Assembly (NCBI GenBank): GCA_051294375.1
Contig: CM119263.1
Coordinates: 24,223,657-24,287,656, forward strand
Direction: 5' to 3'
Origin: Paraspadella gotoi
Lineage: Eukaryota; Animalia; Chaetognatha
Length of the DNA stretch: 64,000 nt
This document shows, piece by piece, positions 1 to 64,000 of this stretch. The position numbers were made by a program, and so were the translations under genes. Each line of letters starts with the position of its first letter. The first letter of the stretch is position 1. The notes beneath the pieces are model-generated. The model did not search any database and was not told where the DNA came from. It saw only the letters and a list, made by a program, of their open reading frames with translations.

Positions 1-932
1 CCCCCCACATTAGCCTTTTGTCTCCCCAAAAGGCGAGACACCGCCGCTGTGACCAGAACAGTGAAACAGAAACAAAAAGTCCAAACGAAAAAAATACGTC
101 TCCCGGCTCAGCCGCGAGCAGAGTGCTGCAGGCCGAGTCCCGACGCTGCATTCACTCTGTCCGAATTCTGCTGAGGCCGCGGGGCAAGGTCACTAGTCCC
201 AGAAAACGCCAAACGAAGCGCCCCATGAGACGTCCCTGGCAGTAAAACCGGAAGAAGGTTTGATCTCCGGACGGCTTCCCGGCGCCTGAGAATACGGCCG
301 AGATCGACGCCTGCGGGCGTAAGTTCCGAGACCGGCCATGGGGCACGAGTAGATCCTGGCGGAGCGTCGCCATTCGCCTCGTTTANNNNNNNNNNNNNNN
401 NNNNNNNNNNTGTTTTCAAAATTCAGATTTTTTAAAAACGGATTCGGGTAGAGCTTGAAAACATAAAAAATATTACTACAAGATTTCAAAATTTTTGTTT
501 TATTGGTTAAAATTATAAAAAACTATAAAAATTATAGTACGATGATGATGATGATGATGATTTTATGAGTTTTTCCATCATTTGACCCACTTATCATCGA
601 AATATTGAAAAACGCATTATACTTTGTGTATAAAGAATCCGTTCTTAAAAAAGAAATTTTTTTTAAAAAAATGTTTTCATTGCCTATGCATAAATATTTA
701 AATGCTTCAATGTGATACTATGCTTCACTAGATTAAAAAAAGTATATGGATGGACAAAACGAATTTTAGATAACAGAACTCTTCATGATAAAAAGTGATC
801 AATTTTAGCCCGCCTACTAACCACCCCTAATCCCTAACCAACCCTAATACCTAACCAACCTTACCCCAATTGCTAACCGTTTAAAAAGTATAATATAAAA
901 ATATTGTTTTTCCTTTCCTTTTTTATCTTTAT

Positions 933-1189
933 TTGTTTACGTACAAGGAGTTTTATTAAGAAACAAATTTCGGACATGTTTCGGCTTCAATGTAAACCTT
1001 CATCAGCGCAAAAACGAATTGGTTTGTGAAACAAATATTTTCACAAATATTGAAGTTTGAAGAAAAGGAGAGAGAAAGTGTGTAAAAATATTTGTTTCAC
1101 AAATCTGTTTTTGCACTGATGAAAGCTTACATTGAAGCTTAAACGTGTCCAAAATTTATGATTCTTTATAAAACTCGTATGTAAACAAT
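933..1189. repeat. Fold-back element (~115-bp imperfect inverted arms) with a hammerhead-like motif in each arm
   Basis: The left arm ttgtttac..ggacatgtttcggcttcaatgtaaaccttcatcagcgcaaaaac..tttgtgaaacaaatatttt is the imperfect reverse complement of the right arm aaaatatttgtttcacaaa..gcactgatgaaagcttacattgaagcttaaacgtgtcc..gtaaacaa. Confidence 0.85.
966..1014 (-). ncRNA. Minimal type-I hammerhead ribozyme motif (Penelope-like-element type)
   Basis: The minus strand reads ttttgcg CTGATGA a GGTTT acattg AAGCC GAAA CATG TC cgaaa. This gives an intact core, a 5-bp stem II, palindromic CATG in place of helix III, a GUC cleavage triplet and a short stem I. Confidence 0.75.
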
Positions 1190-1470
1190 TCATTTTCTAC
1201 CTCAAACATAAAAATAGCAATTAAAATGAATTAAAAAAATTATTATTTATTATAAAATTATGAAATTTATATTGTTATTTATATTATATACTGAACAAAA
1301 AAATGTATATTATTGCGCAAACTGAGGCTCGACGCTAGAGGGAAAACAAAATTAAATGGATTATCAAAGCACCGACCGGTGGTAGCTTAAGATGGTTGCG
1401 GACGTCGAATAGTAAAGTTACCCACTTATTCTTTCCTTAACTTCCACGAAGGTAAGAGGCAAAACCTTAC

Positions 1471-2772
1471 CTGAGAGAAGGCGATCGGCTTAACAAAGTT
1501 GATCCATGTCACCGACTCGTGACACGGGGGCGTGGTGAGCGATCCAAAATAAGTGAAGAATTCTGGTGCCGCGCCAGGAATTAACGACGCAGGATTTACA
1601 CCTCCGATTGAGGTCAAATCCATCCAACTTCCTCTGAGACATGACGTAAGTCAAGGTTAGTATAGTATTGAATAGCATTTGGCCAAGTTGTTGCGAATCC
1701 GAAATTCGCCTCCTGGATAGCAGTCAAACCCATTTGGGACGAACTAAGTATTCGTTTACCAACCGTGAGTTACGTGTTCGATTCTCTCAGGATCAGGCTC
1801 GTTAAAGTGTGATGGTACCGGTATAAACACGCCATTGCAGGTCCAAAAACCTGAGCGTAACCTGTCGAGAGATTTTCTCACACCCTGGGCATCACAGACA
1901 CCCTCCCCGTTCCCACAAAGCTTTAATTGTCACTTCATTCTCAGCATCTCTTCGCTCACTTGAGCTTGCATCCCTCGAGCAAAATGTCGAAAAGCGGTTT
2001 TAGCCCCTTATGCTCAGCGCCGACGTTTATGAAGGCCCCCAACACGCAGAGACCGTCCGGCTTGTCGAAGGCCTCTCCGATGCTTCCGTAAGCCTCATTA
2101 AAGTGAACGAGGTGAACCTCGGCCGGGAAGGCGCGACCCTCGAGGGTGTGCTCCGACCCGTGCCTGTTGTCGTCGCCCCAATGAAAGTGAAATTGTTCGA
2201 GACGGAATCGACCCCGTAAGGGTCCTCCTAAATCATGAGTAGATGATTAAAGGCCTCGGCCACACACGCACCACCAAAAACCACTGATACTGCCCCCGAT
2301 CTCACCACTAAGCAACGATCTGGCGCCATCGATTTCAACCCTCAGCTGGCGTCCATCGTTCACGGCTTGCTTCGAATCTTTGGGGACATATTTCCACGAT
2401 AACTTGGCTTCCTCAAGGGCTCTGTACCATGGAACTTTTATAGGTCAGAATCCACTCACGTCGCCGGAAATTAATTAGCAACAGAATAATCACAGTGAAA
2501 ACCCACGGGTCTTCGACTGACGAAGAGTAGCCGAGGTCGATAGGCGACTGGCAATCTCCTAGAGCGCAGGGAAAATGTTTGGGCCACAAGACCGGTCCGT
2601 TGTTGTTGTTGTTATAGCCCCAATTTTCGAGAGTCAAAGGTTCGTTGAGCTGCGCCGCCTTTCCGTGCAAGGCGTTCGAGACGTAGCGAGACACGGAGTT
2701 GAGGACACCGGCAAGGAAACCCGTGTGCAGCATCGTCGACCCTCCTAATTTAGCGACTCGAGCGGAATGCAT
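1471..2772 (-). CDS. Alpha-carbonic anhydrase (multi-exon; 3' end not resolved)
   Basis: Exons encode WGY..GPVLWPKHFPCALGDCQSPIDL, QFHFHWGDDNRHGSEHTLEGRAFPAEVHLVH (all three Zn-ligand His present) and YFGSLTTPPCHESVTW. GT-AG introns keep the frame. Confidence 0.92.
1661..1937 (+). mobile_element. Solo-LTR-like insert with degenerate tRNA-like head and twister-like motif
   Basis: It starts TATAG and ends GTCACTTCA, resembling the termini of the 47.4 kb LTR (TATGG...GTCTCTTCA). A B-box-like GTTCGATTC lies upstream of the twister motif. There is no clean TSD. Confidence 0.55.
1797..1856 (+). ncRNA. Type-P5 twister-like ribozyme motif (T2 loop bases mutated)
   Basis: The sequence parses as GTGT(P2') GA TGG(T1) TACCGGTA(palindrome) TAA ACAC(P2) GC cattg CAGG TCCAAAAA CCTG(P4). 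P2 and T1 pair perfectly, but L4 ends in AA instead of GC. Confidence 0.7.
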
Positions 2773-3543
2773 GGGACGGAGAAATAAATGCGAATTAAAA
2801 ATACTCAGTTGGTAATAGTTTTATTTTGGATTAGTTTTTATTTTAATTTTCCTGGGAAGGGGATGAAGTATTCGTATAATATCATCGCTCGCAAATTTAG
2901 AATAACTTGATTTCGTTTTAAAACTAATAGCTGCAAAATTATTGTATGCAGACGGACCGATTAAAAACAATTTAATAATAATAATGCCGGATGAGAGAGT
3001 TGAAAACAATAGCATATAAATATCATATACGCGTGATGAAAATCGAACAAATGAAATACAGATAGTAAAAAGTGTGATGGTTCAGGAACATTTTCGACAA
3101 CGACGTTAATTAACGCTCTGATTTTATTTTAATCAACGGCACAACAAACGAACAAACACTATATACATGATTGGTACGACCTCAAAAAGAATTTAAATAG
3201 GAATGAGTTTTAATTTATGAGGAATAAGAGTTCGAGGAAAAAGAGAGGAACCGGGACGTTACGAGTTCCAGACGAAAACGGATGAGATTCAATGACATTT
3301 ATTACTACCACTTCACTGGAGTTCCCACGAACCTCGTCAAAAACCAGAACGTCATTATAACAACACGAGTCAATTTATTTCCTTATTAAGCAAGTTAAAA
3401 ATGTCGGGATAAAACATCGTCAACCAAGCTAAAAATTCTACGCTATTTAAAATTGAAAATAAAAAGAATTTATCTTCATTGATGATAATAAATGACAAAC
3501 GTCTACGGGGAAGGAGGCCGGGTCCCGCGACCCGCTTTCGAAA

Positions 3544-6500
3544 TCAAGCTCTCGATTCGCCGTCCGGCGGTTGCACGTATTTCCTTTTCTTCTTCGGCCT
3601 GGTTCCCTTTGCAGGATCGATCGGCGATTCTGAATCGCGGACGAATGAGTGGAGCCAGTAGTCGGGCAGCAGCTTTTGCACGAGACCGTCGAAAAGCTCC
3701 TCGAGCTTCTTGCCCGCCTCCCCGACCTCCGACGAAGGTTTGTTGAATTTCGCGCAGTTGGTGAAGATGAGGCCGACCTCGTGAAGGAAGTCCTCGATCG
3801 TATCGTAAGCGCCTGGGTTAGGGTAGCGGAGCGAGAGATTAATTTTTGATGCTCATTTATAATCATTATTATAAAATTCACAATCGTTTCCCAATTTATT
3901 TCGTGTTAACAAATTACCTTGCAGCTTAGCCTCCGTTAAATAAAGTCTCTTTCTGATCTTTGAGAAGTCCATGGGCTCTCGAATGACGTAATAGTAATTG
4001 GGAACCGAGGGAGGAACTGGTTCGTGAAAAGCTTGACTCTCTTCCACGGACATCAAACGAAGGCATAAATATTGACAAATCTAAGGGGGAAAAATTAAAC
4101 GGAAAATTGACCAAAAAAAAAATCAAAAACTTAAAAAGCAAACTAATCTCAGACAGATAACTGACTTGAAGCTCTTGGGGAAGAAGTCCCGAGGCGGAAT
4201 CACCCTCGCTCTGTATTTTGGTTCCAGTCGTAGGACGTAAAGTTCCTAAATCGAAAAAATGTTTTTAAGTTTTCGCTTTTCTCTTTGAAAGAGATATTGA
4301 CTTCAACCAAAGACTCACCTTCGATCGGTTTCGGAGTCTGGCACAGTCGGCATCTCCAAGCTTCCGATTCGCTCGGCAACCCGTTGAGAGACGGAATGTG
4401 ACAATTAATATGAAAAACCTTATAAAAAGCGGGAAGATATGATAAAATAAGGATAATGGGGAAAACAGGAGGCTCGTTCTTTTTTCTCTTATACCTTGGG
4501 ACAAAACTCGCAACAGAGCAGGTCGCCGCCATTTTGGCAAACGGCGCAATAATCCTCATTGGGGTCGGTGTTGCTTCGCTGAGAACCTTGGGACGACGAA
4601 TATTCCTGAGAATAATCGGCAAGGTTCGCGGTGAAGTTTATCGACGACCCCTGTAAGAACAGAATATACATTATACAGCTGTGAATGTATGAACACTTGC
4701 CGGCAGAAACGGTAATAACAAAAGATGAACAAGTAAATGGGGGGAAAAAGGGGACATATCTCTACAGTGAATTCTACTTTTTAATTCTATTTCATCCACG
4801 TTCTATACCTTTCGAGCGTGTCCTGAATCCGCGGTTCCAGCGTTGGGTGTGACCGGAACTCTTGTTTGAACCCTGTCCTCCCGATTTTCCAAGTTACTGT
4901 TTCAATGAGAAGCTAGAATGGAATAAGCGCGGCGAAAATGCTATAAGCTATGAAGCGAGGACAGTCGGAGAAAAAAGGGAGAAGCGGCAACTAATCTAAT
5001 CGTACCTTTGGGCGTGGCCCTGGCCCGAGCCCGAGCCCGAGGCGACGAGAGGGGGTGGCGAAGTGAGCGGCGTGTGAGAGGACGATTGTCCGAAGCCTGA
5101 ATCGTCCGAGGCTACGGAAGGAAGTTGGAAAGTGAAAGGGAATTGGTTGTCAAACATAAATGAATGAGAAAAACCGAAATGAAAAGGTCGTCTCACCGGT
5201 GGAACTGCTGGGATTCGGGTGAGGGTTGCTCTCCGACTCAAAACTGGAGTTGAGCCGATTCTCGGGGGCGGGTTCGTATCCTCCGTCTCGAGGTTCCTAA
5301 ATTAAGGAAAAAGTAACAGCGAAATTAAAGATTACTAAAAGAATTCGATCCACCGCAAAAACTGACCTGCTTAACGTAACGCACGAAAGGGGTCCCTTCC
5401 GTGTGGCTTTGACTCTGCGGGCGCATGGTGATTCCGCTGAGGTTAGGCCCCGTTGACGCTGGCGGGGGCGCGGGAGCGGGTACGGGCGTCGCGTTTGGAG
5501 TTGAACGCGGCGTAGATTCGCGCCGTTCCTCGGAAGGGGCGGGACGGGGTTCCTCCTTGACTTTGACCGCGGTGTAGGGAGCCGGATCGGTAACCCAGGA
5601 GGGATGTTGTGGGGGAGGGGGTGTCATGGCTGAAGGAGAGAAAGAATTAAAACGACCCTGCGAAAAGCGTAAAATAAAACTGAACAAACGCTCACCTGCC
5701 GAAGAAGCTGGAGGAAAGGTCTTTTGCGTTGGAGAAAACATTCCGTTAAGTTTCTGTTGCTGATGCTGTAGCTGCTGGGAAGGGTGTTGCAAAAAGGTAG
5801 TGGCGTCCCACGAAGGCGGCGCGTGGGAGGCTTGAACTGGGGACTGAAAACGATTGTTCATCGCCTGGTTCTGATTTGGGTGCAACGGATGCTTCGCCAA
5901 CTAAAAAGGGTGAAAAATATTAAAGTAAGGAGATTATAATATAGTATATGTATGTACGACGTATGTTTATTATATATAAAAGAACCTGCTGGAGCTCGTT
6001 AAATATCTCGTTTCCCGGAGATCCTTTGTTCAAATGATTGGTAGAGACCCCAGTAGTTGGTGGAAAACCTCCGCCTCCGATCAGATTCCCCGGCGGAACC
6101 AGACCGGGCATTCGATGGAGCCCGGGCGGTCCGGCGCCCGGAAATGGCGCCCCGGCGTGATGCAACGAATGCGGGAAACCTTAAAAGAAATAAATAAGAA
6201 GTCCTAGCTGTGCTAAATTGGCCACTCCTAATTCGATTTCTTCCATACCTGGATTGGAAACGTTGGGGAGATTCGGCGGTCTGTTTGCCGGATTAAGTGG
6301 GTTAAGTCTGTTGACGTGGTTGGGACTCGGAATGTTGTTGTGGGGATGAGGATGAGGCTGAGGGTTTGCGTGAGGTCCCCTCCACTTAGCGACTGAGATT
6401 CAAGGAAAATACTCATTGTTAATAAACTGGTTATTATTTAATAAATTTTCTTGGCTTCGGATTTTTAATTTTTATATAAAATTTACTTAAAGACGGATGA

Positions 6501-9500
6501 TTAGGCGGAAGATGCGGATTTTGGGAAAGTTGCTGGCGTAGCACGCTCATTTGCGCTTGTTGGTGATGTTGTTGTTGCTGTTGTTGTTGTTGAATTAACT
6601 GTTGTCTTTTTTGTTCCTGTTGTCGAAACTGAAGTTGCTGAATTTCCTAAAAATAATCGACATCAGTATAAATATCTCTAAATAGTTATTTGAAGGTTGC
6701 TAGAACTTGAATCTATTAAAATCAAGAGTTACCTGTTGTTGTTTCAATGCCAGCAAAGGATTTGGAGTGGGTTTGAGTTGAGGAACCATCGGCGAAGGGG
6801 CTAAAGGAAAATGTATAACTTAAATTAAATTTAAAATAAAACATGTAATTAGGAGAGAAAAACAATTTATTTGTTTTTATCAACGAATTGTATTATGTAA
6901 TTATGTAATTACTAATTAATTTTTCCAACTCCAAAGGCTGAATGTAATGAATCCTTACCTTCTTTTTTTATGTGGGGAAACTGCATGCCCGGTCCTTGTG
7001 ACGGGTTTACGTTAGCTACGCGAGTATTTTGAGGTAAGGAATTTGGATGATGGGGTTGTTGCTGTTGTTGATGGTGTTGTTTTTGTAATAGTTGTTGCAT
7101 CATTAATGAGGCCGAGTCATGCTGAAAAAATTAACGTTTCATTTTTGAAAAAACAAATGGAATCGAGTAATTGAAAATGTAATTATCAATTTTACCTGAC
7201 TGGTGGGATGATTAGAGGAAGAATTTCCAACGTGGTTACTATTAGCAAGAAGCTGTTCTGCGTGTAATCGCCCGTCCACAATTCTAGACTGTTGATTAAT
7301 CGCCGAGGAAGCCGCGTGATTCTGCATCTGTTGCTGCTGATGCTGCTGTTGTTGTTGCAATTGCTGTTGTTGTTGTACTTTTTGCTGGTTATGCTGTTGC
7401 ACGACTTCGATCATCCATCGTTTTATGTCGTCGGCCGTTGCTTCAGGGGTAACCTATACGTACAATAAGCATTCACGTAAAAATATGTACCATAAACAAA
7501 ACAATAAATTAAGTAGATTTGCATAAATCGTTATTTAAATTGTACAAAAATTTATTTATTGCATTAACTGTAACCTTTTGGAGTTCCTCGGCCATCGCTC
7601 GCATCTGCGCTCTCTTCTCTTCAGCAGGCATCCCGCTTAACGATTTAAGTCGCATCTTGACAGAGTTAACAAGATCAGAACCTAAAAATGGCAAAAAATT
7701 TAACAATGTTAACGACTAGTATTAGATAAAAAATATTATTATATAATAAAAATGAAACAGACCTGACAATGCCGCTTTGGCGAACGGCGAAATGGTAGAT
7801 TGTGCGACGGAAGTGGAAGGAGTCGTTTTGCTTGGCGTGGAGGGCGTCGATTCTCTATTATGCGTAGGAGCAGCAGCAGCGGAGACCACAGGCTCGGCTG
7901 CTGGCGCGGCTGCTGGCGCGTTCGATGGCGCGGCCACAGGCGCGGTGGTGGTAACGACAGAGTTTGCGGCGCCATTTTTGTCGGCCACCTGGATTATGGA
8001 AGACGGCGCCGGAGCGACCGACGTTACTTCGCGGTTCGGCGGCGCCGGATAATAAAGGCCGTCGACGAGCAACTGCCCGGCGCCGGATAAATGCTTCTTC
8101 AATAAATCTGAAAATTTAAATGAAAATTTAGTTCAAAGATGTGATCGACAATTCGACATTGGCGGATGATAAATAGATATGTACTTACCTTTGTCGTAAG
8201 CGAATTTAATGTTGACGACGTGATTGGGGTTCGGGACTTCGCATCTCGTCTTGAGCACGCCGTTGAGCTTGTCGACGATGAGTTTTTTGGATGTGAGCAG
8301 CGCCGTGTTGCTGCCCGACGCCAGGGCCGTCTCCACGAAATGGAGGCAGTGATCCAAAACGCCGCAGAGCGCGACAATTTCCCCGTTCTTCTCTTCCAAC
8401 TGCGACTTTTTGGCGCCGCACACCGCCGTCAAGTCCGTGAGGATGCGCTTGCCCCGCTCGTTAATCTCTTTGATAAGCATGACTGAAAGAAAAAAAAAAT
8501 ATATACATAAAACAGGGATTCTTTTCTGATCATAATATTTGTTACGTCTTCCTTCTTACTTGCAAACTGCTTGATATCCGTCGAAACGTTTTGCTCGACC
8601 TTTTCTATCTCGTTGTATCTCCTTTTAATCAAATCCTTGGCGCTGTCGATGTAAGCTCGTTTCTCTCTGATCTTTGAAAGGAGACCTAGGAAAGGAAGAA
8701 TAGAGGGGTGACATGATGGCTCATTGAGTCATTGACGCTATTCAACACGAAACTATAGTCGAAATCCACCTTCAAGATATTGGCGATGGCTCTGCGAGGC
8801 TTCCGCGATGAATTTGTACGAATGGTCTTTGTGGTCTATCAGTTGGCAATCACGGCAAGTCGGGCAGTCGCAAGTTTCGCAAAATAGTTGAAGTACTTCG
8901 TCCTTGTGAATCTGTTAAGAAAGGGGCGTACGAAATTAAAGATAATAAAACCAAAAAAAAAAAAAACCACGAATCAAATTTCAATACACTAACTTTGCAA
9001 AAGACGCTCCTGGTGCCGGCGTCTTTGACGTCGCCGTCGGAGGCGTCTCGCTTGTCGACCTCGCCGTCGACGCTTCGCTCTCTGGCGAGGAATTCCTCGG
9101 CGGCCGGAAGCGGAAGCAGCTCGTGCTCTTTCGTCATTTTGACGCGTTTGTGAGCTTTTTCGCAACATTCGCACAACCACTCTCGACACTCGCTGAGAAC
9201 GAATGCGAAAAATTATGCCATTAATAATGATTCGAGGAATGATGTCATGAGGGATGGTAGTCAAATAGTCAACCTGCAAAAGACAGTTGCGGCTTGCTCG
9301 TCCTCCTCGTCACAGTTAGTGCAAAATCGTGGTTTTCGATCTTCGACTTTTTGGTCATGAACCGCGATTCCGTCGTCGTCGTTCTTCTCTTCGTTTTCTT
9401 CGTCCTGAAGCCTCGAATCGTCGCAAGATTTGAAGGCTGAAGCACGAAATTGGAGATGAAGCAATCATTCTCATGAAACTACGATTTCAGTGACCACTGA

Positions 9501-11053
9501 AAAAATTTCTTACCTTTTAGGTGATCAAGAAAATCAAGAAAGAAGTGATTGTCTGTCAAGTCTTCCACTTTGCAAGTTTGCTTGCAAATTGTGCAAAAAA
9601 TCATCGGAGAAACTTTTTTCGGAAGCACGTCCCCGGAACCGCTCATGGCAATAACCTACGGGCATCAATACCAAATTAAAAATTATAATAAAATTTTAAG
9701 AAATAGCAAAACGCTAATGACAAGAAAAAAACCTCACCTCATCGTCGGCTTCTTTCGTAGCGAGATCGGCTTTCAGCTTGACGGCCTCGACGCAGCCCTT
9801 GCAGACGGCATGTAGGCAGAGCATTAGCTTGTGGTCTTCGGGTTTTAACTCAGTTTTGCACAATGCGCAAACGGTCAAAGAGTCGGGTTTTAGCTTAGAT
9901 ATTTGCAGGAGAGGGCTCTGAAATGTAGAATGGAGTAAAATGTTAAGACTAGTCTAAACAGTAACGAAGAACCTAATTTAGTACTTACCTTCTCTTTGGT
10001 AAGTGAATCGTCAAAGCTTCCGACGCTGCCATTTTCGTCCCGTTCCTCCTCCTCGTTATCCATTTCATTGTCATTCACGTCTTCATCCGCTTCCTCCGCT
10101 CCTCCCTCATCAACGGGTGTTTTTCTCGAACCTTCCTCCGAACTTTTCTGCGCCACCCCAATGGCCGACGGGAGTTTGTTGGTATCGGCGACGTCGTCCG
10201 CGACATCGTCGTCACCAGCGTCCAAACCCAGGTCGCCTTCCAGCATGTTCGCCTTAATAATCTCGAAGGTCATCTCGCCGGCTTCCAAGGCGTCCATGTC
10301 GACGTCACCCAACGCTTCCAAGGCTTGAAGAGCGTCTTCGGGCATGTCGTGATCCTCGATTTCCCCAGTGCTGGGAAGTTTTGATAGTTTTTCGAGTTCC
10401 TCGTCTTTGGCTTGATTTTCTTCCTCCTCTATGTCTTCCATTTCCTCGTCCGCGTCTCCTTCCTTTTCTTCCGTCGCTTCTTCCTCTTCCTCGCCGTTAC
10501 GCTCGCCTGGCTCCTCCGCCTCTGCTTGGTCATTCAATCTCTCCTCGACGGCATTGTCTTCTGAGGAGGTGTTCACCGCCGCAGCAGCGTTTTCAGTATC
10601 TTCTTCGCCCCCGTGATCGAGATGAGATTTCTCCTCGACGTCGTTCGAAGCTTCTTCGATTACGGGATTGACCGAAGCCTCGACGGCCTCGCTCGATTCC
10701 CTATTAGCCTCCTCCTCTTCATCCTCCCTGTCCTCCTCATCGATAACGTCGCGAATGTTCTGCAACAAGCTGCGAAAATCGTCACCGTTGACACTGCGAT
10801 CCTCTTCTTCCGGGGAGGATTGTGCCTCGGCGGGGCCCGAGCCTTCGGGAGTGGCGGCGGCAGCTTCTTCCGAGGCTTCCTCGACATCTTCGTCACGAAA
10901 CGGAGGTGGCTCGACGTTAAGCTTTTTGCTTTTGCCGACCGTAAGTTTAGATTTTTTTCTCTTTCGTCCTCGCCTCGCCGCTCTCTCCGCCCGACCTGGA
11001 GCTTCGATGGCTTCGTCGGCGTCGTTGGGTTTCACCTCCCCATTTTTGGCCAT
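3544..11053 (-). CDS. TRIM33: TIF1/TRIM33-like (bonus-like) RING-Bbox-coiled-coil-PHD-bromodomain protein
   Basis: Exons encode RING (CALCKTE..LCLHAVCKGC), two B-boxes, a coiled coil (LIKEINERGKRILTDLTAVC), a Q-rich region, PHD ([27 protein letters not shown]) and a bromodomain (FHEPVPPSVPNYYYVIREPMDFSKIRKRL..FTNCAKFN). Confidence 0.9.
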
Positions 11054-11726
11054 CTTTTATCGATGGAGACGCAAACGCTACGTCATTGTCAATAAAGGGC
11101 GCTAATAACAAGTAAAACGTAAGTCAACGCAATTTGGCGGATTGGCACGAATGAATATTAAGGGATACAAATTTTTTTTGACATGCAATATGATGTCGGG
11201 GCTACTAGTGAAAAAAGGGAGAAAGAGAGTTGCCTTCCAGAGGATGTTTCTCGAATACTGTGAAAAAGATGTGGCGGTTAAAAACAAAATCACGAACGCA
11301 AAATGTATAAAATATATCTAAGCTGAAGGGTTGATTTGAAACATTTAACAACTGGATACATGACAAAGGTCTAAGTGGTAAAAATTAAACTTACGAACCA
11401 ATTCCATTTGAACAAAAAAGCTCATCTTAGACGAAAGACAATCACAGAAACATGTACTTCAATTGCATATGACTAGAGTATTATTAATATGAATTAAACA
11501 AAAAACAAAGGATATGGCAATTAATACCCCAAAGATCACGTTCCAGTAGTTTAGTACCAAAATGAAACCCATTCGCTTTAAAAGTTATGGAATACAAATT
11601 TATTGCGATTTTTAAAAAAATACATGCATCATGAGTTTTTGAACGAAATTTGACTGGCTAACGTTTTTTTTTAAAGTAGTCATGGTGCATGTGCGCGCAA
11701 AAAAGTGCGCTAGTGATCTTCGGGGA

Positions 11727-14700
11727 TTACACTGAACTACAATCATTTAATAAGGGAGCGGCGTCATTTTCGACGGAAGGGGAATGAGAAGATTTTAAGT
11801 GTTCAGTGAGACGGTCTTTTCTTGTGAACTTTTTGTCGCAGAGTTCGCAGTGGTGTTGAATCTTCAAATGGACGCTCTGCACGTGCCGGTTCACGTGCGC
11901 CTTGTTGGTGAAGGATTTGGAGCAAAGGTCGCAGTCGAATCTGAGACCGTTGTGAACCGTGTTCACGTGACGGACGCGTTGAAAGTCTGACTTGAATTCT
12001 TTATCACATTGCGAGCAAGAAAAGACCGCCTCGCCGTCGGCCTTGACAACGGGAGCCGCTGTACTATCCGATGTCCTTCCTTCGGTCCCCTCCAAATCCT
12101 CGCCGGCGCCGCACTCGACGCCGTTGGCCGATCCGGCGTCGTTTTCGGTGCCATCAGGATCTGGAAAGGGATTCGTATCGCCGTCGCTGCTAGCGGGAGC
12201 GGCGTCGTCGTTGATGCCGTTCTCCGAGCTTGGTTCGCAGATGCGACAAAAGTCACACTTCCACGAGCCGGACCTCTTTTTCGGAACCTTGTTTAGCACG
12301 GAATCGATGCAAGCGACGTGGAAGTAAAAGTTGCAGCTGGAGCAGGTAGCCGTGTTGCTTTTTTTCCCAACCTCCTTACAGGTCTGGCAAATGATCGGTG
12401 GCGAATTCGCCTTTTTCGGGGATTTGATAGAAGAGGGCGTTTCAGTGGTAGATTCCCCGTTGACACCAGACCCGGGGTCGCCGTTTTCGGGCGCTGCAGT
12501 TTTCCGCCCCTTCTTCGTGCGAGTCGGAGTCAATGATTCGGTAGACGCCGATGCCTCCGCCTTAAGCTCAGCGCGTTTCTCTGCCAGACGGCGTTCCTCC
12601 TCGTCTAAGGAGAAACGGCGCTTCATCTTGATGCGGCGCTTGGAAGGGGCGCGCTGTTGCATGCGGGTTATCTGCTGATCGACGCTCCTTCCTTCTTCCA
12701 CTGCGACGGAGGCAGAACCGTTGGTGACCGACGCTTCTGGCACAGGAAGAGCAGCGTCAACTTCCGGCTCTTGTTCCGCTATCTCCGGATCAAAGTCTCC
12801 CTTTCCGCCTCCGTAAGCGGAAGGTTTTATCTCTCTCTTATTAGAGTTAAAGACTTTGATTGGAGAAGGAGTTCTAGAGGAGAGGAAAAAATAATTTATA
12901 TAATTGAAAGAATAAATATAAATAAATAACAAAAGATAATACTTTTTGTTACCTTTCCGGCGAAGAAATAAACTCGTACTCGTCCGACGACTTTGAGTCG
13001 ATGAGTAAAGCGGAGGATTCCAGCTGCGAATCGACGACGCCCCCGTCATTTGACAACGCCCTCTTGAGTATTCGCTTCGGCTGCTGCCCCGCTGTAAAGG
13101 CGGAGGAAGCTGCGGCTAACGAGTAGTTCGCCGGGCAAAGCTTCGAATCCGCGGACGTCTCCTCCTTGGAGAATATCGAAGGAGGCAGATCGAAATCGGC
13201 GTTGGTAGTTTTAATCTTTGGCATCTTTGGAATGCTTTTGAAGTCGCAGAAAAAGCTCTTTTCCCGCTTTCTATCGCCATTGACTTCCTTCTTCGCTGAG
13301 TCTTTATTCTCAAAAACGTCTTCCTTTTTATCCTCTTTTTCTGGCGCAATAGTCGTCGACGTCGTCGTATCGTCCCCACGATTGTGCTCGACTGAAGCCA
13401 ATGTGAGCTGATCGAATGATGTTAATATTTCGATGCTGGAGTCATTTTCTCCAGACCTAAAAAAAAGTAGGTAAGACCTCAGATAAAAAGTCTTGTTTAC
13501 AATTAAATTTAGATATCGATTAGTAACTAACGTATAACATCAATTAACTTTATCAAATTCGAATATGCGCCATTAAAATACCTAAATAATTATTTGGAAA
13601 ACCTAAGTAAATACAAAAAATAATCATTTCCATTACCTACGGCTCGGCCTCGACTTGGTTTTGCCGCTTTTTTTCGGACTTTTCCAGCCTTGCCGCGAAG
13701 AACTGGCAGACCCTGGACTGGAGCGACGTGGCTGGAATTGGGAAACGGGACCGAAAGGGTCGAATTGATGGTCGTCTGTATTTACTCGTAGCGGAGTGGC
13801 GACCGCGGCCGAATCGCGATCGGGTGTCGAGGATGATGGCTCCTCGGGCAGAGCAGGAAGACGAGGCGGAAGAGAAAAGCCCGAAGAGAAGGTGGGCGTT
13901 GGCGAGGAAGTAGGGGAAGGCGGAAGATGAAGGCGCGGGGGAGCTGGGACCGGTGGCTTGGGAGTCGAAACCGCGCTAGAATGGGGCAGCTGCGAGGCGA
14001 AGATGGGCGGGTGCGGCGGCGAAAGTGCCAGGGCCTTGGCGTAGTCCACGTTGCAGACCGAGGCCGATTCAAGAGCGGGCGGTCGGTCCGGCGACGAAGA
14101 TCGCTCGGTGGGCGTAGACTTTGGCGGCGTTCGGTGAATCTCTGGAGAGGCTTTGGCCGATTCGGTGAAGGAGCCGCTGATGGAAAGCCGTTTACAACAT
14201 TCTTCGGATCCTTCAGACAACGTTTTCCCGAAAAAAACGTCATCATTGGTTTCGGTGGGGGACGGAATAGGGGTGAGAGCGGCGGTATCTCCGGAATCGG
14301 CCGATTCGACATGATCGCCGGCGTCGTCGAGAGCCTCACTGGAATTAATCGACTCAACTGCCGGGGCTACAGGTCGCCCACTGCTTCTTGGCATCTTTTG
14401 GGGCGGTTCCTCGGTGTCGTTGGAAGCCGTCGCCAGCGTCGCCGAGACGGGGAACGGCTTCGGCTTGGCGACGCAACGCGGTGACCGCTTCGGAGCGACG
14501 CGCAGAGGAACGTCGGAAGGGCCAGGCGTCAGCTGGGGACCGGCGCCGTCGGCGTTGAAAGCGACGAATGAAGGGGAGAGGTCTGGATCCACAACGGATT
14601 CCGACGGACGCTGCTGTTTAGAGGATTCGACGAGCGACTCGATTAATTCAGTCATGGAACTCAACAGCTTTTGCTCTGCCTCAGTTTGTGGGAGGACTTC

Positions 14701-17700
14701 CAACGAGTTTTCCAAGGAGGAGGTTTTGAGTGAGACTGACGCTTTTTTCCCGCGGTTCGACCTCCGACGGACCCTCGTTGGAGGCGAAGACTCGAGAGGC
14801 GGTGGGGGCGTTTGCTGTTGAGGTGGCAGAGGTTCGGCGCTCCCCGATTTAACGGGAGTCGATTTTCCCCTGATCGCTCTCGATCCGGCGCTGTCCAGGT
14901 CAAAAGCGGCCACGCTGGGCGTCGCATTGCCCTTGGATGCCAGGTTAAATCGCGGAACTTCCCGGCTCCTAGGTGTGGTCCCTTCTTTGTTCGGGCCCGG
15001 GGCCCCGTCGCCGTCTTCACCGTCTTCGAATTTCTTGGGCTTTTTACGATTGTTCCTCAATTGCCGCGGCTCCTTGGCGCGCTCTATCAACTTCTCCTCT
15101 TCGTCCTCTTCATCCTCACTTTCCGCGGTGCATTCGGAACACGCCCACCCGAATTTCTTGGTCTTCTTCGGCATACGGGTGAGCGGCGGTTCTAAACAGG
15201 CCAGATGGTACCACTCCTGTAAGCAAGTGAATGTTGTGAGAGCTTAAGAATGGTTGAAAAGAAATGACCATCATTTTGAACGTAATCATTCTCACCTTGC
15301 AAGTGTCGCAGTCGATCATGTTAAACTGCTCATTCTTGCCATGACAATTTTTGCATTGGTGGAGCAACGTTTCAAGAATCCCGTTTTCGGGAGACTTTTC
15401 GGCATCTGAAAAATTATAGAGAAAAAAAAACTGAGTCGTTATGCGAAGGAACAAATCGCAAAAAAATCTAACCTTTCACGGGCGAAAGGGTGAGAATCGG
15501 GGAAGTTTCGGCCGGCGTATTCCGCGATTTCGATACTTTGATTTTCGCCCCAATCGATCCCCGAGGTTCCAAAGCTTTCGTCTGTTATCGATTGTCCAAT
15601 CATTGTCAACACTTTCGATATACAATGATTTTTTATTCGTCTCTCGCGTCTTACCTTAATGCTAAGCGCGCCTCCATGAGGTGGGGGCGGAACTTGACAT
15701 TTCCCTGAGATTCGGCGCCTCTGCCTTCGCAGAGATTTGGGCAACTCGTAGGTTTTACCGCTCACGCACTCGATCAAGCGCCAGAGGTGAATGAAGGCAT
15801 CCTTGACGGAGAAAAGATAAATGGAAGCATTAGATATATTGAGAGCGCAGGTTGAAGAAAGAATTGGTAAAATAGCTGGATACCTGAGTGGATTTGGTAA
15901 TCTTCTTCTGCTCTTCGGTCTTCTGAATCTCCTGCTCGTACTTTTGACGTAACTGGAACTCTTCCCTCTTCAAGTTTTCGTTTTGCTCCTCGAGGAAGAC
16001 TTGACGGCGACGAGACTCGGCGACGCGATTGTTTCGCTCCGCAAAATAAGTGATGAACTCGACGCTGAAAGCCGGGGCTACATATCCTTTCTTTTTTCCC
16101 TCATCCATCTGAAAATGATGAGGTTTTTTTCACTCAATATCAGTTGCATACTGATCACAAGGAATTCGAAACCTTCCTCACAGTACGATATATTTGTACG
16201 ATTTTGCGATTAGGGCAAATTGAATTCTTAGCAAATACCATATGAAAAATATGGTATTTGCTAAGAATTCAATTTTCGCTACCTGCAATTCTAAAACATG
16301 CTTCCGATGAGCTTGAGAATTCGTCACACCGATGCCCATTTGTTCAGCCTTTCTATGAAGGATCTCCACAGCTGAAGGACTGGACTCCATCGCCCGCGCC
16401 ATCTTTTGCGCCGGAATCCATGTTGGTAACCTCATGACGGTAAAAAGGTAAATTTACTAAAATTAACATTTAAATTTTGACATAAAATCGTGACAACCAA
16501 AACGAGACCCAAGACCGTCCAAAATATGAAACATTTAACCAACCTGTTCCCCCGGGAAACGCCGTATTTGGCTTGACGTTTGGCGAGTTTACGCTGAATT
16601 CGTTCATGACATAACGCATCGATAATAGAGTGAGATTTAAAACCACTGTGAAAGCAAGAAAAACACAGATCTTTAAGTTCAATGCACAGCGCTTGTTTTA
16701 AGGCAGTCTTTTACCGAACATGAGCTTGAGCCGCCATCCAATTGCGTTTATTGACTCTCGCAATGTCCTTGTCCACGTGCTGTTTACATGAGGCCCAATA
16801 CGGATCGGGTTCGCCCGGAGCCGCGCCTTTCTCCGGCCGCGTCTCCGATAAAAGACCGAGACGCTGGGCGCAGCTGGCGTGAAAATGGGCCCGACAAAGG
16901 CCCGCATCGCATCCTATTGTGATTCCCGTGCGACTAATAGACTCGTCTTCGCACAATTGGCACTCTTTGCTTCCGAATCTTACAAAAAAAATTATCAAAT
17001 ATCGGAGGTTTTAACCAATAGATACTTCTTGTCATAAAGAGAAAACCTCACCTCGAAGAGGCAATCTCGAAAAGGGTTACGTTTGAGAGAGTATCAATGT
17101 TGGAAAAGGCAATGCCGGGGACGTAGAGCGCGCATATCATGTGAATCCAATCGCCCATATCCGTCTCTTTGAAGATGCCGCCGCGATTGGGGCAAACCTG
17201 GCACAAAGGATCCAGGACGCCTGCCTTGCATGAGTCACAAAACCAAGGCTCGGTGCTGTTTGAGAAGAAGGGAATCAAAGGAGGCCAAGATTAAAAAAAT
17301 TTAACAAGGACCACTCTAAATCATTGCAATGCAAAGGTCGTTCTCATAGAGTATAGTTATTTCGTGCTTTTCGTTTCGTTGCGTGTGAAATTTTGTTTTG
17401 TTTACAAACAACTTATTTGCTTTTATTTTCATTTTCAACTTTACAGTTCGTTTATTACGTGCCTTGCCGAGGAATCGGTGGACGCTATAGACTGCGTATC
17501 GGAGACACCGTAGCAGCCTTCGTGGACACAAACGCCGCAAGAGTCGCACTCGACGATCTCGTCGTTCGCCTCCGACGTCTGCTTGAGGCAGACCGAGCAG
17601 ATGAGAACCGACGAAGAGTGAAAAGTCGATGGCGCCATCGTCGTTAACTTGAGATTCGCAATTGAAAAAATATTAAAGTATCGTGATCTCGCCAGACGTA

Positions 17701-20700
17701 CTTTCAAAGAAAATTAAAAAAATCTTAAAAGCACAAATATCCATCCTTAAATTTTTATATATAAAAAAAAACACGAATGATTGATGCGATGATAAAAAAT
17801 TATCGTAACTCTCAAATATTTTTTTTAATAAATTTTAAAAAAAAATTTCATAAATCAAAAATTATATAATATTATATTTTTTATACTTAAAAATTGGTAC
17901 AGGTTTTATTTTAATGCATTAAATAACAATATGATTAATGCCTAGCTTTTAAGGGTATTTTAAAATTCAAAATTATTTAAAATTTATTTAATTTTAAAGA
18001 AATAAAAAATGTTATATGTTAAATTATTCATTATTTTAAGGGAACCGCACTTATTGGGGAGAATCAAAAATTTACAGCGAATACATGCTCAAATAAAAAT
18101 TTATACATTTTTAAATATACTTTCAATGAACAAAAATTTAATTATATGGCTCTATACCATAGTAACTAATTTTTATAATATTTATATATATATTAATATA
18201 TATTAATATATATATATTTACATATATTGTTATTAAAAATCTAATTTATTTTTTTGCTAAAAATTTCAAAAAAATGTTTTTTTCTATTTAGTAATATAAT
18301 AATTTTAATTAGGCTAATACATTCAGAAAAAGCATCTTTAACAAAAACGCTGTATATATTAGCATTTAAATTTCATCGGCTATAACTACTTTTATTTACT
18401 ACTAATAAATATTAATTTATAAAAAAATAATTTATTTTTTTAATTTTTGTAGTAAGCTACTTTTATATATAATATTATCCGTAAAAACTTTTACAATTTT
18501 AGAACAGGCTTTTTTAAAATTTTGATAGCAATTTGAATTTTTCGTCAAAGTTAATAAAAAAAATATATATTATGTATATCATTTTTAAAAACAATGAATC
18601 CAAATTTTTAAAAAAATCTTATTTTAAAATTGTAATACAGGGAGTTCCATCTCTAATGGAACTAACTTCAAGTGCTTACAGCACAAAAAAAAATTATGAT
18701 AAAAAAAGCAAGACCAAGTTAATTCTTTTTTTATCGATATAAAAAATGTTTGTAAAATCCAACGGCAATTACTGTAATTAAAACTTTGTATAACATGTCA
18801 CAGAACTATCGACTTTCTAACATCTGTAAAAATGGTAAGAATGGCAGCATTTCCAATAAATGTGAATATTTTGAGAAGTTTATGGTTACTTAAGGTAAAT
18901 TATTTTAATAGATTGCATTCTTCTAACATTTTTTTAAATATATACCAATTTTTGTAACATATTCCTTTCTTTTTCGTTGAGTTGATGTTATTAGAAAAGT
19001 TTGAAATTGAATTCAACAACGAGATCGTTGTTGAATTCAATTTCAAACTTTTCTAATAATACCAATTTTTATATCATTAATATTATGTTTTCCTATCCTA
19101 ATTATTTTTATTACATTAATATTCATTAGTACAATATTATTTATTCTTCACTAATAAAATTTTAATTTATATTTTAAATTAAAATTTTTTAATATACTTT
19201 AATATCAAATTAAAAAATCTTAAAAGCATAAGGATCGTCGCTATTGTATAAAAAAAATATGGACCCATGACAAACTTTGACACTCAAAAAATCTAATTTG
19301 ATAAAGGAAAACTATGTTTTATATATAAATCAATTAAAAAAATAATAAAGTACTGAGGAAAATAAAGTTAGTTTCTGAAAAAAAAAAAACTTTTTCATTG
19401 TCAAATAAAAAAAAGAGAGAAAGAATAAGAGAGAGAGAGAGAGAGAATCGTTTTCGGACGAATCAGCAGCGGCAGCAGCAGAGGCAGCAAGAAAAAAAAA
19501 AGAAATCAAAAGGCAGCAGCAGAAGCAGCAGGAGAAAAGAGAAAAAGAATAAAGCCCCTGCAGAGCCAGCTGCAGACACGTTTTTTTCCCCCGATGAATC
19601 AGCCTGGGGAAAAGAGAGAGAGCTATATATAATTAAAAGAGAAGAGAGAGAGAGAAGGAGATATAAAAAAATAATAGAGGAAATTTGTTTGCTTAGATAA
19701 AATGTAAACAAAAGATATTTAATAACTGTCCTCACCCAATTTCAAGGACCTCGATGATGCTTCATGCACCCAAATTTAATCATGAAAAGGGCGATCAATA
19801 AGTTGGAACGCCGACGACGACGACGCCTACGCCACTTATGCGCAAAAGCGTTACATGATCGTCGCAAACGAAAAGCGATTGCAACGATAAAATGAGTGAT
19901 GACAACAACGACAATGACTAAGAAGCCCAAGTAAACCTAAATCTCGCCCAAAACGGGCCGAGGCCTGTCTGGCGAAATAAATATACTTAGATATTTTGGC
20001 GGTATATTCACAACGCTTCACCCCAGACTACACTCAACTAAGTAATGGGTCAGAGGGGGAATGCAGCACTCCAACCGCGCATTCCATCAGTCATAACGAC
20101 TTCCCGCCGCGTTGACAAAGCGAAGGGGTATATAATATATATTATATAAGCGGGCCCGTGGCAGGCGGCGTCACTAAAGGACGAAATCGCCTAATGCCAA
20201 CGGGTGTGATGTCCAACCCAGTTGGGCATAACAGGCAACCCCTGCTGTTGCTATAATATTTTATTTTACAAAAGTTTGCCTTAAAAACTATTCTACAAAA
20301 TATAAAAGAACCCTACCCACCTTCAAAGGTTCTTCGCGCGCGAACTGCGGAGTGGAGTTTCCGGTGGCAAACCCGATGGTCGAGTTGTCATTGGACCACT
20401 GAAACTCGCGCTCCGTCATCTGCGCCTCGGGCGTCTCGTCGGCGCCGGACTTTTCCAGGTCAGAACTCCCGTTGAGGACGTCGGAATCGTCGCCGGATGC
20501 TTTTTCGTCTGGATCACGGGGGGGGGGGGAAACAAAGGTTTTAGGGAGCAGAAAAACACTCTTCCTTTCCAAGCGGAGTGACGCCCACCAGAATCATGGT
20601 TTGACTCATCGGGTTCGGAATTCTCTGACTCGGACGACTGAGTCGGTTCTTCGTTCAATTTGTAGTCTTCGTCGCTGAAAGGGAAAGAACGACACGTTTT

Positions 20701-21140
20701 ACATTAAAACATAAAAATGACCCACTTTGGGTTTTCGCCAAGAGTCGACAAAAGACGAAGGTTTACAATCGATTATAGAAATATATCAAAAGTATCTAAA
20801 ACAAATAATATACCTTTCGGATTCAGACTCTTCGTTTTTTTCGAATTTTTTCAGATCCAACCGATTGAGAAGTTCCTTACGCGCGACAGGCTTGATCTAT
20901 ATCACAAATTTATATTTCTATCTTTAATATTGTTTCTTTTTTTTCCATTGTAAAGAAAAAGATAAGATGCAGGGGACTAACTTGACGCTTGTTGGGAGCC
21001 CTGACGAGCATCTTCTTGTAAAAGGCGTCGACATTTTCCTCGGACAAGTCCATCGGGCCGCCCTGGGGCTCGGCGCCTTCCGTAGCCGGAACTGGAGCCC
21101 GGTCTTGGGTAGGCGCCTCAACCTCACCTTCACCGGTCAT
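11727..21140 (-). CDS. PHF14: PHD finger protein 14 with extra C-terminal C2H2 fingers
   Basis: The N-terminal KRQIKPVARKELL resembles the PHF14 N-terminus. Further domains are a PZP module (ICSVC..CDSCGVCVHEGCYG..PWFCDSCKAG..CPNRGGIFKETDMGDWIHMICALYVP), a coiled coil, PHD3 (YHLACLEPPLTRMPKKTKKFGWACSEC), PHD4 and three C2H2 fingers. Confidence 0.88.
18989..19058. repeat. Perfect 34-bp-arm palindrome with 2-nt spacer
   Basis: tattagaaaagtttgaaattgaattcaacaacga GA tcgttgttgaattcaatttcaaacttttctaata. Confidence 0.95.
19212..19715 (+). repeat. Dispersed AT-rich repeat with (GA)n tract; related copies at ~23710-23915 and ~49620-50050
   Basis: The copies share the block tcttaaaagcataagga..tcgtcgc..gacaaa(c/t)tttga..aatttga. 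Confidence 0.75.
19995..20255. mobile_element. Structured solo-LTR-like element, family B, copy 1 (TSD ATAT)
   Basis: atat|tttggcggtatattc...gctgttgctata|atat; homologous to the copies at 40387, 51252 and 63365. Confidence 0.75.
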
Positions 21141-21416
21141 CGTGGATTGGCTCCGGCGAATAGTTCCCAACTTTGTTGAGACGTCGGGCGTCCATTATTC
21201 GAGGAAAGAGTCGTTATTCAATTTCAATTCACCAATTTTTACCGTGTCATCCGTGAAAACTAAATTTTTTTGCCATAAAACTACAGCAAAGATAATAAAA
21301 ATGACAAGTAGGCAAAAAATTATCCCCGAGAAAACAAAAATACTAAAAAAAAACTGCGAAAATATATATTAATGGGGTCAACAATAAAAAATTGGAATGA
21401 AAGAACGCAAAAGTGG

Positions 21417-22285
21417 TCAAGCTTTGCTGCCAGACGCCGAGGCACTAGTACCACCTTCCGAATGGGAAACATGTTTTTGGTCAAGTTTACTTTTGTAGTT
21501 CTTCGCCATGTAAATAAAGTAGGTAAGGACCTCTTTTTCTGTGACTCGCAGCGTCTTGAAATGACGAGTAAGATGATCAGCAAGCTGCGACGAAACATCA
21601 AATTCAACGAGGAATCAAAATGATTTTAAATTCGGATTTACCTGCAATTTGGTGAGACCAGGACGGGTGTGGATACTCCAATGTCTTTTGTAGCGTCTCA
21701 AAGTATTCATACCCAATTGGAAAAGATCAACGTCAGGGTATTCATCTTCATGATCGGGACTTCGAGATCCTGTCGCTGTAAGAATGATTTAAAGTATTTT
21801 CATTCAATTTCTTCGAATAAATTGTTTCAGATGAGTAGTAAAATAATTAACAAACCTTCTCCCTCGTCAATATTTTCTGAAGTGTCACGTCTTATTCTGC
21901 GCGCTCTCGAAATTTGAATCATGTTTTTGTGATGATCACAAATGTAAATGTGTTGCGCAGAATTGTCTAACTGAAGCTGGAGTTTCCTTTGAGCCACTGA
22001 AATGATAATCGCGATAAATGATTAGTGCTCAAGGGTGAATTTTGCTTTGTTGGGAGGAGAAGGATTTCGAGCACGCTAACCAGTTTTGCCGATACGTTTG
22101 TTGTAGGAGGCGTTGCCAGCGATTCGCGTGCATTTCTCGCCGCGATCGATCAACGAACAAATCTGAGTGTGAGTAGAAGCGACGGCGGCCGCGGCGGCCA
22201 CGGCAGGGTTGGCCACGAGGCGTTGGTTGGTATCCATGGGCTCATCCCCGCGAGAGTCCTCCTCAGTCGTGAAGCCGTTAATCAT
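21417..22285 (-). CDS. SAP30: SAP30/SAP30L histone deacetylase complex subunit
   Basis: Exons encode MINGFTTEEDSR, QICSLIDRGEKCTRIAGNASYNKRI, HIYICDHHKNMI and HFKTLRVTEKEVLTYFIYMAK. Confidence 0.92.
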
Positions 22286-22840
22286 AATTAGGGATTTTGA
22301 AAGGTAAAGTTTTTACTCAATTCGCCAAAAATTCATCTCGAAAAATTAGGAAATCTCTAGGTAGAATCAGAAAATCGGATAGTAAATAGAATGAATTCTA
22401 TCAAATTCAATGGCTCTGATAAAGAAGATAAGAAAAAATACAGTACCCAAAACAATTAGTACTTCATAAATCTGATTTTAATTTAAACGACGAATAACTG
22501 CAACGGAACAAAGCTAGTACATTTTGGTCATAAATATGTACAGTCGGTAAATGACAAAACTTATATTTTTTATCCAATTTTACACAAACTGAAAGTGAGT
22601 GAGATGGAAAACGAAGAATACGGGGGAAAAAAGCTGAGACCGAAGACTAAGCTCAATGAGAAAAATATATCTAAACTATGAACACATAGAAAAATTGTGC
22701 TTTTAAAAAAATTTAAAACGAAAATTTTTTTTTCTCTAGTTAACAATGTTTGGATTAAAATTTAAAAAAGATTAAAGCATAAAATGAGATTGAGAAAAAG
22801 GGAAAATTTTAAAAGAAAACTCGCGTTGCAGATTAAGTTT

Positions 22841-25800
22841 TCAATTGCGATCCAACTGCGACTTGGAGAAAGAGACGCGAAGGTGCTGCTTGCGGAACTG
22901 ACGATTGTGCATTCCGATCAGCGCGAGCACGGCCTCTTCCGTCGAATCCAATGATAGCAGCGCCATCTTTTGCGTCTCGTTAAAGAACTACAAGAAAAAA
23001 AATTAGATTCGAATCGACGGAATTCTCCTACCAACAAATTTCCAAGACTTACTTTGAACTGATGAACCGTTCCGAAGTCCTTGAAATTTTCGATCAGCTC
23101 TTCTTCCGTCACTCCCTCGGCGATGTTGGACAAATGAAGAGTTGGTCCGGGTTTGAAAATGTTCGAGCAATTTTTGGATCCGGCCTTCGGAAAGAAGAGT
23201 TTTACAAATAAGAAAAAATCCTACTATATCTTTTAAAAGGCAATGGTATTTACCTTCTTGTATCGGTGCAAGGGAGAATTGGAGAAGTCCTTGGTGAGTC
23301 CGCTGGCGTTGGCGGGATCGTCCCTGGGCATGGAGACGGTGTTGTGCTTCGAAATGCGGACATTCATCGGCTTCCCCCAGCACACGAGCTTATCCAGATG
23401 CTGACGGGCGATTTCGGCCATCCAGGGATCGGACATCTGAATGAGGGCCGTGTCCTGAACCAAAAATTTTTACTTAAGGACCAGTAGACAAATCAATTTC
23501 TTAAACTAATTCAAATTCTTACCTTCTTATTGAAAAGAATCTTCACCCTTACAACGTCCCCATATACTCCAAAAAGAGTAAATAGATTGTCGACTGTAAG
23601 AGTTAATAACGAGATTAAATTGATAGCCACCTCACGCCTCACAATACAAGTCAGGACAAAACTTCTTAACGGGGTAATTCGGAACACTGACATATAAAAT
23701 ATTTTTTAAAAAATCTTAAAAGCATAAGGATCGTCGCAATCGCATAAGAAAAGTCTGGATTGACGACAAATTTTGATACTAAAAAAAATTAAATTTGAGA
23801 AAAGAAAATTAGATTATAAACAGAAAGAAAAATTATATTTTGCGATAGTCAATTAAAAAAAATAATAAAGTACGGAGGAAAATTAAAGTTACAGTTTCTG
23901 AAAAAAAAAAAAAATTGTCATCCCAGGTACTCTGGGAGTGAATAAACGAGACTGGGAGAGAGTCTTGATTGAAAGCTTGCAGCGACCTGCTATGTCATTA
24001 TCTTGTAAGAGTGATGGAGGCCTTAAACCACCAAAGCCTGTCCAAAGTCAGGGGCAAGATAGCTTATTTATTAAATGAATGGATAATTTTTAGTTTGGTT
24101 GTACCAATTTCATAAAATTCAGCTCCTTGTATTTTGATGCTAGTGCGGAGTACAATAAGTATTCCCCGATCTAATACTTAAGGGAGTGGTCTTTTCATAC
24201 AATTGAAACATTCTTTGAAATATATACCACTTCATTGATAGGGAAGCCAGGTACTCTGGGAGTGAATAAACGAGACTGGGAGAGAGTCTTGATTGAAAGC
24301 TTGCAGTGACCTGCTATGTCATTATCTTGTAAGAGTGATGGAGGCCTTAAACCACCAAAGCCTGTCCAAAGTCAGGGGCAAGATAGCTTATTTATTAAAT
24401 GAATGGTAATTTTTATGTTGGTTGTACCAATTTCATAAACTGATCAGCAGACGCAGCCCCTTTCAATTATTAAAGTTACAGCATTCGGCTGCTGCTGCAG
24501 CATTAATTAACGCTGATGAAGGCTTGCACTGAAAGCTAAAACATTTCCGTGTGAAAATAAAAATCGTTGTTGAAACTACATGGTGACAATTTTACAAGCG
24601 CCGGTAAAAAAAAAAACGCTGTCATTTGCAAACCCATAAAGATTTTTTCAATGTTAAAAATGAATTTAAAAGTAAAAACCCGAACTATTTATTAAAGCGT
24701 AATACAAATTATAAATTTAACTTTAATTAAAATTCTAAAAAGTTAGGAACGAATAACATTATACTAATGAACATTTATGTATAAGAAAATTGTATAAATT
24801 TTATAATTTACGCAGTAGGCTATATTTATACTAGTACTTATCCAATAAATGTTAAAATTTCAAAATAGTTTTTTGTAAGATTTTTTTTGCAGATTTAAAT
24901 TCATCAAAAGTTGATATAAAGAATTAAATAAAAATTATTTTATTAAATTGATCAAATATAAAAAACTCTATATTTTAAGCTGAAAATTAAAATTTTATGT
25001 ATTAAATATAGTTTTTTTAATATTTAATCCACTTAAAGAATTTTTAAAAATAATTTATATTTTCTTTTATCAAGGAATTCAAATCTGCAATTAAAATTAA
25101 AAAAAACCTATTTTAAATTTTTTAGATTTTATAAGGAGAGTACTTTATATAAATATAGCTTACTGCGAAAATTAAAGAACATAAAATTAATTTTTTTTAC
25201 AAATTAATAATCACTGATGTTATGTTGTTCATAATTGACATTTAAAATTTTTGTATATAACTTTCACTACGCCCTACTATTTATATATACAAATTTTATA
25301 AGAATAGACTTTGATATGCCTCAACAATGATAGCAAGAAGATGGATTTGAAAATCGTATTTAATTTTTAAACTCAATTTTTTTAGATTTGAATTTTTTCT
25401 CTTACTTTCACTTTTCTACATATGTACTATGTAGCAGATTAATGTGTGGTGACTAAATGTGTGTCTAAATGTGGATTATTTCAAATGAGAAAGTTCCTCA
25501 ACCTCATTTGCATATTGATATTTTACAATGGGAATTGAACATGTTTGTTTGTGGTTCAATTAATAGCTAAATAATTAATTATTCAATTGTCATAATTACT
25601 GAATTATACTTATAATTATTCTTATCAATCCATCTGACTTTTGTTCATTTAGTAAGTGATGAGATATGCCGTTGTTCACTTGTTTCTGTTACCTTTGTAC
25701 TTTTTCATCTGCTTTCTCTGCCTTACCTGTACATTCATTTAATAAATAAGCTATCTTGCCCCTGACTTTGGACAGGCTTTGGTGGTTTAAGGCCTCCATC

Positions 25801-28800
25801 ACTCTTAGAAGAAATGAAGTGGAAAATATTTCAAAGAATGTTTCAATTGTATGAAAAGACCACTCCCTTAAGTATTAGATCGGGGAATACTTATTGTACT
25901 CCGCACCAGCATCAAAATACAATAATGTAATATAATGTAATAAAAAATAATTAAGCCCTTTTTCAAAAAAAAAAATTGCATAACAGCATCATTAATTTAT
26001 TTTTTTTTATAATAATATCCTTATAAAATCATAAAATTTCAAAATCATATTTTTTTAATTTTAAAAACAGTTTCGGATTCGCCGAAAACAACGAAAAAAC
26101 TTTTGTAAAATATGTTACATAATATTTTTAGGTTAAAGCTGCGAAAAATTACCAAAACTTTTCATCATATAATAGTTTCGATTACAAAGCGTAAAAAAGT
26201 GCAGGATTTGACCTTTTTTTCTATTTTTGACGCTGAAGACATTGAAACTTTTAATAACATATTTTATATTTTTGATCTAACTTTTTATGAAGAATCAGAA
26301 TCTTTAATAAAAATTTAAAAACAATTATTTTAATAATTTATCATTTTATAAGGATATTATTATAAATATATTGTAATTAATGATACTGTTCCTCAAACAA
26401 TATAAGCAAAATATTTTTTGTACTCCTTAAGCATACTATCTCACATCTAGATATCCTTGTTTGTTCACTCAAATAAAATTTATGTTCCCCAGTGCTCCAC
26501 TCTACTGTACACGTTTCTCTCTCTTTTGTAGTCACACAGTTTTAGAGTCAGACTTCAGGTCCGTCGCCAAACGGCCTTTTACGGGACAAAGATGCCACGT
26601 CACTCAAGTCTACCTTTTCTACAGTAGTCCTATGGTTAGAGCCACGAGCCCCAAAGACTGCCCCACAAGTACAGCACAAACCCAAAGACTTGCGGGCGAA
26701 GGGCCACCAAGAGGCCACAAGACTCAGACTTTTGTGATGGACTCGACAGTCAAGTAACCTTCAAACCGCAAAGTCTTAAGTTAATTCTCCACTGAACTTA
26801 TCCGAATTACCCCGCAATACCCTATGATTATAATAAAAAAAACGACAAATTTACCATTAATGCTTTCCTCGTCGAGATTGGACACAAGCAGTACGGCGCC
26901 GCTGCCGCCTCCGCTAAATTGGCCTGGCGGGGCTCCCATCATTTGATTGCCTCCCATGCCCATTCCACCGCCCATACCGTTTCCCATGCCTCCGCCCATT
27001 CCACCGCCCATTCCGCCTGCCATTCCACCGCCCATCGGTCCTCCCATCATCATTCCGTGGGATCCTCCAGGAGGCGAGTAACCACCAAGCATTCCACCGC
27101 CACCTCCCATACCACCGCCGCCACCACCGCCACTACCACCACCCATCTGCCCATCGCCGGATGGCAGATTAGGATTGGTAAAGTCCCATGCTCGATCGTT
27201 ATTGAACTTGACGTTTACCGAGCTTAATGAGAAAACGGTTGTAAATAATGTGAATTTCACCTTTTTCGTCTGCTTTATACTCACGTGATCTTAGAGCCTT
27301 CTACTCGAAGGTTGCAACATCCGTTGTAAACGTTTTGACCGTGAAGTGCAAAACGAGCTTCTTCCGCTGATCGCTTGTTGGCGTACTGAATCAGAGCCTG
27401 AAGAGAAAGTTTACTCGATAAAAATCATTTCGTTGAAACCCGCCGCTAAAAAAAATTTACCAAATGAAAACGTGAAAAGATTTTTACATTTTGAAAAGAG
27501 ATACTTAAAGTCAAGACGTACTCATTTTTTATGTATAAATATCATTTCTTTCGGTTTACTTCTACTTTAACAGGAAGAGGTTAAAGATAGCTTAGAAAAT
27601 GATCTCCCTGCTCGATAGCTAATGTTTTTGAATTTTGTCTTACTTTGTGAACGATTTATAAACAAGTTTGAGCAAACAATCTCGGATCTGCCCACGATCA
27701 TTAGTATTAATTAATTAATACAAACTATAAAATAATATTTTAATTAATAAATTAATTGGATCCGAAATGTTTGTTTTTGGATCTTTTTGTCACTGACCAC
27801 GACAAAAGCTACGACGACGATAGCGACGAGGACAATAATTCCGATAATGATTGACTTGATTAATTGATTAAATAATTAATTAATTTATAAATAAATTGAT
27901 TGAATAATTAATCTTAAATGGTGAATGCAAATGAATTTTACCAATAATAAATAGCCTTTGGGGTAATAATTACTATAAAAATAATGTACAAAATCTTAAT
28001 CCGAAATAATAATTTTTACGCACACGCTGGGTAATTCTCGAAAGTTAACAAAGACTTGTAACTTTTGATTAATAAATTTAGCATCAGACTTACTTGAAAC
28101 TTATTGTTCTTCGTAAAAGTTAGGATCTTTTGCACGACTCCGTATTTCTTGAAAATGATGGCCAACGTTTCCAGGGTCACGGGATATACCATATTTTCGA
28201 TGGTCACATGAAGCACCGCTTCCTGGCCGGTAGGCGCTGGGGCCGCAGCGAAGGTGTCTCCGTTTGATTCGAGCAGACCTGCGCTTCCGTTTTGACAAGC
28301 CTGTAGCGCAGCCTAAAAGATGGGGGTGTATTACAAATGAAGTAAAAAATTAAAGAAAAGGATATTAATTCAATCTACCTGTGCTTTCTCATTTGCAATC
28401 GAATGAGCAGCATCAGTTTTCAGTTCCTTGTGTTGAGAAAATTGGACGAATACAGGTCTACCACCCAGCATCGGTTGAGCCGACCTTTAAATTGAAAAAA
28501 AAAAATTATGTGAGGAAAAACGATAACACAACGGCCCTCAAATGTATATAGAGCCAAACCTGTGAAAATAATTCAGCATCATCTGGGCAGCGCTTTCCAG
28601 CTCGAATTCGATAAACGCTTGATTCTTTTGTTTCATCATAAGCAAGTTAGTGATCTTGCCGAAGGGCATGCAAAGCTGAAAAAACAAAGAATTGATTAGA
28701 TTCTGCACTTAACAAGTCAGAATTAAAGCCACAACTACCTACCTGGATGACCTCAGTCTCGGAAACACCTGTCAGGATGTTGCGGATATGAACGACACGA

Positions 28801-29020
28801 GAGGGGCCGGCTCCATCTGTCTTCACCTTTTTGCTGCGCACAAAGAAATTCGTGAGCCAAATGCATCATTTAAATATTAAGTACAGACTGTGTATACAAA
28901 ATACTAATATTTAAGAACTAACCTGTCGTTTGAATCCCCAGCGAACATCCCTTGAGCGTCTTGAATAGGCGAAGAAGACAAATCTGAATCCCGTTCGCGC
29001 TTCTGACGGCGAACATCCAT
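22841..29020 (-). CDS. PTBP1: Polypyrimidine tract-binding protein (4 RRMs)
   Basis: RRM1 [23 protein letters not shown]; RRM2 [31 protein letters not shown]; RRM3 [28 protein letters not shown]; RRM4 [28 protein letters not shown]. Confidence 0.95.
23999..24061 (+). ncRNA. Type-P5 twister-like ribozyme
   Basis: TATCTTGT(P5) aa GAGT(P2') GA TGG(T1) AGGCCT(palindrome) T^AA ACC(P2) AC(T2) caaag CCTG TCCAAAGT CAGG(P4/L4) g GCAAGATA(P5). Confidence 0.82.
24323..24385 (+). ncRNA. Type-P5 twister-like ribozyme (second tandem copy)
   Basis: Identical to 23999-24061. Confidence 0.82.
24513..24547 (+). ncRNA. Degenerate minimal hammerhead motif
   Basis: CTGATGA a GGCTT gcactga AAGCT aaaa catt TC; homologous to the 966-1014 motif, with GAAA mutated. 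Confidence 0.5.
24810..25166. repeat. AT-rich fold-back (MITE-like) element
   Basis: cgcagtaggctatatttata..gcagatttaaattc is the imperfect inverse of gaattcaaatctgc..tataaatatagcttactgcg. Confidence 0.6.
25735..25921 (-). repeat. Inverted, internally deleted copy of the 324-bp unit with an intact twister core (25752-25813)
   Basis: It is the reverse complement of ~24129-24235 joined directly to the twister motif. The P5 5' strand is altered (TTTCTTCT). Confidence 0.85.
25982..26390. repeat. AT-rich fold-back (MITE-like) element
   Basis: aacagcatcattaatt..ataataatatccttataaaat is the imperfect inverse of attttataaggatattattat..aattaatgatactgtt. Confidence 0.6.
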
Positions 29021-29943
29021 TTCTGATTGGATGAATGAGAGTCAGCCTCGCTTTCGAAGGGCCGACAATCCACGGAGCGAAGAAGGATTGATTGACCGAA
29101 TAGTTGCGCTTCAGGGTGGCTTACGTTCGTCGATTGGCAATTGGCTGGCCGCTGGCCAACCCTCGTCGGGATATGAGAGGAAAGATGACACTGCGACGGC
29201 ACACAAATCAAATCAACTTTTTCTTAGATCAGAGTGAGAAGAGGAGAGCCAAGGGTGAAAGGGAAGCGAAGAACGAGTTTTCAGTGTTAAGTTTAGAATT
29301 GATTGATCAAGATGGATCAAGAACCGATCAAGGTTGTTGAGAAATCGATCAAGACCAGGATTTTGAGACGGAATTTTAAGATGAAGATGAAGACGAAGTG
29401 GAAGTGCAAGGACCTGGAGAGGAATCTTGGGATAAAAAGAAAAGAAACGGAACGGATTAAATCGAGACCCGACGCGTCATGTAAAGGCGATTTAAATTTT
29501 CAAGATTTTTTGGTTTTTTTTCAAATATGACGCGTTCGTGTCGTAACCGAAACGGGGAGAAGGGAAAATTTAAAAAATGGGGTGAAATCGAAATAAAATA
29601 TAGGGATCAAACAAAAAAGTGAACGTAAACGAAACGCGAGGATTTGGGATGAAAAAAGAAAAGATTATTCTCAGACGCAGTCAGTGAGAAAAACTGTAAG
29701 AGATGTAAGAGAAAAGATATCTGCAAAGCGCGTAAAACGAGTTACGCTTATAAGAGATTGGAAAAAGATTTGTGCCAAAGATTTTATAAAAGATCGTCAA
29801 CATAGATGTTCATGAAAATAATTAAGTCAACAAATAATTTTTACCAAAATATTTTCAAATATAATTACATTGTATAATGAACAATTCAAATTAAAGACCG
29901 ACAAAGAGACTAGAAAAAACCTGAGTAACAGCACACAAGGATC

Positions 29944-32356
29944 CTAGCTCTTATCCAGCGTCTTCTTTTGCAATATTTTTTTTATCTTTTCGAATCGTCC
30001 CTCAGTCTCGGGCAAATTGACAAAATCCATGTGTTCGGAAACGTTCTTCGCCCACTGATCGGGGGTGGGCATAACTGGGTTGATGCACGGGTCGCTCTCA
30101 ATGAAACGGCTCCCGACGCTATCGTCTCCGTCGTACTTGTCTTTTTCCTCAAGGCCGGAAAGATCGAATCGACAAGGAATCGGCGTGGAATGCTCCATTG
30201 AGATTGAATTCAAAGAAACGGATGGCGAGGCAGGGGTTTTGGGAGTTTCTTCGGAATGAGGATTCGATTTTGGAGAAAAAACTTCGACGTAAGCAGGAAT
30301 CGGAGTCGAGGTCGGGCATTTGAAAGCGCTTGGCGATGCATCGGCAGGCGGAGCCGAATCCAGCGAAGGCACGGAACCGTTGGGCAAAGGCGACGACGGC
30401 GGATCTGGGGAATTTGTGAATAACGATTATCAACGATTATTGAGCAGACTTTTTAGAAATTGCTTGATTCGAGGCCACACAAACCAATTTCCTCAATATT
30501 TTGAGGAGGCGGTGGCGAAGGGCTCATTTCACCGTCCTCTAGCTCGTGATAGTCTTCAACCACGATCCCTTCGGAATCTGCAGCTTCCGATTGGTTCATT
30601 GATTCCAGTGGTCGACGTTTTAGCCAATCGGACGAAGAATTAGCGTTTGAGGTGGACGAATTTTTGGGTGTGAGAGGCGGCGTGTAGGTCGGAAGAGGCG
30701 CAGGTGGCGTGGGAGGCGGAGGGGTCCCTTTAACGAGGAATTTTAATTTGACTTTCAGACACTTTTAGAAGAAAGATAAACGTGAACCCAACCGGGAGGC
30801 AAAGGAGGGCGAAACTCGTGCTCGTCCTCGCTGATGTCCATATCAGAGTCTCCCCTTGTTCTTTGCCTCTTCTCGCCAGGGGCCGTCTCGTCTTCGCCGC
30901 TCGAAGTTGTGTCGCTGACGCCGAAGCGCCGCTTCAAATCTTCATTTCGCGCCGCAAAGTCCCGACGCATCGTCTGTAGGGACTGGAGGAAAAAAGCCGC
31001 GTATGGAAACCGTGTCTGAGTGTACGGGCTTTAGTCTCATCGAACCAACCTGATTATGGTTCCAGCGCGGAACCCCGTAAAAACTCGACTCGTCCAGAAA
31101 TCCTGGCGGCATGGGAGCGTTGAACCCCGGGTAAGAAACCAGCTTAGAGAGCTGAAACTCTTTGGCTTGATCGTATTGTTGAAGATCAACCTGACCGTCC
31201 TCGAAGCGGACCCCGTCAGATCGGACTCCGGTCCCTTCATCTTCGTACATCGTGAGACCAGAAAAGGTGAGCTTTGCTTCCTCCAACCAGCCTGAAGAAA
31301 TCGAAAATAGAATGAAGAGACGCTAAAACGAGGGCCAGATCCGACATTTTTACCAGGCGGATAACCCAACATTCGCATTTTGTAGACGAAAGAAGGCAAC
31401 TGTTTTTCTCCGCAGCCAAGCGCGCTTTTAAGAGATTCGCTGATGACCCCAGGCTGGAAGTCCTTGAAGCGAGGATCGACGTTAACGTCGAGCTGATGGA
31501 GGAAAAGATAAAGACCGACATCGAAGAAGATATAGAAATTGACAACGCAATAAGCGAAAAAGCATTAAACAGACCGTTGCTTTATTGCCGCTCAGCGTGG
31601 GAACGTTGTTCTGTCTCCTGACTTCTGCCTTTCGCCGTTGAATTTCCTTCATATCTTTTGGTTTGGGACAGTCTGCGATACCATGAGACTCCGAACCACA
31701 GTTGAAACAGCATCGACCCCTTTTAATGCCCTAGTGATGCATTTCAAAGATTAAGTACTTAACACCTTCACAAGAATACCAAAAGCGCCCCTTTTGCTCA
31801 CTTTGGGAACGACTCCCTCTTCCTCCTCGGGAGGGAAGCATTTTTCGAAGAGCCTCTCAAAGTGAGGAATATCCCATCCCGTCGTCAACTCGTGAGTCAG
31901 TTTCACCAGCGGATGACCGTGGGAGTCAATGAAAAACCGCGAATAAAACTGCAGACATCCCATCGTTTGCCAAGAGTTGGGATTCGCGGAATCTTCGGGT
32001 CCGAGGTAATGGGAAGTAGAGGGCGGATCTGGAACGCCTTCGGCGTCGCCCTTCGCTATATCCTCCGCAGAACGGGAGAACAAATCGCCGAGGAAACGCT
32101 CGATTTCCGAACGATGTTTAAAAAATCTCGCGTCGTTTAAAAAGGACAGACGAAGTCCGGGTGCGTCATCTTCGAGTCCAGGGGGCATTTTAAATGCGGA
32201 ATCAGGGAGGACGTGACGGTTAGCGTCGGAGTAAAAATTATCGGTGTTATCTTCTTCTTCGTTCCATTGCATATCGGTGCCGTTGGCTGAGAACTTGGAC
32301 TCAGTCGGTTGTTGGTCGAATTCTACGAACAACGAAGGGTCCCCAAAATCTCCCAT
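29944..32356 (-). CDS. ZCCHC8: Zinc finger CCHC domain-containing protein 8 (NEXT complex)
   Basis: Zinc knuckle CFNCGSESHGIADC; PSP domain FQPGVISESLKSALG..LPSFVYKMRMLGYPPGWLEEAK; KLVSYPGFN; C-terminal FVNLPETEGRFEKIKKIL. Confidence 0.9.
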
Positions 32357-32497
32357 TTTCTGGAAAGAGTCAGCTAAGAGACAGGCAACATTAAAGAGGC
32401 GAGAAACGAAAAAATAGACCACGACTTTCGAAACCGTCGAGGGAGGCTGCTAGAGAGTCGGGATTGGGGCGGGGCAATCGTTGATAAGAGCGCAGAA

Positions 32498-33821
32498 TCA
32501 AGCGCTCATAACGGGCCGTGCGCTAGCGGCCTCGAGCGTTAAACCACTCCCAGCAAAGCCCGAGGCTCCGCGTTGCATGTAGATGACGTCTTTTTCAGTC
32601 ATTACTGTTCCCTTGATCGGATCCCGCATAGGATTGTCCAGTTTCAAAATCTTCTCTACGCTTTCCAGAGTTACCACTGCTCCGGAATGTCGCAAAACGC
32701 AGCACGGAACGGAGTTACCTTAATTTAATCGAGCAAAAAATAATGTACGAAAATTATCGAAATAAGCAATGGGAGGGCACAAAAACATACCAAGAGCGTC
32801 GCCAGTGACGGCGCACACATATCTAAGTTGTTTGTTCAACAAATGAGTTTTAGTGTCGCCGTCGTTGACTTTTTGAAATTTAACTGAAAAAAGTTTTTAC
32901 GATTAAATGTTACGGCTTCAATGGATATTCCGAAATAGATTCAGTCCTTACCGGTAATTAGATCTTTCATTTTGAGCGGTTTCTTGCTCATGGGACAAAG
33001 AACTCGCGTGTCGGGTTTTTTAACCAATTTTCCCGAGTCCGACGGCGTCAACGAAGGGATCCAGAAGGCGGGAAGTTTTGATTTATCTAATGAAGTCGAA
33101 GAGTAAAGTTTTGATACGCGAAGTCATTCCAGAATTTTTGGAAAAAAAACTTACTCTCTCCCGCCATGTTATTCTCACAGCCACTAGAACTGGGTCCCGG
33201 TAAAGGATCTACTGGAGCGGGAGAAGTTTCTCTTTTAGAAGGACCAGGAGCGTCGGTGGCTTTAATAAGCGCCAATGGATTTTTTTTGAATGGATCCAAA
33301 GGCTTGCTAATGATGGAACCTTCTTGCTTCATAAAGTCTTTTACCTGAGTAATTTATAAGTTAAACATTTACAAACGCAACTCCCGTAAAGTTAAAATGA
33401 AAGTGTTAGCCACTCACTCGTTCCTCCTCTTTTTCCTTCACGCGTTCTTTCTGTTCGATTTCGTCCTTAGTTTTCTTTCGCTCGTATTCCTTCATTTTTT
33501 TAGCGACGAGTCTTTTTTGTTGAACCATGTATTCTGAACAATATAGTACAATTTTTGTTTCCAGGGGTAAAAGAAAAAAAAGAAATAAAACATATCATAG
33601 TACTTACCGATTATGGCCTCTCGCTCGTACAAGTAACCCTCTTCGGTGATAACAGGGTCTTTGCAAGGCTGCAAGGAAAGGTTGCAGCAATCGAACTCTT
33701 GCATAGAGTCTTTGCTGAAACGAGCCTTCTCCGTCCCGTATCCCGAGGCGGCCGTGTCCTTTTGCTTCTCATGGTAGGAATAAACGGAGCTGGCAGTGCA
33801 ATTCCTCGAGTGCCGCGTCAT
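32498..33821 (-). CDS. NOSIP: Nitric oxide synthase-interacting protein
   Basis: MTRHSRNCTASSVYSYHEKQKD..FDCCNLSLQPCKDPVITEEGYLYEREAI; LPAFWIPSLTP; QRGASGFAGSG. Confidence 0.95.
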
Positions 33822-34316
33822 TCTACCGACGATGTTAGGGGCATTTAAATAAAACTGAAAAATTCATTCAAAAAATAAAAAAATACGAAATTTAGAAATC
33901 ATAAGAAAATTTTTCAATAATTACTATCAAAACTTTCGATATCATAAGGGGATATCATTTTTTAAGATATACTTATGAAATTAATAACTTAAATCTCTCA
34001 ATTTTGGTAAGTTTATAAATTAATTTTCAAAGTAAACAATTCAGAAATTATCAAAGACAATGCCTTTGTGCTCCTTTTCTTTTCAAGAAAAATGATGAAG
34101 ATTGAAGAAACAATGGAAGACAATATTAAGAGCAAACTCTTCAGTCTTAAAACCAAAAATAAACAAGGGAAAATCTCAGCAAAACTTGTGTAAAGAAAGC
34201 AAATTTCAAATTAATTTAAGGATACAAAAAATCAATGGCGATGGCAAACAAATGATGGCGAAATAAGATATGACGCCCTGAAAAAGAGATGGAGAGAGAG
34301 AGAGAGGCAAAAAGAC

Positions 34317-37300
34317 TTAGGTGGGTTGGGGTTGCGCTTGCAATAGCTGTTGTAAAAGTGTGGCGTCTATCTGCACGGCTTGAGTGCTGATCACACTTCC
34401 TGTTGCTGCGTCGATTCCTGTCAGTTGCACGTTGGTGAATCCGTTTGTCATTGAGGCGCTCGACAAATCGAGGCTAAAAAAAAAAAAAGACAAGAAAAAG
34501 GCATATTAAATAGATAGATAATTTTTCTTTTCATCTATTTAGATGCAAAAAAAATTTAAAATAATTTGCACAACCAAAACGCTCAGTAAGTCGCTAAACA
34601 AAAATTACTTGATAGGAATGGGAATCCCTGAAGCTCCGGCGGCGACAATTGCTTCGTCCAAAGTCATGAGCCGCCTCTTGTCCTCAGCGATCTCTTTGTC
34701 CAACGACTGAGATAGCGGGGGCGATTCTTGCACGGGCGGCTGCTCCAGCGCAGCTTCGATGGATGAGAGCACGACGGTGCCGTCCTGCTGCTCGAAGAGC
34801 TGGAACTTTTCGCCCGTCCGTGGATCCGCCTCCGACTCTGACTCCAGCATCAAGCGCGCCGTCGCCAAGTCTACAGCCTCCTCAGCAGGAGAGCTCTTCC
34901 TCAGCACCACAGTTCCTTTGAGGTGGGAATCAAGGTGACTCTTGCGATGGCCCGAAGTGCGGAAGGCGAGGTCGCAGTGAGGGCACTTAAAGGGTTTCGA
35001 CCCCGTGTGAAGTCTCATGTGAACTTTAAGAGATCCGTTGGTTGCGAAGAAAGAGTTACAGACGTGGCACCGAATTGTTTTCGCCGTCGGGAAGTGAGTA
35101 CGAATATGAGTGTCCAACGACGACTTCACAGTGAAGGCTTTGCTACAAACGTGGCACTTGAACGGCTTCTCTCCCGTGTGGACGCGCATGTGCCTGATTT
35201 GAGAACAATTGTATGCTTACGTAAAAAATTGGATCTTACAAAAATGAACTCATTTATGAATTGAGATGCCAACTAAAGAACGCAAATTTAATGCTACGTC
35301 AAAAATACGTAAGCATTACAGAATAAATTTAGTTCGACATGTCAATTTTAGTGAATATTATGCCGAAGAATTCGTGCCAAAAATAACACAAAAACCCAGG
35401 ATACAATTTTATTGCAATCAATTTTTTTTATAAAATGGTCGAAAAGAAGCCCTACGAAATCAGTTGGCAAAGCAGCTTTATTTCTCGCCGTTAGTCAGCT
35501 CGAGATGTAAATCCACCGGAGAGAGATCGATAGCTATTGGTCGAAATGAGATAGGAACGCTAGCTCATTGGTCGATCGAATCAAAACCGAGAAAACGCAA
35601 ACGCCTTCACAGAGACTATTATTGGCTGCTATCAAAAAAAGGCTACGCGAGGATTGGTTCAAACAAATCACGTGATTTAAGCAGCATCAGCTTCTGCGTG
35701 CTCCATTGCATTTAGAGTATTCAATCTTCATCCGACTGAAGTGTTATTGCCAACAGCTAGGTCCAAAAGGAAATTACTAAAATGGGGTCGCTGAACAGTC
35801 GAGTGGAGCGATGAAAAGATTGAGCGATATAACAATATTTTTTTTGCTTTTGTATCGATAAGTAAAAAAATTCAAGCCGAACAATATGAGCAAATTATAT
35901 TTTATAATTAAAAATTACCATTACTAGATTTCTCTCATAAAATGTCTTTCGTTCTCATATATTAAGATAGTCATTGAATTAGAAAATGTTAATATAGTCA
36001 TAATAAAATAATACTTAGGGTTTCGGGTAAAATTTTAAACCCTCAATTATTACAAAAATCAAACATCAGGAAATTTTTTTTTACCTTACTAAATCCGAAG
36101 GCTTTTTAAATGTTTTTGTACAAAAATCACAGCCGTGAGCGTGTTTGGGCTCATCCTTGTCCACCTCCTTCGTTTGTTTTCGAGTCAGTCTGGATTTTTC
36201 CAAAGCAGACTCGATGAGAAATCGCTCGGAGATCGAAATGTTTTCGTCTTTGGAAGTCGCTGTCAGTTCAGCCGCTTGTTCCTCAGTAATCTGGGTTAAA
36301 ATAATAAGTATTTTGTTATGGTAATAAATGTTATGTTACAGTGTCTTTCTCTGTAAATACGATCTAAACTTCGTACAAGGGAAGTGGGCTTATCGACCAA
36401 ATGACTGACAACCCGGTAATATTTTTCCATTGAAGCCGTTTCTGTTATTTTTTCTTCTTGTTCAATGTTCATACTTAAAATTTTCTAAACTTGAATCGAG
36501 ATCAATGCCAGAAGCGCATCTGCCAGAAGCCAAAAGGGCATCTCTGACTAGAAACGTTTATCCCATAAGTTCGCCCCCCACGATGCCTGAACTATTTCCG
36601 TCGGCCTTGGCTTCTTCTCCTCTGACTTAACGCGCTGCCTGGAGAGGTATTCGTTGATGTCGGCCTCGACGAGCTGACCCGAGGCGTCGATGAACTCGAA
36701 TTTGGATTCCTCGTTCGCGTGCAAGGCTCTTACGTGACGCCGCTTTAAGGCTTCCGTACGAAACATGACGGGGCAAAACGGGCATTGAATGTCTGAAAAG
36801 AAAAGTAAATTTCTAAAACCCAATTTTTAAACAATAGACGTACTGTTTAACAATAGAGAAAAATAATATCGCGGCTCACTTTTATGCGTACGAAGATGAA
36901 GCAGCAACAAAGGTTTGCTTGTAAAAACTTGCTCACAGTGTCGGCACTTAAACGGGTTGCAGTCGTCGCTTAAATATAACCCGAATATTAATTAATAAGA
37001 TGTAAGAATTACATATGCATAACTCAAGATCATGATTAAAGACACTCGGCTTACTGGCTGAATTTGATGTGTTCCCGAAGCGAGGCCGATGTTGCGAAGG
37101 CCGTCCCGCAATCGCCGCAATTGAATTTTCGTCTTTTAACGTGAATTTTCTGATGCTGACGCAACTGAGTTACTCGTTGAAAAGATTTTTCACAGACATT
37201 GCATTTAAGTTCTTCATCGTCGACGTTTTTCGTAACTGGCTCGACCACTGGGGAGGTCTCTTCAACGGCTGCAGAGTCCATTGTCCGATTGATGATGAAT

Positions 37301-40300
37301 TCGGGCTCGGGTTTGTCGACCAACGTCATCGCCGCCTCGGGCTCAGCCGCTGCCGCCGATTCTTCGGGCGGTCGAAGCGCGACTTCGCGGTCGGGGAACG
37401 ATCTCGCTTGGGCTTCGGGCGGAACAAGGCGAGAGTTAAGCGATGAGGCGGTCTCGGTTAAGCGACGATTTTNNNNNNNNNNATGAAACTCGCGCGAGGT
37501 ATCTTCGCTAGAAAAAAGTCGATGAGATTCGGGAAGGATGTTTGAGATGTGAGTGGATAACAAAGATAGGTTTTGTCCGTTGGGAATCGTTCGCGTCGGC
37601 GCTTCTATGTTAGAGTATCGACTTAGTGCGTTGTTGGACGAAAGAATATCCTCGCCGGTCAAAGTCGAACGCGGTCGAGAATCTTGGCGAGGCTGGACCG
37701 GCTCGTTCTGCCGGGGTTCCTCGTCCGAAGGCACATGAGGAACTGCAGGTTTTAAGGGTTGCTGAAAAACGTCCGAGGGAGGGACCATCGAAGATTCTTG
37801 AAGAGGACCGGGTTCAAATAGCTGTACGATTAATGATAAAGTTTAAAATAGAATGAAATTGGTACAACCATTATAAAAATTATAAAAAAATATATTTTTA
37901 CTTGATGATTCAGTAATGATGGGTGAAGTTGTTGTTCCGAATCAAATTCCGTTTCGGCGGAGAGTCTTTCGGACTGAGAAGGATCGCTGATAAAAGTTAA
38001 GTGTTGGTGACCAGACGAATCACGGTGGACAGACGGCGAATGATCGAATCGCTCATGAATATGCGTAATTGTTGCCCCAGGTTGCGCGTGTTGCGTGGTA
38101 GTTTGCAAGTTTTCAGGCGTAGCAACAGAGAGAGAGTTAACGCTAGAAACTTGCTCAATGGTGTCGGACTGAAGATAAGTCTGACCGATAGCTTTTGTCG
38201 AAGTCTCTCGGACCTCTAAAGTCGAAGACTGAACAAGGACTACAGAGGCATCTTTTTCAGAGTTTCCTTCCTAAAAAAAGTACGGAAATACGTATTTAAA
38301 GTACGTGATTTATAATGACAGCAAAGAGCTCACCTGATTTTTTTCAAAATCCGTTTCACATTGAACGACCAAATTTTTCTTGTGAGTCCTCATGTGTTTT
38401 CTACAATTTACATTAGTCTTGAAAGTCTTTCGGCAATAAGGGCACATATATGGTCGAGTTTCTGAATGAGTGCTCATGTGACGTTTGAGCGAGCCATTGG
38501 TAGTGAACTTGGTGTAACATATTGAGCAAGTAAAAGATTTTAAACCTTCAATAAATAAAAATTTAAACATCAGGACCAAATATCGAGGGGCTGAATGAAG
38601 TAAGCGAAAAATATTACCGAGATGAGTCCTCAAATGAGCCTTAAGCACTCCCGTTGACACAAAAGAGCAATTGCACTCCATGCATTGAAAAGGTTTCTCT
38701 CCAGTGTGAGATCGTATATGCTGCTTTAAATGACTGCTCTTCTTAAAGGCAGCTATGCAACGATTGCAACGATAGGGCCGATCTGTCAATCCCGAACGCA
38801 TATGGGTCATTTTCGGACGAAGTTGCACGAAGCCTTTATAATTTAAAAAAAAAAATAATTCGTAAAAATTTATACAGCGAATTTTCGGGCGCGAGTTAAA
38901 AAAAAAGTTGAATAACATTGGATGCAACTATAACCCTTTATCAATGACCAAAATGGCGAACCTTTATCACTGATGTAAATTGGTTGTTGCAGAGCTTCGT
39001 CCGGAATTTCCGTTTCCTTCTTAAGCCTTCGCCTCCTTTCTTCGCGGGCGGTTTTGAAATGAGAAGCCACGTGACTCTTTCGATGACCCGAAGTACGAAA
39101 CACTTTGTCGCAATATGGGCAAGCGTAGGGTCGAAGTCCGGAATGGAGTCGCAAATGAACTTTCAAAGAACCGGAGGACGAAAATTTTTTCCAACACTGA
39201 TGGCACCGGAACTCTTTCGATCCCGCATGGGTTTTTAGGTGAGCCCCGAGTGTACTCTTGACGGCGAAGGTACGAAAACACTGAGGGCACTTAAACGGAC
39301 GTTCCTGGTAGGACGAAATCAGTTTTTTTATTTAAAAAAAGATAATTTTTTTTACTATTAAGTGACATTACCCTCGTGTGAACTCGGATGTGACGAACTA
39401 AATCCGAGGGTTTTTTAAATTCCTTGGTGCAGTAGTTGCAGCGATGCCAACAGACTTTTCCATCTTTCCGAATGACGTGCGTCCTGAATACGCCAGACGC
39501 TGGATCCGCTATAGACAAAGTCTTCATCCGAGGCGACAGGGTATTATCGGACGCTTCCGCAGCTCCCTCTTCACCGAGGGTTTGGGCGGTAGTTGGTTCA
39601 AGGGATGGAGAAGGTTCACAGGAAGGATTTGGCAGCTGACTTCCCGTGAGTGATGAAGGTTCAGAAATGCAACAGGCCGCCGGGGCTGGCTGCGGGTCGT
39701 GAAGCGACGCGATGATTGATCGATCTTGTTCCCGATGCTTTGCCGATGCGGAGGCAGAATGATCGGATATTGCGGTGACATTCTAGGGATTAGTAGAATG
39801 GCCTCGTGAAAACTTAAATCTAGGTAAAGTAGGGAGAGAAGAAGAGAAGAGCGACTATCCTTGTAACCCACCTGACTTTCCGTAGGAAGCGGATTTATAA
39901 CAACGGGTTGTTCCTCCCCAATCAAAACTCCACAATTTCGAAGAGCTTGGGTCAGAATATCCTGCAGAGTCACGGGACGAATAAAGAAACAGAAAACAAA
40001 TATATAATTGGGATTCAGCACATTAACCTGTAATACAATTCTTTAAAAAAAATTGACAACGTTAGACGTCATTTATCGTACTTTTTCATGATCGGCGAGC
40101 TCGCTGTAAGTTTGTGAAAAATTTAACTGGGCTTGCGTTTCAAAACCGGAAGGTAGATTGGCCTCTTGCCCTAAAACTGATTAATTGGTTAATAATTGCT
40201 TTCAAGTGAAAGAGTGATTAGTAGTACTGAACTTATTGGGAGTCATCGAGCACTTACCAAGCTGTTGTGGAGCAACTTGAGCTTGAACGGAACTACTTTT

Positions 40301-43300
40301 ATTTTGAGGTTTCTCCGAGGTTCTCATCACCTGAACATTGTCGCGTTTCCCTGAACCAATTTTAATTGAGAAAAATATTTATATATTGTGGCGGTATATT
40401 CGCATTGCCTCACATCCACCATCGTTCAACCAATCGCATTGGCTCAGATGGGGAACGCACCATCCCAAGTGTTGCGTTCCATCCACAGACCTAACGACTT
40501 CCCTCTATACATTCCCCCCTTTTTGTTCGTTCTTATAGATATGAGTTTTTCATTAATGATTTTTCAACAGGAATGATGTGCGTTATAAATTAGAAATCTG
40601 GAACAAAGTAACCTAACCTTGTGTTGTGCAGATGCAACCTCTATTTCCAGAAGACAACACTAACGTCCCCATCCCAAACAGATAAATAATATTATATTTA
40701 AATATTTAACACAAAAATATTTTAACAAATAAATAAAATCATAAATAATAGTTATTTTAATTAAATCTAAAAAATGAAAAATAAAAAATAAAGAGTGAAA
40801 CAAGTAATTTTACAACTTTCATATAACTTCAAAAAACAATTTAAATCTTACTAGAAAATTTAGGATTCTGCGATCTGCTCTCGTCGTCTCCGGCGTGAAC
40901 CTTGGACATATGCGCGTTAAGGCTTCCAAGCTTTTTAAAGGTACAACTACAAGTGTCACATTTGTAGCGGAGAGTCTCGTCACCGATTGTGTGCACGCGA
41001 AGAATGTGAGAACGAAGGTTCCCTTTTTGACTAAAGGATCGCGAACAAAGATCGCAGCGGTGAGGCTTCAGCATGGAATGTTTCGCCTTGTAAAGCCGAA
41101 AGCGTTTGCATTTATCGCAAAATAGTCATTATTTGAGGTCAATTTTAACTCACCGACTGATGTATAAGTAAAGCTCCCTTTTGATTAAATGTCTTATTAC
41201 AAATGACACATTTAAATGGTCGTTCCCCAGTGTGAACACGAATATGTCTCTCCAATTGGGAAGGTTTTTTAAAAGATTTATCGCAGAATTTGCACGCGGT
41301 ACGAGAATCTTTTGGAAAAGTATCACCTGTAAGAATAAACAATTAAACATTTAGGCAGGTTACGAAAAGAAAAATTAATTAAGGAAAAACTACCATCTGC
41401 TTGTACGGAGTCTGGATGTTCTGGCTCTGTTTTAGCACTTGGTGCCTCTTCAACTGATCTCGTGGATTTCTCACGCTGCCTCGCAATAAGATACTTGCTT
41501 TTCCGTTTTTTCTTCCGAGCATCTTGTTAGAAAGGAGAAGGTAAATTACAAGCTTCACCAGAAGCAACTTGAAAGTTTAAACAAAAACATGGTCTCAACT
41601 CACAAAGAATGTTCTTCATCTTCCGGTGAATTCTAAGATGCCCTTTCAAATCCTTGTGCCGTTCGAATGTTTCCCCACAGTCGGAACACTGATAAACCCT
41701 GTTTATGAGGGTATCCTGCATCAAAACTTCTTCCACTCCAGCAAAAGCTGGAGATTGATGATGGTCGTCTTGGTCCATGCCTAAAAATATTCGGATCAAA
41801 ATGGCAGCTTTAAAACTCTGGCAATTTCAATAATCAGCATCGAAATCACCATCCGCAATGTTCTCGAATAGGATCCTACATCTTTCGCTCTCCGATTGAG
41901 TCGAGGGATCCATCCCCAGCCGTACATTTTCGTCCTCGTCAATCTCGTGCTCCTTGGCGTGCCGTTTAAGCTGCAAGAGGGTGCTGAACTCTTCGCCGCA
42001 TTCGTTGCACATCAAGGTCTCGTCGCGCTGGTGAAGTAGGAGATGGGCCTTGAGAGAAGCCAGGCGAGAAAAAGTTTTTCCGCACTCGGGACAAGCTGGC
42101 CGCCCGTCGCGGTGAATGGCGTCGTGAAGTACGAGGTTTTCTTGAACGTTGAAAGACTCGCCGCAACCGCTCGCGAGGCACGGAAAGGGTTTCTCGTCGA
42201 GGTGCTTCTTCTTGTGTCGACAGAGTTTGCCGTATTTGGCAAAGGACTGTCCACAAACATCACAGACAAAGGGAGGACCTTGATCCTTGGCATCGACGGA
42301 GGCGTTCTTGGCGTTGGCCTCCAAGTCTTTAGAAGTGACGACGATGCAATGAGATTTAATCGGGCGTGGCTGGGGTGGCTCACAAGAAACAGTTGTTGGT
42401 TCTGCCGCTTCATTTCGTTCTGAATAAATAGAAGATAAAAACAATTTTCATTGCTAGGTGCTTACTGCCTCGGAATAATTATAGGGAAATTACCTTCTGA
42501 TAAGGTTCGCTCTGGAATTATCTCGGTAAAGTTGCTTTGTTGATGGGCTTGAATTACTTCGTGAGTTAACTGTTCAGCATTTAGCAGCAACTGTAATTGT
42601 TCTTCACTCAACTGAACGACCATCCCAAGTCCATCTGCAAAAGGTTATTGTCGTCAGCTACAAAGGTTTACAAAGTTTACAAAGGTAAAAAATATATTTT
42701 ACTCAGTATTTAACTGTTTTTCTGATCGGTTGGGCTCGTTTCCTGAACGTTGGCGAGAGTGTTGAGATCTACTGGAATGGCGACAACATTGTCCAGTGGC
42801 CCGTTTGCAGACTATATTAACAATAAATCAATTATATTAGTTAATAGTTAGGCTTGAAAACTGTGGTCAGTAAAATGTTTGTACTAGGGCATTGCTTAAG
42901 TTCACCCCGCCTATAAGCATGACACCTTCAGTCGTGACCCGGTGCCTCATTGAGTAATGCCATCAGCTCATGACCAGTAGGTACCGGGTTCAATCCCAAC
43001 CCGGTACGGGGGGCGTGGAAAACTCTCAAGCCTGGTTTCAAACTCAAGACCCGTTCCGTGACTGCTAGAGGGGTTAAAGAAGTTGCGGATAGTCATCTTC
43101 AGCCCACTTCGCGCCTTATCCACATCCACTACCTGCAAAACATTGATAGAATGCTGGCTTCCATCTTCCTGAATTATCGTAATGACTTGAGGCTGCAAAG
43201 CTTGCACGGACTGTTGTTGGGGCTCCTGTTGCGCCAAGATCTGTTGATCCGCGATTCTCGTTGATTGATCGACAGTCAGGTTGATGGTTTGACCGTCAAC

Positions 43301-43468
43301 TAAAAGCAAATTTGAAAATCAGCCTTTAATCCAAGACGACAAATAAAGCAAATAACTACCTGTGATCAAAGAAAGCGGTTGAGCCGATCCCACTATGCTG
43401 GGCCACGTTGCTTCACCCAGCGCGACCGAATCGAGGGGCACCAACTGAATGCCGGACGCCATCGTCAT
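34317..43468 (-). CDS. ZNF236: Multi-C2H2 zinc finger protein, ZNF236-like
   Basis: Many C2H2 fingers, with recurring [47 protein letters not shown] and [10 protein letters not shown] motifs characteristic of ZNF236. Confidence 0.85.
40387..40510. mobile_element. Structured solo-LTR-like family B, truncated copy
   Basis: tgtggcggtatattc...ggaacgca..tgcgttcc..ctaacgacttccctct. Confidence 0.7.
42862..43101 (+). mobile_element. Degenerate solo-LTR-like insert with a tRNA-like (A/B box) segment
   Basis: It starts TGTGGTCAGTAAAAT (cf. TATGGTGGACTAAAAT) and ends GTCATCTTCA. It contains a B box (GGTTCAATCCC) and a possibly decayed P4/L4 (cctggtttcaaactcaag). No TSD is visible. Confidence 0.45.
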
Positions 43469-43807
43469 CGGGACATAAGCAGCGTCACTAGATGGCTCCG
43501 CAAATATTTCTTGGAATTTGAGTCGCCCGTTGAATAGTTCATCTTGAATCGAACATTAAGTTTATATTTGGGGCTGTTTTTAAAACGAAATTAAATCAAC
43601 GTAACAAAATCCAAAACGATCTTCACCATATAATTAGTATTTATTGTAACCAATTTTAAATTAATCATGAATGAATTGAATTAATAAACAAAATATTTTT
43701 TCATAAAATATCTAAGAAAAATATCTCAATAATTCCGAATTGATTCTACATATATGTATTATTACGTATTGGAAATTCATCAAAATGCATCGACGATCAA
43801 GCGTCGA

Positions 43808-44495
43808 TCATTCAACCAGAGACGAATCCAACTCAACTCGACGATCGGGATTCTCCAAAATTTCGACGTCGACCCCGGAAATCTCGGCGGCCATTTGGTT
43901 TTTAGCGGCTTGGAGCGGAACTCCCATGCTGATCATTCGGAAATATCTTTTGAAATTTGGATGGTCTTTGGCTTTCACGCCATCGGACGGGGTGTCTGAA
44001 ATAATTTCTTCGACAGGGTCGTCGAGTACAGTGGGGGGTGGCTGAGATCCGCTCAAAGGCAATTCTTCCGATGTTTGGGACGGTGGAGCGGATGACGTCG
44101 GGCCAGCCTCAGCGGGCTTTTCTAAGCTAGGCTTCTCTCCTACATTTTCCAGACCCGTGATCGAGGACAATTTCGCCTCCAATATCTGCAGTGTCGCCTC
44201 TACCTTCTCCACTCGAACGGAAACTCGTTCCAACCTAATTATTTCGGCGCAAATCTTTGCCAATTGGATAATTTATGTATAAGATAATATTTTCGAAGAC
44301 AAGACATTTCCTAGCCCGTTCTTCGGATGTTGATTCCTACCTTTCCTCGCACGAACAAGAAAACTTATTAAGAAAAGATACTGAATGAGCGACAAAGTGA
44401 TTGACGAAAGAAAGCAAGCGCCGCGGATTCATTGGGTCCAAAGTACGTAAATCGATGCCCGGGGAAACGAGTGGAAGGCCCCGGGCGTCCATCAT
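43808..44495 (-). CDS. WASHC3: WASH complex subunit 3 (CCDC53)
   Basis: MMDARGLPLVSPGIDLRTLDPMNPRRLLSFVNHFVAHSVSFLNKFSCSCEER / VEATLQILEAKLSSITGLE / KDHPNFKRYFRMISMGVP; two exons. Confidence 0.92.
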
Positions 44496-44685
44496 CAATG
44501 CAAAATACAGAGTAATTAAAACTAAAACGATTTGAATAAGAATGAGGTATTGCGGATTTTATAACATAATGAGAAATGAACAACAACGAAGCATTTTTAA
44601 TACAAAACAATGGGACTACAGCCAAAGAGCCAGCTCTTAAAACGATAAAACATCTGGATAATTGATAAATTGTATTCACGTTTAT

Positions 44686-47600
44686 TCACAGCCAACTCTC
44701 CATTTCTTTAGCGTATTCTTCCTTGGGAATGAAGGGTCTGTCGATTGCCCTGATCATGAATTCTCCGCAAAAGAGACATTCGGCGGCGATAAAATCGTCC
44801 AATTCTTGCTTTATTTGTTGTTTTATAGTGATAGCGGGAGCGCCTAAGTGAGCGCATAAAAAAAATTAAGCAAGAGATTATAATTATTAATTAATTGGCA
44901 TCGTCGTACCCGATGCTGTAGAACCCATCGAGACACGTTCGCTACCAAGATTACCAATATTCTCCTTAGCGGTCACCTCCTCCAGTTTACGTATCAGCTC
45001 TTCGACCTGGAATGTAATTAAATTCTTCGAACTAGATCGCAGTTAATTATGTGGGGAATGAGGGAACTAACCTGGCGCCTTTTGTTAGGAGTTGCTAGGG
45101 GAAGTATTTCTTCGATGATGCAGTCAGAATGGAATTTGTGGCCGCAAGGAAAAACATAAAATGGCCTGAGAAAATACAAAATAGCATCAACACAAAAAAC
45201 AAAAGTATTTCCGCTTTTTCTTGTTAACCTCACTACGACGGGATAAGCGCATATTTCGCATTTGTCTTGCGTTTGAACAAATGCGAATCTTGATCGGAAC
45301 ATTGCAATGTCTGAGCGGATCTGGAAAACAAAATACTAAAATTGCTGACGCGAAAAAAAGGCAACATTAACTCATCAACAGCTTTATATATAATTACTTG
45401 AGTGGCTGATGCCGTCGCTTCTTCCATCTCTTTTTTGAGCGATTCAATGTGATCGTTATATTGATGCAAGGATTTGCATATAGGTTCTGCGAACGAGTTT
45501 TTTTTTGGCACAACGAAGACTTAGAACGAATTTAAATTTTAAAAATTACCTTTAAAATGATCGATGGTAACAAAATCCGGGAAAAAAGGAAGGACGTCCT
45601 CAATCTTGAGCATATCTCCCGGCGCTTCTTGCAAGACCGCCATCGCCGCCTCCATGTTTGAAAGACCGACGCCGTCGCCGCCCTCGTCACGTTCAATGAC
45701 GAAGCGAGCGATGCGAAGCCACAATTGTTTCCGAACCTTAAAGCACAACAATTTCATAGCGACGAGCTAGAACATTCAAAAAATTCCAGACTACTGCTTC
45801 AATTACATCCACACTAAAAGGTTTCTTTCACAGACCTCATCCTCGACTTCGCACTGATTGGCGTGCATCTTAGCCAAGGCGACGTCCACCTCCAGTGCTA
45901 ATTCGACGGCCTCTTCATGAAGGCCCATGACAGAGTAGATCTTGACGCAGGCAGCCTTGTGACCGTGCTCGGAGCAGAGGCGGAGGGCGTACTTGAGATC
46001 GTAGCAGACGTCAGAGTCGGAACCTTGCAAATCGAGGTACTGCAGCAGAGCGTCGGGTTGAAACTGTTTCAGGGGAAAAGGAGAGATTTCAATTAACATG
46101 TTAATACGGCTTAAATTCAAAACGCGTACGAGACGAAAATCGTTTTACTTGACAATAAAGGGACAAGAGATAATTGTGGATGGCTTGGTCATTGTTCTGC
46201 AAATGATGAACGCAAAACTCCAAATAATTTATAGCCTCGAGGGTTTGCTCGGTAGGCTTTCCGCCCGACGTTCTATCGCAGCGAACGAGAGCGGGAATTA
46301 ACCTGAAAAGTAACAAAAAATAAAGTTTTACATAACCAAATTAAGGATAGTCCCAAAAGTTACCAAAAACACAAGCGCAAAACCTCTCTACTTTTATCAT
46401 GTTTACAACTCAATTGATTGTTCGAGGGGCGAAATTATACGCAAAAAATAAGGTTCTCTGCATTTCTTTAATTTGCTAACAGACAAATTAAAGAAGAATA
46501 ACAACTATAATGCTTTTAGTTTTTGAATTTGGCAAGGAAATCCAGCCTTTAATCTTTATTTGCTATACAAATTGGGTAAATTTTAATAGTTAGTATTAAA
46601 TTTTCCTCCCAACCATTATAACATAATTTACATAAATAATTGGTTCCCATGTTTTATGTAAAAGTCCGTCCTCATGAGTACATTGATGAAGATTAAAATA
46701 TATGAATAGATGAATATATGAATGCTTTCCAAGCTAATAATTTGGCAAAAAAAAAAATCATTAATGATTTTAATTCATTTTTTTTCAGTAAGTTTTCATA
46801 TACATGTTTCGACTCTGTAGTTTAGAGTCTTCATCAGTGTTTTTTTTAAATACAATTCGTTACCAAAACAAATCAAATTGTTTTTCTTCTAATTACTAAA
46901 AACAAGATGGATATAAAGTTTTGATGGAATCAGACAAGTGGAAAATAGTTTAAATAGAAAAAACAAAGGTCACATTTATAATTTTAAATTCTTTTTAAAT
47001 TTTAAAGTGTCTTTCTCTCTCAGTTAAAATGATTGATTGACTGATTGATCAGTTGATTGAATGATTGATTTATAGATTCCTTTGATTAACCGCTAAATTA
47101 TCGTGGGCAGATCCGACATTGTTTGTTCAAACTTGTTAAAATCTGAATTCATCTTGATACACTTTTAAGTACATATCAACAAATGTCCAAACCTTGAAGG
47201 ATCGAGCCTGTGCTTGGCAGCCTTCCAAATCTCTACTGTTTCTCGTGGGGCGTTTTGCATGAGAACTGGAGAGAACTTGTAGTAGAGATCAGGATCAGAT
47301 TGTTTTCTCAGGGCGACGAGTGCGTCCGACCATCGGTCGGTTTTTATGTAGTGATTGATGACTCTGAAAATGGTCAATGATAATAACATTTTATGGTGGA
47401 CTAAAATCCACCAACCGTTCATCAGCGGCCATTGGTGCCGGAGGCAAGTCATTCGCCTCCCAACCCAAAGGTCCGGGGTTCTAGCCCGGTAGTCGTCTGG
47501 CAGTTAAGAGGGACGGGGCGCTTAACCCGCCTGTAACATGGTGTTACAGCCTGATCCGAAGCTCAGGGACTGCTTATATTGAACGGTTCTGTCATTAACA

Positions 47601-49868
47601 TATATCAATAATCACTGTCTCTTCATTGGTGAGACCGACTTCCGAACACAACAGCAACAACAACAATTTCAGGTGACATGCCTCAACCTGGCGATGGACT
47701 TTCCGCCAATAACTTATCAGGCAACATGCCTCAACTTGGTGACGCACTTTCCACCAACAACAATTCACTGAAGAGACGCAACAGACTTCTCCCTACGGGA
47801 GGGGGAATGTATGGTGGACTGAAATCCACCAACCGTTCATCAGCGGCCATTGGTGCCGGAGGCAAGTCATTCGCCTCCCAACCCAAAGGTCCGGGGTTCT
47901 AGCCCGGTGGTCGTCTGGCAGTTAAGAGGGACGGGGCGCTTAACCCGCCTGTAACATGGTGTTACAGCCTGATCCGAAGCTCAGGGACTGCTTATATAGA
48001 ACGGTTCTGTCATTAACATATATCAATAATCACTGTCTCTTCAATTTTCACAATAAAAGCGTCATGCTTTATCCAAAAGCTTCTCAGAGTATAATTCTAT
48101 CTCGTTCATCGAAAAGAAAACAAGAATATAAAAAAATTACAAATAAATGGTATGAGTAAACCCTTTAACTATGCCTCGAGTTATAATTTAAGTTATTAGT
48201 TCCCACCTTTCATAATCGTGCATAAGATGCGCGAAATATACGAGATCCTCCAAAGCGCCATGAGAGGCAATCAAGGTGTAGATTGTGCTTTTATTATGAT
48301 CCAGACATTCCTAAATGGTATTTCGCGTCAGCGATCCACCTTTCAAACGGACAAAAGCCTAAGGGTCAAACAAATTCCCTATACCTTCAATTTCGACGAG
48401 GACAAGAACTTTTGAAACTCCTCTCTGATGTTTTTGATCTTTTCTTCGAGAGAGTCGTCGAAGGCCCCTCGATCTCGAAGTTTTCCCATCGAATCCAAGT
48501 AAATTTCTATCAACCAGGTCGTCAGCATCGTAATTTGTGTTTTCTCGTTGGATTTCATCGCTGAATAAAGAATGAATAAGTTTAGATGAAAATGTCAGAA
48601 TGAACTTTCAATTCCTCAAGTACCTCCTAATTTTTTCATCAAGAACTTTTTCAACGCCTCAGTTTCGTTTAATTTTATAAACTTTAGCGTGATATCTTCA
48701 AAGGACTTCCCGGTAGTAAGCGCGTACACCTAAAAACACAAAAGGATGCCAATGATATCTTTAAAACATACACCGTTGCCAGTTATGAACCTCGGCGGCT
48801 TCTGTATATTTCTTTTGGGCGTATAAATGATCGGCCTCCTTGCAGTAAATCATATCTAATTCCGCCGGATTGTTTTTGTCGCAATATTCTTTGGCAATCT
48901 TGAATTCGTTAGAGTCAAGGTAAACGCGCCAGATGTCCCTTTAAATATGAAAATTTTGGGAAATCATTAACTATAAATTATAATGACATTATAAAACCAA
49001 CGACAAAAATAACACGAAAATAGTTAAAAAATAAAGGTAACCGACCTTGACTCGCGAATTACTTTGTACTTGAAAACAGCTTGATTAGTGAAACACCAAA
49101 TAAGTCCTTTCATCGGATCGCGCCACAATCCGAGCGGCTTGCCGAGTCGTTCTGCGGGTACAGATAATGCACTGACACGTTTCGAACGGGGGAACAAAAA
49201 AAGTATTTGAATAAACTTCCGAGGCCGACCTGTGTAGGCATCGTCGTAGACGCATTCCTCGTTGAGACGGCAAAAAGCCTTGAGGCGATCCGGATAAAGA
49301 ACGAGAACATGAAACTCGGTGAGGACAATGTTAACGGGTTTTACACCTTGTTCCATTCCGTTGTTGTAGTGAATTAGCTTAGTCTCCGCAACAACTGGGG
49401 AAAAACGAAGAAAAATAAAATATTGAAGAGACAGTAATGATTGTTGTGAATAAGTGACAGTACCGTTCAATATAAGCAGTCCCTGAGTTTCGGATCAGGC
49501 TGTAACACCGTATTACAGGCGAGTTAAGCGCCCCATCCCTCTTAACTGCGAGGCGAGTTATTCCAACAGAAGAAAATTAATAAAAAAATCTTATCGCTCA
49601 ATATTTATCCGAAAAAAAAATTCTTAAAAGCATAAGGAATTAAGGATCGTCGCAATCGCATAAGAAAAATCTGGATTGACGACAAATTTTGATACTAAAA
49701 AAAATCAAATTTGAGAGAAGAAAATTAATTTATAAACAGAAAGAATAAAGAAAGAATAGAAAGGAAAGAAAGAATAGAAAGGAAAGGAAAGAAAGAATAG
49801 AAGGAAAGAAAGAATAGAAGGAAAGAAAGAATAGAAAGGAGTTTTTAGATTTTTTAAAAGAAAGAGAG

Positions 49869-49927
<59 letters not shown>

Positions 49928-51952
49928 ACCAGCCGCTGCAGAGCTAAACTTGTTTTTGGATGAATCAGAAAAGGCAGCGACAGAAAAAAAAAGAGCGACA
50001 TATAATTGAAAAAAAAAATCGTATATTCGTTAGTTAAAATGTAAAAGGAATTCAAAAACAAATACTTGTATTAATATGAAACATGTTATTTTAAAAGATC
50101 TCGATCATGAGAAGCCATATCTAATTTTTTAGCTTCCTACAATTGCATACTTTTACAATATCCAATAGTAAAAAAGTGTGACGACGACGTCACTAAGAAG
50201 CAAAAGTAAACTTAAATCTCGCCAAAGATAAAGAAATATCCCAATTATATTCATAGTAAACATTAAAAACCACCCTCGAACTGTACCGGCGTCAAAAGGA
50301 GACGGCGTAGAGGGAACTTCCAGGTCCCCGAAAAAAATACCCGGACCGGCCATCCACGCGAACACAGACTTTTCGCCCTTAGGAACTGTCCGTACATTGG
50401 TCAGTACAAGTTGTGATCGACCGAATTCACCTGGCAATCTGCAAAAGACGAGTATCGTAGATAATGTGAAGAAATATAAAGATGAAGAAACATCACCTTT
50501 GAAACACTCACTCTAAAAACCGTTGATTAGTTTGTTCGTAGTGTCTGAACAGATGCTCTTTGAAAACTGGACGTTCGACGGAGGAGGGAATACTGCCGAT
50601 AAACTGATAAAGTCGACTAGGCGTCGTTGCCAGGACAAAATAGTGCTACAAAAGTGAAAAAGATCAAGTAAAATCGGGAGGCAACGCATTGTCTTTTTTT
50701 TTTCGACTAAATCGCCACCTGATCGAACTTGGTGTCTCTCCGGATTTTCTGCACGTGCAATCCGCTCACCGGCAGCTGACGCTCGCTGTTTTTGCACAAA
50801 TCAAAGACCTGAAGAATGAGAACCGATAAAAAGAGAACAAAAATCTCCCGTTTTCTGGAAGGGCAAACGATTAGGTATGTATATACTTGGTCAACAGAGT
50901 GCTCGACGCCGCTCGCGAAAATCCCTCGGTCCTCCTTGACTTCAATGTAAGACTCGAGAATCAAGCCTTTGGCCGTGCCAAGCAGAATTTCTCCCGTCGT
51001 CGTGATAGAGAAGGACTGGTTTTGGACAAACGAAAATCGAACTGGCCAAATATTAACGGGAAAATTTGAATGACGAATTGTCTTACGTCGGTATTCCACC
51101 CAACAGACTCGATGAGATGCCCTTTGAGTTTGCTCAGGGATCGAAGTTTTTTGGCAGTTTTGGAAATGTAAAATACTTCGGCGGAGGCCATGGAAATGAG
51201 GCAGTGATTTCCGGAAGCGTCTGAGATAAGAAGATGAAATGATGAGTTCCCTGTGGCGGTATATTCACACCGAATCACCAACTTCATCCAGTCAATCCTA
51301 ATGGATCAGAGGGGGAACCCACCATCCCAACTTTGTGTTCTAACCACAGACCTCGGGACTTCCCCCTCTGTATTGACAAAGCGAGACCATCCAGGGTAAC
51401 CGCGCCACTGCCAGGCGGCGCCACTCAGGGTCGGAAGCCTTTAAAGGGGACAGTGACAGCAATCCGGCTGTTGCTATATCGCAAATATTATCCGTCAAAA
51501 ATTTAAATAGTTATCTACCAACCCAGGAAGAGATTATGAACTCTGTCGTCGACGGATTTGGTGATTTCAATCTCCTCCGGTTGATCGGGTTTGTTGTGCA
51601 AATCGATTCTCAACAAGACGTTGGACGTCATTGTCAACACCAAATTGTTGCTGCAGACCCGAAGATGCGTGATTTGGTCCGGGGGTTTGAACTGTATGCG
51701 CTGCTTGCTAAACAAAGGCTTCGCAACAAAAGAAGTAGAATAGGGGGATAATTTATTATAAATAAAAGATGTTCACTCGCAGTCTTTCTTAGATACGATG
51801 TTTACTTGCTCATCCTGCACTTGAAGTTTGACAAAGCCCGACACGCCGACGGGCTGTTGAGGATTTGTGATCGCACCCGACGATGACGACTGATGAAACC
51901 CTGGGCTCTGACTCTTGGCCGCTTGTTCATATTGTTCCATAAGCGACGCCAT
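44686..51952 (-). CDS. VPS18: Vacuolar protein sorting-associated protein 18
   Basis: MASLMEQYEQ; KLKGHLIESVGWN; LTEFHVLVLY; YDLKYALRLC; LKIEDVLPFFPDFVTIDHFK; RING FYVFPCGHKFHSDC. Confidence 0.95.
46801..46837 (-). ncRNA. Minimal hammerhead motif in a VPS18 intron
   Basis: CTGATGA a GACTCT aaactac AGAGTC GAAA CATG TA, with a perfect 6-bp stem II and palindromic CATG. Stem I is poor. Confidence 0.6.
47425..47496 (+). promoter_or_regulatory. tRNA-derived segment / internal Pol III promoter in the LTR (repeated at ~47843-47914)
   Basis: A-box-like TGGTGCCGGAGG, anticodon-arm-like ttcgcctcccaac and B-box-like GGTTCTAGCCC, at tRNA spacing. Confidence 0.65.
47500..47573 (+). ncRNA. Type-P5 twister-like ribozyme in the 5' LTR
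   Basis: GCAGTT(P5) aa GAGG(P2') GA CGG(T1) GGCGCT T^AA CCC(P2) GC(T2) CTGTAACA-tgg-TGTTACAG(P3) CCTGA TCCGAAGC TCAGG(P4/L4) GACTGC(P5). Confidence 0.82.
47918..47991 (+). ncRNA. Type-P5 twister-like ribozyme in the 3' LTR
   Basis: Identical to 47500-47573. Confidence 0.82.
49424..49549 (-). mobile_element. Partial LTR of the 47.4 kb family with a mutated twister (49476-49549)
   Basis: It is the reverse complement of the LTR 3' half. L4 is TCCGAAAC (T2 broken) and T1 is TGG. Confidence 0.8.
51252..51478. mobile_element. Structured solo-LTR-like family B copy (TSD TCCC/TCGC)
   Basis: tccc|tgtggcggtatattc...ccggctgttgctata|tcgc. Confidence 0.75.
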
Positions 51953-52702
51953 TTTTTCATCAATGCATACCACAACTCCGATCGCTGTGTTAAACTTTTT
52001 TTGTCTTTAAAGAAATTATCATTTTTATTATTTTTCTGTTTCAAATTTAATAACAATAAATCCAGAGAAACGTAATCTCATGCGACTCGACCATCGCATT
52101 AACGAATAAAACCAAAATCCCAACAATACAAAATAACTACAGATAATAAACTGACATCAAAATAACCATATCAAAAATTAACTATACTAGCATCTACGTA
52201 TATTGCAGAAGGTACCTAATTTAAAAATTATTTCTCACCTCAAATTATATATATAATAATAATAATAATAAAATAATAATAATAATAGTCATTTACAAAT
52301 CAATTCAAATACTTTTAAAAGGCATACGCATTACGCAAGCCAATCTTAATTTCATTTTCGGTTGTTGTGAGGAGTAAAAATGCAAATAAAGCTATAATAT
52401 AATGTAATACATACTATGTATAAAAATTTGTGGATATGTAAATTATTTTTTTTTAAATATTAGCCTGAAAAATATTATCTGCGCCAGTCGACAGAATTGG
52501 ACCCTGCCATTTTTTCATGAAGTAACAAATCGATAAGAATTTTACTGTTTAATAATTATCCTGCTACAGCTACACTACTCCCTAGTTTTCGTCTTAATCG
52601 ACGTTTTAATATTTTTTCCTCTTTTTTTTCAACAGCATTTCAAATTAAGCACGTCATTAAAAATGAAAATTCAAAGTCAGAAACAAAGAAGTGTTGATCG
52701 AA

Positions 52703-55700
52703 TCAGGCTCTTTTAGCAATTGGAAGAACTTCGTGAGTTTGGTCAGAGGCGAAGTTCCAGACCTCGCGGAAACGAGCTATGTCGACGCGGGTTACCATGC
52801 CAACTACGAAATTTTGATTGTCCGTGATAGTCACGTGGCGAAGACCGAGGGCGCGAAACAAAGAAAACAGTCGCGGCAATGTGGCTCCTGGAAGATGAAA
52901 TATTTCACTAAATAATATCAACCGATTCAAGACAAAGACTTCTTAATCTTACGATAGTTCATGTGATATGGTGAGTCGTTCATATAAGCGCGAAAGTCTA
53001 TATGGCAGCCCAGGAGTGATTCGGGAATGTCGAGAGTTTCGATGTCGGGGTACCGCGGATAAGCATCTCTGAAGTCTTCGCATCGCAATGGAGGTAAATG
53101 GGGATGAGAAGTCTGGGAATGCTGAGAGTAAAGCGAGTGGTGCGACGGTTGAGAACGAATGGTGTGATGAAAGTTAGGACGGTGACCGGAGGTAGAAGGG
53201 ATCAAGTTGGGGTTCAGGCTGTCAGCATACGATTCGTGTTCCAGGGACGAAGCGTTTTCGAGAAAGTGAAGCCGTTTCAGCAAAACGATTATCTGCGATC
53301 GATTAACGAATCCAACCAGACGTCTAATAATACAAAAGGAGGAAAAGTGTGACATATGAAAGTAGCTCACTCAACGGATTTCTCCGACTCGGCTAACCCG
53401 AATCTCTTGAGCTTTTTCCGCGGCACGGCGCCCTCCGCAGCGTGGGCTTCGTATGTTTCCATGCCCACAGCGTCTACCATGTCAGGATCAAAGTTGGTCA
53501 CGATGGGAAAACCGTTGTGCTTGTACATCTGTAGTTTTAATAAAACGATATTATGGCTTGTCGATTAGATGTACTTCCTTCTACAACTTCTTTACTTTGA
53601 GGTATTTCAAGATGACGGAGACTTTTTCGATGGGTCTGAATACCGTCACTGGGGTAGACATAACTTCTACCGCCCTTCTGTGGGTGGTTATGGGCGGCGC
53701 TTCCCACGCCAGCATGGGAACCTTTGCTAAACCAATATGTTCGTCGTAAATTCCTTCCGTAAATAAATCTCCAACCCACTTGGCCACCATCAGCACGATC
53801 ATTATTGGTAGACCGAATGATACGTTTCCTGTATAAACGTATCGTAAAATACATAATACGCAACATCAGTTTTGAATTAGCTCTTCATTGAGATACCTGT
53901 GGCTTCCATTAGAATAACAGTGAGAGAGATAGTCATCCGGACAACACCTCCAAGCTGAGCCGCAGCTCCTAATTTATGATAAATAGAAGATTAATTCACG
54001 CTTCAAAGTTAGACTGACGGTATATAACATAACCTACGTTCTTTTTACCTATGAGGGCGTATTTTCCAGGGTCCAGAACAGAAGCACTTTGAACAGAAAT
54101 AGAACTCGCCACATCTTTCATTAATCGACCGTACAAACGTCCCCAAGATGCGCCACATAACAGACTGAAAATAATTAAAAACTATAAACAACACTAGTAC
54201 AGAAGGCTTCATATAATAAAATGTGGTACACATTTTTGTGACCAGAACACGTTCCGAGGAAACTACTGGACCAAATTTATTGAAATTTAGTATGAACGAT
54301 CCCTATGTGAATATAAATAGAACTATCGAGGCAAATTTCAATATTTGACCCCTGAGCCGAGATATGGTCAAAATTTTTTTAAATTTGTTTCATTATTTTT
54401 GTTTTGAACAGTTGGATAGACGTTTACTTTCCTACAAAAACGTATTAATTACCACAGAAATATTAGTTAACCTTAATTTTCAGCTTAATGAACATCAGCA
54501 GTTCAAGTCAGTTTTGGAATAATTTAAAAAATTGGAAGTAAAATGATGAACCATGCATCTTCAAACTATTCTAGTTATTAAAATTTTTCAATTTAAGTTT
54601 TAAAATGTTTTTTTATATGTTTAAAACGTAAATGCACCTGATGCCACTAAAAAAATTTCAAAAAATGAAAAAAAACTTTAAGGTTTTTTTGGCCCCCCAG
54701 GGGTCCACCCCCAGGGTTCTGTATCTCCTGTCAGGGTTTGAATATTAAAATTCGCCAAGATAGTTCCATTTATATCGTCATTAAGACTCGGACAGACAAT
54801 AAAACTCGGATGATAACAATGATTCGATTGAGACATTGAGATTGGCTGCACACAAAATAAACGTAAGTAAATTGTTGACCCATGAAAATTTCTATAAAGC
54901 GGACCATCAATCATTTGGGTTCAGGTATATGAACTGCGGTTTTTAGATGCGCCGCGAGTAATCGCGGAGCAACTCTATATGTCACTTTTAGGTCGGTCAG
55001 TTGGTTGCTCGATGCTCATTTGTTAAGAAAAGAAAATCCTCAAATTTAAGTGACTACTATCGCCCTCTTCAGGAAATCCTAAAACTATTAAAAACAAAAG
55101 ACAGAATTCCGATGCAGTGCTGTCATAAATACATGGGCTAAGAAAGTTATTGTAGTCATATCATGTCACGTCATATCATATGTCACAAAAAATTTTCATG
55201 ATAAAGCAGTCACTGCGGCGCAACACATTTGAATTAACGTTCTTATTTTCTCTTTTCCCTCCCCCCCGTTTTTTTTACCATGGAATAAACAGACCCGACG
55301 GAACAGAGAGTCCGTAAGTCCACAAGGCCAGAAAAAAGTAAATCGCAAAGAAGATGCCAAGAGTATGGAGATCGTAAGAATCTAAAAGGAAAACAAAGTG
55401 AACCCGAGTCTTAGGAATCACATTTACGACCCAAGTACCTGATGAGTCATGAAAGAGTTTCCGGACGCTTTTCTCCGGGGTTTGAAGCAAAAGATTCGCC
55501 ACGGATGATACCTACAAAAAATATACAAGATAAATTCTGTTAGAAAATCGGACAAAATACCTCATACCTGCCCATCGTTGCAAAATCCTTGCACGGGATT
55601 CTCCATTTCTTGATCGGTGTATGGGTGGCAATCGTTGACAAAATATATGAAGAGAAAGAAAACGGAAGCAGAAACGCAAGCGACTAACACTGCTTCTGCC

Positions 55701-58700
55701 ACCTTCGTCCAGGGCCGGGTAATGTTGCAGAGTCGAAATTTCGTCAGCTAGTTCGAGGTAGAAAAGATTCTGAAAATGTCTAACATGTTGATAATAGCTT
55801 TTCTTACTTTAATATTGATAGCGTTGAATAATGCTCCAAGAAGTCCACCAATAACGCCGATCGGTATGAAGGTTAAAGGAATTTCCCAATACTAAATATT
55901 AAAATTCACATTTCACTGGTAGAGTGTTCGATGAAACAACAGAAGTAATGTAATTACATTGTTTAATACCTCGTAATTGAGATTGGTAAATGATCCAAAA
56001 TTAAGAAGACCTTGATACTGTAGCTCCCCAGGTCGATGATGGTAAAAACTGAAAAATACGTCAAGGAGTAAGAAAAACTCAATGAGTATGTACATGGTGA
56101 CACACGACAGCCCGCCGCTAAAAAAAATCGTCATTTGCAAACATTCGAAGATTTTTTTAATCTGAAAGATTTTTTTTGTAGTAAAAACCTAAATCATTTA
56201 TATATCCAAATTTCATATTGATTGTGTAGAGATATGTCCCCCTTTCCCCCCATTTATTTTATTTGCCTTTTGTTATTTACCGTTTCTGCCGATAGATGTC
56301 TTTTTCCTTTTCTTTAGGAGATTACACTCCTCCTTTCTTTTTTTACCAGATATATTAGACCCATTAGATACTTAGGACTTTTCCGCCCGTCACCAAACTG
56401 CCTTTTACGAGGCTTAGGACCCTTCACGTCACGTCACGTCACGTCACCCTTTCGATACCGTTTACAGACAGAGTCATTGTGGCCATAGAGCCCACTGTGA
56501 GACCACACTTCGGGACTCGTGGACTCGTGGACGCGCTCGTGGTCAGACTTTAGTTCCGTCATAGACTTGTGGACGGACTTGTGGTCCATTCCATTAATTG
56601 TACCGGCCGGTATGGGAGTTGGATAGAGAAGTGTTCGTTGGACGTCATTGTCAACACCAAATTGTTGCTGCAGACCCGAAGATGCGTGATTTGGTCCGGG
56701 GGTTTGAACTTGTATGCGCTGCTTGCTAAACAAAGGCTTCGCAACAAAAGAAGTAGAAATAGGGGATAATTTATTATAAATAAAAATGTTCACTCGCAGT
56801 CTTTCTTTAGATACGATGTTTACTTGCTCATCCTGCACTTGAAGTTTGACAAAGCCCGACACGCCGACGGGCTGTTGAGGATTTGTGATCGCACCCGACG
56901 ATGACGACTTGATGAAACCCTGGGCTCTGACTCTTGGCCGCTTGTTCATATTGTTCCATAAGGACGCCATTTTTTTCATCAATGCATACCCACAACTCCG
57001 ATCGCTGTGTTAAACTTTTTTTGTCTTTTAAAGAAATTATCATTTTTATTATTTTCTGTTTCAAATTTAATAACAATAAATCCAGCAGAAACGTAATCTC
57101 ATGCGACTCGACCATCGCATTAACGAATAAAACCAAAATCCCAACAATACAAAATAACTACAGATAATAAACTGACATCAAAATAACCATATCAAAAATT
57201 AACTATACTAGCATCTACGTATATTGCAGAAGGTACCTAATTTAAAAATTATTTCTCACCTCAAATTATATATATAATAATAATAATAATAAAATAATAA
57301 TAATAATAGTCATTTACAAATCAATTCAAATACTTTTAAAAGGCATACGCATTACGCAAGCCAATCTTAATTTCATTTTCGGTTGTTGTGAGGAGTAAAA
57401 ATGCAAATAAAGCTATAATATAATGTAATACATACTATGTATAAAAAATTTGTGGATATGTAATTATTTTTTTTTAAATATTAGCCTGAAAAATATTATC
57501 TGCGCCAGTCGACAGAATTGGACCCTGCCATTTTTCATGAAGTAACAAATCGATAAGAATTTTACTGTTTAATAATTATCCTGCTACAGCTACACTACTC
57601 CCTAGTTTTCGTCTTAATCGACGTTTTAATATTTTTTCCTCTTTTTTTTTCAACAGCATTTCAAATTAAGCACGTCATTAAAAATGAAAATTCAAAGTCA
57701 GAAACAAAGAAGTGTTGATCGAATCAGGGCTCTTTTAGCAATTGGAAGAACTTCGTGAGTTTGTCAGAGGCGAAGTTCCAGACCTCGCGGAAACGAGCTA
57801 TGTCGACGCGGGTTACCATGCCAACTACGAAATTTTTGATTGTCCGTGATAGTCACGTGGCGAAGACCGAGGGCGCGAAACAAAGAAAACAGTCGCGGCA
57901 ATGTGGCTCCTGGAAGATGAAATATTTCACTAAATAATATCAACCGATTCAAGACAAAGACTTCTTAATCTTACGATAGTTCATGTGATATGGTGAGTCG
58001 TTCATATAAGCGCAAAGTCTATATGGCAGCCCAGGAGTGATTCGGAATGTCGAGAGTTTCGATGTCGGGTACCGCGGATAAGCATCTCTGAAGTCTTCGC
58101 ATCGCAATGGAGGTAAATGGGGATGAGAAGTCTGGGAATGCTGAGAGTAAAGCGAGTGGTGCGACGGTTGAGAACGAATGGTGTGATGAAAGTTAGGACG
58201 GTGACCGGAGGTAGAAGGATCAAGTTGGGGTTCAGGCTGTCAGCATACGATTCGTGTTCCAGGGACGAAGCGTTTTCGAGAAAGTGAAGCCGTTTCAGCA
58301 AAACGATTATCTGCGATCGATTAACGAATCCAACCAGACGTCTAATAATACAAAAGGAGGAAAAGTGTGACATATGAAAGTAGCTCACTCAACGGATTTC
58401 TCCGACTCGGCTAACCCGAATCTCTGAGCTTTTTCCGCGGCACGGCGCCCTCCGCAGCGTGGCTTCGTATGTTTCCATGCCCACAGCGTCTACCATGTCA
58501 GATCAAAGTTGGTCACGATGGGAAAACCGTTGTGCTTGTACATCTGTAGTTTTAATAAAACGATATTATGGCTTGTCGATTAGATGTACTTCCTTCTACA
58601 ACTTCTTTACTTTGAGGTATTTCAAGATGACGGAGACTTTTTCGATGGGTCTGAATACCGTCACTGGGGTAGACATAACTTCTACCGCCCTTCTGTGGGT

Positions 58701-61700
58701 GGTTATGGGCGGCGCTTCCCACGCCAGCATGGGAACCTTTGCTAAACCAATATGTTCGTCGTAAATTCCTTCCGTAAATAAATCTCCAACCCACTTGGCC
58801 ACCATCAGCACGATCATTATTGGTAGACCGAATGATACGTTTCCTGTATAAACGTATCGTAAAATACATAATACGCAACATCAGTTTTGAATTAGCTCTT
58901 CATTGAGATACCTGTGGCTTCCATTAGAATAACAGTGAGAGAGATAGTCATCCGGACAACACCTCCAAGCTGAGCCGCAGCTCCTAATTTATGATAAATA
59001 GAAGATTAATTCACGCTTCAAAGTTAGACTGACGGTATATAACATAACCTACGTTCTTTTTACCTATGAGGGCGTATTTTCCAGGGTCCAGAACAGAAGC
59101 ACTTTGAACAGAAATAGAACTCGCCACATCTTTCATTAATCGACCGTACAAACGTCCCCAAGATGCGCCACATAACAGACTGAAAATAATTAAAAACTAT
59201 AAACAACACTAGTACAGAAGGCTTCATATAATAAAATGTGGTACACATTTTTGTGACCAGAACACGTTCCGAGGAAACTACTGGACCAAATTTATTGAAA
59301 TTTAGTATGAACGATCCCTATGTGAATATAAATAGAACTATCGAGGCAAATTTCAATATTTGACCCCTGAGCCGAGATATGGTCAAAATTTTTTTAAATT
59401 TGTTTCATTATTTTTGTTTTGAACAGTTGGATAGACGTTTACTTTCCTACAAAAACGTATTAATTACCACAGAAATATTAGTTAACCTTAATTTTCAGCT
59501 TAATGAACATCAGCAGTTCAAGTCAGTTTTGGAATAATTTAAAAAATTGGAAGTAAAATGATGAACCATGCATCTTCAAACTATTCTAGTTATTAAAATT
59601 TTTCAATTTAAGTTTTAAAATGTTTTTTTATATGTTTAAAACGTAAATGCACCTGATGCCACTAAAAAAATTTCAAAAAATGAAAAAAAACTTTAAGGTT
59701 TTTTTGGCCCCCCAGGGGTCCACCCCAGGGTTCTGTATCTCCTGTCAGGTTTGAATATTAAAATTCGCCAAGATAGTTCCATTTATATCGTCATTAAGAC
59801 TCGGACAGACAATAAAACTCGGATGATAACAATGATTCGATTGAGACATTGAGATTGGCTGCACACAAAATAAACGTAAGTAAATTGTTGACCCATGAAA
59901 TTTCTATAAAGCGGACCATCAATCATTTGGGTTCAGGTATATGAACTGCGGTTTTAGATGCGCCGCGAGTAATCGCGGAGCAACTCTATATGTCACTTTT
60001 AGGTCGGTCAGTTGGTTGCTCGATGCTCATTTGTAAGAAAAAAAATCCTCAAATTTAAGTGACTACTATCGCCCTCTTCAGGAAATCCTAAAACTATTAA
60101 AAACAAAAGACAGAATTCCGATGCAGTGCTGTCATAAATACATGGGCTAAGAAAGTTATTGTAGTCATATCATGTCACGTCATATCATATGTCACAAAAA
60201 ATTTTCATGATAAAGCAGTCACTGCGGCGCAACACATTTGAATTAACGTTCTTATTTTCTCTTTTCCCTCCCCCCGTTTTTTTACCATGGAATAAACAGA
60301 CCCGACGGAACAGAGAGTCCGTAAGTCCACAAGGCCAGAAAAAAGTAAATCGCAAAGAAGATGCCAAGAGTATGGAGATCGTAAGAATCTAAAAGAAAAC
60401 AAAGTGAACCCGAGTCTTAGGAATCACATTTACGACCCAAGTACCTGATGAGTCATGAAAGAGTTTCCGGACGCTTTTCTCCGGGTTTGAAGCAAAAGAT
60501 TCGCCACGGATGATACCTACAAAAAATATACAAGATAAATTCTGTTAGAAAATCGGACAAAATACCTCATACCTGCCCATCGTTGCAAAATCCTTGCACG
60601 GGATTCTCCATTTCTTGATCGGTGTATGGGTGGCAATCGTTGACAAAATATATGAAGAGAAAGAAAACGGAAGCAGAAACGCAAGCGACTAACACTGCTT
60701 CTGCCACCTTCGTCCAGGGCCGGGTAATGTTGCAGAGTCGAAATTTCGTCAGCTAGTTCGAGGTAGAAAAGATTCTGAAAATGTCTAACATGTTGATAAT
60801 AGCTTTTCTTACTTTAATATTGATAGCGTTGAATAATGCTCCAAGAAGTCCACCAATAACGCCGATCGGTATGAAGGTTAAAGGAATTTCCCAATACTAA
60901 ATATTAAAATTCACATTTCACTGGTAGAGTGTTCGATGAAACAACAGAAGTAATGTAATTACATTGTTTAATACCTCGTAATTGAGATTGGTAAATGATC
61001 CAAAATTAGAAGACCTTGATACTGAAGCTCCCCAGGTCGATGATGGTAAAAAACTGAAAAATACGTCAAGGAGTAAGGAAAACTCAATGAGTATGTACAT
61101 TGTACAAGGTGACACACGACAGCCCGCCGCAAAAAAATCGTCATTTGCAAACATGCGAAGATTTTTTTAATCTGAAAGATTTTTTTTGTAGTAAAAACCT
61201 AAATCATTTATATATCCAAATTTCATATTGATTGGTTATGATTTGACTTGGCAATGAGCGNNNNNNNNNNNNNNNNNNNNNNNNNGAGAAAAGTTGCCTT
61301 AAAAATTGTCTTTCATTTTAAAACTTAAACTTTTTTTTCAATCTTCTTGTCTCACCTTTTGAAAATTTTTTAAAAAACTTTTAGATAAAAAGGTATCAAT
61401 TTTAATATCTTCTGAAAGCTCTTGGAAATTTAAAGAGAATGATATATTTAAGAATATTGTAACATAAAAATAAGCCTAACCAGCTTTAATTTAATCAAGG
61501 TAACCAAAATTAAAATATTGAAATCCTAAAATATATTTTTTCAAATAAATAACCTATTTAAACTATAATGATTGAACCAATTATTGTTTATATAAGTATT
61601 AAAAAAAACTAAATTAAAATAGCTAATAATAATTTAATAATTATTCCAAACATGCTCTTTTGCAATCTTTAATTTAATGGTTATCTTAATTTTGATTACC

Positions 61701-63861
61701 TTTATTGATTTAAAGCTGGATTGACTAGTTTTTATATTACAGTATTTTTAATTATGCCATTATCTTAATATTATTAAGAGCTTTCAGAAGATATCAATAT
61801 TGATACCTTTTTATGTAAAAGTATTTTTAAAAATGTTCAGAAAGTTAGACAAAAAGATTGAAAAAAAAAGATTTGAGTTTTAAAATGAAAGACGATTTTT
61901 AAGGCAACTTTTCTCCGCTCATTGCCAAGTCAATTCATAACCAATCAATATGAAATTTGGACATATAAAAGATTTAGGTCTTTACTACAGAAAATTTTTT
62001 TCAAATTAAAAAAAATCTTCGGANNNNNNNNNNAGAAAGTTTTTTACCTCAATATCGAATTAAGAGTAAAATAAGAGATCATGGATGAAAAGAATATTCG
62101 CCAAGTAAGTCCTTGATTCCAAAAAGAAGCCCCTTCCTCCAAAGAGAAAAGAACACCGCCTACGGGCGCCCCAAAGGCAGCAGAGACGCCTGCCGCGGCT
62201 CCGCCGGACACAAAATCTCTTTTTTCATGGTCGTTTCTAAAACACATTTTAAAACGAATTATTTTTAATTTTCGTACAATTAAAAATAAAATTAATTAAA
62301 ACCTGAAATATTCAAAAATCTTGAAATCCTTATTGAGTAATCTTGAACGCCCTTGGGATATGCCAGCAGCTATAACCGCACCTAAATTACGTCCGATATT
62401 TAACGTTATTGTCATTGTCTTATGTCTTTGAATATAATTATGTAATCAATTAATATCTTATTAACTTAAATATTAGTATTACCTGAATGAATCATGGGTC
62501 CTTCTTTTCCAACAGCTAATCCTCCAGCTACTGAAAAAACTACACCTATAGCTTTGCAAATTAATGTTTTGATTCTAACAACCTGAAAGGAGTTAAAAAT
62601 ATTTTTTGAAAATTAAAGTAAATTAAGTTTAATTTTAGTCGGGCGAGAATACCTTTGGAATCTTTACTCCGTTTAAATAGCATTTTATTTGAGGTATGCC
62701 GCTTCCCGCGGCGACAGGTGATACATAGGCGACGAGGACAGCGGCTACTATAACAAGAACACAATTGATGCCAACCCAAGCGAAAAGAGGAACGGGAAAC
62801 GGATCGGTCTCGGTAAACCTAGGGTAAAATCGTTTTCCAAAAAATAAGGCATTCTATTTCTAATTATCACGTTGTTACGCTACCTCTTGTAAGTGCTTTG
62901 GATAACTTTATGCTTGAAAGTTGAAATTAGATCTATCATGATGTCGACAAAGACTGCGACCAAAGCAGTGAATATGCCGATGAAGAGCATGACAACCCAT
63001 CGAAGGACGGATCGTTTTCGAACAAAAGCTTGTCCTGGAGGGAAGCAAGAGTAAATCAGAAAATAAAATTTGACGAGTTTTCAATTCCATTGCCTTTTGT
63101 ACCTTTGTCGACTTCATCGGCGATATAAATCTTGTTGTGAAAATCTTCGTAATCGAGACTTTCAAATTCATTTGAGAGGGCGTGATCGAGTGCATCGTGT
63201 CCATCGCGGTTTCCTTTATATCGCTCCCATAAATTACGAATCCAACAATACTGATTAATGGGTTCAACCTACAAACAAAAAGACTCTTTAAAACGTAAAT
63301 AAAATTGGTAAACCAGAATTGACTATATTGGGGTACTTATCCCCAAAATACAATTTACGACTATTATGGCAACAGCCGGGTTGCCTGTGATGCCCATTGG
63401 GATGGGGCATCTCACTGTTGGTTTTGGAGGCTTCCGACCCTCAGTGACGCATCCAGTCACTGGCGCGGTTACCCTAGGACGGTCTCGCTTTGCCAACGCA
63501 GAGGGAAGTCGTTAGGACTGTGGATGGAACACAACGCCTGGGATGGTGTGTTCCCCCTCTGAGTCAATGGTATTGGCTGAACGATCGTGGTGAGAATATA
63601 CCACCACACTATTTTAGAAATGAAACAAAAACCTTCCTCCAACCAAAAATTATTTTGATCAGATCAATTTGTCTCAAGCCATCTAAGATTGCTTCATTAC
63701 CATAAATAATCAACAGGGCAGAAACTCACCCTCACGTCATCTTGGTTTTGAAGCAGAGAATCCTGAGTGTCCGATCTTATGGCACCGTAATTAGCGCGAT
63801 GATGGGGCATATTTGGGCTATCATTCACGCTGGATCGACGCAATATAGAACGACCCTCCAT
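52703..63861 (-). CDS. CLCN7: H+/Cl- exchange transporter ClC-7 (3' exons present twice)
   Basis: [72 protein letters not shown] domains ([14 protein letters not shown]). The ATG is at 63861. Clean 3' exons lie at 52703-56050 and frameshifted ones at ~57730-61050. Confidence 0.92.
54209..54978 (+). mobile_element. Non-autonomous Helitron-like insert (duplicated at ~59224-59988)
   Basis: It starts TCATATAATAAAA and has a subterminal hairpin CCGCGAgtaaTCGCGG followed by CTAT. It is intronic and noncoding. Confidence 0.5.
56636..56970 (-). pseudogene. Truncated, frameshifted duplicate of VPS18 exons 1-2
   Basis: A copy of 51619-51952 with 1-bp insertions, cut mid-exon at the duplication breakpoint. 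Confidence 0.7.
61157..62020. mobile_element. Fold-back/MITE-like element with long terminal inverted repeats
   Basis: gaagatttttttaat..tgacttggcaatgagcg(N)gagaaaagttgcc..tctgaaagctctt is the inverse of aagagctttcaga..ggcaacttttctccgctcattgccaagtca..aaaaaatcttc. Confidence 0.75.
63365..63608. mobile_element. Structured solo-LTR-like family B copy in the opposite orientation (TSD CTAT)
   Basis: ctat|tatggcaacagccgg...gaatataccaccaca|ctat. Confidence 0.8.
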
Positions 63862-64000
63862 AGTCAAAATTATTCTTGGAGCGTATTACGAAAAAGACAC
63901 ACGAGTTTGATTCCACATAGTAACTTGCGGTTTGTTATTTGGCGGGAGCGGCATATCAAGAGATTTATATTTTTTCAAGCGACATTAGTTAGTACGAATG

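Follow-up and report, generated by a model that had tools for sequence, protein, structure and literature searches.

The type-P5 twister ribozyme (Rfam RF02684) was reportedly described by Roth et al. (2014). Several retroelement systems are also relevant here. In the available text of PMC4209133 and PMC7229834, the minimal type-I hammerheads of Penelope-like elements and amphibian retrozymes lie in 150-450-nt repeats and are dimeric, a helix having been cut down to a short palindrome (the helix-III loop) that is completed by two tandem copies. Plant LTR retrozymes, according to the part of PMC4918200 that was available, are non-coding and carry a type-III hammerhead in each LTR, together with a PBS, a PPT and a 4-bp TSD, and metazoan retrozymes have been described without LTR, PBS and PPT (PMC7761336). 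The animal TRIMs Helenus / TRIMp3, shorter than 1 kb, combine a tRNA-like LTR segment with PBS, PPT and a 4-bp TSD, and the accessible portion of PMC10886601 reports no ribozyme in them. Twister variants with a weak or absent P1 occur in another animal retroelement, Schistosoma Perere-3; these are of type P1, occupy the 5′ terminus of an autonomous LINE and have P1 completed by the TSD, and neither a palindrome nor a dimer is mentioned in the available portion of PMC8501958.

The locus analysed here is a window of 64,000 nt from Paraspadella gotoi (contig CM119263.1 of GCA_051294375.1, positions 24,223,657 to 24,287,656). For NOSIP, the nearest relatives were 85-90% identical, and among the matches listed those with a name reached at most 75%. 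A sequence-only reading had listed seven twister motifs in it, and all were found where it placed them and with the parts it assigned; they comprise motif A and the copies of two repeat families, B and C (Table 1). The seven motifs are real and not chance matches. A loose descriptor in which palindrome, T2 and P5 were not required recovered the same seven loci over the window and nothing else, and 1512 dinucleotide shuffles gave 31 matches, or 0.02 per shuffled window. The palindrome was present in 2 of these 31 decoys, compared with 3/3 lineages in the window. A sequence-only model search also returned the same seven loci and no further ones, and a scan of the window for hammerhead cores gave no match. 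Folds are intact in four copies (B1, B2, C1 and C2) and damaged in three (A, B3 and C3).

Table 1. Positions of twister-like folds and associated features in the window
Feature	Position	Strand	Palindrome	Predicted cut	Description
B-box-like motif	1776..1784	+			21 nt upstream of motif A
Motif A	1796..1870	+	1816-1823	1824/1825	decayed P5-order twister-like fold; T2 broken, P5 weak
Family B insertion	23923..24439	+			1.6 head-to-tail 324-nt units, 5′-truncated; family-wide fixed 3′ end
B1	23999..24061	+	24018-24023	24024/24025	intact twister-like fold
B2	24323..24385	+	24342-24347	24348/24349	intact twister-like fold
B3	25732..25922	-			internally deleted family B copy; fold 25814-25752, 5′ P5 strand lost
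TSD	47388..47391	+			ATTT, 4 bp; second copy 48044-48047
Family C element	47392..48043				652 nt, TRIM-like
Family C 5′ LTR	47392..47625	+			234 nt, TA...CA; identical to 3′ LTR at 231/234 positions (3/234 differences)
tRNA-like segment	47425..47497	+			in 5′ LTR; A-box-like 47433, B-box-like 47478
C1	47500..47573	+	47517-47522	47523/47524	intact twister-like fold with P3
Family C internal region	47626..47809	+			184 nt; PBS-like site, 48-nt duplication, polypurine tract 47797-47807
Family C 3′ LTR	47810..48043	+			contains C2
C2	47918..47991	+	47935-47940	47941/47942	intact fold
C3	49419..49556	-			5′-truncated LTR copy, 86% identical; fold 49549-49476, T2 broken

The folds share with RF02684 the element order, the GA, the U^AA, an L4 of the form UCCNAAGY, T1/T2, P2, P4 and an open P5. 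The type-P5 order, the U^AA cleavage site and the catalytic GA, which lies on the 3′ side of L1, are present in all seven motifs. Pseudoknot T1 pairs with L4 in each (one copy with a U-G pair) and reads CGG:CCG or TGG:CCA in different families (C-G versus T-A), the compensatory change that had been claimed. P2 and P4 are likewise present throughout, and the variants of P2, including the bulged A in the P2 of families B and C, agree with the earlier description; with 3 bp and a bulge this helix differs from that of RF02684. T2 occurs as GC:GC and AC:GT as described and pairs in five motifs, but has lost both pairs in A and one pair in C3. P4 and P5 had both been said to stay paired; this holds for P4 in every motif and for P5 (5-7 bp) in five of them, but not for P5 in B3, which lacks the 5′ strand; in A, P5 is weak and reaches at most 3-4 bp.

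The main difference from RF02684 lies at P1. In place of the P1 stem and about 14 nt found there, these folds have a loop-less palindrome of 6-8 nt (TACCGGTA, AGGCCT or GGCGCT, the last with a terminal G-U), positioned directly between the GG of T1 and U^AA, as had been proposed. P1 closed as a hairpin belongs to the definition of RF02684; this hairpin is missing here, and we therefore file the motifs as a type-P5 twister variant and not as standard members. Among the Rfam twister models only Twister-P5 gave matches, and it did so on the three B copies, for which it is the best of these models; they scored 25.8 bits against a gathering threshold of 37.6 and had 0 nt opposite the 14 P1 positions of the model. 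At E <= 10 no twister model matched motif A or the C copies. Folding z-scores of whole motifs were weak (C -2.0, B -1.0, A +0.4), as expected when folding without pseudoknots. Judged from the sequence pattern, a twister-type fold in the seven motifs is well supported.

The argument from covariation across families stands to the extent that T1 and T2 change compensatorily, but it rests on three lineages and not on seven. In a MAFFT alignment L4 of C was offset by one column from L4 of B and A. The three families had also been called unrelated. This applies to B as compared with the other two, but both A and C have a B-box-like motif, located 21-22 nt upstream of the fold, and they show a weak colinear similarity whose score was reached by 12 of 2000 shuffles and 15 of 1235 real windows. 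Conservation of the palindrome is likewise seen across three lineages, two of which (A and C) are possibly related. Motif A, described as a repeat family, is a single copy within the window. It lies antisense within a carbonic anhydrase gene of the minus strand, in an intron that is enlarged; an overlap with coding sequence was considered and rejected, the site being intronic. Its B-box-like motif is possibly a tRNA-derived head as in family C.

Family B is very high-copy. Its 324-nt unit carries one ribozyme fold and falls within the 150-450 nt range of retrozymes, and it differs from non-LTR retrozymes in having no type-I hammerhead. The head-to-tail joint was found in 33, 23 and 9 assembled contigs of runs X1, X5 and X9 respectively, X9 possibly being an RNA run. 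In run X1, variants of at least 3% occurred at 0/52 core positions versus 17/108 flank positions (Fisher p 0.0016), and at 3/11 positions of the unpaired linkers; the palindrome had 0/6 variable positions, which is not significant by itself. We count this invariance of the core amid variable flanks as a sign of selection. Copies of the family stop at a fixed 3′ position and are truncated to graded extents on the 5′ side, a pattern that would fit target-primed insertion, and an origin in, or spread by, a Penelope-like element. A 44-aa frame in the unit matched neither Pfam nor any protein. The idea that frames lying upstream of the motifs are GIY-YIG tails of Penelope elements was also considered, and no support for it was found. 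The insertion carrying B1 and B2 lies in an intron of a gene with RRM, which we take to be PTB-like, and is antisense to it, and B3 is sense to its host gene.

Family C, also very high-copy, is a TRIM-like element. Its family-wide flanks favour ATAT, compared with ATTT here. The PBS-like site begins TGG at 47627, 1 nt past the CA of the LTR. The tRNA-like segment has a GGTTC box B and a box A that deviates from TRGCY; a tRNA-sized fold gave z -2.8 (second copy folded), and ARAGORN called no tRNA in it. It is a putative Pol III promoter. The element contains no T4 run, and the one internal frame scanned matched no retroelement protein family. No autonomous partner element was found for the repeat families. 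Like the plant LTR retrozymes, as far as they are covered by the available part of PMC4918200, family C is non-coding, with a ribozyme fold in each LTR, a PPT and a 4-bp TSD; it differs in its animal host, its twister-like fold, its tRNA-like LTR segment and its 418-nt unit. It shares its size, PPT and TSD, and may share its tRNA-like segment and PBS-like site, with Helenus / TRIMp3, whose published LTR consensus entries, in the portion available, have TG...CA. The integrated end of C begins TA, as judged from the TSD position and contig ends, and TG lies between the PPT and the 3′ LTR; we therefore term family C Helenus-like. The accessible part of the Helenus / TRIMp3 consensus file gave no twister context for 9 loop terms, although line breaks can mask matches. 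C3 is sense to the host Vps18 gene.

The two sense copies, B3 and C3, are damaged and the four intact copies are all antisense to host pre-mRNAs, a pattern made up of four insertions and A only.

The sequence-only reading had further proposed that P1 may form between two copies. The strain it ascribed to a hairpin in cis was borne out (computed +4.7 to +5.6 kcal/mol, versus -8.3 to -10.9 kcal/mol for the palindrome duplex), and a swapped dimer was 11.7-13.1 kcal/mol lower than two monomers at standard state. In folding models, which leave out both pseudoknots, the natural B tandem was predicted to form a domain-swapped double twister (palindrome pairing p 0.93; swapped P5 0.86/0.67). Both P5 helices were swapped in 4/30 non-palindromic and 8/20 other palindromic permutations. 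Pairing between copies is thus plausible for B, but it was not predicted for the C tandem (palindrome pairing 0.0). The occurrence of the motifs as tandem pairs is a weaker argument than was claimed, since release of unit-length RNA takes two cuts with or without dimerisation; the B pair is a tandem unit, and the C pair is explained as the two LTRs of one TRIM-like element with a fold in each. The likeness to minimal hammerheads described in the available text of PMC4209133 and PMC7229834 has its own limit, as the ribozyme class is different and the dimer demonstrated there is predicted here.

The anatomy of fold and elements, their high abundance and the conservation of the B core are the observations from which we start. 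The reading that we prefer, and hold to be somewhat more probable than its negation, is that compact P5-order twister-type folds with a loop-less palindrome as P1 reside in two high-copy non-coding retrozyme-like families, whose tandem copies would cut out unit RNA, likely best if pairing of their palindromes yields a domain-swapped double twister. For C, transcription would begin at the putative tRNA-like Pol III promoter of the LTR, and for B it would arise by read-through; cleavage is predicted at U^A in both copies. Two palindromes would form one 6-bp helix acting as P1 of both cores, each core combining the 5′ half from one copy with the 3′ half from its partner. The two cuts would free a unit RNA of 324 nt (B) or 418 nt (C), which a host ligase would close into a circle; there a lone ribozyme would cut poorly, so that the circle would be protected. 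The last step would be reverse transcription in trans: for C an LTR element would carry it out with a tRNA as primer, and for B a Penelope-like or non-LTR partner would do so by target priming. Compared with shuffles, the predicted folding of the unit RNAs is just modestly better (z -2.3 and -1.75). A stronger form of this proposal, which we put forward tentatively and would not bet on, is that a twister converged on the hammerhead dimer trick, cleaving only as a domain-swapped pair, and spread to unrelated retroelements of animals; one of these would be the first LTR retrozyme from an animal, a TRIM with a tRNA promoter that replicates via a 418-nt RNA circle.

The energetics also bear on a reading that we consider unlikely but a serious competitor, in which every fold cuts alone and the palindrome is a vestige of an ancestral P1, with one pair and a tetraloop; the elements would still be retrozymes, and tandem copies would merely set two cut sites. 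The unpaired palindromes in the folded C tandem agree with this, and most invertebrate retrozyme hammerheads cut as monomers (PMC7761336). The available portions of PMC11662667 and PMC8501958 report that type-P1 twisters can do without P1, the former stating that P1 imperfections leave cleavage undiminished in ~1,950 of them, so a 6-nt linker may permit monomer cleavage. However, the cis hairpin is energetically unfavourable and requires no self-complementary loop, yet three distinct sequences are fully self-complementary, as only the two decoys were. Moreover, P1 in the P5 order would have to link T1 with the scissile U, which it need not do in the open-ended type P1.

It is improbable that the ribozymes act on linear RNA only, setting the end of a retrotransposition intermediate or trimming read-through transcripts, with no circle. 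Twisters do process Perere-3 and RTE non-LTR elements by trimming them at the 5′ end (PMC7761336 and the accessible part of PMC8501958), and the end pattern of B is as from target-primed insertion. But the predicted cut sites lie within the repeats, ~90-130 nt from the element ends, two cuts in C would delete the terminal redundancy needed by linear LTR replication, and the B joints of run X1 also speak against it. That the folds are non-catalytic relics, retained as a recognition signal or passively carried in recently amplified repeats, is very improbable: three damaged copies, Rfam scores all below threshold and the loss of diversity that recent amplification by itself brings would suit it, but catalytic and pseudoknot positions are invariant beside variable flanks and the changes in T1 and T2 from family to family are compensatory.

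For the patterns scanned, viral, metagenome and GTDB contigs yielded no prokaryotic or viral relative. The 29 viral loci matching a looser pattern were chance-like when judged by eye, and none of the 36 matches to a stricter one (2 viral, 22 metagenome and 12 GTDB loci) had a P4 of at least 4 bp; one had the palindrome. A published Naiad consensus, read by eye, contains a related fold with palindromes in P1; in the supplement of Craig et al. the fold was present in 1 of the 18 Naiad tails inspected (54 in all) and at 1 of 53 loop-term places. Our literature searches found no published account of palindrome-P1 twisters in such retroelements.

Dimer-gated cleavage has been described for hammerheads. 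A twister equivalent, if true, would mean that retroelements have converged, with two unrelated catalysts, on one switch: cutting in tandem and staying intact as a monomer circle. Retrozymes have been defined by hammerheads and their LTR type described from plants; family C, if true, would widen them to animals, twisters and Pol III promoters. A ribozyme of 60-75 nt whose activity is gated by pairing over 6 nt could also be of use in circular-RNA tools. As Rfam misses or under-scores these motifs, very abundant ribozymes may go unannotated in invertebrate genomes, including those in Naiads, which have been reported to be without canonical hammerheads.

All seven twister-like motifs claimed by the sequence-only reading were found as described (table). 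Each follows the order P5 strand, TAA(A), P2′, GA, T1 pseudoknot strand (YGG), 6–8 nt, predicted cleavage site U^AA, P2, T2 pseudoknot strand, optional P3, P4 with loop L4 (TCCRAA..) and P5. The P1 slot, from T1 to U^AA, holds TACCGGTA in motif A, AGGCCT in family B and GGCGCT in family C. The proposed replacement of P1 by a palindrome was borne out, as each of the three sequences is self-complementary throughout, counting G-U as a pair. A loose descriptor (GA.GG, TAA, paired P2, TCC.AA, P4 ≥4 bp) that did not demand a palindrome matched exactly these seven loci in the window and none besides; on 1512 dinucleotide-preserving shuffles it gave 31 matches, of which 2 were palindromic. By our own arithmetic, the chance of three independent palindromes is about 3e-4; counting A and C as a single lineage raises it to about 4e-3.

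Coordinates of motifs and other features in the window
Feature	Position	Strand
Motif A	1796-1870	+
Motif B1	23999	+
Motif B2	24323	+
Motif B3	25814-25752	-
Motif C1	47500	+
Motif C2	47918	+
Motif C3	49549-49476	-
Family B insertion	23923-24439	
Family B 3′-end piece	37853-37883	-
Family C repeats	47392-47625; 47810-48043	
Hairpins opening the family C LTRs	47394-47413; 47812-47831	
Moderately repeated element	19214-19398; 23710-23921; 49626-49748	
NOSIP exon	33597-33821	-
Tandem duplication	51981-56224; 57001-61234	
MITE-like long inverted repeats	965-1157; 16204-16288; 18982-19065; 25982-26390; 61162-62014	

Four of the seven copies are intact. In motif A both T2 pairs and most of P5 are gone; C3 lacks one T2 pair, and B3 is missing its 5′ P5 strand. 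Among the seven, Rfam recognised only the three B copies, as Twister-P5, with a score of 25.8 bits (threshold 37.6), and in this alignment 14 P1 model positions were without any bases. A second pattern, modelled on B and C and allowing any P1 of 4–10 nt, was run on viral, metagenome and GTDB contigs and matched 2, 22 and 12 loci respectively. These 36 loci serve as a decoy set: with these patterns, and in collections poor in animal DNA, none had a P4 as long as 4 bp, and a palindromic 4-mer occurred in one; all five window matches had both a palindrome and a P4 of that length. Self-cleavage activity of the motifs is predicted with high confidence.

An unannotated twister-like fold in P5 order was read by eye in the 3′ tail of Naiad_Mley (PMC8557442 File S5). 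It has a P5 of 6 bp, P2 and P4 of 4 bp each, T2, and a compensatory T1 in which both sides are altered to give CG:CG. Its 22-nt P1 region contains two 8-nt palindromes, whereas the window motifs have a single one, and the geometry is not the same. The motif is patchy, since the fold was seen in 1 of 18 Naiad tails inspected in that supplement; the word twister is absent from the main text. The tails preceding Naiad-1_Pfla and Naiad-3_Chem in File S5 contain another kind of motif, compact and structured, that includes a self-complementary stretch.

Family C is a TRIM-like element. Its two 234-nt repeats differ at 3 positions, ATTT flanks the element on both sides, a PBS-like site starting with TGG lies 1 nt after the first repeat, and a purine tract precedes the second. 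Immediately 5′ of the ribozyme, each LTR contains a fold the size of a tRNA, with motifs resembling box A and box B; ARAGORN called no tRNA, and no T4 run occurs within the element. Each LTR also opens with a 7-bp hairpin. When contigs of four sequencing runs were placed on a reference made of a single LTR and the internal part (18,022 records from run X1), summed depth was about 300 in the flank, about 4 million across the LTR and about 0.8 million across the internal part, which shows that the family is very abundant, summed depth being no copy number. Contig ends were sharp at 47391/2 and 47625, with flanking bases favouring ATAT, and contigs ran from the internal part back into the start of the LTR. 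Plant LTR retrozymes, in the available text of PMC4918200, have the same plan of ribozyme in both LTRs, PBS, PPT and 4-bp TSD; metazoan retrozymes are described in that of PMC7761336 as being without such LTR-type parts. Apart from its ribozyme and its TA start, family C resembles the Helenus TRIMs in the available text of PMC10886601, and nine loop terms run against that paper's consensus file gave no twister context.

The family B insertion comprises 1.6 units of 324 nt. The 22,418 contig records placed from X1 had a 3′ end fixed at 24113–24115 and a depth declining toward the 5′ side; the head-to-tail joint was present in 33 contigs of X1, 23 of X5 and 9 of X9. This structure fits a non-LTR retrozyme. 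Such retrozymes are linked to Penelope-like elements in the available text of a preprint (10.64898/2026.07.22.740005); a search for an autonomous partner of family B found none. Variants in X1, counted where a different letter made up at least 3% of depth, were absent from all 52 paired or catalytic positions and occurred at 3 of the 11 unpaired linker positions and at 17 of the 108 in the flanks (p 0.0016, positions not being independent and depth being counted per contig); at G/C sites only, the counts were 0 of 25 in the core and 13 of 41 in the flanks. For this count the flanks were trimmed to 23935–23998 and 24062–24105, and three positions where only the window copy differs from >96% of depth were omitted. 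Elsewhere in the window lies a 31-nt piece of the family B 3′ end without the ribozyme. Run X10, with a second organism code, gave two diverged low-depth contigs for each family, placed on 23840–24250 (B) and 47250–47800 (C), weakly suggesting that both families occur in a related species. Retrozyme-like use of the families is probable.

Motif A lies antisense in a ~320-nt intron of a carbonic anhydrase gene, and a box-B-like motif stands near it at the same distance as in family C. Its similarity to the tRNA-like part of family C, one of six comparisons made, is weak, the score being reached by 12 of 2000 shuffles and 15 of 1235 real windows. Motif A could be an ancient member of a group resembling C.

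Formation of P1 between two copies had also been proposed. The palindromes are unfavourable as hairpins in cis (+4.7 to +5.6 kcal/mol), and duplexes between two strands reach -8.3 to -10.9 kcal/mol. A hand-drawn swapped dimer, with the palindromes paired as a common P1 and each core built from halves of both copies, was lower than two monomers by 13.1 (B) and 11.7 (C) kcal/mol, pseudoknots omitted and at standard state. Unconstrained folding predicted such pairing in the natural B tandem (p 0.93), with both P5 helices swapped (0.86 and 0.67), and failed to do so in the natural C tandem (0.0). When the six letters of the B palindrome were permuted, 4 of 30 non-palindromic sequences (out of 108) and 8 of 20 other palindromes (out of 23) retained both swaps. 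An argument against a dimer is that type-P1 twisters with defects in P1 cleave no less well, according to the available text of PMC11662667; the P1 of that set is open-ended, however. In its favour, palindromic helix-III loops mark dimeric hammerheads in the available texts of PMC4209133, PMC7229834 and PMC6765202. On balance, dimer-assisted cleavage of these putative ribozymes seems likely, by a modest margin.

Pfam matches in exons (carbonic anhydrase, PHD/C2H2 fingers, NOSIP, CCDC53, RRM and Vps18) identify the window as part of an intron-rich animal genome. The ten best relatives of the NOSIP exon are JGI or Logan proteins, 85–90% identical. A 4.2-kb tandem duplication (99% identity), adjoining N gaps, is either a recent event or an assembly or haplotype artefact. 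Rfam miRNA matches, with scores below threshold, are hairpins of the MITE-like inverted repeats, and a moderately repeated further element directly adjoins the family B insertion and C3. Each of the seven motif copies sits in an intron of a minus-strand gene. The four intact copies and A are antisense to the host gene, and the sense copies B3 and C3 are both damaged; this pattern, in very small numbers, is consistent with removal of active ribozymes from pre-mRNA by selection.

Full-text searches of the openly available literature turned up neither a palindromic or dimeric twister nor a retrozyme built on a twister, and no animal TRIM that carries a ribozyme. The motifs are a real, new variation on the twister fold, carried in two kinds of retrozyme-like element.
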